Below, piece by piece: positions 1 to 64,000 of a DNA stretch of 64,000 nucleotides. This DNA is from Moniliella sp. 'wahieum' (taxonomy: Eukaryota), in contig RSEE01000003.1 in NCBI GenBank assembly GCA_003971905.1, positions 496,001-560,000 of the forward strand, written 5' to 3'. The position numbers and the translations under genes are program-made. Every line of letters begins with the position of its first letter. Positions within the stretch are counted from its first letter, which is position 1. The notes beneath the pieces are model-generated. The model searched no databases and had not been told where the DNA came from. It was given only the letters and a program-made list of their open reading frames with translations.

Positions 1-2103
1 CTCATAGTTCTTCTTTGCCCAATGGTCTGCTGAAGCCGACTTAACCGTATACTGCTCTCATTCTCCTGTTGTCCTTCCCCCCCTCCCTCTGGCAGAAGAG
101 ATAATGGTATCTCATCCGTATAGACTGTGGGGGCGAAGTTTCCACCCCGTCGTTATCCACCTTAATCCACCTTGGCATATATTCAGTACTATACGAGTGA
201 ATCAGTTGACACCACGCATTACGGTGAGATATGTGTACTTCTGCCTTCGTTTTGTGGTTTAGCGTCAGTTTCGCCACGGTGCACAAACACCTCGTTCACT
301 CTGTTGTTCTGTCTTACCACTGGTCCCCGCGAATGTGTGCTAAGCCGATGCTAGGCGTGTGGTTGACGTACTTTACTTGATGAGCCTGCGCGAGTCCCAC
401 CCGTGCTATATTGACAGCAACCTGAAGCAGCCGAAGAAAAAGCCGAGCCGAGAAGACACGGCCCGGCGGCATATCACGTAGAGCTGACACGGAAGGCAAC
501 CTCCAGTGTTTTACTAACGATGATCGATTATCGATGAACGATGGCAATTCTCCGGCACATTCATGTATATTGTCCCACACTTGTACCTCTCCGAACTCAG
601 CTCTCGGCCTCTTTGTCCTTTTTTTGTCTCGTGTCAACATGTCAATAACTGTAAGGCGCACCGACGTCCAATGATTAATGTTCCCTACGAACGAACCGCC
701 TGTGTGCAAGAAAGCCGAGTTTCTGAGCGACTCTCAGATCTCAGCTGGTCTTGGCCCCGACCCGAGTGACTAGTGATACTAGTGACTAGTGAGCCGCTGA
801 GCTCAGGCATCGGTGTATTCATATCCGTTTCAAGCGTCAAGCTCACTCATCGATCATCGATAACCTCGATAACCGGTAACCTGCCGCCGTTGTGGTATCC
901 TACTCAGTTCCAGTAGGGTTTATAATTCGGAACAAAAGTCTGGTATTAAGCGGCTGAGAGAAATTAGTTGCACAGCCGATGTTCGTGCCTCTAATGTACT
1001 GTGGTGAGACCCTCAGGCCTCACATCTGAGATCTGGAGAGTCTGAGATACGAGAACCGGCAGTCAGATCCCTCTAGCACTATAGTAGCCACTTAAAATGT
1101 AGTCTTGAAGCAAGCTTCAAGTCATCAAGGGGGTGTCTTGGTGTCTGCACTCTTCTGTGTTCCCTACTATGAGGCTAAGTATACCACACAAGCAAGACAC
1201 ATAATGTTATGCTTGTTGCATGATGCATATGATGCTGTTCGACCGGGTGAACCGTCGGTACTGAACTATATACAAAGGGATACATCCCAGGGTGTGTTAT
1301 TGTACACCAAAGAAGAAACAATCCTCCAACCTATTGGTATTTGATCAGCTTTTGAGCTCGTCCACCGCCCCCCAATCCGACGACATCTGCTTTATTCATG
1401 TATATAGGGATCTACAGCTAAGAGGGACCGAGGCGGCAGCTAAGAAGTAGAAGAGGGGGGAAGGACACTCCTATGTGAGAGAGAAGTGAAGCCACACAAG
1501 CGTTAGTCGCTGACAAAAAAAGGACCAAAAAAGACGGAGGAGTCTTGGGCGGCAAAAGACGAAGAGATGAGAGGAAGAGAGCAATGACGCGCATTAGAGT
1601 GCCCGTCTCGTCTGTTCTAAACCTTCTGTCCAACAACCGTAAAATTCGAGCAGCGCAACTCCCCCTATAGAGAGCTCCAATGGAACTATTACATACGCCA
1701 TGCACTGTTGTCAGGGAGCGTTTGGACCCGACAACGCCTAGTGTGGCATCTCATACCAGGCCTCAGGCCTCAGTCATTTCTTACGCAGGTCCTCATTAGC
1801 CAAGGTGACGCTAGGATATTGGGTTCAATGTTGGCGACAACAGCTTTCTTTTTGGTTTTTTGTGCTGAAGAAGGAGAGAATGGAGGAGGATGCGGTTTTG
1901 TATCAAAACCGCTGGAACTAAGACAAAAACTGAAAATACAAAGAGAAGAAGAGAGAATGTCTTTTTACCTGCTCCACGTACACTCTTGGATCATTGCAAG
2001 CCTTATGCGAAAGATGCTTTACCAATAGAAAGCACCGACATGTTGCAACTCACAGTTAAATGCATGTAGGGGGGAATTTACTGTAACATTTACTTAGCGT
2101 ATA

Positions 2104-2195
2104 GCTTCAATGGGTTAGTGGTATACTACATCGTTGCCATTACGGCTGGCCCTTTAGACATCGATGTGACAGGGGTTCGATTCCCCTTTGAAGCA
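2104..2195 (+). tRNA. tRNA-Gly(GCC) with 21-nt intron
   Basis: Acceptor stem GCTTCAA/TTGAAGC, anticodon stem CATCG/CGATG with loop TT-GCC-A, intron ~2140-2160 after position 37, T-arm AGGGG-TTCGATT-CCCCT, oligo-T terminator at ~2200. Confidence 0.93.
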
Positions 2196-3049
2196 CCACC
2201 TTTTTGCTCAAACTCTGCTGAATGGAGGGACAATTATGCATGGGTTGTGTTGTCGGGCGTCTTATCGTTTTTGCCGGCACCAGCCTGCCGCCCGATCACT
2301 CTTCTGCGCCCTCATTTTTTGGTACTCGTTCGAATGCCGAAGACACCTAAGGGAGCGGATGGGCAGAAGGGTGACCGGTGACCGGTGCCGGTGAGGCCCG
2401 AGGAGAAAAGGTGATGGATCTTGAAGCAAGACATGGGTCTGGGTGCAGGGGAATCTCGGACTAGGCACAGGACCAGTGAGACTACAGGAGAGAGTGCACA
2501 GGCAACAGGTGAAGTGCCACGGGACGATACTCGCGGCGTCGAAGCAGCGGAATCGAGGCGAACTGTGGTCTATCGACTGTAGGACCAGGGGACCCCAGTC
2601 AACACAACCACTCTTCATGTAGCCTGAATATCGAAAAAATATGAATACCGATCACAGCTGATCGCCCGGCATCCAAAGCACTCTTCCACCCTTCACGGGG
2701 AATCCGGAATGGAGGTGGACTACAGCCTGAGGGAATCAGGTACAAAGGATGCTATTAATAAAGGGTGTGCATATACCAAACTGATAGACAGGACGAGCAA
2801 CACCTGCTGTGGAGCCCCATAATGCATAATACGAAGCTAGCTACATGGGCTCTGGGTTGCAGTGAAATATACACTCTGTGCAGGACCAGAGAAATTGGAA
2901 AGCATTATAATATGTGGTGATATGGTGTCGCCATCTCGTGGTTTGTTATTTTGAGATGAAAGCTCGCGATGTTGTCCATGCGTCCCTTGTGGAGTTCCGT
3001 GTCACTGTTGGGCTATAACGCGGTGGGGGACTGATCGATTTACACTTTT

Positions 3050-3540
3050 GAACGCTCAAGTTGAGCGCTCAGGCTGAGCCTCAGGCCTGAGCCTCAGGGT
3101 TCTGGGGCCTCAGGAGGCCTCAGGTTCAGCGCAGCCTCAGCCTCAACAACGGTGACCAGACTATCGATATGGGGAATCTTACCGAAAGTATACTAGGGAT
3201 TCGTGATTATCGATTATCGTTTAGTGACTGACTAATAGGGACTGTGACATATGTGACTAGACTGACACTCAGAACTCAGTACACTCAGAACTCAGTACAC
3301 TCAGTACTAGTACTAGTGTTCCTAAATGTTATGCGTTATGCCACACAGTATATATGCGTCTATACTGGCATCGATGACCTGTGACAGTGTCGCATGTCAC
3401 ATCCAGTGACTAGTGACTGTGCCATATGTCAAAAATGTCCAACTTTTGTAAGTCACATGTCACATGCCTGATGTCTGTCACATGTCACAGGTCACCATGA
3501 GAGCGGCTATACGAAAAGGAGTAACGCGTAACGAGTAACG
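3050..3540. repeat. Cluster of 7-bp-period palindrome arrays (representative)
   Basis: AGCGCT, AGGCCT, ATCGAT, ACTAGT, AGTACT, ACATGT and ACGCGT units separated by single bases. Confidence 0.85.
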
Positions 3541-4165
3541 GATGCGGGGGTTTCACAGGGACTTTTCGAAGAAGACAACGCAACCCCCCAGAGCGCGTGG
3601 ATAAGGTGTTGTGCGTGGAAGAGGTGGAAGGGTGGATGGAAACGAGCGGTTGCCGCCGACAGCGGCCATTGAAGATTGAAGCCTTCTGTGAGTCTCTGAG
3701 GTCTCTCAGTTCAGTACCCTCAGCCCTCAGTTGAGGCCTTAGTCTCCTCAGTCACCAGTACTGAACGTACTGAATGTTGACTTCCGTTCTCAGCCTCACC
3801 GCGATCTCCATAATAATACCGGATCTGTAAGATGTATCCGTCCCCCTCATTGCGAGGGAGCTGATAGATGTGGGCTAGCGTTTCCTATCCCCAGCGTTCA
3901 GCGCTCAGCAGAGGTAATAGGTTTGTTTATGATCATCGATCAGAATGCAACAGAAACATGGAGAACAGAACCACACATGTTGTGAGATCGAGACAAAACA
4001 TTTTTTGATAATCGATAACAAAAGGATTAGTAGTGATTACAAAAGGATAGTACACAGCTAGGAAATCGTCGTCTTCATCTGCGTCAAAACAGAAGGTGGG
4101 TGAAGCTGTGATCAACTATTACTTGTCACGGTCCCGAAGGAAATGCTATGCATGGATTCTTTAGT

Positions 4166-5471
4166 TCATATAAACTCCTCGGTAACCATGCCAGGGAGAC
4201 CAGACGGGGTTTTGGAACGAAGAGAGCGTTCCATGACCTCACAAGTACGGAGCATGTCCATTAACATGCCTTGTACGCACCTCTCTGATTCGTCAATCAG
4301 TCCAGGTGGCATTGAGCTTGCTCTGCCTTCACCAGAGGACAAATCCAAAGGGTTCCCTATTTGGGTAGAAGTGGGGGTGCCAGGAGATGGATGAACTGTC
4401 TCACAACCCAACCGGGAAATGGAATCCCGCGACTCTTGCGCATGAGGTAGTGGGGCGAAGTTGAAGCCAATGCTCCCGGAAGGGTCGAGACGAGAATTGA
4501 GACGGCATGTACGAGTACTGTTGCAGAAGGGACGGAGTCAAGGCTTCCCTCGGGAACAGAGGAGAGGTTCTTCGTTGAAATGAGAGACTTCATGCTCGAA
4601 GGACCTCCGTTTTCTTCTGGACTCAAGAGGGGCACAGTCACTAATAAAATAAGGAAGAGTCAGTATGCAGCTGGATATGATAAACCCACAAATAAGTACA
4701 AGAGGACAACGCACTCATGCCCGATCGTGATGCTGCAGATTCAAGGCGCGTAATAGGATACGCCTGCAAGTCTGTAAATGAAGGGGGGCCGGGTTATTGC
4801 GTCTGCATCGAACGGTAAACCGTGGTGGAGATAACCTGTGGAGGGCATTGTATCGGGCTGGTGCAACGGTAGGCGTTGAGGAAATGATCGGGAGAGTAAG
4901 TACTCGGGATATTTTTTTCTTGACAGTAGGGCGGCGGTTATAACCAGCACATCGTGAACATTGCTCTAAGTCAGAGCAGTTCATGCACGCTGTAAAGTTG
5001 CGAACGTGGTCAGCGCTCAGGTTCGGTGCTCTTAAAGGGACCAGGGTTCATGCAAAAGCAGACGTACCTTTGTGCTTGTGTAGGGCTTTCGACACAAGCT
5101 TAACATCTTCCTGTTTTTGCAGTGCAAGCGCGCATGACGGACCAAGGAGTCTTGACGTGTGAATGACTTCAGATGAGAATATGTTAAGTTAGTTCCAGGA
5201 TAGCACCACACCACCGATTTATTCACTTACCTTAGGACACCAAGGGCATTGAAAGGCTTCAAGTCCGAATGAATGTACTCGTGACGCTGAAGGTGGAGGA
5301 GTCGGTTAAAGTTGCGAAAACAGACAGTGCAAGTAAAAACTCGTGACTCTTCTTGCTCCCCATCACTCGCACGCGTCTCGGGCGAAGCCGTGTAATTGAC
5401 GAAGGATTTGGATAGGTAGGCGCAGGTGAACACGCCGAGGAAGTGGTGCTCATTGGCTCGGGGGAGGGCAT
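4166..5471 (-). CDS. C2H2 zinc-finger transcription factor (two fingers plus a Cys4 motif), paralog A; spliced, frameshifted
   Basis: FTCTVCFRNFNRLLHLQRHEYIHSDLKPF-x-CPWCPK / intron / SFTRQDSLVRHARLH...HKHK / intron / ACMNCSDLEQCSRC. GT-AG introns at about 5230-5167, 5067-4991 and 4715-4642. Stop at 4166 is inferred. Confidence 0.8.
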
Positions 5472-6861
5472 GGTACAATAGTCTCGGGAGGCTGTGTCGA
5501 TCTTGCGAAGATGAATGATGCAAAAGTGCGTATTGGTGAGTGCTAGAGACTGAATGTAGTGAAAAAAGGGGGAAGCCGGAAATGGTGCAGAATTGGTGAA
5601 GGCAGCAGGCGAAGACGAAGGAGGATGAGACAAGTGACGTGGATGAGAGTGGGTGTGTCTGTGGGCACCCTATACCTCCGAGAGAGAGTGATGGAGGTAA
5701 TAGGCCTGGCAGCAAGGAGAAGAAGGCAAGAAAGGGGTTGCAACGGCGTGAGTGTCTCCTATAGAACCAGACGAGGCGCCCTTATATATGTTCGCTGGAG
5801 ACGGAAAAACAGTGGATAGCGTTTTAGATGATGTGGGCACGGGCACTTGCACAGAGACTGAACATCTGCGTGTTCTGTCAGAGTTCTCAGTCAGATTGCC
5901 TCCTATTCCTTTTACTCTTGCTGCCAGGTATATCACAAAATCATTAGACCGTATTAGACCGTATGATCAGGGTCATCGATTGGTCCCCCAAAGTGCTAGC
6001 GCTCTCTCAGTTCTTGCACTTGTCAATATAATCATGATGCATGATCCACATGATGCGTGATGCGTGAGTCCACATCCGTTGGGATCACTCGATCACTAGC
6101 TTCACTAGTCACTGGTTCCAAGTAGTCTGCTCTTCTCCTGGGGCCTGGCATAGCTCTGAGTCTCAGACCTCACAGGTGAAATCACTTGAACGCTGAACGT
6201 CAGCGCGTCAGCTTCAGCCTGAGATCTCACGCACAGCCTGAGCGTAGAGAATACCCTTCTCTCCGTTTGCTGGATACTTCGTTGTGATGCGCACGCAGTC
6301 TCGATGCACGATTGAAATCACATGTCGTTTTGGAGTCTTGCTGGGGCAAGCCAGGGCAGGCTTGAAGCTGGAAGCTTGAAGCAAGCTTGACCGGCCTGAG
6401 GCCTGAGGCTCCCAGTCAGGCCTCGGGGCTTCAGGGCCTGACATTTGTGACAGGCACCATCAGAGCGCAAGAATCGCGGATGGCTACCAAGGTACCAAGT
6501 GCTATAAACGTATGCTGTGGTACATGGTACGCCAGAATGGATCACCACGTCACAGGTCACAGGATGCATGATGTATGATGCATGATGACATGATGCATGA
6601 CATGTGACATGTGATTGTCACCGCTCTGTCATAATATCAGCGGTCACCGGTCACCGTCGTCACATGAAACTGCATGGTGCATGATGCATGATGCACGGCA
6701 TCCGATCATGTCCGCGATGTTGTCGCCGGCCACCCTCAGGCTCAGGTGCCTTTGCCACAGACCTCCCAACGCCTAAGACCCAACTATAGCTACCAAAGGA
6801 AGTATAGTGGTGGTACTTCGGGTAACTAGGGTAACTATAGTAACTAATAACTAGCAACCAC

Positions 6862-7044
6862 TGTCACAGTCGGGGCTAAGGCGAGGGAGACCAGGATCAG
6901 ACTAGGCCAAGGGGTGCAGCAATCGTTCGTGGGGAAGAAGCAAGAACAGAGGACATGGTGCGAAGTGGAAGGAACAGGGAAGGAGCGAGATGCTCGAGAC
7001 GAAGAGAAATTGGAAATGGGAGCGAGATCAGCCAAACTATGACA
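6862..7044 (-). repeat. 3' LTR
   Basis: TGTCACAG...CTATGACA, direct repeat of 10320-10499. Confidence 0.96.
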
Positions 7045-7054
7045 TTGCCCCCTT

Positions 7055-8560
7055 TCAGACCTCATCTCCCGGGCGGCGACGGAGGCGAGAGAGGGCGAGT
7101 CGGCGGGCATGGGAGACAGGCTTATCGGGGTAGAGGGCGTGGAAACGGACCACTGGCTCGGCGTCATGAGACATGTCCGCAGCGGGTACCCACTCCCTCT
7201 CGTGGACAGGATAGCCCGGAAGTGAACAAAGTACTCAATGCGGCCTCCACGACCCTTGCGGCGAGAGTCGAGAACATGTTCGACCTCGTGATGAACCGCA
7301 CCATCATCAGCATACTCGGGGAGAGGAGGCGGGGGCTCGATCAAGCGGGCAGGGACCACGTCACCAAGGGTGTAGGCTCGCAAGCGGGACACATGGAACA
7401 CGTCATGGAGGTGTAGGTAGTCGGGGAGGCGGACCTGGTACGCGGCGCGGCCCACGGCGCGGACAATGGGGAAGGGGCCGATGTAGCGATAGTCGGGGCC
7501 GTCAGAAGGCCGCTGGCTGGGCACATACCCGTCCCGAGACCAAGACAGGCTGGCCAGCAGTGAAGGAAGCCGCCTCGGTGCGTGCTGGTCGGCATAATGC
7601 TTGTAGCGTGCTTGGGCCGCGGCGAGCGTGCGGTGGGCCACCGCCTGGGCCGAACGCAAATCCTCCACATATGACGCAGCAGCGGGCACGGGCGAAGTGG
7701 AGGGCTCCAACTCCCCCGGGGAGAGTAACCATAGGTGAGGACAAAGGGGGACTGGTGGGTGCTTGAGTGGGAGGACGAGTTGTAGGCGAATTCGGTGGGG
7801 AGGAGGTCGAACCAGTTGGACTGCTGCTCGTCGAGGTAGCAGCGGAGGTACTGTTCGAGGATCTGGTTGAGTCGCTCAGTCTGGCCGTCAGTCTGGGGGT
7901 GGGACGCGGTGCTGAGGCTCGACTTGATGCCCAAGTCGGCGCACAAGGCTTGCCAGAAGTGGCTTGTGAAGGTCGGTCCCCGATCACTCACCAGATCCCG
8001 GGGAAGGCCATGGTAGCGAAAGACATGGTGTACAAACTGGCGTGCGAGCTGGGGCGCAGGTCCGTGTGTGGGCGGGAATGAAGTGACCCATTTTGTTGGT
8101 AAAACGATCCACCACCACCAGAATCGCGTCGTAACCATTGGATGGGGAAGGGGTAATGTGGTCCATCGTCAAGTGGGTCCACGGGCCTTGGGGAGGGGAA
8201 AGGGGCTGGAGGGGTCCGGCGGGTTGGTGGCAAGGCGCTTTGGTCCGTTGGCAGCGGTCGCACGAGCGCACGTAGGCCCACACGTCGGCTGACAGGCGGG
8301 GCCACAATATTGAGCGCGGACACGGGCCAACGTCTTGTCGCACCCATGGCCCGCCAATGCCGAGTCGTGGGCTTGGTGGAGAATGGCAGCGCGGATCGGC
8401 CGGTCGCCGGGGACGTAGGCCTGGTTTCCGTGCCACAAAAGACCGTCGCGGACCGTCAAAGCATGGCGAGGTGGGCTTGGAGCCGTAGCAAGGGACCAAC
8501 GAGGGTCACGAGGCACGAGTTGGCGGATGCGCTGTCGAATCTCGTCGGCAGACACTCGCT
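7055..8560 (-). CDS. Retrotransposon integrase (HHCC, DDE core, GPY/F) with C-terminal chromodomain; frameshifted
   Basis: AHDSALAGH...CDRCQ (HHCC); [23 protein letters not shown] (D-D-E); YIGPFPIV (GPY/F); [23 protein letters not shown] (chromodomain). Confidence 0.93.
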
Positions 8561-8715
8561 CCACCACGGTGTATCGGGGTCCGCCGCCATGAGCTTGAGG
8601 GCGGCGGCAGAACGTTCGGACATGGGCTCCGCCAGTACTGAGGTGCCGCGCCAGCGGGCGGGAGGGAACCGAGGAGGGAAAAGGAATCGAGTTGACAGAG
8701 GGGGGCGAGATGGGG

Positions 8716-10277
8716 TTAGATGAGGAGGTGGACTTGGGGGGGCCCGGGCGAGTGCTGGTGCTGGTGCGTAGTCTTGGTCTTGGGCTGGTCTTGGGGATGG
8801 GCTGGTCTTGGGGCTGGGGCTGGTCTTGGGGCTTGGGCTGGTCTTGGGGCTGGGGATGGTCTTGGGGCTTGGGCGGGAGTTGGGGCTTGGGCGGGAGTTG
8901 GGGCTGGGGCTGGGCTTGGGGCTTGGGCTGGGCTTGGGGCTTGGGCGGCAGTTGGGGCTTGGGCGGGAGTTGGGGCTGTGGCCGGGGTACAGTCGTGGAA
9001 GGCATATGGGTGATCACGGCACTGCACCTTGAGCGCGGGCGCGGTGCGCCGGGCCGCCGCTTCAGCGGTGGCGGTGACTGCGCGGAGGTCCATGGGCTCC
9101 GCTTCGGGCGACGAGGGCCGAAACCAATGATGCCGCCCGATCCCGGGGAGAGCTGGTACCATGAGCGCCCAGCGATTGCGATTGGTCGATGTCAATGGCC
9201 GCTGTGCGCAGTTGTTCGAAACTGATCCGTCCCAAGTGAGCGACTCGCCGCGGGAGGCGATTGCGTCACGCACCCGCGGCTTCAAGCCGTACAGAAAGCA
9301 ATAGTAGCGGTCCTCATCCGACGCGTTGGGGTTCCAGCGACGCAGCAGAACCGTGAGCGTAGCGGAATAGTCCGCTGCAGATCCCGTCTGCCGAAGACGA
9401 CCAAACTCCTCAAACGCCTTCAGCGCCGGGTGGTTGCGCCCCACTGCTCCAGGAAAGCTGCGCGAAACGCAGGCCAAGACTGGAGGGCGGGTTTGGTGCG
9501 CGCCTCCAGGGGGAGGGCCACCTCCGAACCGAATGCGACCCAAGTGAGGGCCTCCCCTGCAGCAGGCCCATGAAGCGGTCAATCCATGCCGCCGCGCCCA
9601 TATGCGTGAGGGCGACGCGCGCTAAATCTCGAAGGAGGTGACGACGTGCTGGGCCTGGACCCGGTCACGAGATGTGGGGTTCGCACCAGACGACGGGTGG
9701 AAACGAGCGGGCTCGAACATCTTCGGCTCTTCCGACGCCTTGTTCGGGATGGCGGTCAGATCACCATAAGGCCAGGGGCGGGAGCGGGGGCGGGGGCCGA
9801 GGACACCACGCCAGTCTGAGCCTCCCGTACCGAGGCGGCCAACCGGGCCTCTTCCGCGGCGAGCGCCGCCTCCTCCCGCCGCTGACGGAGGCGGTGCTCA
9901 CGGCGCTTCGCCTCTGCTCAGCCTCGAAAGCGCGGCGTGGTCCTCCTGGGCTGCAATGTAGGCCTGAGTTTCCCGGGCCTCCGTCAACAGAAGCTGGCGC
10001 ATTCTGCGGGCCTCATCGACCCGGCGCTGAGCGGCCTCGAGGCCCAGCCCGGACAGGTCGGAGGCAGGCAATGTATACCCCGGGGGCGCGGGCGCAACAG
10101 ACGGAGCTGCATGGGGGGGTCCAGAGGGGCCAGCCGGGTGGAACCACTCCGGGCCATCGTCGTCGAACGGAGCGTCAGAGGGGGGGTCGGACGGGGGTCG
10201 GATTGGGCCGCGCCGCGCGATGGTTGGGCGGCGCGCTAGGGTTACTGGGTCAGGGGGTTGTCGTGGATCGAGGACAT
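8716..10277 (-). CDS. Retrotransposon Gag with Pro/Ala/Gln repeat tail; frameshifted
   Basis: LRQTGSAADYSAT...FLYGLKPRVRDAI (retrotransposon Gag capsid-like) and the EPMDL motif typical of fungal Gypsy Gag. Start ATG at 10277 is inferred. Confidence 0.82.
8770..8978 (-). repeat. 18-bp tandem repeat inside the retroelement (PAQAPT/PAQAPR-like hexapeptides)
   Basis: Repeated GGGCTTGGGCGGGAGTTG / GGGCTTGGGCTGGTCTTG units. Confidence 0.9.
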
Positions 10278-10319
10278 CTCTGGTCGGGCTCGCCTGTTGA
10301 CGGTTTAGACGAACGATAA

Positions 10320-10499
10320 TGTCCAGTCGGGGCTAAGGCGAGGGAGACCAGGATCAGACTAGGCCAAGGGGTGCAGCAATCGTTCGTGGGGAAGAAGCAA
10401 GAACAGAGGACATGGTGCGAAGTGGAAGGAACAGGGAAGGAGCGAGATGCTCGAGACGAAGAAATTGGAAATGGGAGCGAGATCAGCCAAACTATGACA
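10320..10499 (-). repeat. 5' LTR
   Basis: TGTCCAG...CTATGACA, followed by TSD ACCAC. Confidence 0.96.
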
Positions 10500-12842
10500 A
10501 CCACTAACTACTACTACAGCTATAACAACTTCAGATCTCAGATCCTGTAGTATACTATGGTTCATCATGTGGTTCATCGATCGCGCACATGTGTGCCACG
10601 CTCATTCGTACGGGCTCGCGCTACATCCGGTTTGGAAGCGAACGGCGGGAGCCAGAGGGTCCAGACCTGCTGCCGAACTCAATCGCTGGGCTCTCCTGTG
10701 GATTGGGAGCTAGCACGAACTAGGATATAATAGCAGCACACACGTCTCGGATGAGTGAGCCCTCCGGTAATAGGAGCAGAGCCTTTCTTTGCCCCTGTCT
10801 TGAGCATGGAAAATGATAATGATTAATGATACACGAATGCCATACCAGATCTCAAGAGCTCAGGTCTCAGGCTCAGGGAAGCACCGGAGACTCACATGTC
10901 GCTTTGGGGTTAAAAACGTAATTATAAATCTTATTATACCGCAGGCAAAACCCGCAACGCGTAACCCGCCCCCGGGTCGCGCGGTCAGGGGGTCAACGTT
11001 CAAGTTGAACTCAACGTTGAAGCTTGAAGTTCAACACGTTCAGCAGGGACAAAATAAATATACGCTGACTCTACTGACTATCTTGAAGCTGGAAGCTTGA
11101 AGAGCTTGAAGCTGGACTAACTCCTGACTCTCATTGTGGCTATTTTAACTGTTACTTTACTAGTTACTGTGAAGCTTGGAGCTTGAAGCTTGAAGTCCTG
11201 TGCAGCAGGTGTAGTCTGAGGATCCGAGGACTAAATGATAGTGATTATGCAAACTATGGTGATACCAGTGATATTATGGCCAAAGGCCGCCGTTACCTGA
11301 CGGTGGCCGCTGTTGTTACATGAACTAGTGGTCGTTTGCCCACACAATGACACTTTTAATGACATGTGATAGTGATAACCACGGCTAATAACAACTAGTG
11401 ACTAGCGACTAGTGACTTCGCTATACTTGGTACTTTTCTAATCAAGCTTCAAGCTTCAAGCTTCGAGTAGAATATTAGTTAGTAGAGTCGTATATCACAT
11501 GTCACATGTACCCAAGATGTCATGCTTCCTGGACATATCCTCATTTTTCGGTGTCGGAACTAAAGATAGATCGGAGCTATAGACGGAAGGCAATATGATG
11601 TTTAGATACCAGATGGATTCCCACCGCGGGAGCTGTAGACACCTGACTTTTTTGTGCGTATAGCCTGGCATTATATTATGGAGTACTGTGTCACATGGGA
11701 CTCAGGCCCCAGGTCCCAGGCCCCACGGCCTCACCGCCGGCCTCAGGCTTCATCAATGCATCATGCATCACAGGCCCGAAACAGTCTGTGGAGGTTGGGG
11801 TATCCTGTAGGATCGAGGACACCAATGGTTCAGGCGCTTCTGGTAGGCGCAGAGTTTCCCTGTCACGAATGCAAGACGGTGTGGATATTTGCCAGAATCG
11901 CGGGTGCAGCGAAAAGTAAATAAAATGACAGCCAATGTTGGCCTCAGATGTGGACAATACAATTAGTAGGGTTATGCGCGTCTGTATTATAGTCCGACAC
12001 ATGCTGGAATGTGCTTTCAACCATCACTTGCAGTCCACAATTCTTGGCTTTGTATTTCACCCGACCTTAATGACATTTCTCGTCGTGGCGTGTATATATG
12101 CGGAACCACCACCGCGCCGTGTGTGATGGAAATGAATGACCAGGGACAGGTGACGTGTGATGTCACATGTCGCACATGATGCATGATGCATGACGCGTGA
12201 CGGTATTGCAAGTACTGCATAATGGCGTTTACCGTTTACCGGGTACCGAAAGGAAGACCGTGTTTAACATGCTCGAAATGAAACACGGGGAAGAGCGACA
12301 TGAGCTGATCGAAAGGGTAAAGGCGAAAGTGATGAGAGGCGGGTACTATGGGATGTTGATGAAGGCAACGGGGGGGGGGGGGAAGGGTCATAACCATGTT
12401 TCGACCACATGTTATCCCATTCTTGTTTCGAAAAAGAGACTGACCTTTTCTGTTAATACCAACACATATGAGAACACATTTCTTGCTAGCATTCATGCCA
12501 TATGCTCCCTCTCCTATCCGTTTTACAAATGCTGTACGGATTCGTATAAACTACTTAGCGGTCGTTGTTGGATGCCCTCTATCCTGTGGTTGTTAACGAT
12601 CGGGATGATGCCTGAGGCTCAGGCCTGAGCGCGCGAGCGAGCAGAGGAATGATTCATGAGGCCGGAATGAGGGGGATCGAATCGACTATGACGCGATGAC
12701 GGCTCTCTGGAGGTTTTATTACTTTCATCGGTGGTTTTCTTACACCCTGCATCAGTGCATCATCAGGCGAGATTTATGCATAGCAACGTAATAAACGAGT
12801 CGGGAGAACGCATTAGTTGAACAGCCAAAAGTTACTATAACA

Positions 12843-12876
12843 CTGGAAGACCACCGGGCCTACGGCCCGGTCAGCT
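12843..12876 (-). mobile_element. Short Helitron-3'-end-like fragment (hairpin)
   Basis: ACCGGGCCTACGGCCCGGT hairpin, near-identical to 18945-18977, flanked by a direct repeat CTATAACA. Confidence 0.4.
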
Positions 12877-13702
12877 ATAACATAATCCTGTGGAGAGAGA
12901 GGCGCATAAAATGATGTGGTCTAAGTATTTGACGTTCACGTTCATGCATCATGCATTATCATGTCCATCATGCCTCAATCATGCCATGCATGTCATGGCC
13001 GTCTGTATGCGAGAATGATCGATGATCTGCTCAGCGCTCAGCGAGAGGTCAAGATATTGCTGTAGATATGCGGAAGAATAAGAATGAAGATCACACAAAG
13101 GTGCAGCGATGTCCCGATCCACTCGGATAATGGAGACCACAATGGATGCTGAAACGTATGGACAAGTGGTTTATTGTTAGGCGGCCGATTGGGGTCAGAG
13201 ATGGGGGCTTTTTGGTGGCGAACGGGAGGGAGGACGAGAGTAGGACTCCAGAACAATGCTATATTGATCGCTAGCTTACATAGCTAATCGAAATTTCTAG
13301 CCCAGAACCTTGCCGGCCCACCACAAGCTTGTCTTTAGATTTGAGGGGCACAACCTTGTCACAGCCTCGCCAACACAGCTAGCCCCAACCTCTTGGACCA
13401 CACTGCGGCAAGGCCGCCCAGCGAGGTTGTCCCTAGATTGCTGCCTATAAAGCTCGTCACAACCTTGCCCGCTATTCTAATCACAATATTGTGAACGGCG
13501 GCCAGCCTCGAGACATCTTAAAAAAGATGGCCCACCCACGAATTGAACCTGAGGTATCTCCAGCCAATAGTAGGAATTGGCCGTTGCACCATTGGAGCCT
13601 AAACTCCCGCAGCAATTTGGCAATCTTTGGGCAGCCACATGTGCTGTGTCCGTTTTCAGCCAAGTCGCTAGCAACTGATAGACTGATGGTGTAGAGTATA
13701 CA

Positions 13703-16700
13703 TCAACAGTGGTGACTACCATCATTAGTAGCCATTCGGGAAGTATCTAAACATTCATTACGGATTGTACTGCCTCCAAAACATCGTCGGCAGAAGGGAC
13801 ATTCTCGCCCTCGACCGCCCAGTCCTGGGCAAAAGCCAAGTCCGCAAGTCGCAGAATATATCGGTGTGGGGAGAGAAAGAGTTGACAAAGTGGTTGAGCA
13901 CGTAGCGCTGTTCCGCCGACATCCCAGACAAGAGTTGTGTGCTGGACCCCATCGAACGTCAAGCCAGTGGTTGTATCCGTAATGCTGTTGGGGACAACCC
14001 GGCACTTGGCCTTCACGCAATTGTGCTGGACGTTAAGCGAACCAAAGATGGTGTGGATCTGCGAAGCCGGCATGTAAGTCATGCGTCGGGCGGACGCGCG
14101 CGGTAGCTCAAGGCCTCGCATGTCATATGCCGAGTCGATAGGCATGATGCGAGCCAAAGCGACATTGACCCAAAGCACAGGGAGCACAAGGTTGGAACCA
14201 GTCCTCGCTGCCCGACCCCCCCTCGCGAGTCGGATTGGCCCCGGTGCACAGCAACCATATTAGGCCGTTGGGCGGCAACGTGTTCTATCCAGCCACAATG
14301 GAGAAGGGCGGCGCATCATGATTCTGGGCATGGCGGGGGGGGGGACGTCACCAATATCCTGTTGGGTAACAAGCACCCATTCCCCCCTGGCACAAAGCTG
14401 GCCATGCTGTACGCGGACCAACGGCATGTCGACAATATCTTCGACCGGCCCAGTGGCAGAACGCCGCTCTGCTGTCATTGGTTCAGGAAGCCCAACCTTG
14501 TCGTGCACCGATATGACTTTGGCCTTAGCCACAGTCTGGATCGAAGCCGGACACGATCCAGCGCTGGAAGGGCTGTTGCGGCCGGTACCGGGTGCGGGAG
14601 GGACTTGCCACACACTGCCGAGCCCTTGGCCCAAGAGCTGAATCGTCGTGCCAGCTTGAGGCGGTGTACCATTCAATTGCAAAGCTGCTCGGCCCCTGCC
14701 GATCCAGACCTCTGCGGACAATTTCTTGGTGTTCCCACCGGGCAGACCCTGTGTCACATCCTCCCCTTCATCGTCAGGGGTTGTATCGCGGGACACGAGT
14801 TTTGCACGCGGCATGTCGATTGCCCGCCCTCCACATAGCAGGTTTTGCAGGTTCTCCTGGGCTGCTACCTTGTAGTTCAAGTCGCAGCATATATCTTTGC
14901 GGTTCGTAAATATTACCGCATTGCGCATGACGCGGACAAACTCCTCCTCACGCTGTGTGTCAGCGTTCTTGAGAGGACCCCACAACAGCGCCGCTGGGAG
15001 AGGTGACTCAGAAGGTGGAACTTGGGGCGACGAACGAGCATGGCCGGGTCGATGGCAGCGATGGCCATGAAAATGTGAATCACCGCCTTGTCAAGCAGTT
15101 CCTGTGGGCACATCTGTACGGGGCAGAATGTAAGCTGTGAACTTGGACTAGCGAAGATGATCACGGGCCTAGGAGAGCTAGCAGTTTCAGACGTACGCCA
15201 TATGTAGCTCGGTCTTGAAATGCGAAGCTATCGATGTAGCAAAGCCACTTAATGCCTGCGGCGGCCACAATGCACTTGCGGACATTCTCCAGCCTCTCAA
15301 TCTTGCTCAGAAGTCTCTGTCTCGCCATTTCCGTGACGCCGGGCTTGGCGGAGTCCAACCGCAGAGTGGCCACCAACTTGGGCAGCACCAGAGGGAGAGT
15401 CTGGCATAATATCTTGCAGTCAACCCCCGTGATGACTGAGCGCATGCTGTGAACCACTTTAGTGCCATTGAGCCGTCGACCCACCGATTCCATGCCCCAC
15501 GAGTTGAACGAATCCAGCCACAGCGCTAGCGAGGGCCCCTTATCGAAGTTCGAGTCCGTCAGCAGCTCGATCGAGGCCTTGACTCGCCCAAGGAGAACTG
15601 TGTGCATGACGTCGATCGCCAGGCTCTTGCCGACCGAGAAACTCGAGCACCCCTGCCATTCGTGGACAGTCAAAAGGGGTTGAACACTTAGCCGTTGTTC
15701 TTGAACTCATCCAGCAGCTCACGAACGCCGGAGTCCAAATTGGAAAGCAGCCTCTTCCGCTTCTTGCCATTCGTCGCCCCGGCTGAGTCCTCCAGAGTCT
15801 TGCGGGACTTGAACAGGATAAAGGATACGTCTTTCATATACTTTTGTCGTTAACCCCGGTCTGGCTCGCCCGGTCGTCGACACGGCCGTCGTTCTTGACG
15901 ACCATGTCGAGTTATTGGTGATCGACTTCGCGCCTAGTTTCGACACTTGAACGTAGATCGCCTTTTCCGTCTTGATGTATCCGCCGGTTATATTCAGTCC
16001 CATTTTGATGCACAGCAGTAACACCAGTGGTGTCGTATACGCACAAGACAGTCAGCCACGTTCTCCGCCAACGTATTCGTTCCCCGTTGCCGTCCGCCAT
16101 CGCAAAAACGGCAGCACACGTGGGCAGTCATGCCCATAATGGAAGCCATCTCGTTCGCGGCCACGTTGTCGCCCTTTATCATCCGCAGCACGGGCTGTAC
16201 AAGGATCCATCCCTCGGTGGTCGAATCCCAGACAGGGATGAGCTCTTCGTGATACTGCCTGCAAGTTCGAAAAAGACGTTAGCATGCTGCTTTTGCCCAG
16301 GAATCACGGCGACTTCAAAGGCAACTTGGCTTAGATTGCGATACTCACTTAGGGTTCTAGCTGTTTTACCAACTGCTCACACAACGGCAGGGAGAGACTT
16401 GGCCGTTTCCGATGCAAAGAGGAAAAGGTTCCTTGCCCATCTAGACTGCGACCGTGAAACGTGCATGTTGCCCAGCAGCATGCTGTTCAGAGAGCTTGGC
16501 CGATTGGACACATTGTCTGCAAAACCATCAGCCCAGCCCACTAGCTGGAGACGGACCAGAGCTCGGCCACAGGCCTTGGCTCGAAGGGGATTGACGCTCT
16601 TCCCAATTTCCTCACCGTCCCTTGTTCCTGTGTCGTACCAGGATGTGGAAGTCATCAGTCAACCCGACAAGAATTGCCGCTGCGTGAAGAGCAAGAAAAC

Positions 16701-17771
16701 TTACTAATGGTATAGTCGTCGTAGAGGCGCAACTTGGTTATGTCCAACTGAGTAAGAATGAAGGCGCGTGTCCTGTTGCCGGTGAACTTCAGCAGGTTGG
16801 ACGTCTCGTCTTGGACCAGGTCGATTCCGATCCCGTGCCACGAGTCGCTATCAGCGTCGTGTTGCCACAAGACGGGAAAGATAGGCGCGAAATGCTGACC
16901 AGGTGAACAGATTCGCCAAGGTACATGTGAATGGCCAGATCGCGTGGATGCTTATTGAGCATGACCATCGGCTGAGTCCTTGTGCCGATCAGATCCCATC
17001 GTCCCTTGTGTGGTTCTTCAATGAACCCGTCCTTGAGGGCCTGGACAATCGCCCTGAGCGACCAGGGATTGGGATACTGTGACATCTTGGAGCGGATGGA
17101 CGAGTTCGAGGACATGTATGAGGTGGAAAATGCGGTCTCGCCCGCGAAGGACCCAATGTATATCGTCTCCTGATACAAACTGCTCGATACACACACGAGG
17201 CTGGCACACCGCCTCGATTGCCTTTTAGTTTTGTTGAGCGAGTAAAGAGAGGCAATTTCCCTTCTCTTGACGCGACTTGTGCGAATGCGGTCTTCTCTCG
17301 CAACGAGACGGTTGGACTGGAGTATCGTGCTGTATATAGCTGCTGTCACGACTATCTCAAGTGCGTAGCTTAAAAAAATCTATATATATACTAAACGCTC
17401 AGGCTGCAGGTGGGCGCCTTGAGCTGGCGGTGGCGTGGGGGGGCAACACTGGCGCCATGCGGGTGGACCACCGGTGGGCCACCGGTGGTTGCGCCTATAA
17501 CCGCACGCAGCTGCGCCGATGCGCTTGCCTCTCGACTACCACCACCACCGCCACCACCACCGCTCTCTTCTCTCGTTGGCCACACACTACTACCAGAGCT
17601 GTTGCCGTGTGCACGGCTTGTACTAATCACCATGAATACGTGTGCTGCTATCGCCGCCCACTGACGCCCCTGCCGTGCACGCGCCCGACCTCGGTACGTC
17701 CACGCCCCCCATGCTGTGATGCCTGCCGTCCTGACTGGCCTGTGCGCAGCCACCGGAACTGAGTCGGCCAC
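13703..17771 (-). CDS. CMC/CACTA-type DDE transposase (frameshifted; may start nearer 18280)
   Basis: Ordered motifs WADGFADN, KGDN..CCRFC (CxxC), IDVMHTVLLG ([M/L]H), RPKFHLLSHL (HxxxH), GPL..TQREEEF and C-terminal LNVQHNC. Confidence 0.8.
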
Positions 17772-18326
17772 GCCTGGCGGCAGCCTTGCCTGATATCATT
17801 TGCGCCAAGATGCCGGTCATACCTCCCGAAGGCGAGTTGAAGATCAACGACGGGGGCGCTTCCAGCGGACGGTCGACGGCGACGGTTTCCCCGGCCAGGT
17901 CAGTACCTGCGCTTTGTCCTTATCCGCCCATATACTGACAACGCCTTTAAGCAGGATGATCGGAGAAGGCGCTCAAGTGCTGAGGAAACGACCACGGAAC
18001 ATATGCAGGCTTGCACACAGATCATCGTTCGCCGTATGGTTGCGGGACTCATTCTCCCTCTCGAACGCGATGACGCTTCGTCCCCACGCCGCAAGTTGTA
18101 TGGCTCTTGTATCTTTGCCCTTCGATCCCTATCATCTCCGTGTCCCCATGATGTTTTTGGTCTGCGATTAAACGACGAAGGCAAAGCTTCTGTGGTTGCC
18201 GCCGTCCTGAGGCTCCTCGAACAACCTGCCGTTGCCTTGGCGCTCCTCTACGTCTCTGTGTCTAAACAACCATGGCAATGCATGCTTTAAAGATAATCCA
18301 CTGCCTGATCTGATAGCATCGTGGCA

Positions 18327-18392
18327 CCCTAGCCACCGCCCTAGCCACCACCCTAGCCACCACCCTAGCCACCGCCCTAGCCGCCAGCCTAG
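18327..18392. repeat. 12-bp subterminal tandem repeat (CCCTAGCCACCR) x~5
   Basis: Directly visible, ~250 bp inside the right TIR. Confidence 0.9.
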
Positions 18393-18944
18393 TGAAAATA
18401 TCTGTGGCTAGCCTTGCCACCAGCCTGCCAGCAAGGCTGCGGACTGTCTGGGGATAGGGGGGGTAGCTGGGGGTAACCTGGGGCCAAGCTGTCGGGTATA
18501 GATTGTCTCGACCTTGGCGACCATCTTGCGCAAGCTTTTCTTGTACAGGGTTGTGGCACTTCTAATCATAGACTCACGGTATCAATTTCTCACCTTGAGG
18601 CGAGATCGGCGGCAACGTTGTGACTAGAAATTTCGATTAACTATGTACGAAGCTATACACACGGGCTACCAAACTTCGGAGCCCGCGGAGCCTCGGAGAC
18701 TGTGAGGCCGAAAGAGCTTAACGGGACCGTTGAATCTAGTCACTAATATTGCAACAGTGGGTCGGGTGGTAGCAGCAAAAGGAGACACCAAAGAGGAATA
18801 ATGACCGTCAAAAAGAGACGTGCTGCAGTGGAAGAATGGCAATCGGCAATTCTCCATGAAGTTTTTTTAAGGCAGAGGGTGTGGAGGAGAATCCTTCGTC
18901 AGTTTAGGATGAGTGAGGCCTTAGAGGCCTGAAAAATAGATATA

Positions 18945-19330
18945 CTAGGAGGCCACGGGCCTACGGCCCGGTCTGCTGGGGCTTCGTCCCAGCTTGTTGT
19001 GCTGGGCGGGCCACGGTTGCCACCGTAGCCACCACTGCTCCACGGTTCCGTCGTCGCTACCGTCGCCACCGCGGTCTATTAGGGGAAGTGCTAGGTGCCG
19101 TTCATTCAGCGGAGTCCTCAACGGACTGGTAGATAGAGGGTGGGGGAGACGGAGAGAAGAACAGAGTGGGTACGTGAGCGACCGTTCCATCATCGTCACT
19201 GTAGCGACCGTTCACCGGTCCACCGTTCCACGCTGGAGGAATTTTCTCACCCATACGCTGCATGCGGGTGCACTAAACGTGCCAGGTGGCATGCTGCCGT
19301 CAGAATTTACGTCAAGTAAAAAGGTGGTCT
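18945..19330 (-). mobile_element. Putative non-autonomous Helitron-like element (3' end at 18945; 5' end not defined)
   Basis: Minus strand reads hairpin CGGGCC-GTA-GGCCCG, 7 nt, then CTAG|T, the canonical Helitron 3' layout. Second hairpin GCTGGGAC-GAA-GCCCCAGC at 18975-18993. Confidence 0.45.
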
Positions 19331-19736
19331 CTTTGAGCACCTGAGGCTCAGGCCTGAGGGTCTTCCCTTGGTTCTCTAAATGGGGTTGGCGCTATTAAGA
19401 AGCAACACCCGCCGGTTCGATGAACGGATCGGTTTAGTCTCAACGTCTCTTTGTCCCAGCCTTATGCTCTGTCAATGATATAGTTACAGAATAGAGATTT
19501 GGCCGTCCATGAGAGGCCGGACTCTGATGAGTCTTGGAGAGAAAAAATAATGCCCTGCATAGTGTATGGAGGGGGCGGACACACACTATGTCCGGAACAC
19601 AGTTATTGGGTAAATGTAGTGCTGATGAGAGGAGACAATTATTGGTACAACAGCACAATGAGAAAGCCGTGTGGTCAGGCACAATGGGAATCAGGAGTTT
19701 CTCTAGGCATGAATCCCAGACAAGAAAGAGGACCGA

Positions 19737-20088
19737 TGTCAAGGGGAGGCGCCCGGGGGGGTTAGGGATACAATGCCTTGGAGATCCTAAAGTCGACTCA
19801 CGACAGACCAGACTTGGAACAGGGACTGGGTACTTGGATGCTCGGCACCCCCCTTCTTCCTCCGAACGTCGGGGGTGCGAGCCAAGGCCCTCTTGGGAGC
19901 AGGGAAACGGAGGAGGTAGAGGCGCTGTTGGCCTGCCAGCCAATGTTCGCTTCTCCTGGGACTTGGGCGAGGGTAAGAGCTCCGTTGGCCCGTCTCCCAA
20001 CGTTCGCTCGCACGAATACCAGAGCCTGAGGACTGGAAAGGGGATCGGCGCGCTCCGCCGGCTCGCCAACCAGCGTCCGCCCGTCGCA
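19737..20088. mobile_element. Solo LTR (352 bp)
   Basis: TGTCAAGGGG...CCCGTCGCA flanked by 5-bp TSD ACCGA (19732-19736, 20089-20093). Left end resembles the other solo LTRs (CCCGGGG..GTCGACTCA). Confidence 0.72.
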
Positions 20089-20397
20089 ACCGATACATAG
20101 TTGGAGGGGTTGCTCTCCCTTAGGGAAAATCCGGGGAAATTCACAGTATTAACTATAGTGCGCTCGAGCACTGAGGACGTACTGAGGGGGAAGGAGCCCA
20201 CATAGGACGGATATGATAAAGGGAAGAACTAGAATATGTTGCCACATGTCAGCTCAACGCTTCCTGGCAGTTGCCTATGGTGTCGTCGAGGTTCCATGAC
20301 TACGACTCGTGAAGCTTGAAGTTTATCGACCGGATAGAGGTTGGGAACAAAACCGAGAGGGTGGCTCGGCGTTCTTGGCTCTTTCCCACTCGCTTTT

Positions 20398-21369
20398 TGT
20401 CACGGTGGGCCGTCGACAGGGAGCAAGCCCGGGGGGGGCGGTTAAGGGGTACAGAAGGCCCTAAGGTCGACTCAACTCACCTTAATTAACAATTGGGCTG
20501 ATTGATTGGTGGATCCGAGTGGGGCTACTAGGAGACGCCTCTCAGGGTATGTCAGAGGCAGCGGAAAGAACAGAACGACTGGGTAGCACCGGTTTGGGCA
20601 GCAGTAGCGCATCTGAAGCCTTCGGGCTATAAGGGAGGGGAGTGGCAGCGGAGGACAAACACTGCCAGGCTGAAGCTAGATGGGGACTGGGGGCGGCGTG
20701 ACTGACGGATGGAAGCAGGTTCACACGCGGCTGTGGCCTGTGAGCTGGGCTTCGATGTGGCACCTGTGAGGCACGCGCGAACTGGGTTGACTGAGGGACG
20801 AAGAGCTGAAGAGGGAGCTGGAGGACCAGGTCGAGAGGCGGGGGAGCAAGAGAGGTGGAGTTGCCTGTACTGTATTGATCAGATTGGCGAGGACAGTAGA
20901 GGAAGACGCCAACGGACCGTGAGGGAAAACCCCAATCCATTGCTAACATATAGGGGACTAGGAGGGAAACAATGCAATAGAGGAAGAGCGGGGGACTGGG
21001 GAAAATAAGGAAAAGGGTTGCCACACGGGCAACCTAAAGGTATGGTAAACAGGCTCGGGGCGACTATCGTCGCAAGGAATACTGACAATTGGGTGGCCAG
21101 TAGCTACCAATTTACTTGGGCCAAAAGCGATCGCGCGGATACGTGAAACTGGTGCTTGCACTGGCGAACTGCTAGCCGCGATCGGACTGAGTTGAACCCG
21201 GGAGCATGCTCTATTGTTGGGTATAGCAGCCGGGCTTCAGCAGAGATGGGAACAGATCGAATCTGGCTCGATGACCAGGATTATCAATTTGGAGACGGGG
21301 CTATGATGAGAAGGCGAAGGGAGCGCTTCTACTCCGCTGGGGCTTGGCCGCTCGTCTTCGCCCGCGACA
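20398..21369 (-). mobile_element. Solo LTR (972 bp)
   Basis: TGTCACGG...CCCGCGACA with 5-bp TSD CTTTT on both sides. Homologous in inverted orientation to 24672-25540. Confidence 0.8.
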
Positions 21370-23818
21370 CTTTTCCTCTTGCCCTTGACTTCTCTTTCTG
21401 GCCTTCGATGATATTGCTCGTGGATTCACTCCTCAAAGTATTGTCGGCTTCCTTCATCATATCTCCGTCGTAGTATCATTTCTTTTCCTCCTTCCTTACT
21501 ATAGGCCCTATAGTATATACGTTCTACAAAAATGGGAAAAGGTGCCAACACGGCTGTGAAAGGCAAAAATGTTGCATGCGACTCTCTCTCAAAAGCACAG
21601 CTGTGCTTAATAGGCGCTTCAATGGCGAATACTGTGCAGCCCTCCGTGCTCCTCTGGTGTTTTACGTCGATTAAGACAGGGGAGAGGATAGACTCCATGG
21701 TACAAAAAACTTCTTGCGACCAAACACGAACGAATAATATAGGGCCTACTAATGTAACAGGATGGACCAGGGGGAAAAATATTATTAGTAGCGGAGTATA
21801 GCCGAAGGATAATAGAGCTAAAAGACATGGTATCTGACCCTTGCGTGGACTGCAAAGTTATGGAATTTGGTGGCGCGGAAAGCAAAAGATGTAGTGGAGA
21901 CATCTCTACTCTTCAAGTCGGTGCATTTAAAATATGTTTTGCCGACACTAGGAGGTTGCGCGTGAGCCGTCCCGACGGACACACACCCATCGTGTGATAA
22001 TGTCTCGAGATTGCCCTTTTCCTCCCTCCTTCACTCATAGGAGGCGCTTCCTTGGGCCCTGGTATGTGCACCTCTCCGACAAAGCACTATCAACAATTTG
22101 GGCCGAAAGGGGAGATCATGCATCATGAATCGTTAAACGTTAAACGTTAAATCACCTGTAGAGTCCCTCCCTCTACCGAGACATGTTAGCTGTGACATGT
22201 GAGCGCTAACCCTAAGGCTGAGGTGTGACATGTGACATGTGATACATGTGAGTCCCCCACTCTTTTCGTGATGTGTGTGATGTGGGATGCCATTAATGCA
22301 AATGTGACGGCAATAACGTTGGTGCGGCTTTTTCGAAGCACATTCGCACGGGCGCACAGTGCTTGGCGCGAGGGATCAGCGTGCTAATCAATGAGACTGG
22401 GTTAGCGCTCAGCCTACTATGCAGTGTATGGGCGACGTGCGCCTATATATATAGCGCTTACTTGTCGTGTCGGCAGTTGGTTGTACCCATACTGTATGCA
22501 CGGGTTTGTGATGAAATCGATGAGAGTCTATTACTATGCCAGAGAGTCCCGTGATGGTCCTTTACTTGGAGAGGGTGATGCAGTTGCCCAGTTGCAGTGG
22601 TTGTTGTTTATAAAAGGCCACAAAACGAGAAGCCGCGCGGCTATGGAATACAAGGAGAACTGTGCAACATAATGCCACAGCATAGTATCTTAAACAGCAG
22701 GTCCGAGCGTACTCAATGTTAGGTAGGATTAGAAGCAGAACATGATCTGACGGATGTAAGGACTGTTATGCATTAATCGTTTCATGGTTCGCCCCAACAT
22801 GTGTAGACACAGAGACCAGGATGATTTTTTCAACTGTCCTTAGTAATTATTGGGACCATCAGTGCATCAGCAAAGGAAACCCGTCCTAACAAATCACCTG
22901 TGGCGGCGGATTAGGCCGGCCTTAGGTGTCACAATGTCACACAGTCCACACAACAGATTTTAAGGCGGCGTGAAAATACTACTAGCACATTCTTCCAGTA
23001 CTTCCGTATATATATAACTAGGTAGATGCGGCCGTCCGTGCATAGTACTTGTATACGCTCTGCCTCACGCACGTGACGCGTGAGGCGGCTATCCTTTCAG
23101 TTATCACCACACTTTCGTTGATATAACAGACTCTCATCCGCACGGTGTGGGAAAAGAGTTTACACGTTTTTACCACGGTTCAGCTGTTGGTCGGAAGACT
23201 GAGGGCGAGGATCATCGACATTGTGATTTGAATATGAGTGTTGGCAAGATCTATTCAAGAACCTCCACCATGAGGCGGATGGTCGCAATGTGTTGGTTGA
23301 ACACTGCAATGCGTTCAACTACACTTCGTTTTTTCTCAATGCCAACCTTCATAAGTGCCTCGAGCTCATATGGACAAACAGAGGACCAGATAGTTCTCCA
23401 ATGACACATGGTTCTGTGCGTGCCCCCCCGTTTCTCGCGTAACAAACAAAAAAAAGTGCGGCAAAATATTGTGCGCGCACTGGCCGTTTTGGAGCAAACG
23501 TTTTGGCCTACAACTTCGGAAAAGTGAAGCGGGCTAACGGGGGCGCACAGTTCAAAAGAACGAGGAGAACAGCCAGAAACAATTCATATCATGGACCGGA
23601 CTGTATATCCTAATAGGGACAAACAACGTAGAGCAGGATCATTGTCGACGCCAATTATAAAAGGTGTTGAAAAAAACTGTCTCCCACAGACGCGGAAGTG
23701 TCATCGACCGGCCTCTCGATCTTGTAACGAAGCACAAAAGCGACCCCCTAAGTAAGGTGTATAGCCTAATAAATGTGTGTTAACACATTTTAGTACCTCT
23801 TCCCTTTGCCGTCTCCGT

Positions 23819-23836
23819 CACACACACACACACACA
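23819..23836. repeat. (CA)n microsatellite
   Basis: About 9 CA units. Confidence 0.85.
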
Positions 23837-24671
23837 CTGCACTCAGGTGTTCCAGGCTAGTTTATGTAGTCTCTTGGCTCGCTTGCTCCCACTTACCCTC
23901 GTATTTGTAACGCATATACAGCCTTGTAGTCTAGTTACGGGGATCCGCCCACACATTGGCAGCCCCCTTCGATACTCTCATCCTTTCCCACTGGCGCGGT
24001 AGTACTGTTAGAGACTCATCAGCGGGCCATGCTAGGGGGACCTTGGCCCACTACTAGGTCCGTATGGGCACTATGTCTTCGTGATTCGTATCCGTTGGGA
24101 GATCCTGGGCGTATCTCTCGGCTGTGCCCCCTTTTCCCCTTCTGAGGTTTATAGTATATCCCTCCAGTCCGTCTCCATCGATGCACCAAATCCATATGCT
24201 TCCCTTTCCTCTCCATCTCACGACTCCAGACAGGTTGTTCCGCCCTCAACATCAGACCCCCATATAGGTTTGCACTAAAATGAGACTGATGGTTGCGCAA
24301 GTTGCTCGTTTTGAACGTACGTTTGAGTTTGTGGTGCCACACTGGGGGTATTATAGTAGTAGTATAGTGGCACCGGTGTAGCCCAAGCCCGGTTCCCTTC
24401 GGTGCATTACTTGCGATACTCTCCTTCCTGGATTCAACCGTTCAAGCCTCAAACTTCGGGGGTTGATCAACGCTGATGAGCCCTGGAGTCCGGATGGTCC
24501 TCGAGGGGGATGCAATCGTACTGGTGGTGGTGGTGAACTAAGCCAGCCAGCAACGCCATAGTAAAGAGGAACATCAAACAGCGAGTCTCCGCCAGGGGCT
24601 AAGCTGCCCAACTACAAAAGGAATAACAGGAGAAAGAAGACAACGGAAGTCCTAGGCCTGAGGAGGAAATG

Positions 24672-25540
24672 TGTTACGGGCTGCTGCGGTGGACCCGAGA
24701 CGGTCTGACCCAAGCTAAGGCCCGCCTGCTCTGCACATGCCCAGTAGAGCGCGCTCTGCAGGCCAACCAAGTGTGATGATGGTTGGCTAAATTAGGTACC
24801 GTGGTCCGAAGGGCCATGCGTCGCGCGACAATAGTCGCCCCCCCGCCTAAGTCCAAGACGGCTGACCTAAATAAGGCCACTGAGCTTCCAGTGTCGTTGC
24901 GACGACTCTGTCGGCTCCGTCCCTGTTTCCTTTTCCTTTCTCGGTCGCGCCTGCGACGACAAACCCCGCTTTTGACGTGTCTTCATTTCTACCCCCCTCT
25001 CGTATCCGTTTCCCTTTTGATCTTGCCTGTACCCCTGTGGTTGATGGGGATCCTTTCCCCACCTTCCATTCTCGTCCACCCTTCATTCTCGTCCTTTCCC
25101 GCCTATCCTGTCCGACTCCTTCCCGTTTTCCAGCCAATTGATCCAGTACAGGTAGCCTCCTTTGTTAGCGTGACTTTTCCTCCGACCTCGTCCTCCAGCA
25201 ATCCGTCAGTCCAGTCGCGCGAGCCCTCCTTTGGCCGCGTCGATTTCCAGTATCTATCCAGTCTCAGTCGAGGCAGCGTTTGTCCCCCTCTGCCTGCCCT
25301 TCCGTCCCTAAGTCCCGGAGGCTTCAGACACGTTACTACGGCCCAAGCCGGTGCAGACGCAGCCTTGCCACACGTGCAGCCGCCACCAAATGCCTCTCCT
25401 CGTCCTAGCTCCGCTCGGATTCACCAGCTAGCCCAAGCCCGAAAACTACCGTGAGTCGACGGCTACCGACTACCGTCGTCTAAGGGATCGTATTACCCCA
25501 AACCCCGGGCGTGCCCCCTGGTGGGGCCCGCCCCGTGACA
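24672..25540 (+). mobile_element. Solo LTR (~870 bp), diverged relative of 20398-21369
   Basis: TGTTACGGG...CCCGTGACA termini. Its reverse complement shares blocks with 20398-21369 (GCACCGGYTTGGGC, TCTGAAGCCTYCGGG, GGACAAACRCTGCC, GCTGGAGGACSAGGTCG, GGGGCGACTATYGTCGC). No matching TSD. Confidence 0.75.
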
Positions 25541-26209
25541 ATACAGGGACATTGGCCAAAGCACGAGCCATCGGGTGGCTCAAGAAACGCATCAATGTCC
25601 TCAACCGTTGCGTTGGCGGTAAACGTGGTAAACGTTGATGTCAACGGCCTCAACCTTCAACGAGTTGGTTGAGCGTTGTTGAGGTTCAACCGATAGCATT
25701 TTGGCTATACCTCGTGATTTCTTCGCCAGCGTTGAAATCGAAATAGCCCAGAAGGGTCCGGTGGTCCCGCGCATCAAACTTCAAGTTGCCACAACGGGCT
25801 ATACACACCAAACAGATCCATGACCGATCACAACCCGAGAAATGGCCTATTCTGGTCTGGAACAATCTCACTGCGCTTGCGACGGAAAGTTTCTACGGCC
25901 TAAAGGCCCGAGGCCTGATGCATGATGCACCTGATGCCCCCAGCGCCTCCGGCCTCTCTTCTCCGTCGGCTCAGCGGCACCAGCGATGGTCGGATGTGCT
26001 ACCAGAGTGCTAAGCGAGAGGCATGCAGAGGGCTGATGTGTACTGGCCACATGGGCAGACACTGTCCCTGTGCTTCCGCACCCCAGTCCTGATGAGCGGT
26101 TGTAGCCATAATAATTAGAAGGCACTGGGGGGATGCTGTTGGGGATGCTGGGTGCCAAGCCACCGGCGTCAGAGTTGCCGAATGGATGTGGTTGGTGGCC
26201 GCAATTGCG

Positions 26210-26950
26210 CTCAGGCCTCGCTGTGAGGCTTCAAGCTTCAAGCTTCAAGCTCCAGGCTTCGGTCACTGTCACTTTTTGATCTTAGATCGATCCTTCAGAT
26301 CTCAGACCCTACTCCGGGGAGGTCACTCGGTCACCGGTCACGCGTCATGCACGTCATGCATCATCAATCATGCAGTCACTGCAATATGTAACTGGTCACC
26401 TGACCGGTGACCTTTAGCAGCCACCTAGTCACCAGTCAACTAGTCGCCACCGCTGCGTTCTTCGCTCCATGTTTACTCGCAACGAGTGTACCCCGCACAT
26501 TAATCGTTGCGACTGCACCATTAGTTACCTGGTCACCGGTGAGGCCACTCCCCGGCCGGCCCTCTCTGCAGTCAGGAGTCGGAGAGTGCTCTGTGCCGCG
26601 GCGCAATAGTAGTGCCACACGACCAGCACCAGCTCCATGTTCGCGGCGGCCCAACGTTTGCGCGGCTCAGCTGAGCACTCAGTCTGAGTACTCAACTGAG
26701 CGTTCAAACATTCAAGCTGCTCAATGTTCAAGTTCAAGCTTCAAGCTTCAAGGAGCGTTCAAGTACGTTCAAGCTCAACCAACCCTCGAGGGGCCATCGG
26801 TTCAACCGAGAAAATACGGGTGTTGCAAGATGGATTAGGTTTATATTGGGCCTTGTCCTGGGCCAGACGCAAGTGGTGGGCTGCGGGGCGCGGGGGCTGG
26901 CAGCCAGTGGCTAGTGGATGATCGATGATCTCGATGATCTGAGATTGAGA
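26210..26950. repeat. Cluster of 7-bp-period palindrome arrays upstream of zinc-finger paralog B
   Basis: TCAAGCT repeats, TCAGATCTCA, TCACCGGTCACGCGTCA, TGACCGGTGA, TGAGTACTCA, TGATCGATGA. Confidence 0.85.
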
Positions 26951-28021
26951 TGGAGTGAGAGAGTGCTTTTGCGTGGCAGATGTGGCGTGCACATGCGCCC
27001 CTTGCCTGCAAAAAGCTCTGGTGTGCTCTGGCCCCCCGACAGACACACTGCTGGGTTGCGCCACCTGCAAGGCTGCAGCTTGGGGTCTGGCGCTGGGCTA
27101 GCCTAGGCTAAAGCTGAAATCCCAGCGTGAGAGGTGCGGCCGTCTGACCTGGCGCCTGAGGCCCTGAGCGACTGCGCCAGAGCACATGGCTGTGGCTTCC
27201 CCAATCGTTGATCGGTGCTTTCAGATCTCGCAGATTTCCCACACTCGAGCGATGCATGGTGCGTGATGCAGATGCTCGTGCCACCAGCCAAGCCAGCCAA
27301 GCCAAGGCAACGCAAGGTATGCATGGTGTGTGATCGATCATTGGTCGGTAGTCGCTGCTGCATGCTGGTGCAGGACAACACTGTATTTCCGCGGAGTGGC
27401 AACGCCTGGCAACGCACCACGCGGTGGGCAGCATCATGCATCAGGTATCATGCATCGGCGATCATCGCTCAGCTAGAGCGCGGTGCACCAGGCGTGTCTC
27501 CCTCGGAAGCTGCGCGGGGGCGCAGAGGCTTCTGGAGGCGCAGCCCGGGGGATGTGGTCGCGGGATCGCTGATGGATGTGCCGCGAAGCACGAGGCACGA
27601 TGGGTGATCTGGGGCTGCGCGAGGGTGTGCGTTGCGCGTTACGGTTACTCGATGCCGGTTGTAGCGCTGTGCGGGCTGCACACTGCGCTGCGGCGCTGCT
27701 GCTGCTGCATGCATGCCGCCTCGCGTTGGCCGCGTTAATACCGCCCGCCCGGCGCCAGTGTCCTGCGCCTTTCATGCTGGCGCGGATTTTGATCGCCCGG
27801 GGGCCGGATGGGTTCCGGCTCAAGTTGAAGCTTGCGGCGTGAAGCGCAGGTTCACGCTGGATTTGATTAGTGGTTCGCCTAGCAGGCCTCACGCAGCCCA
27901 GGCCCAGCCGACGCCAGCGTCTGCTCCCGCCTCCCGTGCGCCCCCACCCTCACCCGCACCTGCACCCCCACCATCCCCATCCCCATCCCCTCTCCTCTCT
28001 CGCCCTGCCCTGCTGTCCTCC

Positions 28022-30042
28022 ATGGACACCCACATCGCCCCCGCCCCGCCCGTCTCGCCCATGTCCCCAGCCGCTCCATGCTGCTCGGCGCGCTGGACAC
28101 GAACCACATTCCGCCGCATTTTCTCGCCTCCCCGGCTGATTCGGCGGCCGATGCTCCTTTCCAACCTCACCCCCCTGCCCCGCCCCGCTCCTCCTTGTCG
28201 GCTCCGCGCCCGCCGTGGCTTGTCGCATCGCTCCGCCGTGCCAGCCTGGCTGGTGCAGCGCCAGCACCAGTAGCATCTCCGGCTCCTGGCAGCGACCTTC
28301 CCCCCCCCCTGCTGCTGGCTCTTGTGCCGGTACAGGCGAGCGTCAGTTCGTGTGTAGAGAGTGCAATCGCTCCTTTGCACGGCTCCTCCACCTCCAACGC
28401 CATGAGTACCGCCACGTGGACTACCGTCCCTTCGAGTGCCCTTGCTGCGATAAGACGTTCAGCCGGCACGATTCCCTTGTGCGCCATGCGCGCCTGCACA
28501 AGGACCAGATGCCCGAAGGCAGCCAGGCAGCGGAGATGCTACGCAAACACAAGGGTATGTTCTCCTAGTGCATATACACTTACTGGTTCCGCGGCCAGAT
28601 GAACTAACCATGTGCTCACCCTCCTCTCGACAGCCTGCATGACATGCACCGAAACAGCCAAGTGCGAGAGGTGCGCCAAGTTCGCCGCCGTCCTCAACAG
28701 GCAAAGCTTCTCGCAAGAGCAAATCGGCATCATCAAGGACGGCCGAGTTGACATGCCGCCACAGCTGTCTACAGACGATTCGGTGATGCCCAAGGGCCTT
28801 GTCCCCGGTGAATTCGGCTTCAACTCGGCGCCAACCGTCGCCTCTCGGTCCGCAGAACCACGGTGCTCTTGGCCTAGGACAGAAGCGTGATAGGAACTTG
28901 GTCCGGGTCCCCTCAAATTCCTCTCTCACATCGTCCCGAAGTCAGACCACAACATGGAGTTCGTTATCGCGGGCATCTGTGCCCCCGACGGCTCTTGGTG
29001 TAGACCATGGCCATTCCTTCAGCCCGTCTCCTCACTCGGCCTTCTCGGATGATCCACTGCAATGGCCTCCCAGCCCCGCCCGAGCAGCTGCAGCCTTGTC
29101 TGCCCAAGCACAAGCCACTCACTTGCCCCATCCTGCCTCCCTGGCCCCTGGCCAATCTCATCTCGAGGCACAAACTCAGCAGCCCTTCGGTTCCCTCGAT
29201 GCACTAGCCTCGGCAGAGGCGCAAACACAACTTCAATCGTTTTCGTTTACTCCGGACTCCCCTCCGGCATTAGTATGCCCCGTGGCTCTTTCTCCAGTGA
29301 ACCCGTCTTGCCGAGCCAAATGCCCTGCCCTTCCAGGCCAATCCCCCTGCCATGGGTATGCTTGACCTAGCTACTCTTGCGGAGCAAGGCACTCTGGTCG
29401 ACACATACCTTCAGATGCAAGTACAAATGGCCACGATCAGAAAGTTCATGCACGAAAATATGGTCGCCTACCTCGCACGCCGGTTGCCTCCCATGGCGCT
29501 TGATGGGATGCCGCCGGATTCTCGAAATGAGCCCAGCCACTTCCCTGCACCGCCTCATGGGCAATCTCTTCCCCCCACGCATCCCCCTCAGTCCGACGCT
29601 CGCTGGGGTTATGCTCCCTCTCAAGTGTCCGACGAGTCGGGTACGACAACAACGATGAGCATGCCTCCACCTCGTGCTGAAGCGGGTGACCACCGCGGAC
29701 AACCTGCTGTTGGACGCGTTTCCACGACGTTGGTACCTGAGTTGATCGGTCTTGGTCTGGGAGGAGGGAAGGCCATTTGGCATGGGTTCTTCCCCTGCTC
29801 CGCCTGGTCCCATTTTCCCGAGTGGAAACGATTCCAAGCCTGAACCTTCGCTGCCTGCCCCGACAGACAATGAGTCCAACTCTCTTTCCGACCTATTGGA
29901 GCGAGTGCAAGCCTTCCAATCGGTGTTGGAGGACACTTCGAACTCTCCAGGGAACCAAGAAGAGACCCGTACTGAGGTGGACAACGAACCGACCATGGAC
30001 CCATGCTTGATCCCAACGACGTATACAACCTGGAGGGGCTAA
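28022..30042 (+). CDS. C2H2 zinc-finger transcription factor (two fingers plus a Cys4 motif), paralog B; spliced, frameshifted
   Basis: FVCRECNRSFARLLHLQRHEYRHVDYRPFECPCCDKTFSRHDSLVRHARLH...RKHK / intron ~28555-28633 / ACMTCTETAKCERC, then a Pro/Ser-rich C-terminus. Confidence 0.85.
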
Positions 30043-30573
30043 GCTAGCCCTTGCAAGTTTTCGGACACCAGGTAACTGGCATCTGATTGATAGCTAATGC
30101 TGTTTCTTCCCTGTACCGAAACACCAACAGGGTTCATGTTGTTGGCGTTTTTCTTGTTTCCCTTCCTTCTCTTCGCCGTCTTCCTCCCCAACTCTCTCTT
30201 CTACTTCTGCCGTTTGTACGCATTTGGCACATCGGATGGTGCTGATTATACCCTACGCGCGCTACGTCCTTGCCCTCACGCGAGACGGCAAGGACGAAGT
30301 GCATACTCTTCCCCCCAGAGCTCTACTCCGCACGCATGTTATGCGAGGGCCGTCTCTGTGCACCTTGATCTGTAGCCCACCCGCTGCTTCACAGTCGATC
30401 GATCGACTGTGGCGGTCTGTAGGACTGTTGGTCCTCCATCTGTATCATGAAATCCACATTATGCCCCCATTCCCTCTCACACTGCAGGTCTCCATCTTCT
30501 GTTTCACTAACACGTCTTGGGTTTTGGATGTACAAGTTAGAACCCAAGCGGGGGCGAAGGTGCAACCTTTTTG

Positions 30574-33073
30574 TCAGCACCGTTCGAATACACGATACAG
30601 ATCGGCCATCGCCGCCACCTTGAACACGGATGTGGGTTGGACACGGGAGGATGGAAGGTAAGCACCGCGCCGTGCGTGCATTGCGGGGAACCAGACGTGT
30701 TGGATGGCCCACTGACTCATCCCGTCCCCGTCCCCATCCTCTACCTCGCTCGTCTCGGGGGGAACACACGCCCGCCCAATCTCCCGGGCCACGCCAGCGA
30801 GACAGGGCTGCTCCTCGCTCCAGTTCACCGTGGTGGCCAGGCGGATCAGGAGGGAGGCAATGTTAGCAGGTTGGATTCCGTGCCCCGCCACTTGCCTTTG
30901 CCAGTCACCCACGGCGCCGGGGGCAGGGGCAGCAGGGCGGGAAGGGCGTCCAAAGTCCCCTCGGTCCCCTCTGTGGATGGGGTGAGGCGAATGCCGAAGT
31001 ATTCGTCCAAAAGTTCCCTCTGCTCCAACAACTTTTGCACCACTATCTTCGCCATCTGCCTTTGGTCGAGATGGGTAGGGAAGGTGGTATCTCGTGCGAT
31101 TGCCGCGCTCGTCAAGGAAACCAAATCCAAAGGAGGATCAAATGCGACGGTTTCAAATGCACCAAATTGGCGGAGGACAAGTTGGTACCCAAACTCGGCT
31201 CTGTGTCCATTCTGTCAACAATTGCACACAATGAGGGGGGGGGGAGACACGCACATAATCTGAGCATGGTTGATTAGAAAGAGTTCCGTCTTGTGCTGAA
31301 TCAAGCTGAGAGATCGGGTTGGATCGACGATACCGACAAATGTGTGGTGCTGGATAATTTCCGTGAAAGCCTTGTGAGCCAGCTGCCGGACTTCATCTCG
31401 GAGAAAGCTACGGTCGCAAGATCGTTGTCACTTTCTCGGATTTTGGTCCAGCCGATTCGAGGGCGTTTCCGTGGTCCTTCCTGTTCCTCATCGTTGGGTT
31501 CCGAGGAAGGCATGAGCACAGGATCACTCGAAAGTTCTGCCATCGCCCCACTGGCGCTGGATCCCGAACCAGGCTGGGTTCGGAAAAAGCCATCGAGCGT
31601 TTGGGCGTTGGCATCGGTGCGAACCAAATGGCGGGGCTGGGTTTTGTTCGGAGTTCGTTCCATAGTAGGTTCCTCCAGTCCAGGAGGTGGAGCTGGGTAA
31701 AACGGAAAGACCGACTGCGGTTTTGTTCCTCGGGCGGGGACAGCGCGGAGGCGGCATGGGCGGCGACGGCTTCGATCACCGCATCTTCATCAACAAAGTG
31801 GACCGTTTGCTTGGAAGGATGAACATTGACGTCTAGTGCCTCGGCTGGATGGAAAGCGAAACGTAGATCCATGGATGCCCTCCGCGGGGCAGCAGTGGCG
31901 CATACAACGCTTCCAACGCACGCTTGAGTCCGGGGCAATCGACCAGCCGATCGTTGATGAAGCATAGGAACACTGTCTTCTTTCCGGACCAGTTTGCTCC
32001 ACTCATCCATCCTTCCACCGAGAATTGGGGCCCATCGGGTAGGCCTGCTCCACGTAACGGAACCAATTCCCGAGCCACTTGCTTCCCGTACAGGAGCTGG
32101 ATGACGTCGCGGGTGGTGGTGGTAGGACTGGAAGGGGTGCTCAAGTCGACCGAGTTACTCCCCGACTAACCCAGGAAGGAGTAAAGGGGGTTAGTTAGTT
32201 CCAGTTTCCCCACAAAGTAGATAAAGACGTACCCTCTTGCACATCACTCCCACGCCGCGCCCCCCGAATTGGACCGCATATTTGCTTGCCACATCGAGGC
32301 AACGATGGTACTCGTCCGCATCCGAACCGAGAGCACGGCGACGATGGGTTGGTTGTAAAACAAATCCTCAGCCTGGATCGAGGTACCGCCGGTCGCGGCA
32401 GACACTTTGGGTGGCGTTTGGAGATGACCATCAGAGTAGATGGCGCGGTACCCCCACCTGCCTCGGCAGTTTTCGTCATGACAGTGACGCGAGCCGCCGC
32501 GTACGACAGGGACGCAAGCGCCTCCCCACGGAACCCAAACGTGGCCATGTGGGACAAGTCGGCGACACTGCGCAGCTTGGAGGTGGCAAAGCGCTCACAT
32601 AGAAGCGGCAAGTCCGCATGCTGGAGCAAGCGAGCAAGAGGTTAGTCTCGGCGGGGGCGCACACAGAATCGGGATGTTCGTACGTTGATTCCAGAACCGT
32701 TATCTTGAACCTGAAGCATGCGCACTCCTCCTGAGCGAGGGTGATGCGGATCATCGTGGCGCCAGCGTCGAGGGCGTTCTCAAGGAGCTCTTTGAGGGCA
32801 TTGGCAGGCCGCTGCAGAATCTCTCCGGCGGCAATTCGGTTGATGACAGTCGTGTCGAGGCGCTTGATTGGTCGTGCGTTCGCTCGGTCTTGCGGTTCAA
32901 GTGGGCGTGCGGGCGGCGCAGGTGTCTCGATCGATCCGTCGCATAGCCAGACATTCTGAGGACGGAGGGACGCAACGGTGGCGGATGCGGTTCGCCGTGG
33001 CGGCGTGGCCACTGGCCGTCGCATCCAGACTTTCATCCCCGAACGCGTCACGGAGACGCGTCACGCTTGACAT
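30574..33073 (-). CDS. MLH1: DNA mismatch repair protein MutL homolog 1
   Basis: [71 protein letters not shown] and the diagnostic C-terminal LYRVFERC*. Confidence 0.97.
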
Positions 33074-33494
33074 AGGCGGCCGGTGATCGATGATCGATGA
33101 TCGGTGATCGACCGCAGCTGAGCCTCAGCGCTCAGGCTGAGCGAGCACTGATCGATGATCATCGATCACTGATCAAATTTCAAAACAGGCCGCAACAGGA
33201 AAGCTGTCAGGCTCAGGCTGATCCCCTTTTTGACCATCGCGCAGGACCATTTGCGCCACCGCCAGCTGGGGTGCTGAAATTTCAATGTTACGACATATGG
33301 ACACTGCCCCTGTCCCAAGTTGTTGGCGTTGGCTCTTCCCCTTTTCGCTGTCCCGGCACTGCTCGGCAGATCCGGGACACCATCTCCACCAACCACCCCC
33401 CCCCCAACAAGCAGCATGTCCTTGCCACCACCACATTTTCCCTCCCTCGCTCCCCGAAATTGGCCTGACCGGGACGTAGCACCCTGTCGCATCC
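33074..33494. promoter_or_regulatory. Short divergent MLH1-TOR intergenic region (candidate bidirectional promoter)
   Basis: Head-to-head starts ~420 bp apart; contains (TGATCGA)n at 33084-33111 and TCAGCGCTCA. Confidence 0.55.
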
Positions 33495-36400
33495 ATGCTG
33501 CCTGCCTTGCCGGCCTCCCCTATGGCCCCAGCACGCTCCACCAGCGCGTCTCTTTGTCTTCTCCGCTCTGATGCAGATGCCTCCGCAGTCAAACACGAGC
33601 ACGCTACCGTCGGTCTCATCTTCGATGCTCTCCAGGATATTAGCGATTCCCGTCGTCAGGATGCCGCCCAGAGGCTGCGAAGTCTTGTCCAGACCATCGT
33701 TGCCTCGTTTGCGGACGAGAATAGCTCCAGAGATGGCTTGTACTCTCAAGAATTCTACTCTATCTTGGCACAGCAGATCCACCGTCTCGGATCATCTGGC
33801 AGCTCTACTCAATCCCGCCTTGGCGCAATGACTGCTGTTTCCAGCATTGCCGACCTGTTGGACACCAGTTTCCTATATCGCCAACTACGTGTCATCCGCA
33901 TCAGTCTTGGAACTCGCAACCGGAGCGTAATCCACGCTGCCAACGCTGCTCTCTGTATGTCCCCTCCTCTTGTATCAAACATAGTATACTAATAATTCGG
34001 ATTCCATCCCCAAGGTCATGTGCTCCTCAAGTTTGATTCTTCTCTAGACGCTGGAAGCATCGTGGACTACATCGGAGGCTGGGCTCTCGAGCGGTTGGAG
34101 GATCCCTTGACGACCAAGTATGATCGTTATGGTGCTGTTCTCGTTATGGGATCACTAGCCAGCATCATGCCGAACCATTCTCACACATTTTTGACTTCCG
34201 CCATCAACAAACTCTGGCCAGCCTTCATTGATTCAACAACCTGGTTGCGAGAAGCCGCCAGTGAGATGCTCGGCCAGTGTCTCCAGGTCCGCACGAGCGA
34301 TTAAACGCCATTACTTTACGCTCGGTGGCACTGCAGTTGCACCGCGCTGCTGAGACGTGGCTAACCGGATCAAGAGACGACACGGTTTTCCCAGCACTCC
34401 ATGGGAGTCTATTGTGCATCAAGACACTTTTCGAAGTTGTCCCCGACTTGATAATGCACAAATACGATTCGACCCTCACCACGGTCTTTTCCTTGACTCA
34501 AATCAAGCACCATCGCTCCATATGGATCACCATCTTTACAGATCTTGTCCCCATTTTTGTCCGTTGTGACAAGGCCTCCTTTGCTGCGTATCATCTGGAT
34601 TATGTGGTGGGTGAATTGGCCGCAGCATTGCATGAAGGCGAGAAACGTGCCGGGCGCTTTCGGATTCGGGCTGAACATGTATTTGACACCTTTTCCGACG
34701 TGGTTCAGGCGGAAGGCTCTCTCATCCGGGACCATATGGTACCTATCATGTTGTGCATCAAAGAGGTTATCCAAACCAAATCCAAGGCGTCGAAGGAGAC
34801 GGTTGACTCGGCCATCAGGACACTCGGATGTATGGCCCAATCCGATAGTGACTATTTGGGTCACATCTGGATGGGCGGCTGCTTGATTGTGTGTTGGACG
34901 TGAGCTGAGCAGGAACTGGGCCGACGCTCTCAACAAAATTGTCGCTTCAGCTCCTTCGATTTTAAACAAGGCTCAAAGCCGTGTGCTCACCAAGGTCTCG
35001 TTGGTTTTAGTAGGGAAACCGTTCCGACCAGTTGGATCTCCTTCGTCTCCCAATGTGGAAGTGGGCAGTACAGCGATGAAAAGCAGGAATTCTTCTCATC
35101 CGTTCGACCCCGGGTTGGTTTGCGCGGCACTATATTCCTTACGAGTATTTGACCTGTCAGGTCATGCTTTGGCAGAGTTTGTGGTACAAGGGGTGCTTCC
35201 ATACCTGAGCAGCGAAAACAATGCTATTCGAGAAGAGGCCATGGAAACTTGTTCGGAAATGTGTGCCAAGATTCCGGCAAAGTCGGGGAACAGCCTACGC
35301 CTTACCGAGATCATCACGACGCCCTCGACAAGATTATGGCCGTCGCGGTCATGGACCCTGAGAATGCTTACGAGTAAAGGCCCTTCAGCAACTAGGTCCC
35401 CAGTTTGACATGTACTTGCTGCAACCAGAGTTTGCCCGTTCAATCCTCATTCTTGTAAACGACCCGAACTTCGCTGTGCGTGTGGAGGCGCTTAAGATCA
35501 TGTCGCGATTGGGTGCCATCAATCCTGGCGCTATTGCCTCAATGACACGCAGTACCCTTGCCCAGCTCCTTACCGAGGCTGAAGTATCTCCACACCCCAC
35601 GAACCAAGAGGAGGCGATCATTATGCTCACCATGATTATCCGAGCTTCTCCTCCGCTTGCACGGCTGTATGTCAACACATCATGCCCGTGATTATGGCCA
35701 AGTTTGACCATCCCGTCTCCCAAGTGGCCTGCAATGCCCTCATCTGTATAGGTGAACTGGCGCGCTTATGTGGAACCGAGCTTGCTCCAAACGCCCGTCC
35801 CTTGATGACGGGAATAGTCCAGAAGATAACCAAGAGAAGAAAGCATGGAGAATTACCGGAACGCAATGCCGCTATCGCTGCCCTCGCCTGGATTGCATCT
35901 AGCACGGGCTCCATGGTGCAGCCTATCACTCAGTATAAGTACCTCTTGGGTGCTTGGGACAAATCCTCAAGGCATCAACTGATACTACAACACCTCGTGA
36001 TATCAGCCGTGCAGTCGGCTTTCTTGGCGCGGTGGATCCCAACCGGTTGAAGGTAAGTCGTCATAGTCAAGGCTACACACAGTCCCCATTGATCCCACTA
36101 ACCTATCATATTCGATACACAGGATGAATTGGAGCTCCCAGACGACGAGTTCGTGATGCCCCCCAACCCCGGCTCCGACTTGGGGATCTTTGATGTTGGG
36201 GTAGTAGATGGATTTGACCATCCAGACTATCTCGAACACGTGGCCGTTTCGTGTTTGCTTCGCATTTGGGACGACATGGCTCTGGCCAACCACCACCGTG
36301 CTGTGGCAGAGACACTGATGCTCATGTTCCGCAGCGGAGGATTAGCCATTTCCAAGCTGAACCAAGTTGTTCCCGCCTTCCTTCTCAAAATCTCTACAGT

Positions 36401-39400
36401 CCCTGGGAAGGCAAACTTTTATTACGAGCAGCTAGCCAACTTGATCTCAGTGGCGAAGTTGCATACGCGGGCATTTATGTCCCGCATCGTTGACCGCATC
36501 TCTCATGGGACACAAATATCTCACGCCAATCTATTGTGTCGTGCATCGAGGCTCTCTGCGCTTCCGTTGGCCGAGAGATCAGCGAACATATGCATTGTCT
36601 ATTGCCCCTTCTTCTCCGTGAGCTAAGCACGGCGACTGGAAACTCCCCAGTGCATCAAAACAGTTAATCAAGATCCTTCATACCCTCACATTGATGGGCA
36701 CAGCGGTGAACGAGTACCGCCTCCCCGTTATAACGGTGCTTCGCAACATGATCAATGATGTTGGCCTTCCTCATCCAGTGCGCGAGAAAGCTATTGTCAC
36801 CTTGAATCACTCGATCTGGTCCTCGATTGGTCCCTCATGTCGGGAGGTCATATCCATATCTTGGTCGTGTCTTGGCAGACCCGAACTCCAGCGATGGGCT
36901 AAGGTTGGCTGCAATGGATGCACTGTCGACCATTGCAGTCCATCTGGGTCAAGGGTACCTAAAGTTCACTCACAAGGTCGAGCAAGCCAGAAGGAACTAC
37001 TACTTCAGGCATCCACTGTACGAGATGATAGTGGCCAAACTTCTCAATGGGGAAAAGCCGACGCGCGATCTTCTCCCTAAACCCTTCTGTCCACCCCAAG
37101 AACCGCCCCCGACAAAACAACCGGTATTGCCGAATGCAAATCGCCTCCGACAAGCGTGGCAGGTTTTGAACCTCGTCACTAATGAAGACTGGGACATGTG
37201 GATGAAAGGTATGGCTGAGGCGTTCCTTATGGAAGCACCCTCCCTTGCGGTGCGTGCATGCCTGCCTGTCGCTGCTGTGCATCCTCCATTGGCCATTCAA
37301 ATGCTCCCAATGATCTTTGACGCTTGCTACAGTGCCCTACCGAGGCCGTACGTCGATGACTTTCAGCAAACTGTCATGGGTGTGTTCGAGTCCAAAACGG
37401 CACCACAACACATTATACACATCCTCCTCCAATTGGCTGAGTTGGTTGAACGCCGGATCAAGCCGTCCCCTCGAGACCTATACCTGTGGGGTACTACTGC
37501 TTTGATAACGGCTACTACACTCAAGCGTTGCATTGGCTGAGTCTGTTTTGACAGTCCACCAGGACAAGTCGGTGTTGGATTCGCTCATCGAGATCACCGC
37601 TCGGGGGCGAGACAGGCAGTGCGGTGGGTACGATCCACCTGGTCCAAGATGAACAGGGAGGCGACCTGCACGAAATGGGGAAGTGGTATGAGAAGCTGCA
37701 TGAGTGGGACCAAGCCCTGACTGTGTATCAAGGGCGTGGGGACGAGGAGCTCGAGACTCATGGGGCAGTGCAGATGTCTACCCAAATAGGTAAGATGCGC
37801 TGCTTCAAGCGTTAGGCCTGCACCAAAACCTAGTCTCATCAATTCAGCAGGCATGCGAATATGAAGATGCGAGCGAAGAGCAGACTCAGGAGTTGGCTCG
37901 TCTCGGCGCCGCAACTGCTTGGCTTCAGCACAATGGGATGCATTCGACAAAATTCACCCAGCGTATGCCCCGCCACTCCGAAGACCGCTCTTTCTACCGC
38001 GCCATTTTGTTTTCACACCGGGGACAATCCGAGAAGGCTCGCAAGCACATTAACGTGGCGTGACTTGGCCCGATCAGAGTCGGACTGATGCTATCCGATG
38101 GGTACACGCATCGTATGATTCAGTGGTGCGCACCCAGATTTTGGCCGAGCTGGAGGAGGTGTTGATCTACAAGGCATGTGTTGGCGATACTGAACGGCAA
38201 GCGGCAATACGTCGTACCTGGTTCAAGCGTCTCCAGAGGTGCCAACCTGATGTGGAGTGTGGCAACAGGTTCTATCCGTGCGCAATTTGGTCGTTTCTCC
38301 CAGGGAGGATCCAGTGGCCTGGATCAAATTTGCCAATTTATGCCGGAAAGAGGGACGAATGACTTTGGCTCGCAGCACCCTCTCCGAGTGATGGGAGTGG
38401 AAGAGGATGCGACGGACGCACACATCGGATTGGACCTCTACACGTCTTCAAGCGTACCCCCTGCCGTGTCATATGCCCACCTCAAATTACGTTGGTCCGC
38501 CCACCCTCAAGAGCGCCTAACCATCCTCTCCGATCTCTGCACTTTTACCACCAACTTGGAGGCCCGGATCCCCGTTCTTGGCCCTGAAGCAGTCACCCAG
38601 AGTCAAATTGAAGGCGCCCCGCCCATTCGGTCTCAAGCAGCCAAGAGGGAAATCCTTAACTTGCTGGCACACTGCTTTACCAAGCAAGGCGAGTGGAAGA
38701 AGACCTTTGCGGAACCTGGGAAGTGGGCGATAGAGCCAGTTATGAGTGATGTGCTGGGTTCTTTCCGAAGAGCGACTGAGCTGGACGGAGGCTGGGAAAA
38801 GGCGTGGCATTGCTGGGCCGAGGCCAACATGGAAATCCTCCAGAAGCGGATCGAGGAAGGCGCAGAGGTGCCCGCATTGCTACAGAGTATTGTCCCTGCA
38901 ATGACCGGGCTCGTTCGCGTTTTGCTCTGGGAAAGGATGCATTACAAGACCGCCTTCACCTTATCTCACTGTGGTTTAGCTGGGGGCAAGAGGTAATGGT
39001 CGCGAGAGCCATCATTAATGGATTCGCTGCCGTCAAAGTGGAAACCTGGCTGGACGTGATCCCTCAAATCGTTGCTCGCATCGGCACTAGCAAGTGGCGC
39101 ATCAGGAACCAGATCAAGTTACTCCTCTGCAGTATCGGCGTGACTCATCCACAAGCATTGATTTACTCCCTTTTGGTGGCCACCAAAAGCAATGTCCTTT
39201 CCCGCACCGTTGTCGCCCAAGATGTGATCGACTCAATCCGCGACCGCTATCCAGAAATGGTGAACCAAGCTGCATTGGTCTCCCATGAGCTTATTCGCCT
39301 TGCTGTTCTCTGGTCAGAGTTATGGTTGGCCAATCTCAAGACCTTGAGTATCTTGCAGTTGTCCACTAAACAAGACCCTGTGAACGATTTGCCACTTTAG

Positions 39401-40914
39401 AGGGTTGCATGCTATGATGGATAAGGGTTGCCAAACCGATGACGAAGAGCTTTTCATTCGAGCCAATGGAAGCGACCTGGAAGAAGCGCGCGCCTTTGCC
39501 CGTCGCTATCGCCAGTATGGGGACATACGAGACCTAGAAACGCAAGGTCTTTTTACCGTCGAGTCTTCCACCGCATCAACAGGTGGACGGATTCGTTGCC
39601 GCTCACCCTGAAGCTGGAAAAGTGCGCCCCCTCCCTTCTCAGGCTAAACTGTCTCGATCTTTGGCTTCCTGGACGATACAAGCCCGGCAAGTCTTCGACT
39701 TTGATTCGTCGGTCTCACCATCTGTGAACATAATTCTCTCGAAGCAACGTCCTCGCAAGATTGAGTTGGAGGGTAGCGACGGTGTTTCCTACTTTTACCT
39801 CCTCAAAGGGCATGAAGACATGCGCCAAGACGAGAGAGTGATGCAATTGTTTGGCTTGGTCAAAGCTTTTGGCCCAAAGTCTTGAGACGGGAAAGAGAGG
39901 TTTGCGTATGCGCCGCTTCCCTGTCATCCCTCTGTCTCCCAGTACCGGGATGCAAGGATGGGTGGGTAGCACTGACACCTTAACCACCGCCATCCACCAA
40001 TACCGGAAAGAGCCCACATTCGTATGATATGGAGCCTCGGATCATGATTCAATTTGCGCCTGATTACGGTAAACTACCTCTACTGCAGCAGGTGGAGGCC
40101 TTCAATGAGGCTATGTCCAGGACCAAAGGGGACGACCTATACAACATCATGTGGCTTAACGCACCCAACAGCTCGGTCTGGTATGAAAGGAGACTGAACT
40201 ATACTCAGTCCCTCGCTGTATCTTCCATGGCCGGATACATCCTGGGATTGGGAGATCGGCACCCGGGTAATCTGCTCCTTGATCGCTACACGGGGGAGGT
40301 GGTGCATGTTGACTTTGGTGATTGCTTTGAAACGGCAATGCAGCGACCTCACTTGCCGAAAGGGTTCCCATCCGTCTCACCCGTATGCTCGTCAAGGCCA
40401 TGGGCATTGGTGGTGTCCGAGGCACGTTCGGTATCACGGCCGAGAAAGTGATGAAGGTGATGCGAGGAAGCAAAGAAGGGGTGTTCACACTGCTTGAAGC
40501 ATTTGTCCATGACCCCCTCGTGGGCTGGAGGTTTGTCGATGGGAATGGGGCAGGGCTGGATGCGGTAGGGATGGACCGATACAACGAAGAGGATGTTTTG
40601 ACCGGTGCTGGCTTGCGCAACGTTCGGGCCATGGAAAGAATATCCCGCGTGGGGAGCAAGTTGGAGGGGACTGAGTTTGATACCGACGGGCCCCTTCCAG
40701 TCGAGCGTCAGATTCAGCTTTTGATTGCCCAAGCGACTTCTGTGACCAACCTAGCGGGCGCATACTTTGGGTACGTGAGAGCTCCGTGGTTGATGATGTC
40801 TGAGATGTAGAGCAGCGTGTGCTGAATGAGTGCGATCGTTTGAGGCGAGCTCGCTAACTGTCTTTTTGACATTCTGTGGTTGAACGGATGCACAGCTGGT
40901 GCCCTTTCTGGTAA
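33495..40914 (+). CDS. TOR: TOR-family PIKK serine/threonine kinase (HEAT-FAT-FRB-kinase-FATC), divergent; frameshifted
   Basis: [30 protein letters not shown] (FRB), [55 protein letters not shown]. Last exon after intron 40771-40895 gives GWCPFW*. Confidence 0.95.
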
Positions 40915-41984
40915 CAAGGCGAAGAGGTATAGTTATCGAGATTCTCGAAACCGCTGAATTGTGTTTATCCACCTCTACAGCATCTAAATCACAGCCTTCC
41001 CGAGTACCAAAAGTGCATCTCCCACTCCATCGCTGCGCTCCAGAGTCACCCCAAAAGCTCTCCATCCCAAGCTTTTCAACCAACTCGCGGCCCCGCAGGC
41101 TTTCTCATTCTGGCCATCAATTCATCCACCAGGCCGGCATTCCGGCTTGTGCCGAAGAACTTCGAGCAAGGCGCAAGCTGCTCCGTGCAATTCAGTCGCA
41201 AGTGCTTCCCCGTCGCTCCTAGTAGTGTGTCCTTTTTTGTCACGCTGCCGTCAAAAAAGCCTCGCAGGGGCCGCCCTTTTCTGTTGATGTCGTCCGTTCG
41301 CTCTTTGACCATATCTCCCACGTTTCCTAGGGGAACGGGACTCTATGTCACCTTGATGCCTAGCGGAATGGGATCGTGCTCACAATAACAATTTGGATTT
41401 GGATCGGTATCGCACACGTCAAGGATGCAAAAGGACAAGATGGTATTGGGTTAATGATGAAGAAACGCTCAACCCACAGTATAATAGTTGCGACGTCCGC
41501 CCCCCTCCTTGGCTATACCTTGAATTTCTAGACTTTAATTGGTCATTCCCACTCAGGATTCAATATTCAGGACTCCAGGCCCGAGTCAGGCCTCAGACCC
41601 TCAGGTGTACAATAAAGCCAATCGGGTTGATGACGTTGGTGGGAAGTAGGGCGGGCGCGTAGGGTGAACTAGGCCTATTAGGTGCCGCTTAATGCCTGGT
41701 GCACGTGATGGATGGCATCATCGATGAGCGATGATCGATGATAGACGAGGCAGAGCGGATTTTGCCCATCTATTCCGCCCGCGCCCCACCGAATCTGGGG
41801 TTGGACTAGGCTTTGTGGTGCAGCCCAGTCTGCAAAGCGTAAGCGCCTTGGTTACACGCATGCTCAGCGACCAATGATCGATGATCGATGATGTTGAACC
41901 TTGACTTCAAGCTTGAGGCTCCTCGTCTGCCACAGCTCCACGTCGTCCCAGCCATCTTGGCAGCCGTGCCCGCCATCGCCTGCG

Positions 41985-42913
41985 ATGAATGCGGCGTACA
42001 ACTCGGCCTTGCGCGATGTGACCAGCATCAAAACGACCTTGCTCGCATTGAGTCTCGCGAGACTCTCCCCCCGCCCGACCTCGACGCGCGCTTTGATGCG
42101 TTGGGCGCCACACTGGACGAATACGAGCGTCTTGCTAAGCGTGAACTCGTTCTCCAAACAGCAGAAGGCGCTTGCCCGCCTCAAGGAGTTTCGCCGAGAA
42201 GAAAGATGAACTGCGAAACCGCGTATACGCCGCAGTATCAGCGGCGGCCTCTGCAGGCCCGGCCTACACTGCTGTAAGCGCCACTGCCCTTGGTGCCGCC
42301 GCCCCACTGCGAATGCACTCCATGCTCGCAGTTTGTCAACCATCGGAGCAGGGGCAGGAACCCCCTCCCCTGCTCCTTCCCCACACCCGGTCTCGTCCGT
42401 ATCGCAGATTGGAGGCACATCGTCTCCGTATGGGTACGGGGGATATGCAGGCTACTCCCCCGGCAGCAGCTATGTCGGGTATGGGGTATGGTTCCTACGC
42501 CGCTGGGAACGACCCGCGTGCCGCCTACAAGATGAACGCGTCAGCGGCGGCCATGTTTGGAAATGGATCCGCACGTGAGGCACATGCTTTGCGGGAACAC
42601 AGCTTCATTGAGCAGACCGAAGCTCAGTTGGATGCCTTCATCTCCCAGGGACGAGAAGTGTGGGAGAATCTGACCGAGCAACGGCATATTCTTAAAGGCA
42701 CCCGCAGGCGTCTCTTGGATGCAGCCAACACTCTGGGCCTGTCACGTAAGGTGATTGGTTACGTTGAGCGGAGGAGCATCCAAGACAACATCATCTTTTT
42801 GCCGGCGCTATCTTCACCCTTGTATCGTTCTGTCAGTTCATTTTTCTATGCTGGCGAGGCCCTTATACTGACCATGGCTCCCAACAGATTACATCTACAA
42901 GTGGTTTGGCTAA
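41985..42913 (+). CDS. BOS1: ER-Golgi Qb-SNARE Bos1/membrin
   Basis: MNAAYNSALRD N-terminus; ALREHSFIEQTEAQLDAFISQGREVWENLTEQRHILKGTRRRLLDAANTLGLSRKVIGYVERRSIQDNIIF SNARE motif, then a TM tail split by an intron. Confidence 0.92.
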
Positions 42914-44081
42914 CTCTGGAAGTGCAAAGCCCTTGACTCGCTTTTGGCACTATACCTTCCCTTTGCTTTCTTTTCATATCATCCAACCGCTGGGCTCCCG
43001 GGGATCCCCATATCCCTTCGCTACCTTCTCCCACTCACACTTTCTTCAACGTCCATCCCCCATCCGGTGTGAGTGCCACCTACAGGGTCTTTCCCCCCCT
43101 CAATCTAACCCTGCACACTCGCCAATGATGTACTTGTACCAGTTGGGTGCTGCATGGATCACCATAGTGTTGAAAGCGCATGCCGCAAGGTATCACTGCG
43201 CCTCGACTCCAGCCTGCAGCAGTGAGTAAAGTGAGGTCATCGTGTAGCTCATTGTGGAACGAGATAGGCATGGGGCCTCTCTAGATTGCATACGCCCTGG
43301 GCAAAGAACTGGCGAGGACATAGCTAAGTTTGGGAGGGTATCATCATTCAACATATGCTGAGCTGGCTCCCAACTTTTAGCGTGTGCGAAATCTGTATAA
43401 CCCTGCGCGTTGAAGCAGTTGAAGCTTCTGCGAGAGACTATAGGTGTACCTGATTGTCTTATCATGCGGTTCGGAGAGCGGCTCCTGTAGCACATCGTTG
43501 TGAGGCTTCGAACATTGTCTCTCCCAGTGGGTTAGATTATTCACGTTTTCCCAGGGAGAAGCATGTGGCTAAGTACTTATCAGTCACGGGCCTAATAGTC
43601 AACAGTGTTGGCGCTAGGCTCGCTACGAAAGGGAGATAGTATTCCGGAGCTACATAGAAACTGCACCTGTGGGCTGGGGGAAGCTCCCACTCAGGCTGGA
43701 AACGCCTGTGGAAGGTCCGGAATGCGCCGGCCGGATACACTGAGTGCGTTTGCCGGATCACTCACACATTAAGGCTAATTGGATCTCTACCACTGGTCAT
43801 CAACGCAATCCATAGAAGCCCAAACAACAGGCAATCTAATGAGAGTGTATCTCCATGGCATTGTACATGAGCTATAGAGGCAAGGGAATATTCTTGTCCT
43901 CCAGTGTGGATGAGATTTGGACAGAATCAACGAAGGGAACTAACCACATTGCAGGTTTGGGCTACCTGGAACTATCCCACGGTGGTGGTGCCACATTCCC
44001 ACCAGCCCAATTCAGCCTCTCAGAGTCGGATAATATCTACCGGATATGGCTGGTCGCATTTTGTGTGTACTAGACCACCTT

Positions 44082-44950
44082 TGTCATGGGCGGGTAACCC
44101 GGACAGATGGAACCCGACCGTTTAATAGGGGTGATTTCTCTTGGAGGGACGAGGCCGGTCCTGAAGGGTTGGCCGGAAAAGACTGGCGCATCAGGCAAAT
44201 ACCGAACAGGACAGGTCCCATCTAACAGACCATCTCAACTTTCCTAGAATCGCCTCAGGATCCGTACAGGAGAGACTGACTATAACGCTGGAGATATATT
44301 ACGGCAATAGATGCCCAGGCGAAAGTATACGGAAAAACCAGGGGTGTGGTTGCTGGAAGCAGGTCGGAGGGACTGTGCTGGTGACCGATATAAGAGTAGC
44401 ATGGGAGTTGCCTGGTGGGTCAATGATGGAGGAGAAGGATCTTGTACAAGGACGAAAAACGGGAGGAAGGGACGAAATGTGGAATAAGAAGAAGACGAAG
44501 TAGACTAAGTAGACGAAGGAAATGACGAGGAAATGCCCCGCTTGGGGAAAGGAACTTATGGACCGTGGGTGATATGATACCGCGGTCATACAGGCACAGG
44601 ATCTATAAGGGATATAGACAACCCAATGCAGAAATGGGAATAAAGGAATCGAGATCAGTGGCTTCCAAAAAGGTACACAGACCAAATAGGGAAAGAATCC
44701 CTCACCTTCCAGGAACAAGAACAGTCAAACGCCCAAGGGAACGGGCACAGAAGGTTCTCTGCCCTCAGCTATAGAAACGTATAAGGCTTGAGAGAGAGAA
44801 TCTCACACGAGACGCTCACAGATCAGAAAACTGTGTGACGTCCAGATCCGGAGATTCAACTTACGGCTCACTTGCGTCCAAGACCAAAGACCAAATAATT
44901 CAAGTAGGATACGAAATCAGGAACTCAGAGCTCACGCACGGACCACATAT
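44082..44950 (-). mobile_element. Degenerate LTR-like relic related to the 20398/24672 solo LTRs (right end uncertain)
   Basis: Starts TGTCATGGGCGGG. Contains GCTGGAAGCAGGTCGGAGG and GGAGTTGCCTG in the same order as the other copies, with the same purine skew. Confidence 0.4.
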
Positions 44951-46913
44951 AAGCCGCACGAAAGTGACTTGAACGACTAGTTACTTAGATCGATGGGAAG
45001 AACATGGCCCATTTTTGCACGCAAGAGTGCATGGGTTTGTTCAACGTTCAGATCTCAGTCGAGCCACCCTACTAGTCTTAGCGTAGACCTTCCCCAGACA
45101 AGGAGACAAGGGGAGAGGATGGACTCGGGGGGCTCGGCCACACTCCCGCCGTCGCCCGTCCGTAACAGTCTTCATCGATCCTCACTACAGTTTCACCCGA
45201 TTTGGGGCCGTGGGGTGACTAGTGACGGAGAGAGCCCCAGGAACAGACGCCCATTAGTGGCGATACCATCGGCGTGGGTTAGATGGCACTCTCTTCTAAA
45301 AGACGACGGATCGAACTTGCTGTAATATTATGGCCTAGAATGCCTTGGATATGGATGACTTGTAGCATGAAGCTTGAGCATCGGGATAAAGCCGAGGTCT
45401 CAAGCTCCATGAGACCCTCAGCCTGAGGCCCGAGGCTCAGCAGGACTCAGCGCGTCAGGGGACGGATGGCCGAGATTGATATTGATGACCCTCCATGGAG
45501 TGGCAGGTGACCGGTGAAGGGTGAAGCTTGAAGCCACAGGGTACACCAGTCACTAGTCAAGCTAGTCACTAGTCATCCTGCTTCTGGCTACGTTTGATGT
45601 TGGCCACGACTGTAGCAAAAATACTTTTCATTATAGTGAGCTCACCACCAAGTGTGCGGGAGACGCAGATTGAGGACGAGTTGCTGAGCATCAGTGTTCG
45701 AAACTGAGGTGGTGCATAGTCTTGCCAAGTGTAGGGCTCAAATTGGAAACCAAAAGGGAACGCCGCTGATGGTGGTGCTATTGTGCCGTGATCCGCGTGA
45801 TCAACGTGATCACGAAGTCGCCTAAGTAACGCGTAATCGGCATTCGTTGACCTGCTGATCGATGATTGATCGATGATCGCCGATGATCCGATGGCTGCAG
45901 CCGGGTTGCCGGTGCAATGTGTGCACGCGTGCTCCGCCGGATTGAGTGAGACATCCGCCTATGCCGAACAACACGTGATGCGTACATGGCGCATGCTGCT
46001 GGTGCGTGCGTGGCTTTGTGAAACACAGCACGACACTGGCCAACTGGGAGGTGTAACATGTGAAGCTTGAAGCTTCAAGTCGGGCCGGGGTACCTGTTAC
46101 GCATGTTTAAGCTTTTAGGTTAAACATTAAGGCCGAAGGCCTCGGCCGGGAAAACAGCCACATTCACATCCACCCACTCCGGCCGCTTGCGGGATGGCTC
46201 CATCTTGCCGCTCTTCCTACATTGGACACCATGCACCACCAGACACCCCCGGCCAGCCCTCCCCGTCACGCGTCACGCGTCACGCAGTGCCGTACTACAG
46301 CAGGCTACTGCCTGCTACTGCTGCTCTGTCACATGTCACAGCATCCCCGCCGTAGCAGAACCCACGTGTGGCTGCGGTGCGAATAGTTCCCCCACATCCT
46401 CTGCAACACGGGCATTAGGCAGGCGGAGAGTTTGAAGCGGGCAAAACTGGGGCCCCGGATGATCTGTTGGTGCTCCAACATATCGCGTCCGTGTACCTAC
46501 CCACTGCCGTAGTGTAATAGGAAATGCGCAACACCGTCGGTGGTACCTATACCAGCGGGACGCTGCAATATCTGAATATGACCACACAGCATGAACGTAC
46601 GGTAGTGGCGGCACCTGGGGGTGGCTCAGGTTGAAGTCTGCTGGGGCCTGCGAACACAGGTCCGATGCCTCTTCCCAGAAATAATATACGGGAGTGGTAG
46701 GTATATATATACCAACAGAGGACCGCTGTCCACCTCCTTCTCTTACTGTCACAACCTCAGTCCGACTTTTTAACTCACAACCAACTCCCCCAAAACCCTC
46801 CAAAGCTAACTTCTCCTCTTCGAGAGGCTCTTCTGCCCTCCTTTCCCTTTTCTTCTCTTCACCCTCATCGTCAATTACTTAAGGCTACAAGGCTCTCCCC
46901 TCACCTCGTCACG

Positions 46914-48843
46914 ATGAAAATCGGCAGCACGTCTGTTGGTCCTATGACATTCCTGGTCGCACTGGTGACTGCTGGTGCAGGCCTTAACGTACGCACTACT
47001 ACTCCGCATTATAGTCTACTAGCAACCAACCAAAACATGACAACATATTGACCTATCAATGAGAACAGTTCGGGTATGAAACCGGTATTATGGCCGGCTT
47101 ATACCCCATGGAGGACTTCCAACGCCGTTTTGCGACTGGCGCGGTCACCTACATCAATGGAACATATTCGAAGGGCTGGTCGCCCTGGCTACAGGGTCTC
47201 ATCACCGGTTTCATGTCAATTGGTTGTGGTGTCGGTGCTCTTACCGGCAACGTATGGCAAGACCGGGTGGGCACCAAGTACAGTGTCCAGATCTCTGCTC
47301 TCTGGATTATTATCGGATGTCTCATCAAGGTCACGGCGTTCCATTCTTGGGTTCAGTTTGGTATTGGGCGCCTGGTGTCGGGCTATGGAATTGGCATGTC
47401 CTCAGCCCTAGCACCAGTGTACCAATCCGAGCTTATGCCTCAGCAGATCCGTGGTATGATGGGTGGTATCTTCCAGCTTGCCATCACCCTCGGAATCTTG
47501 TTGGCCTACGCCATTGCCATTGGTACTCGGCATGTGAATAACAACCAGTCGGCATCATGGCGTGTCTTGGTCGCTATCGGCTTTGTTTTTGCACTCCTTC
47601 AGGGTGCTGTGGCTGTGCTGACGCCCGAGTCGCCTACCATTAGCGCTCAAAAGGGCCGCTATGACGATGCAAAGCATGCCATGGCTGCGATGCATGGCGT
47701 AAGTGTTGAAGATCACGACCCGGTTGTCGAATCCGAGTACAAGGACCTCATCCAGGCAATCGAGGAAGGCAAGCAAGCCAACGCATCTGACGCCACCTGG
47801 CTTGACTGCTTCAAAATGCAAAACTCAACTTGCTTCCGGACATTGATGGGCATGGCCCTTCAGATGGGGCAGCAACTCTGTGGCGGAAACTGTGCGTTCA
47901 CTTTCTTTCCCCTTATATACCCCGCCGGCACCACTGTCATCAACTAACCCTTTGATCCTATAGATTTCTTCTTTTACGGTAACCAGGTGTTTGCGAACGC
48001 CGGTCTCAAAGACTCGTATGTAACCCAAATTATCCTTGGCGCTGTCAACTTCGTTTGCACTGCCCCGGGTCTCTGGATGGTGGAAGCATGGGGCCGTCGT
48101 AACATGCTGTTCTACGGTGCACTCGGATGCTCATTCTGGCTATTCGTCTTTGCCATTGCTGGTGTCGCTGGTAACGAGAGCGGTATCATGGGCAAGCCCC
48201 GTGTCTCTGAGGGCGTTGGGACCTGATGACCGTTGCTGGATGCTTATTTGTCTTCTGCCTTGCGTGCACTTGGTCTCCCCGGTGTGGATCTGGTGCGGAG
48301 AGAACTTTGGATCGCGTACTCGTGCCAAGCAAGCTGCTCTCTCTACCGCCACTAACTGGGGCTGGAACTTTGCTCTGGCATTCTTCACCCAGCCGATTAC
48401 TGGCAACATTGGATATGGTACGTCTTTTTTGGTTTCTTCTCTCCCCCTCCTCACGGTGTATACTGAGACATACAAACACCTTGCTAACACACACCTTTCT
48501 CAATCTTAGCTTATGGGTTCATCTTCGCTGCTTGGAACATTGTCAACGCCTTCCTGGTCTTTTTCTTTGTGCGGGAGACCCAGGGCCTCACTCTTGAACA
48601 AGTGGACCTGATGTACCACGACCCAAGCTGCAAACCGTGGAATAGCCGCACGTGGTGCCCGCCGGTTTTACGTCGCGCCGTGCTCTCGTTAAGGGCGAGA
48701 TTGCCAACCTCGTCACAACTGAAGACATGGAAAAGATCGGAGAGGAAAAGCTACAAGAGACCAAGACCAACGAAACCAAGATGGCAGAGTCTACTCTTGG
48801 ACACAAGACACCGGAGCCTCCGGCGACTCCGGAAAACTACTAG
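46914..48843 (+). CDS. MFS sugar porter (hexose transporter family)
   Basis: GRLVSGYGIG, PVYQSELMPQQIRG, QLAITLGILLAY, PESP, QQLCGGN, WGRRNML, TNWGWNF, ETQGLTLEQVD; three introns. Confidence 0.95.
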
Positions 48844-49948
48844 AGTGGCAACTATGCAGTGCTACTCATATACCCTGCGCTTCTCTCTTCCCCGCATTCT
48901 GTCCAAACGAACTTGTGTGAGTGATGATTTTCTCACACGTATACGACGTCGTGCCCTTTCTCTTTATCGATCATCTTGTTTTACGGGTTAACGGCACTCC
49001 TTGCTGTGTGCCTCTGTCAAAAGGCGCCTTCTGGGTCACGATCTATTACCTGCCCATCCTTTTTTTCTTTTGGTCTTATTTCTTTTTACCTTGTCAATAT
49101 CCGCCTGTCGTTTATCGTTTATCGACCATTGTATGTCATGACGAATCGGATTGTGTACATTATATGTGAAAGAGGAGAACGCAAACTATAGGACGGTAGG
49201 CATGAGATGCATGAAACTGTACTTCTGGATTTTTTGATACGCACTTTAGTAGTAGGTCCTGCTTTTACAACGGAGCTTATAAGGCCAGTGGAGAACAATG
49301 TTAATGAACCGGTTGAATGGCAACAGCAGGGGCGCGATGCGGTGATGGTTCTCTGTTAGGTGTACTACTTGACCAGTCCAATCTATGAGATGCAGTGTCC
49401 TCTCACACCATCCGTGCTTTATTAATTGTCTTTTTGTCACTGTGGCGCGAGATGCCCGGCCCACAAGCAACCTCCTCCTGCTTCAGCAGCCCATCCCCCC
49501 GTCCCCGCCCTCAACGACTCACAACTGAATGAGCGACCAAACTGGTTGTTTCAACAAATGGGCGAATTAGGAAGGAGGGCGAAAGACGGACCAACGCAGA
49601 AGGAAGCGGCACGCAAAGGCTTCGGAAGCATATGAACATGATAGATGGATCAAAGGACGCCCAAGATGGGAGGAGGAAGAAACGAGATTCAATATGGGCT
49701 TCGCTTCATCGATCATCAGTGCATGAAATGCGACGGGAGACCTGACAGGCAGGGAGCTTAGGACCCAACATCACCTAGTGGCGCAACACAAGCTTGCGGT
49801 TGGCTCTGGTTCCAACGGAGGGAACACAAGGCCACCAGATGCACCATATGGACGTCATTGTTACTCAATCGGAGGGAGGCAGAAGGCTGGAGAGGGGGGA
49901 TAGGTAGGGGATAGAAGGGAAGGAAGATACATGTCGGTGCCGACATGG

Positions 49949-52900
49949 CTAACGTCGTAGCGGGGAATTGCGCGTGCCACTCCCTGTGCGTGGGCGCGGG
50001 ATGGCCCCGCCCATGTCGGATCCAGTCGGTGACATGTACCCGCCCATCGGGTTGAACATGCCCGGCATCATCGACATGTAGGGGTTGTATCCAGCCGGTG
50101 ATGCCGCCCCCGATCCGCCCCCAGGCGGCATCATCCCCATACCACCAGGCATACCACCAGGCATGCCACCGGGCATCGTGCCGGGCATACCAGGCGCAGC
50201 TGATCCAGGGCCGCCGACGCCTGCATGAGAGGGGCCCGGACATGGCTTGAGCATACGCCATCTGGGCCGCTTGCATGGCCTGCATTTGCTGCATTTGCTG
50301 CATCTGCATCATGTACATCTGCTGTTGGCTTGGTGGCCCCATTCCGCCAGCCCCACCAGCCCCGCCAGCCCCACCGAGAGCCGAGCCAGGGGCGCTCGGA
50401 GGCATCACTCCGGGCATCATCCCAGGCCACATCATGTAAGGTTAGGCATGTACCCCATCATCGACGGCATCATTCCACCATGCCCACCGCCCCATTGACC
50501 GGGAGTCATGAGCCCCGCAGCTTGGTTCTCCTCCTCCTCCTTCCGATGACGCTTCTCCATCGCAATTCGTTCCCGCTCCCGCTCCGTCAGGGTCGCTCCG
50601 AGCCCACCTGCCGCTTTTCGTTCGCGCTCATGGGATGAGATGGCACCCAGCAGCCCTACGGACGGCGGGGGCGGTTGGTTCGGTACCGAGACCAAGCCGG
50701 TACCATCCTTTTGAGCCTCGGCTTCTTGCGCTTTGGCCGAGCGCTCGGCCTTCTCCGCCGCACCAGCCTTCAGGAGCCCATGAGGTTGGAAAAGTGCAGT
50801 CATGCTCCCTGGTGCGTCATCGCCCAAGTCCGCGAACGTGTTGGGGTGAGCCAAGCCCGTGGGACCAGTAGAGGAAGCGGCTGTGCCCACCACTAGACCC
50901 TGGGGCCCTGCTGCTGCCGCTGCCGTGTTGGGCTGAGGATTCGCTTGGGCTTCAGCATGGGGAGCCGCAAGGAGGGTGTTGAACATGCTCTTCCGAGCGT
51001 CCTGATGAGCAGTATGCTGATCCACAGCCTGCTGTTGCAACTGCCGCGTCGAGGGACCAGCGCCAACACCCATCGCTGTCCCCGGAGAGGCCGACTGCGA
51101 ACGGGCATAAGGGGAGCCCCGGCCACTGGCATTGTACACATAGGGAGGCTGCGGTATCCCATACACTCCCGGCGCCGAAGGATAGCCCTGCATTGCTGTT
51201 GACTCCGCCCTCCAGGCCATGTTAGGTGTCGCCTGCCCCGAAGTTGGGTTGGACGAGTAACCCTGCTGAGAGGATTTGGCAACTCAACGGGGGCCGGGTT
51301 TTCTTCCTCCTCATCTTCCTCCTCCTCTTCGCCCTCGTCCTCCTCAGAAGAGTCCGACCCCCAAGGGTCTGACGCACGTGGACGGGGCGCAAAAGACGTG
51401 CTACGCTTACCGGCCCTTTTCCCAGGGCTTGAAGGGCAGCTTGATGCGCTTCAGCTTGCTGCGCCGCCGCGTCCTTGCGCTCCTGCGCTCGCTTGTTTGA
51501 CCTGAATGAGGAAGGGAATGCAGCCGGCTCATCGGGGGGATCCAACGTCGACGACGCCTGCTCAGCCGGCAGTGGGGATTGGACCTCGCGTGAAAGGGAA
51601 GGGACCTCGTCCGGACGCTCGCTCCGCGAGGCAGGCGTCAACTGCTCCGGGACAGAGCCGGCTTGGTAAGATGATAAACCAGGTCCAGTAACCGTGCCGA
51701 TCGGAGGTGAGGGAGGACGGCCCAAAAAGTTGGTGGCCGCCAACACATCATCAGCGATGCCATCGCTCCTGTTTGTGGTGCTCGATTGTGCGGGATGCGA
51801 CGCAGGTGAGGAGGGATCCACAGGCTGGGGCGTGGGTCCCACAGACGTCGGCCGCTCCTGCTCCACAGGGGACTTGGAAGGGATACGAAGAGGGGCCTTA
51901 GAGTCCATGTTTGTGTCCCTCGAGCGAAGGAGCCTGATCAGGCATGGACCTCATATAGGAAAGGGCACCTTCGTCAAAGTCGTGCATATCATGCTCAACA
52001 GCGACACGAGAGCTGGCCACAGGGGGCGGAGTCTGTCCATTGGAGAAATTCTCTGGCGTAGAAACACCTTCTGTGACACCTCTTCCAGAGGGGCCAAACC
52101 CAGGGGGTTGAGAGACAGGCGGAGGCGACATAGCAGCCGGCACGGGTGAATGGACAGGGGACACCAGGTTGGGTGTGATAGCTGGCCCCAAGCGGTCCGT
52201 GTTAGCTGAATCCATAAAAGTTTGGCCCAGTGGGCCCAGTGGGCCAAATCCCCCAGGAGAAGTTGAGGGAGGCCTGGGATCGTCCTCGGGAACAAGGGAC
52301 ATCTGAGGGTTGGAGAATAATTGCTGCTGCTGCGCTGTGGGGATGTGGCCAATGCAGGGTCAGAGTACGTCTGGGCACCCGTGTCAGGAACAGAGTGCAA
52401 CGACAGGCCACGTGAGTTGGGAGCAGTGGAAGAAGCCGGGTAAGCTAGCTGCTGGTCTTCATAGGGTTTCTGTTGCAAGGAAGGGAGGCATACGCCTGGT
52501 GCTCCGCAGGGAGATACGGGTGGTCGGAAGCGACGCATGATCCTGCTCCCCCACACCATAACCCTGCATCAGGGACGGCGATGTGTATCCACCAGCCTGT
52601 TCGCCTTGAGAAGGAGACCAAGGCACAGTGGGAGAGTCTGTCACAGCTTGCTGCGCAAAGAACTGCTGAGAAGGATTCAACTGGGGTTGCGGGCTTGTCG
52701 AGGGGTGTCCCGCCTGATTGACATCAGGCGTAACTGCAAGATCGGTGCCGAAACCGCCCAGTTCCAAAGAACCGAAGTCCGACGTAAGCTGCGGAAGCTC
52801 GGATGGATTAGGATCATTCTGCACAGCATCGGGCAAAATTTGTCCGAGTGCATCATGAGATGAAGCGCCTCGCTCCTGGTACCCAGGGTAGGCTTGGCTC

Positions 52901-54991
52901 TGGGCTTGAAGAGCTTGGGAATGAGCGGCTTCCGCTTGCGCTTGTGCCCGGGCCTGGGCCTCCAGATCGGCCTGCGCTTGTGCCCGAGCCTGGGCCTCCA
53001 GGTCGGCCTGCGTTTGTGCCCGAGCCTGGGCCTCCAGATCGGCCTGCGCTTGTGCCTGTGCCTGTGCTTGAGCATCCGCTTGTGCCTGCGCATCAGCCTG
53101 GGTTTGCATTTGTTCGGCGGCGGCGCGTTGCTGCGCAGCAGCAGCAGCAGCTGAACCAGCAAAAAAACCAGTTCGGATCATGCCCTTTCCAGCGTTGAGT
53201 ACGGCCGTGGCCGACCTGTTCGGCTGAGGCAGCTCCCGCATCAACGGCGTGTCTTGTCCGTGCATCCTCATTGCCATAATCGAATGGAGATTGGTGCGGT
53301 GGACGAGGTGGGATTCCTCCTTGACCTTGAGATACTCAGCCAACTCGCGATCAAGGAAGAGACGATCCTTGTATTGGCCAATGGGATAAGCAAAGAATGC
53401 CGACACGGGGTTGCGTGGGTCAAAGTCTAGGGAGGTCGGGCGGCCATAAAGGTGGAAAGCATCAATGAAGCCTAAGTAAACAAGAGTGGTTCCCAGTCAG
53501 TACAGAACGCACAAATTTCATGCCTTGTGACGTACCTAACAGCCATTTGACCATCTTTTATCGGAGCCGTCCCTTGGACTTCAGGCTCAGGCATCAGCAT
53601 CACCCAGCCCGATTGGCGGGGGGTTCCTGAGGCCGAGAGAACTGGGCGGCCATCAGGGGTTGGGATAAGACGGCCTCTAGCTTCAAGAGTGCTGAACTCT
53701 CCACCAGCTCTGGCCGAGAGGGGTACACTGCATACACGTGGGCCACATAAACGATCGTTGCAAACGGTGCTGCGCCCGACTGGTACGCCTTTTTGGATTC
53801 GTAAAAGTAAGCCACTCCATCGGTCGGAGTCATTCCTTGTGGGGGAGCGACATTAGCAAACGGGTCGGGGAGAGCCCCGCCACCCGCGGTAGGGCCAAAG
53901 TCAGAATTTGGGGTCGCATTTCCATGGTGGCCTGTGAGAGACAGAATACTCCCGCGGTTGCCCGAAGAACCGATCTTCCAGAACTTAGGCTTGCTGGTTT
54001 GCTCAGGTGTGGCATTTTGGGGCGAGTCGACAAGAACGAGCCAAGAGTTGCGCCATTCTGTCGACCCCATGAATCGTGCCTTAACAGATCCTTCAAGTCG
54101 ACCCCTGACCAGTGGGGTGCGCAACGCACGCTGATCGTACCCGCTGGGGTCACCAGGAGAGGGGGGTGCATTGTCCACATCCTCGACAAAGGTAGAACTG
54201 GGGCACAAAGCAAGATTTCCCTGGTGATTACTATCCCAGAGCGTGTTACTGATACCTCGACGTGAATCGCGGCGCTGAAGCCCAGGTGCTCCGTATGCAC
54301 CTGGGACCGAAGGCTTGGTGAGAAGGGCGCGGACAAGAGAGCCGGTGTACATCTCTTCGAGACGCATACGCTCCCAAGAGGCCAAGCGAATCGCGTTGAC
54401 CCAGGCTTGGATCAAACGACGCCCAACGGGCCCTTCAACACAATAGTAAGATCGGTTGGAGCCGGCTGTGTTTAGGGAAAATACGTTCTCGTACTGGGCC
54501 TTGCTGTTAGGGACCTGCTTTGGATCTTCGGTAAGGGTGCCAATGTAGTCGACAAATGCGTCCGTGATGTTGATATAAGAGGGTGCGACAGTCTGCCCAG
54601 CTTTGGTAGCCTGCTCGAGTGCCCGCACCGACCAAACAGCGAGCACAGTGCCAACAAGCTGGACGAAGCAGAGCGTCCAACTCTTGCGTGGGTCGTTGGC
54701 ACGCAGAGGCCGACCATCGGCGGCAGTGTCATCGCGGCGGCTGAGGTAGCCCTCCATATAGAGCTTGAGAGCCTGAGCACTGTGGAGGTCAAGAGACCGG
54801 CGCAGATCATGGTGACGGAAGACTGGGGCCTCGCGGGCGGCAGCGCCGACAGCACCAGCACTGGTGTGGGCATGTGCCTCAGGCGAGGTGGCTGAGGGCA
54901 GTGCGGAGGCGGGGACGTTGCCCGAGGCAGAAACGACGTGGCGCGAGGAGCGCACAGAAAAAGACGGGCTCGTCGGCCGCTGGGCAACCAT
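49949..54991 (-). CDS. Skg3/Caf120-like PH-domain protein with long low-complexity C-terminus
   Basis: KLYMEGYL, WTLCFVQLVGTVLAVW, PSYINITDA, LNTAGSNR, WVNAIRLASWERMRLEEMYTGSL, IDAFHLYGRP, GLLGAISSHERERK, QQAAQMAY-type tail. Confidence 0.85.
52938..53045 (-). repeat. 36-bp coding tandem repeat x3 (QADLEAQARAQA)
   Basis: GCGCTTGTGCCCGAGCCTGGGCCTCCAGATCGGCCT repeated three times. Confidence 0.9.
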
Positions 54992-56525
54992 GTTGCAAGC
55001 CGAGCGCTGGTGCCAGAGGAGGACGAGGAGGGCGCGGCGGCGAGGGCGCGGGTGGTGGCGTGGGCGACGAGGGGGGGCGTGGGCGTAGGTGACGGTCACG
55101 CGTGACGCGGTGAACGCGGTAACGGCCACACCGACCGGAGCTCCAACCGAGCTGGAAACGCCAACGCACACTGGCGCCCCGCTTGCGGCCGAGGCGCCGC
55201 ACATCCGCCGCCCAAGTATGGCGGCAGTGTGCCTGATGCACTGCCGCCCCGGGGCTGGGCAGCCACGCTTGGGACGAGTGACTAGTGACCGGTGACCTGT
55301 GACCGGTGACCGGTGACCTAGTGACCCTAGTGACCCGCAGAGGCAATAGTCCATTCGCATAGTAGGGACCAGTGACGCGTGACGAGTGACTCAGTCAGGG
55401 ATTGCCCAATCTCCAATTGCAAATCGCCCCGACTGGCGCCGAGCGCGGGGACAACGCAACAACGTACTCAGCAGAACATTGAACCTTGCCTGGCCGCTAG
55501 CATCATGCACCCAGCATCACACATCAGCAGCCGGCAACACCCAGCCCAACCAAGTCATCCCAGGTGCGTCCCATGGCAGTTGGTTCGTTAAGAGGGCAAT
55601 ATATATATGGACACGAGCAGGTGCTACTGAATCCCCTTTATGTACAATGGGGTACCGTCGGCGGGGAGAAGGGTGGAAGGGCCCTCAAGTGCTGGCGCCC
55701 AAGGTCGGATCGCGGGATCGGCGCCGGTGACGAAGCCATTGACTGAGCAATCGTTTCGGATATGCATGACTGGCGTTCCAACCTTGAGACAAAAAGCTTG
55801 TAAGGGGGGATGCCTGCTGGGGTGGTTTCTTCATAATACCTCGATGGAGACATCCTATAATGAAGACTTGGCTTTATTCGGCTCATCACTCAATGGTGAG
55901 CATCGGATAGACCTCGCGCGAGAAGAGATCGGTAGACTGATGATCATTGATGTTTTTACAATGTGATGCGCGCCGGAAGAAAAATGTACTTAACATGGTG
56001 GTCTTTGAGGTGGAAGCCTGACTTGCGCCCTTCCTGGAACAGAACTGCATGCCATTTGTTGCAAGTGACAGAAGTTTCATGCGTCGACGTGGTTCCAGGT
56101 GGAGGACCGAATAAGTTCCAGGTAGGCGTGACGTTGTAGAGTCTTCCTGATGGGGTTGCAGGCACATTTCGGACATGTGACCGCAGGAGTGTGGCATGCC
56201 TTCCCGCACAGTTGATGAGACCTTGATAGCGAGTGTAATCGTCGGTACAGCAATGGTCGTACTGTCAGTAAACATGGCAGGGATGTGTTGGTATGTTGGC
56301 AAGCGCGCCCCATGGGCTAGACGGGGCGGTAAGAGAGAAGCGTGCAGGAGCGGTAGGGTCGCGGGGCAAAGTCTCTGGTCCGTCCAATGGTACATAAATA
56401 TAGACAGCAGTACCGCCACACCAGTCAAGCTCGATCAACGTGAACTGTTAGGGTATAACGGATAACCCTCGTAGATGGCAGGCACTGTCATCTGCTTCTG
56501 GTGACACCATCCACATGACAAGATA

Positions 56526-58328
56526 TTAGAGATGTAGTATGCGATCGGGCAAACATTCCAAACAAAGCCCTGTTACACAGTCGAGCTGGACCAGTGGATC
56601 ATGCTTGGCTGCTAGCGCGATCTGCTTGGCAAATGGTGAATGGTTCCGCAGCCATGGCCCCGCTTTGAATAGCACGATGGGGATCAGTGCCAAGGGCAAT
56701 GCAATGAAGGCCAATACGCAGGCAGCCCACTAGGTAGGCAGGTTGTTGAACATGGGCTCGGCGATGAGGGATGCACTACCAGAGATGATCTCACGGGCAA
56801 GAGATTGACCAGCGACAGCACTCGCTGCATAGTGTCCGTACGCCCCGACCGTATAGTCGCTCACAAAAATAAAAATGACGTGCGAACTGTACCCAAAGGC
56901 ACCGAGGGCCAGCATAGAAACGATCCAATGGACCGATGATTGAAGGGTCCATGCAAACCAGCTGAATAAATGTGAGTTTCTTTGGCCTGGAATACGCGAG
57001 ACAGATTAAGGAAGTACGTACAAGAGGCTTGCAGGGAACAGAGGGGCAATGAATAAACCCCAAATCAAGTACGACTCGGGTTCGGCATCCCCCGTAGGGG
57101 AGCGACGCTGGGCACGACGGACGATTGCCTGGGGGATAAAGTATGTGGCAAAAGCAAGGATGAAGCCTATGCCCATCGCGATAAAGGGGAAGGTTTGGTG
57201 CGGCAAAGAAAATCCGTGTTGCCGAGAGTAAATCATTGGGACGGCCTCGAGACAGAGATAGATAATGCTGTAGTTGTACCCGTCAAACGCTGCAAAGGCC
57301 GAGACGATGGGTTCCGTAAGGAGCATATGCGCAGGACGAACAACCACTTCACGGAACGTGTCCAAGTGACTTCTTTGGGCACGGATCCTGTCATGCTCTG
57401 CATAGTAACGGTCGTCACCAGTTTCCCGGCGCAGTTTACGCGCACGACGGGACAGGAGCACTCCGTCGTTGGTTTCAGGCACAGTGAGCAGCGCAAGGAC
57501 CACCAAGAATCCGGTTACGATCCCAGTCACGCCAAACAACCAGCGCCACGTCTGGGTGCGCTGCACCAAAAAGCCCGAGTAGATTGAGGCGATCACCACC
57601 CCAAGTTCGGCCGAAAGTCCAAATGAGTTGACTCCCCACCCCTGCTCCTCAGCAACCCACAAATCGGCCACAGTTCCAATCGAATTGAAAGTAGACGCTG
57701 CAAAGAATCCCGCCAAAAAGCGCGCGCGCGATAAGGGAACCAAGGTTGGGGCTCAGAGCGCAATGCAGTTGGAAAATGCCCATGCCTGTTGAACCAGCCA
57801 GGAGAACAGGAAGCCGGCCAAAATCTTCGGACAGTGGTGCGCTGAAAACGGGACCGCAGGCGAACCCATAGAGATAAACAGCTTGGACCACCCGGGCCGC
57901 GGCAGGGCTAACGTGAAAGTCGTGCACCACATAGGGCAAACCAGGGGCGTATGTTGCGGAGATGGCATTGGCCCATATTTGCAAGAGTAAGGTGACAAGA
58001 AGAATCTGCCATTTACGCAGCGGGTGCCAGCACTTTGGGTTGCAAGGGTCATTGGGCTTAAAGGTCACGCGAAACGGATCGGGCAAGTGTTGTAAGGATT
58101 TGGCGGCAAAGTCAAGCCCACCGTTTTGCGTCGATAAACGTGTGGGCACTCTCCTTGACAGTCGCTGGCCTGCACGGGAGATGGGGAGGCCGTTGACCCA
58201 TCCAAAAGACCAGGGGTTGCACTGGTGGACAAGTCTGTGGGTTCATGACAGCCTAAGAGTGGGGGAACTGGAGGGGGAAACGAATGAAGGGGCGAGTCGA
58301 AATCTGGAGCAGGAGCGCTAGCAACCAT
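56526..58328 (-). CDS. MFS drug:H+ antiporter (DHA1-like)
   Basis: DPCNPKCWHPLRKW, GPVFSAPLSEDFGRLPV (motif A), RFLAGFFAAS, WRWLF, PETN, RPAHMLLTEPIV, YAASAVAG. Confidence 0.9.
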
Positions 58329-59676
58329 TGGAGCCGGCAAGGGTTGCTGCCCCAGTGCTAGCAGGCCAAGGGAGGGAAATAACAAGCTGTATTTCTTGGG
58401 AGCGATCGAGAAGCTGCATCGCCGGTTAGAAAGCCGTGGTGGTGTACGCAAGAGTCGACCCAGTGAAAGCACCGTAGGTTGCAACAGCACACACTGCGGC
58501 GCGTGTAGCTAGCTTGTCGGACGGGCAGACCAGAGAGGTCTAGAGATGATGGATGAGGAGAGAGGAGCCAAGAAGCTGCGCTGGCGCTAGTGTGGCCAGA
58601 GGAGGCAAGGGCCGGCGGGAGGCGATGGTGGTGGCGGGATGGAGGGAGGGATGGTGCGCATGGCGTGTGCAGGCAATCTGCTGAGCTGCTGAGCGCTGAT
58701 GCGGTGCATGCATCGATGTGCAGCGGCAGCGCGTGAAGGCCAGGGGATCTGCGGTGGTAAGCGCCGAGTAATAGCCAGTAAGAATTAGCCCGCGTGCAGA
58801 ATTTCGATTTTGATGCAAGTTGCAAACTTGGGCGGGTGATTACCTCCATCACCAGTGAGGTCACAGGTCCCGCGTCATGCTCACGCGGTCACGCGGCACC
58901 CGGCCGCTCTCCCATCTCCCATCTCAACCAGTGTTCCCGCGTTCCCGCGTTCCCGGACGTTGCATGTGGCATGCGACGCGTGACGCGTGACGCGTGATAC
59001 ACTGCATCCGAGGAGACCTGGCCTACGACCTGTGGCCCGGTTTGGGTGCTGGGCCACCGTCGCCACCGTAATCAACGTAACCAGTAACCGGTAACCGTAA
59101 CGCGTAACCACCGTTCCACCGTCGCCATCTTGGCCACCACTTAGCGCTTAACGTTTAACCCAGCCTTAAGCTCTGCCTACGGTATAGTTAGAGACTGTCC
59201 GACAAGCAAGCCTTACGACATGTGAGCGCGAGCAGCAGCCAAACGCAGTGGGGCCTGAGGATGTGTTGGGGCGATGCCTTAGGCCTTAGGGTTGCGCCAA
59301 TCGCACGCCATCCTGCGTGACGCGTGACGCGTGACGCGTGATGTGTATCACCGATCACCGGTCACCGGTCACCCCTCTTATCGCCCGGACGCTCACTCTG
59401 CTCCCCGGTGCTAAGCCCTACCATTCTCATAGCCCGCTGTACCTCTCCTCAGAACCACGTCCTCCATTCTCCTTCTCCATCAGCAGGATGGAGTCCACAG
59501 CTTTTTTGGCTGGTAACACAAAGAAGGCTCTCCGAACTCAATGATAACCAAGGCAATTACAATGTGGCAATGGACGTCATCGACTTCACAACTAGTCAAA
59601 CAAACAAGTTCCGTTGGTATATAGAAACGAGCTGATTGTGGGGAGGGGAGCAGGTAGGTTAACTTCGGAAAAATCA

Positions 59677-59762
59677 GTTCTATTAGCTCAGTTGGCTAGA
59701 GCGTCCGACTGTTAGCACTTTCGGCCATCGGGAGGTCGTTGGTTCGAGCCCAACATGGAACG
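59677..59762 (+). tRNA. tRNA-Asn(GTT) with 12-nt intron
   Basis: Acceptor GTTCTAT/ATGGAAC, D-arm GCTC-AGTTGGCTA-GAGC, anticodon stem TCCGA/TCGGG with CT-GTT-A, intron 59715-59726, T-arm GTTGG-TTCGAGC-CCAAC, T-run downstream. Confidence 0.95.
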
Positions 59763-60170
59763 TCTTTTGCCCACTCCTCCGTCATTTTTTTCTGGGAACC
59801 AAAACCAAAATGGGCGCTTTTACGGACCATCCGTCAAGCGACATGGCCTGGTGATCCTGGCATGCCCAGCGGGGGAACGTAGCCAGAGATGATTCCCATG
59901 TGATATCGATCAAACCATCTGCGTCGGCCTGATTGTATGAACGACAAGGCACGGTGCACGCCGAGGGCATCTGAGCACCAAAATGGCCTCTGGAGAGCGA
60001 GGAATCTTCATTCTTCAACCTCCCGCAACAAATCCTCAGAGATGAAGATCCTCCGCATGGTTGAGGAGCAGAGAGTGGTGCCGGCTACGCCTGAGTCGGG
60101 GACCAAAGTGGAACTCAAGTCTAGGCCGCAATTTGATGTCAAGAAAGAGACGGTGCGTGCGCCACGGTAC

Positions 60171-60220
60171 AGGCCCCCTCGCGTGGAGGCCCCCTCGCGT
60201 GGAGGCCCCCTCACTGTGGA
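60171..60220. repeat. 16-bp tandem repeat x3 (AGGCCCCCTCGCGTGG)
   Basis: Directly visible. Confidence 0.8.
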
Positions 60221-60646
60221 TTGATCATGAAGATGTAGCAGTTTTCCGCCGATATCGTTGAGAGATTTCATGGCTGCACACACATTGGCCCCATGGGCAT
60301 ACAGGGAGGAGGAGCTTGTGTGCTCACACGCTCATGGCGGCGTGCATCAATCAGAATGAAGCAGAGTGCAGACATGCATCTGGTTCATTGAGCGTGCACC
60401 CGGCTGCGGAAGAGAACCGCCTGCATCGCCGGTTCCGCCGCACAGGCCTCGCTTTCGCAGTATTTTAACATTTCAGCTGCCAATGACTTCAACTTCAAGC
60501 TTCAAGCTCCAAGTTTCAACGTTCAACCGAACCTTCAACGTTTTCAACCGAAGCCCAACGTTCAACAACCTTCACGCTTCAACTTCAACTTCGACCAATC
60601 CCGTCAACCACGAAGGCTGCGCGGTGCGAAGAGCAGCGCGCACGCC

Positions 60647-62747
60647 ATGAACGAGTCCGACGCGCCCATCGCGAGCGCCGAGCCCGACGATCAGCCCCCA
60701 CCGAAACTCGGTGTAGAGAGCCCCACACCTCCCCCCGAGGCCGGGCAGACCGAGTACGACAGGCTTGTGCGCGAACGCACCGACCTCTTCATCCAATCCC
60801 GCCACGGTATCCTCTCTCGCGCCCGTACCTGTGCTGGTACACGGCGAGCCTCTGGCCGTCTGTGCTACGGGCGGCGCACAGGTGAGCGATCTTGCCCTCA
60901 GTGGTGATGGGGCTGTTTTGCTCTCTGCCGGATCAGACGGGTACGTGCGTCGGTACGACGTGTATGGGACGGTGAATGGGCGTAGTCTCCTCACTGTCAG
61001 TTTGCGGCACCAGTACACCGAAGGCTTCTACAAAGCCGGTGTCCTCTCGGCCTATTACCCGAACGAGGAGATTGGATCTGATGCCCCCTCTCCGCGCAAG
61101 AGCAAGGGAAAGCGGCGTGCGTCTGAGAGCGAGGAGGACGTGCCGCCAGTCAAGTTATCCGCTGCACCCGTGCACTCGGTCGTGTGCCATTCACAAGCCC
61201 TCTGGGCCCTGGCTGGCTCAGAGACTGGGTCAATCAACTTGATTCCTCTGCGACATGCTTTGGGCGGACGGTCGTCGGTTGTGCATGCTCTCCGAAGACA
61301 TCGCGGAGCCGTGTCCGCATTGGCCTTGACCCTTGGCGAGAAGGGCGTGATTAGCGGGTGGGTGGGACCACACAGTGCTGGACTGGGATTTGGACACTGG
61401 GCAGGTCGTGAGGCAGTACCCTGACCATGTGGGCCAAGTTTCCGGCATCGCTTTCCGCACCTTTGGGCCAGTTGGTGATGTGCGCCCTCCAAAGGGGGCC
61501 GTCAGTATCATTTCCAGTGCCGCTTCTGATCACCCCGACCTTGGTGATGCGCCCGAGGGGCCCAATGCGTCGGAACTATCCGAGGCATCAGAAAGCAAGC
61601 CCACACATACCGAGGAACCCATGGATGTGGACGAGGACGAAGAGAAGGCTAGTCCCACACCCATGCAAGAGGACCCAGCCCCGACTGGAACAGTCGAGTC
61701 AGCAAGCGCGAATCCGAATGCTAATGCTCATGCTAATGCAAGTGCATCCTCCGCCTACGGAAGCAGCTCCTCTCGAGGAAGCGAACGCGTCGGACAACGG
61801 AAAGAAAGATTCGGAATTGCCCGCCCCCAGTCCGAGCCCGAGTCCTGGAGTTCGTGATGCGAATGGGGCGCCTGGCCCAACGGAGGAGGGCGACTCCGAT
61901 GGCGACTCGCTCTTTGGGGATAGTGAGGAAGATGCGGATGGAGAGGCGGATTCGGATGATGGCTCAGATACTGGACCAATACTGCAGCTCCCTGGGTCGC
62001 GTCCTGTCCTACCCGGATCACTTCCCACTGGATCACCTGTGATGACACTCCCCCAGTCCAAGGAGGAAAGCTCGTCAGAGGATGAGCCCCTGGCGGTGAG
62101 CCACAGTCCGAAAAGGACCTCTCCCCCCCTCCTAAGGAGGATGTGCGAGAGAGGAAACTTGCCTCTCTCCGCGGGGGCGAGGGGTTCGACGCTGACCTTT
62201 CCCATTTTAGCCCAGATGTGTTTCTGAGCACAACGTTGGCGGGGCAAGTGCTTCTGTGGGACCGGCGTGTTAAGCCTGGGGAGAAGGGTGGGGTGCATGC
62301 CCTTCCCTTCAGGAAAAGACCCCGCCGTGGTGCCAGTCTGCCTGCTGGTCGCCCTATGGTGATCGGATCTATGTGGGCCGCAGGAACGAGTGCGTGGAGG
62401 AATGGGATTTACGCGCCCTCTCATCCAGCAGCGAGTGGGGCAGCAACGCTGGGCTCCGTGCTACCCATCGTCTTCCCCGCGGATGTGGCCCTGTGACCGC
62501 GGTGCTGGCCATGCCGAATGACCGGCACATTGTGACAGGGACACAACCGATAATGTGCGCTTCTGGGACACCCCAGCCCGCGACCAAGAACTCCGCGTTT
62601 CGTATCATCGCCGGCCACAACGGTGCCACCGTATCCTCACTTGCGCTCGACCCGACAGCGCGCTTCCTCTTTGTCGGATCAGGAGACCGAGGTTGGATGG
62701 GTACCTCCACCGAGTCCATCTTGATCCATGAAGTGGTTCCCGTGTAG
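60647..62747 (+). CDS. SPT8: SAGA complex WD40 subunit Spt8
   Basis: SAGSDGYVRRYD..VNG..LT..LRH..KAGVLSAYYPNEE, PVHSVVCHSQALWALAGSETGSINL..LRH, DWDLDTGQVVRQY, acidic DSLFGD insert, GHNGATVS..SGDRGW. Confidence 0.88.
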
Positions 62748-63384
62748 CGTCGATACTACGATACACTGGATCTTTTATGCATGGTCTCCTTCAATAGACC
62801 ATCCACCCCACGTCTTTCAAAAATAGGCCATGAACTGCATGAACACAAGGCGTATATTTTAGCCGGGTTTAGGATACCTACTCCCAAGACGACGGAGTCG
62901 GCGCGGCGAAAAATCTTGGAAATAAAGTGATCGTGCTTATTGGTCGCGGGTTGTGTGGTTCTAACTGTTCCCGGTTTCGGTCCACATCTCTTTGACATCC
63001 TGTGATGACGATATTGAGGCGTTCAAAGGCTCTGATGCGGGCAGGGGGCGGGATAGTAACCTGGTTGTTGTTGCACAGCGCCTGCTGTAGGACAGAATGA
63101 AGGGACTTTTCTCCGGTGGTACACCTCACGTTCCCGCTGCTGCTAATTGTAGTTTCTAGAAGCTAGCCCGTCTAACTGGTGGGGTACAGGGGCTCAGCGC
63201 TCAGCGCGGGCTGATGGATGATGCGTTGGGAGCAGAGCTCAGCCTGAGCCATACGCTGGCTAGAAGCAGCTGCCCCACACAATTCAGCACACGTGACAAT
63301 GCGGGGTGCCCAACAGCGGCCCCTCCGCTCGTCCAACCGGCTCGGCGTGTGCTGGACCTGCACGACGCACCCGCCATCCGCATC

Positions 63385-63978
63385 ATGGGCAGCAACACGT
63401 CCAGCCACACTTTCCAGCTCTGGTCCACGCCATCTACATGGCGGCATAGCCAACCCCAGAAGCAGCACAACCGCCTAGCTCTCGCGGCCTCCACCCTCAC
63501 TTCTCCTCCCGCCCCGCCAGTCCCCACACCTGAAAGGGAAGGCCACCTTGGAGGGTCAATGGAAGTACCATTGATCACCACGGCTCCCTCTTTATTGACC
63601 GATCTATACCCGCCGGTCTGCTCTGAAGCCGAGAGGACTCCTTCTGTTGGATCAACTGATGAAGAACAAACCACATCTGCCGCTAGCAGTGTGGCCCCCC
63701 ATGCCAGTGCGAGCACGGCGGGATCACCGCCTCAAGTACCGACTCCTGGTGAGACCTTTCCCTTGTCTCGAAATACAGAAAGCAGAAACACCGCTGGCCC
63801 TGGAGACCAAGCCTCAATCTGGTGTCTTCCCCACCCTCAAGGGCACACGCACGGCCATCCTCGCCGGTCTCTCTTCAGCGTCGGTCCGACTGCAGCAAAA
63901 AGCATTTTTTGCACCTACAATGGAAATTCCAGCAAGAGCACCAGCCCCCTGGACCTCGGCCTCGCTTCAAGACACTGA
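63385..63978 (+). CDS. Hypothetical Ser/Thr/Pro-rich protein, probably continuing beyond a frameshift or the window end
   Basis: Long ORF downstream of a palindrome-array cluster; starts MGSNTSS; no recognisable domain. Confidence 0.35.
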   Translation: MGSNTSSHTFQLWSTPSTWRHSQPQKQHNRLALAASTLTSPPAPPVPTPEREGHLGGSMEVPLITTAPSLLTDLYPPVCSEAERTPSVGSTDEEQTTSAASSVAPHASASTAGSPPQVPTPGETFPLSRNTESRNTAGPGDQASIWCLPHPQGHTHGHPRRSLFSVGPTAAKSIFCTYNGNSSKSTSPLDLGLASRH

Positions 63979-64000
63979 AGCTATAGAAACGTCATCATCG

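Follow-up and report, generated by a model that had tools for sequence, protein, structure and literature searches.

Palindromic 7-bp repeats in noncoding DNA of Moniliella sp. 'wahieum' are probable repair scars of a stereotyped break at TNA

We analyzed a 64-kb stretch of contig RSEE01000003.1 (the window), which contains genes for MutL-like, TOR, V-SNARE, sugar transporter, MFS and SPT8 proteins, and a young LTR element. The best protein matches were only 43-44% identical, with Ustilaginomycotina as the nearest group, and several genes of the window are split over frames. The noncoding DNA carries short palindromic units that add 7 bp (+7) or, less often, 9 bp (+9). The principal loci are as follows, with inferred insertion events given where they were reconstructed.

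765 to 792: AG TGA CT AG TGA TA CT AG TGA CT AG TGA, +7 units with an ACTAGT core and one +9 unit in mid-chain
847 to 882: in order, TCATCGA twice, GATAACC TC GATAACC (+9, the whole 7-mer twice with two flank-complementary bases between) and TAACC GG TAACC
2370 to 2394: GGTGACC array, ACCGGT core
3048 to 3145: mixed TGA/TCA chain with GCGC and GGCC cores and the perfect 10-bp palindromes TGAGCGCTCA and TCAGGCCTGA
3265 to 3317: period-9 units ACTCAGT AC ACTCAGT, then period-6 AGTACT repeats, not of the 7-bp type
6549 to 6695: dense lattice of ATGCAT, ACATGT and ACCGGT cores, with three events at 6576 on collapse
6821 to 6846: GGTAACT AG GGTAACT, a +9 product directly adjoining the LTR element
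6862 to 10499, minus strand: young Ty3-like LTR element (context only) with 183-bp LTRs and a 5-bp duplication ACCAC, scar-free inside
11085 to 11195: AAGCTT-core arrays, including CTTGAAG AG CTTGAAG (+9)
11442 to 11464: exact array of 3.3 copies of TCAAGCT
12175 to 12202: CATGATG array running into TGACG CG TGACG, three events
22116 to 22242: ATCATGC unit, three copies of CGTTAAA (an exact 7-mer duplication centred on TTA/TAA) and TGTGACA arrays
26228 to 26360: GCTTCAA (4.7 copies), TCAGA TC TCAGA, CGGTCAC (two copies) and CGTCATG CA CGTCATG (+9)
26727 to 26940: TTCAAGC array and GATGATC TC GATGATC (+9)
33082 to 33184: ATCGAT-core lattice with seven inferred events in the divergent promoter of the MutL-like gene (minus) and the TOR gene (plus); within it TCAAA TT TCAAA, an AT-only core
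41558 to 41907: ATTCA AT ATTCA, ATCGATG arrays and TCAAGCTTGA, between the TOR 3' end and the V-SNARE gene
45506 to 45575: key locus GGTGA CC GGTGAAG GGTGAAG CT TGAAG, in which the three products predicted for the ancestral 7-mer GGTGAAG all occur, then AGTCA CT AGTCA AG CT AGTCA CT AGTCA
45787 to 45879: CGTGATC CG CGTGATC AA CGTGATC (period 9) and TGATCGA units
46061 to 46340: TGAAGCT (2.7 copies), CGTCACG (3.1) and TGTCACA (2), upstream of the sugar transporter gene
55277 to 55336: AGTGA CT AGTGACC GG TGACC ... and AGTGACC CT AGTGACC, both mirror products and one +9 product from the 7-mer AGTGACC
58975 to 59373: ACGCGT arrays of 23 and 27 nt, a GTAACC chain, GCCTTAG twice and a TCACCGG array, in the divergent promoter of the MFS gene (minus) and the SPT8 gene (plus)
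60487 to 60527: CTTCAAG array and TTCAAC G TTCAAC, upstream of SPT8
63192 to 63207: GCTCAGC (2.3 copies), the final match of the window

A preliminary description had reported these 7-base palindromic repeats, and our counts confirmed that they are genuine and far above chance. TSA-N4-TSA occurred 202 times in the 64-kb window, with a palindromic N4 in 112 cases against about 6% by chance (the background palindromic share of N4 across the window is 6.0%). Runs of 14 nt or more with an exact period of 7 numbered 58, and those of period 8 numbered 4. The unit described earlier, a 6-bp palindrome A....T plus one base, was present in 43 of the 58 arrays, and all 43 unit palindromes were of the A....T type (a random 7-mer has such a rotation in about 10% of cases). 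TNA pairs with the same N and a gap of 4 numbered 195 against 42 expected, and their palindromic subset 113 against 2.3; no other gap between same-N TNAs, scanned from 0 to 12, showed palindrome enrichment. At least 14 different cores were counted, where at least 12 had been claimed. The spacer was said to be mostly G/C, which held for 82 of 96 locus-level cores by their TNA centre, but 14 have A or T, so it is not G/C only. AT-only cores, of which no arrays had been noted, are depleted rather than absent (3/96 against about 21% of background sites; for example at 33173, 41558 and 10817). Two loci listed as 7-bp arrays turned out otherwise: AGATCT at 1027-1035 is one lone palindrome, and AGTACT at 3300-3315 has a period of 6. 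No GTAC core was found among the same-N TNA matches.

The pattern can be stated by a simpler grammar, in which an identical T-N-A triplet is repeated in direct order. Palindromic TNA-N4-TNA matches had the same N in 113 cases and mixed N in 15; by triplet pair, the counts were 51 for TGA..TGA, 47 for TCA..TCA, 8 for TCA..TGA and 6 for TGA..TCA. The same N in direct order indicates a duplication mark and not inverted half-sites. Its elementary unit, abTNA + rc(ab) + abTNA, matched 128 times, against 0.38 expected under a second-order Markov model. Scanned without bias for W5 + rc(first 2) + W5, the window gave 170 matches, and T.A stood at positions 3 and 5 in 128 of them (TGA 58, TCA 55, TAA 9, TTA 6). 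The 4-bp palindrome is two flank bases and their own reverse complement. Period-7 flank extension was absent in just 3 of the 113 TNA-pal4-TNA matches, compared with 27 of 82 in the non-palindromic control, and the commonest extension classes reached exactly 2 nt to a single side (12 and 13 matches). Among 27 grammar-bearing 12-nt runs, TNA lay at the 5-mer end in 25 and was central in 2. Of the 82 non-palindromic same-N matches, 54 were one base pair off a palindrome, against about 40% by chance; these near-palindromes look like free decay. The earlier view that symmetry and spacing are conserved, not sequence, was right about the pattern, but the cause lies in how the DNA arises, with a flank-derived palindrome, and not in what reads it.

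The position of the matches agreed with what had been described. Stop-to-stop ORFs of at least 150 aa hold 1297 of 3005 TNA sites but only 12 of the 113 matches, all at the ORFs' upstream edges. Matches cluster in gene-upstream intergenic DNA, and none lies between 7001 and 10000, within the LTR element.

We enumerated break-and-rejoin models with target site duplications (TSDs) of 2-9 bp in all placements, hairpin offsets of 0-2 and trimming or P addition from -6 to +6. The observed product was reproduced by offset-0 (perfect flank) hairpins only, and both mirror products arose with symmetric parameters only from a 7-bp TSD starting 2 nt before T, that is, centred on TNA. For non-palindromic ancestral 7-mers, the product table held 22 cases of (-2,+2) and 24 of (+2,-2), each against at most 0.2 expected, 5 of (0,0) against 0.1, and 3 and 2 of the +9 products against 0.0; among the P-containing cells of the hAT-type offset-1 table, none exceeded expectation. 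Period-9 relatives of the same process also occur. The arrangement [ab-TNA-de] NN [identical 7-mer] was found at 12 loci, with NN the reverse complement of an adjacent flank dinucleotide in 10, and requires a 7-bp duplication. At each of 45506-45534 and 55277-55336, one ancestral 7-mer is represented by three neighbouring product types. Undoing the events removed 104 insertions, amounting to 728 bp, from 74 sites: 53 belonged to one type and 42 to its mirror, and 9 were exact duplications. The same procedure removed none from five Markov control sequences. A single event sufficed at 54 of the 74 sites, and 20 had more than one. Exact non-palindromic 7-mer duplications occurred at 6 loci, and the +11 product with both overhangs kept, which the model predicts, was seen at most once. 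The permitted and forbidden geometries, like the anatomy, statistics and position relative to genes given above, are shown here.

We consider it probable that the arrays are scars left by the repair of one stereotyped type of double-strand break at TNA, most likely made when a cut-and-paste transposon excised; its target would be 7 bp centred on TNA and its hairpins like those of RAG/Transib. Of the three candidates offered earlier, the sequence supports the lineage-specific mutational process. We infer a transposon origin of the breaks, the hairpin-opening and end-joining steps, and a target preference that belongs to the transposase. The element would insert with a 7-bp target duplication ab-TNA-de, favouring G or C at the centre and avoiding AT-only flanks. 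On excision, both flanks would be sealed as perfect hairpins of the RAG/Transib type, and host enzymes would open each about 2 nt from the tip, giving a 4-nt 3' overhang of 2 flank bases and 2 complementary 'P' bases. End joining would then remove one overhang and copy the other. The usual product would be abTNA + b'a' + abTNAde, or the mirror abTNAde + e'd' + TNAde; either would always add 7 bp and place two identical TNAs around a 4-bp palindrome. Repeated events at one site, possibly aided by later slippage, would build arrays and lattices with different cores. Because a 7-bp insertion would be tolerated only outside coding sequence, scars would survive there, mainly in gene-upstream DNA.

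To our knowledge, a 7-bp duplication together with perfect hairpins is not described for any superfamily. Footprints with P nucleotides, arising from flank hairpins, Artemis/Pso2-type opening and NHEJ joining, are reported with few dominant forms in fungi (PMC5873905, PMC5499845). A Pfam search of 91 ORFs found no DNA transposase, a scan of the window for inverted-repeat ends next to duplications of 3, 5, 7 or 8 bp returned array-against-array matches only, and no look-alike windows were found. Against excision there is also the density, very high at 104 events in 64 kb, and a product spectrum more uniform than in most published footprint sets. For 20 of the 74 sites to be hit more than once, there would have to be hot spots, renewed targeting of old scars, or slippage. 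The excision model does not account for the 5- to 7-fold depletion of AT-only cores or for the missing GTAC cores.

The same break-and-repair chemistry could act without a mobile element if a host nuclease, for example a domesticated transposase like Kat1 of Kluyveromyces, cut open promoter DNA at TNA with a 7-bp stagger and hairpin-sealed ends, and the breaks were rejoined imprecisely. Domesticated hairpin-forming transposases are reported in fungi (PMC4763223), and the missing element and transposase, the event density, the repeat events and the concentration upstream of genes all fit. However, a plain nuclease yields no target duplication, whereas a 7-bp duplication is the outcome of strand transfer followed by excision, a host would pay dearly for scarring its own promoters, and the absence of an element from 64 kb is weak evidence; we regard this origin as unlikely. 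Selection on cis-regulatory or chromatin signals, with palindromy kept in tandem sites for TGA-recognising (bZIP-like) factors or in hairpin- and cruciform-prone DNA, would account for the strong gene-upstream bias. ACGCGT and TGACG are among many cores that coincide with factor-site motifs, and scars could be co-opted; the better-than-shuffled folding of GC-rich arrays also fits such signals. The dimeric protein on TGA/TCA half-sites proposed earlier is disfavoured, since the triplets are the same and in direct order (51 + 47 against 8 + 6), and so is a structure-read signal: of six arrays folded as single-stranded DNA, only two, both with GC-rich cores, did better than shuffled versions of themselves (z -3.5 and -2.6), and the remaining four gave z from -0.2 to -1.2. 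With at least 14 different cores, a palindrome always copied from the local flank, which motif selection would not yield, and near-palindromes that resemble free decay, we find selected signals less plausible still.

Ordinary heptanucleotide microsatellites, through slippage biased to hairpin-forming units or a replicative template switch that makes the units, could explain why 20 of the 74 sites hold several units, in arrays of up to about four copies, as slippage can lengthen existing arrays, and would fit the exact non-palindromic duplications. But the commonest state is a 12-nt unit (5 + 2 inverted + 5) and not a 14-nt tandem copy, most sites are single events, period 8 is represented by 4 arrays against 58, and slippage can make neither the inverted dinucleotide nor the strict T-N-A requirement, which leaves this origin very improbable. 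The split genes might hint at an assembly or base-calling artefact, yet read errors do not make flank-templated 7-bp insertions that are confined to TNA and avoid ORFs, the arrays are absent from the young LTR element and the minor products form a consistent set; we give this explanation almost no weight.

Among known systems, heptanucleotide microsatellites share the tandem 7-bp periodicity and variable copy number, but not the minimal 5 + 2 (inverted) + 5 unit, the strict TNA or the flank-derived palindromes. Tc1/mariner elements leave a canonical footprint of TA + element-end bases + TA, likewise a short, stereotyped, palindrome-like scar between two target copies; its core is constant because it derives from the element ends, whereas the core here varies with the local flank.

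The usual hAT duplication is 8 bp. Footprints of hAT elements (Ac/Ds in plants, S. cerevisiae and Candida albicans; Hermes) have the flank hairpin, host opening and end joining in common with the excision model, and show, as here, short deletions and P nucleotides with few dominant products in fungi; two products made up 35 and 18 of 128 clones in C. albicans, as reported in PMC5873905. According to the same report, the complement of the element-bordering base forms the centre of a hAT palindrome; such palindromes are odd. Hairpins of the hAT type were rejected, as no offset-1 model yields the observed product and no offset-1 product is enriched. The hAT7 families described from rust fungi (Kojima 2025, PMC12730594) have a basidiomycete host and a 7-bp duplication, as here; they are described from Pucciniales, while this fungus is nearest to Ustilaginomycotina. 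No hAT domain was found in the window. This analysis contributes the 7-bp geometry and excludes hAT-type hairpins.

No RAG1-like protein was found in the window, and the 2005 Transib paper gives soybean rust as the only fungal host at that date (PMC1131882). Transib and RAG duplications are given there as 5 bp, compared with 7 bp here; in one assay, duplications of 3-7 bp counted as genuine (bioRxiv 10.1101/2023.08.20.553239). Some Transib families are described with symmetric targets that have a central S/W, such as CASTG (PMC1131882). Overall, Transib and the coding joints of RAG and RAG-like proteins, with the P nucleotides of V(D)J recombination, share with the present scars the even-length palindromes of flank bases and their complement expected of perfect-hairpin transposases, in which the hairpin closes precisely where the flank ends and is opened some 2 nt away from its tip.

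Counts of the 10-mer TSA-N4-TSA (S being G or C, and N4 the four bases that separate the two triplets), made in the 64-kb window and not genome-wide as the preliminary description had proposed, confirmed the 7-bp palindrome grammar reported there: N4 was palindromic in 112 of 202 occurrences, against 6.0% of N4 window-wide. Runs of 14 nt or more with an exact period of 7 numbered 58, and those with period 8 numbered 4. The unit was a 6-bp palindrome plus one base in 43 of the 58 period-7 runs, and all 43 palindromes had the form A....T. When comparing pairs of identical TNA triplets (T, any base, A), we observed 195 at a gap of 4 bases (42 expected), with a palindrome between them in 113 (2.3 expected), and no excess of palindromes in the window at gaps of 0-3 or 5-12. 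Two of the arrays first listed did not survive this analysis, the one at 1027-1035 being a single AGATCT and the one at 3300-3315 an AGTACT repeat of period 6. The description of the spacer as mostly G/C holds as a preference (82 G/C versus 14 A/T among 96 locus-level cores), and any base is permitted. Similarly, the AT-only palindromes said to be missing from arrays are depleted (3 of 96 cores versus ∼21% of background sites) and not wholly absent.

Hits, that is, two TNA triplets with a 4-bp palindrome between them, carried the same triplet in direct order as TGA..TGA (51), TCA..TCA (47), TAA..TAA (9), or TTA..TTA (6), and mixed triplets as TCA..TGA (8) or TGA..TCA (6). Extension of the 7-bp period into the flanks was wholly missing in 3 of the 113 hits with the same middle base, compared with 27 of 82 non-palindromic controls, and in the commonest extension classes (12 and 13 hits) the match ran precisely two bases into one flank and not into the other. 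Among 27 period-7 runs of 12 nt bearing the grammar, TNA ended the repeated 5-mer in 25 and was central in 2. Given these extension classes and this placement of TNA, the elementary unit is abTNA + b'a' + abTNA or its mirror, where abTNAde is the ancestral 7-mer and b'a' and e'd' are the reverse complements of its flank dinucleotides. Hence, two bases of flank together with their reverse complement make up the '4-bp palindrome'. A sequence-agnostic scan for this shape returned 170 matches, 128 of which had T at position 3 and A at position 5, compared with 0.38 expected under a second-order Markov model of the window; five of the seven bases are doubled in each.

We enumerated break-and-rejoin models with target duplications of 2-9 bp at all positions relative to TNA, hairpins on the flanks with no offset (perfect) or an offset of 1 or 2 nt, and between -6 and +6 trimmed or palindromic (P) bases per flank. 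The main product was reproduced by perfect (offset-0) hairpins only. Both mirror products arose under symmetric settings, with one flank losing two bases and the other gaining two P bases, only from a 7-bp duplication of abTNAde that starts 2 nt 5' of the T; a 5-bp duplication also yields the main product (as 5 + 2), but from an asymmetric target. A whole 7-mer is doubled with two bases between the copies at 12 loci (net gain of 9 bp; for example, GATAACC TC GATAACC and GGTAAAC GT GGTAAAC), and the intervening bases are complementary to the flank in 10 of the 12. At the other two, 43409-43424 and 45796-45811, the middle bases CA and AA are complementary to neither flank and may have been added without a template or altered by later mutation. 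Exact doubling of a TNA-centred 7-mer was found at 6 loci (12 hits on both strands versus 0.15 expected). The locus at 45506-45534 reads GGTGA CC GGTGAAG GGTGAAG CT TGAAG, in which the left-trimmed, untrimmed, and right-trimmed products of ancestral GGTGAAG adjoin, and product types of a single ancestral 7-mer, AGTGACC, stand side by side at 55277-55336. The 12 doubled 7-mers, the 6 exact doublings, and these two loci favour a duplication of 7 bp. Three other origins were tried and rejected: no copy of the flank dinucleotide can arise from a 3-bp duplication of TNA plus P bases, a centred 5-bp nTNAn predicts a gap-2 palindrome (seen 10 times versus 10.4 expected), and cores derived from element ends in the manner of Tc1 are contradicted by cores that track the local flank instead. 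As a separate observation, exact doublings without P bases have a TTA/TAA centre at 3 of 5 distinct sites (12227, 22131, and 49110), compared with only ∼15% A/T centres in the ordinary units; on these small numbers, the repair outcome may depend on the central base.

The product table, restricted to non-palindromic ancestral 7-mers, was dominated by the two canonical products, with 22 and 24 matches versus at most 0.2 expected. The untrimmed duplication was found 5 times (0.1 expected) and the +9 products 3 and 2 times (0.0 expected). Among the +8 products, (-1,+2) and (+2,-1) accounted for 4 and 2 matches and (0,+1) and (+1,0) for 2 and 1, negative values being bases trimmed from a flank and positive values P bases added, and the +6 products were weakly enriched. 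A period-6 (+6) class containing CCTGAG CCTGA had 10 hits versus 1.2 expected; this 11-mer or CCTCAG CCTCA occurs at 3135, 6736, 10867, 33207, and 53581 and is a period-6 relative of the units. The product that keeps both overhangs (+11) was essentially absent, with one double-palindrome match and no full pattern.

These sequence patterns suggest that the arrays are probably excision scars of a cut-and-paste transposon. The target duplication would be kept at the donor site, and the P bases at the joint would come from flank hairpins opened off-centre before end joining. One of the two 4-nt 3' overhangs is, we infer, removed and its partner copied, which would explain why the net gain nearly always equals the duplication length and why the product with both overhangs is missing. 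Two features of excision footprints are present: both target copies are left (whole in the 12 7-mers, and as five of seven bases in the 128 scan matches), and the joint bases are the reverse complement of the flank (128 versus 0.38, and 10 of the 12 +9 loci).

Reversing the three main kinds of event repeatedly until none was left removed 104 insertions (53 of one type, 42 of its mirror, and 9 exact duplications), a total of 728 bp at 74 sites, of which 54 had one event, 12 had two, 6 had three, and 2 had four. The same procedure removed no events from five Markov sequences. The inserted DNA makes up ∼4% of all sequence no more than 200 bp away from a hit (16.4 kb). Among 82 non-palindromic same-N hits, 54 were one base pair short of a palindrome, compared with ∼40% by chance, which suggests that near-palindromes are older scars in decay.

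The window is nuclear DNA of a basidiomycete fungus. The best protein matches of its sugar-transporter ORF are Ustilaginomycotina (Testicularia, Ustilago, and Malassezia) at 43-44% identity, so this basidiomycete lacks a close relative in the protein collection. In 91 ORFs (21 + 70), Pfam identified TOR (FAT, mTOR, PI3/PI4 kinase, and FATC domains), a MutL-type mismatch-repair gene, a V-SNARE, a sugar transporter, an MFS transporter, SPT8, and a 'fungal PH-like' domain. The TOR gene (33900-40810, plus strand) is split into at least 10 overlapping or abutting ORFs in differing frames, meaning that it has many short introns or that the assembly contains frameshift errors. A 36/72-bp tandem repeat of ∼4 units, 68-92% alike, lies at 52931-53110 (minus strand) within a 345-aa ORF without a Pfam match and is probably a repetitive protein segment. 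A 12-bp repeat (CACCCTAGCCAC, 5.7 copies) lies at 18325-18392, where the surrounding 13.7-21.9 kb hold long ORFs without a Pfam match, and an exact 16-bp repeat (AGGCCCCCTCGCGTGG, 2.6 copies) at 60171-60212, 5' of SPT8, bears no relation to the TNA grammar. One retroelement was delimited:

6862-10499, minus strand: Ty3-like LTR element, ∼3.6 kb

Two indels, of 1 and 2 nt, distinguish its 183-bp LTRs (TG...CA) from each other, and the duplicated target on either side is ACCAC (5 bp). The ORF pieces for integrase and SH3 are broken, and the element contains an 18-bp tandem repeat of ∼11 copies (8746-9028).

Clustered hits occupy intergenic blocks, including the divergent promoters of the MutL-like and TOR genes (∼33.1 kb) and of the MFS and SPT8 genes (58.7-60.5 kb), and also lie upstream of the SNARE, sugar-transporter, and PH-like genes. 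None was found in the 7 kb of TOR or inside the young LTR element, and the DNA around this element is rich in them. Stop-to-stop ORFs of at least 150 aa contain 12 of the 113 hits, compared with 43% of all TNA sites. These 12 hits sit at upstream edges of the ORFs. This distribution would be expected from an element that seeks promoters and equally from selection against insertions of 7 bp in coding sequence. Folding of single-stranded DNA from 6 arrays was significant in only 2.

That the arrays were selected as such in promoters is improbable in our view. The preliminary description also put forward a dimeric factor with TGA/TCA half-sites; in a palindromic site of this kind the triplets would be inverted, but they are direct (113 same-N versus 15 mixed). 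We also consider it unlikely that the breaks are made by a non-mobile, possibly domesticated, hairpin nuclease. Such an undescribed enzyme, with a 7-bp stagger on TNA and perfect hairpins, would keep cutting open promoters, and TGA units would be taken up as promoter building blocks; this fuller version is likewise unlikely, and under it the nuclease process would have written the ∼4% of array-bearing upstream DNA (728 bp of 16.4 kb). Slippage or template switching is a very improbable origin, and against slippage, 54 of the 74 sites are single 12-nt events that contain an inverted dinucleotide and not whole tandem copies. An artefact of assembly or base-calling, a concern already raised in the preliminary description, seems extremely unlikely.

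For the preferred reading as excision scars, we searched the window for a source. Pfam detected no DNA transposase in the 91 ORFs, only Ty3-type integrase pieces and host genes; a RAG1-like transposase was not found among these ORFs, and neither a hAT transposase nor hAT-type ends in the 64 kb. A scan of the window for inverted ends flanked by TNA (3 bp), NNTNA (5 bp), NNTNANN (7 bp), or any 7- or 8-bp duplication gave array-versus-array matches only and no element, and a repeat search returned the LTR pair, two coding or internal tandem repeats, one array-derived inverted pair, and nothing else. We go no further than calling transposon excision probable because the window contains neither element nor transposase, and because the model leaves the high density, the 20 multiply hit sites, and the under-representation of AT-only and GTAC cores unaccounted for.

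If this reading is correct, the biochemistry of an unseen transposase would be legible from its scars alone, namely a 7-bp stagger, a TNA-centred target, perfect flank hairpins, and opening ∼2 nt off the tip, and gene-upstream DNA of a fungus would be measurably built of excision scars (104 events in 64 kb). The scars would also be a ready source of tandem motifs resembling factor sites and of 7-bp length polymorphism in promoters. For annotators of this lineage, the arrays would then be neither usual microsatellites nor evidence of a regulatory code.

As a kind of feature, excision scars with P nucleotides are already known. The route of hairpin opening and end joining is described for hAT, Transib, RAG, and a MULE (PMC5499845 and PMC5873905), with hairpin opening of the Artemis/Pso2 type and a small number of products dominating in Candida (35 and 18 of 128 clones). 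We found no description of dense TNA-centred 7-bp palindromic scars in a fungus in the open-access literature searched; the present analysis contributes a TNA-centred geometry of 7 bp, rules out hairpins of the hAT type, and supplies an event count and a spectrum of minor products. The combination of features matches no described superfamily. Ac/Ds palindromes centre on the complement of the element-adjacent base (PMC5873905). An offset hairpin as in hAT (Ac/Ds and Hermes) was rejected, as models with an offset of 1 or 2 nt never give the product and offset-1 products are at expectation, every P-containing cell of the hAT-type (offset-1) table being at or below it. The hAT elements usually duplicate 8 bp, whereas the window scars have period 7 and doubled whole 7-mers. 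Since the complement-centred signature of hAT is absent, the hairpin type would be that of RAG/Transib, and indeed the perfect flank hairpin with even palindromic P additions is common to Transib/RAG-like systems and the window scars. The duplications of Transib are 5 bp long, and in some of its families the target is symmetric, as in CASTG (PMC1131882). The 5-bp length is not matched, because the 12 doubled 7-mers and 6 exact doublings need 7 bp, although the main product alone is equally compatible with 5 + 2 and with 7 after a trim of two bases. The hAT7 families of rust fungi (Pucciniales) are described in PMC12730594, whose supplement has consensus sequences and no target consensus; they make 7-bp target duplications, a length that they have in common with the window scars.
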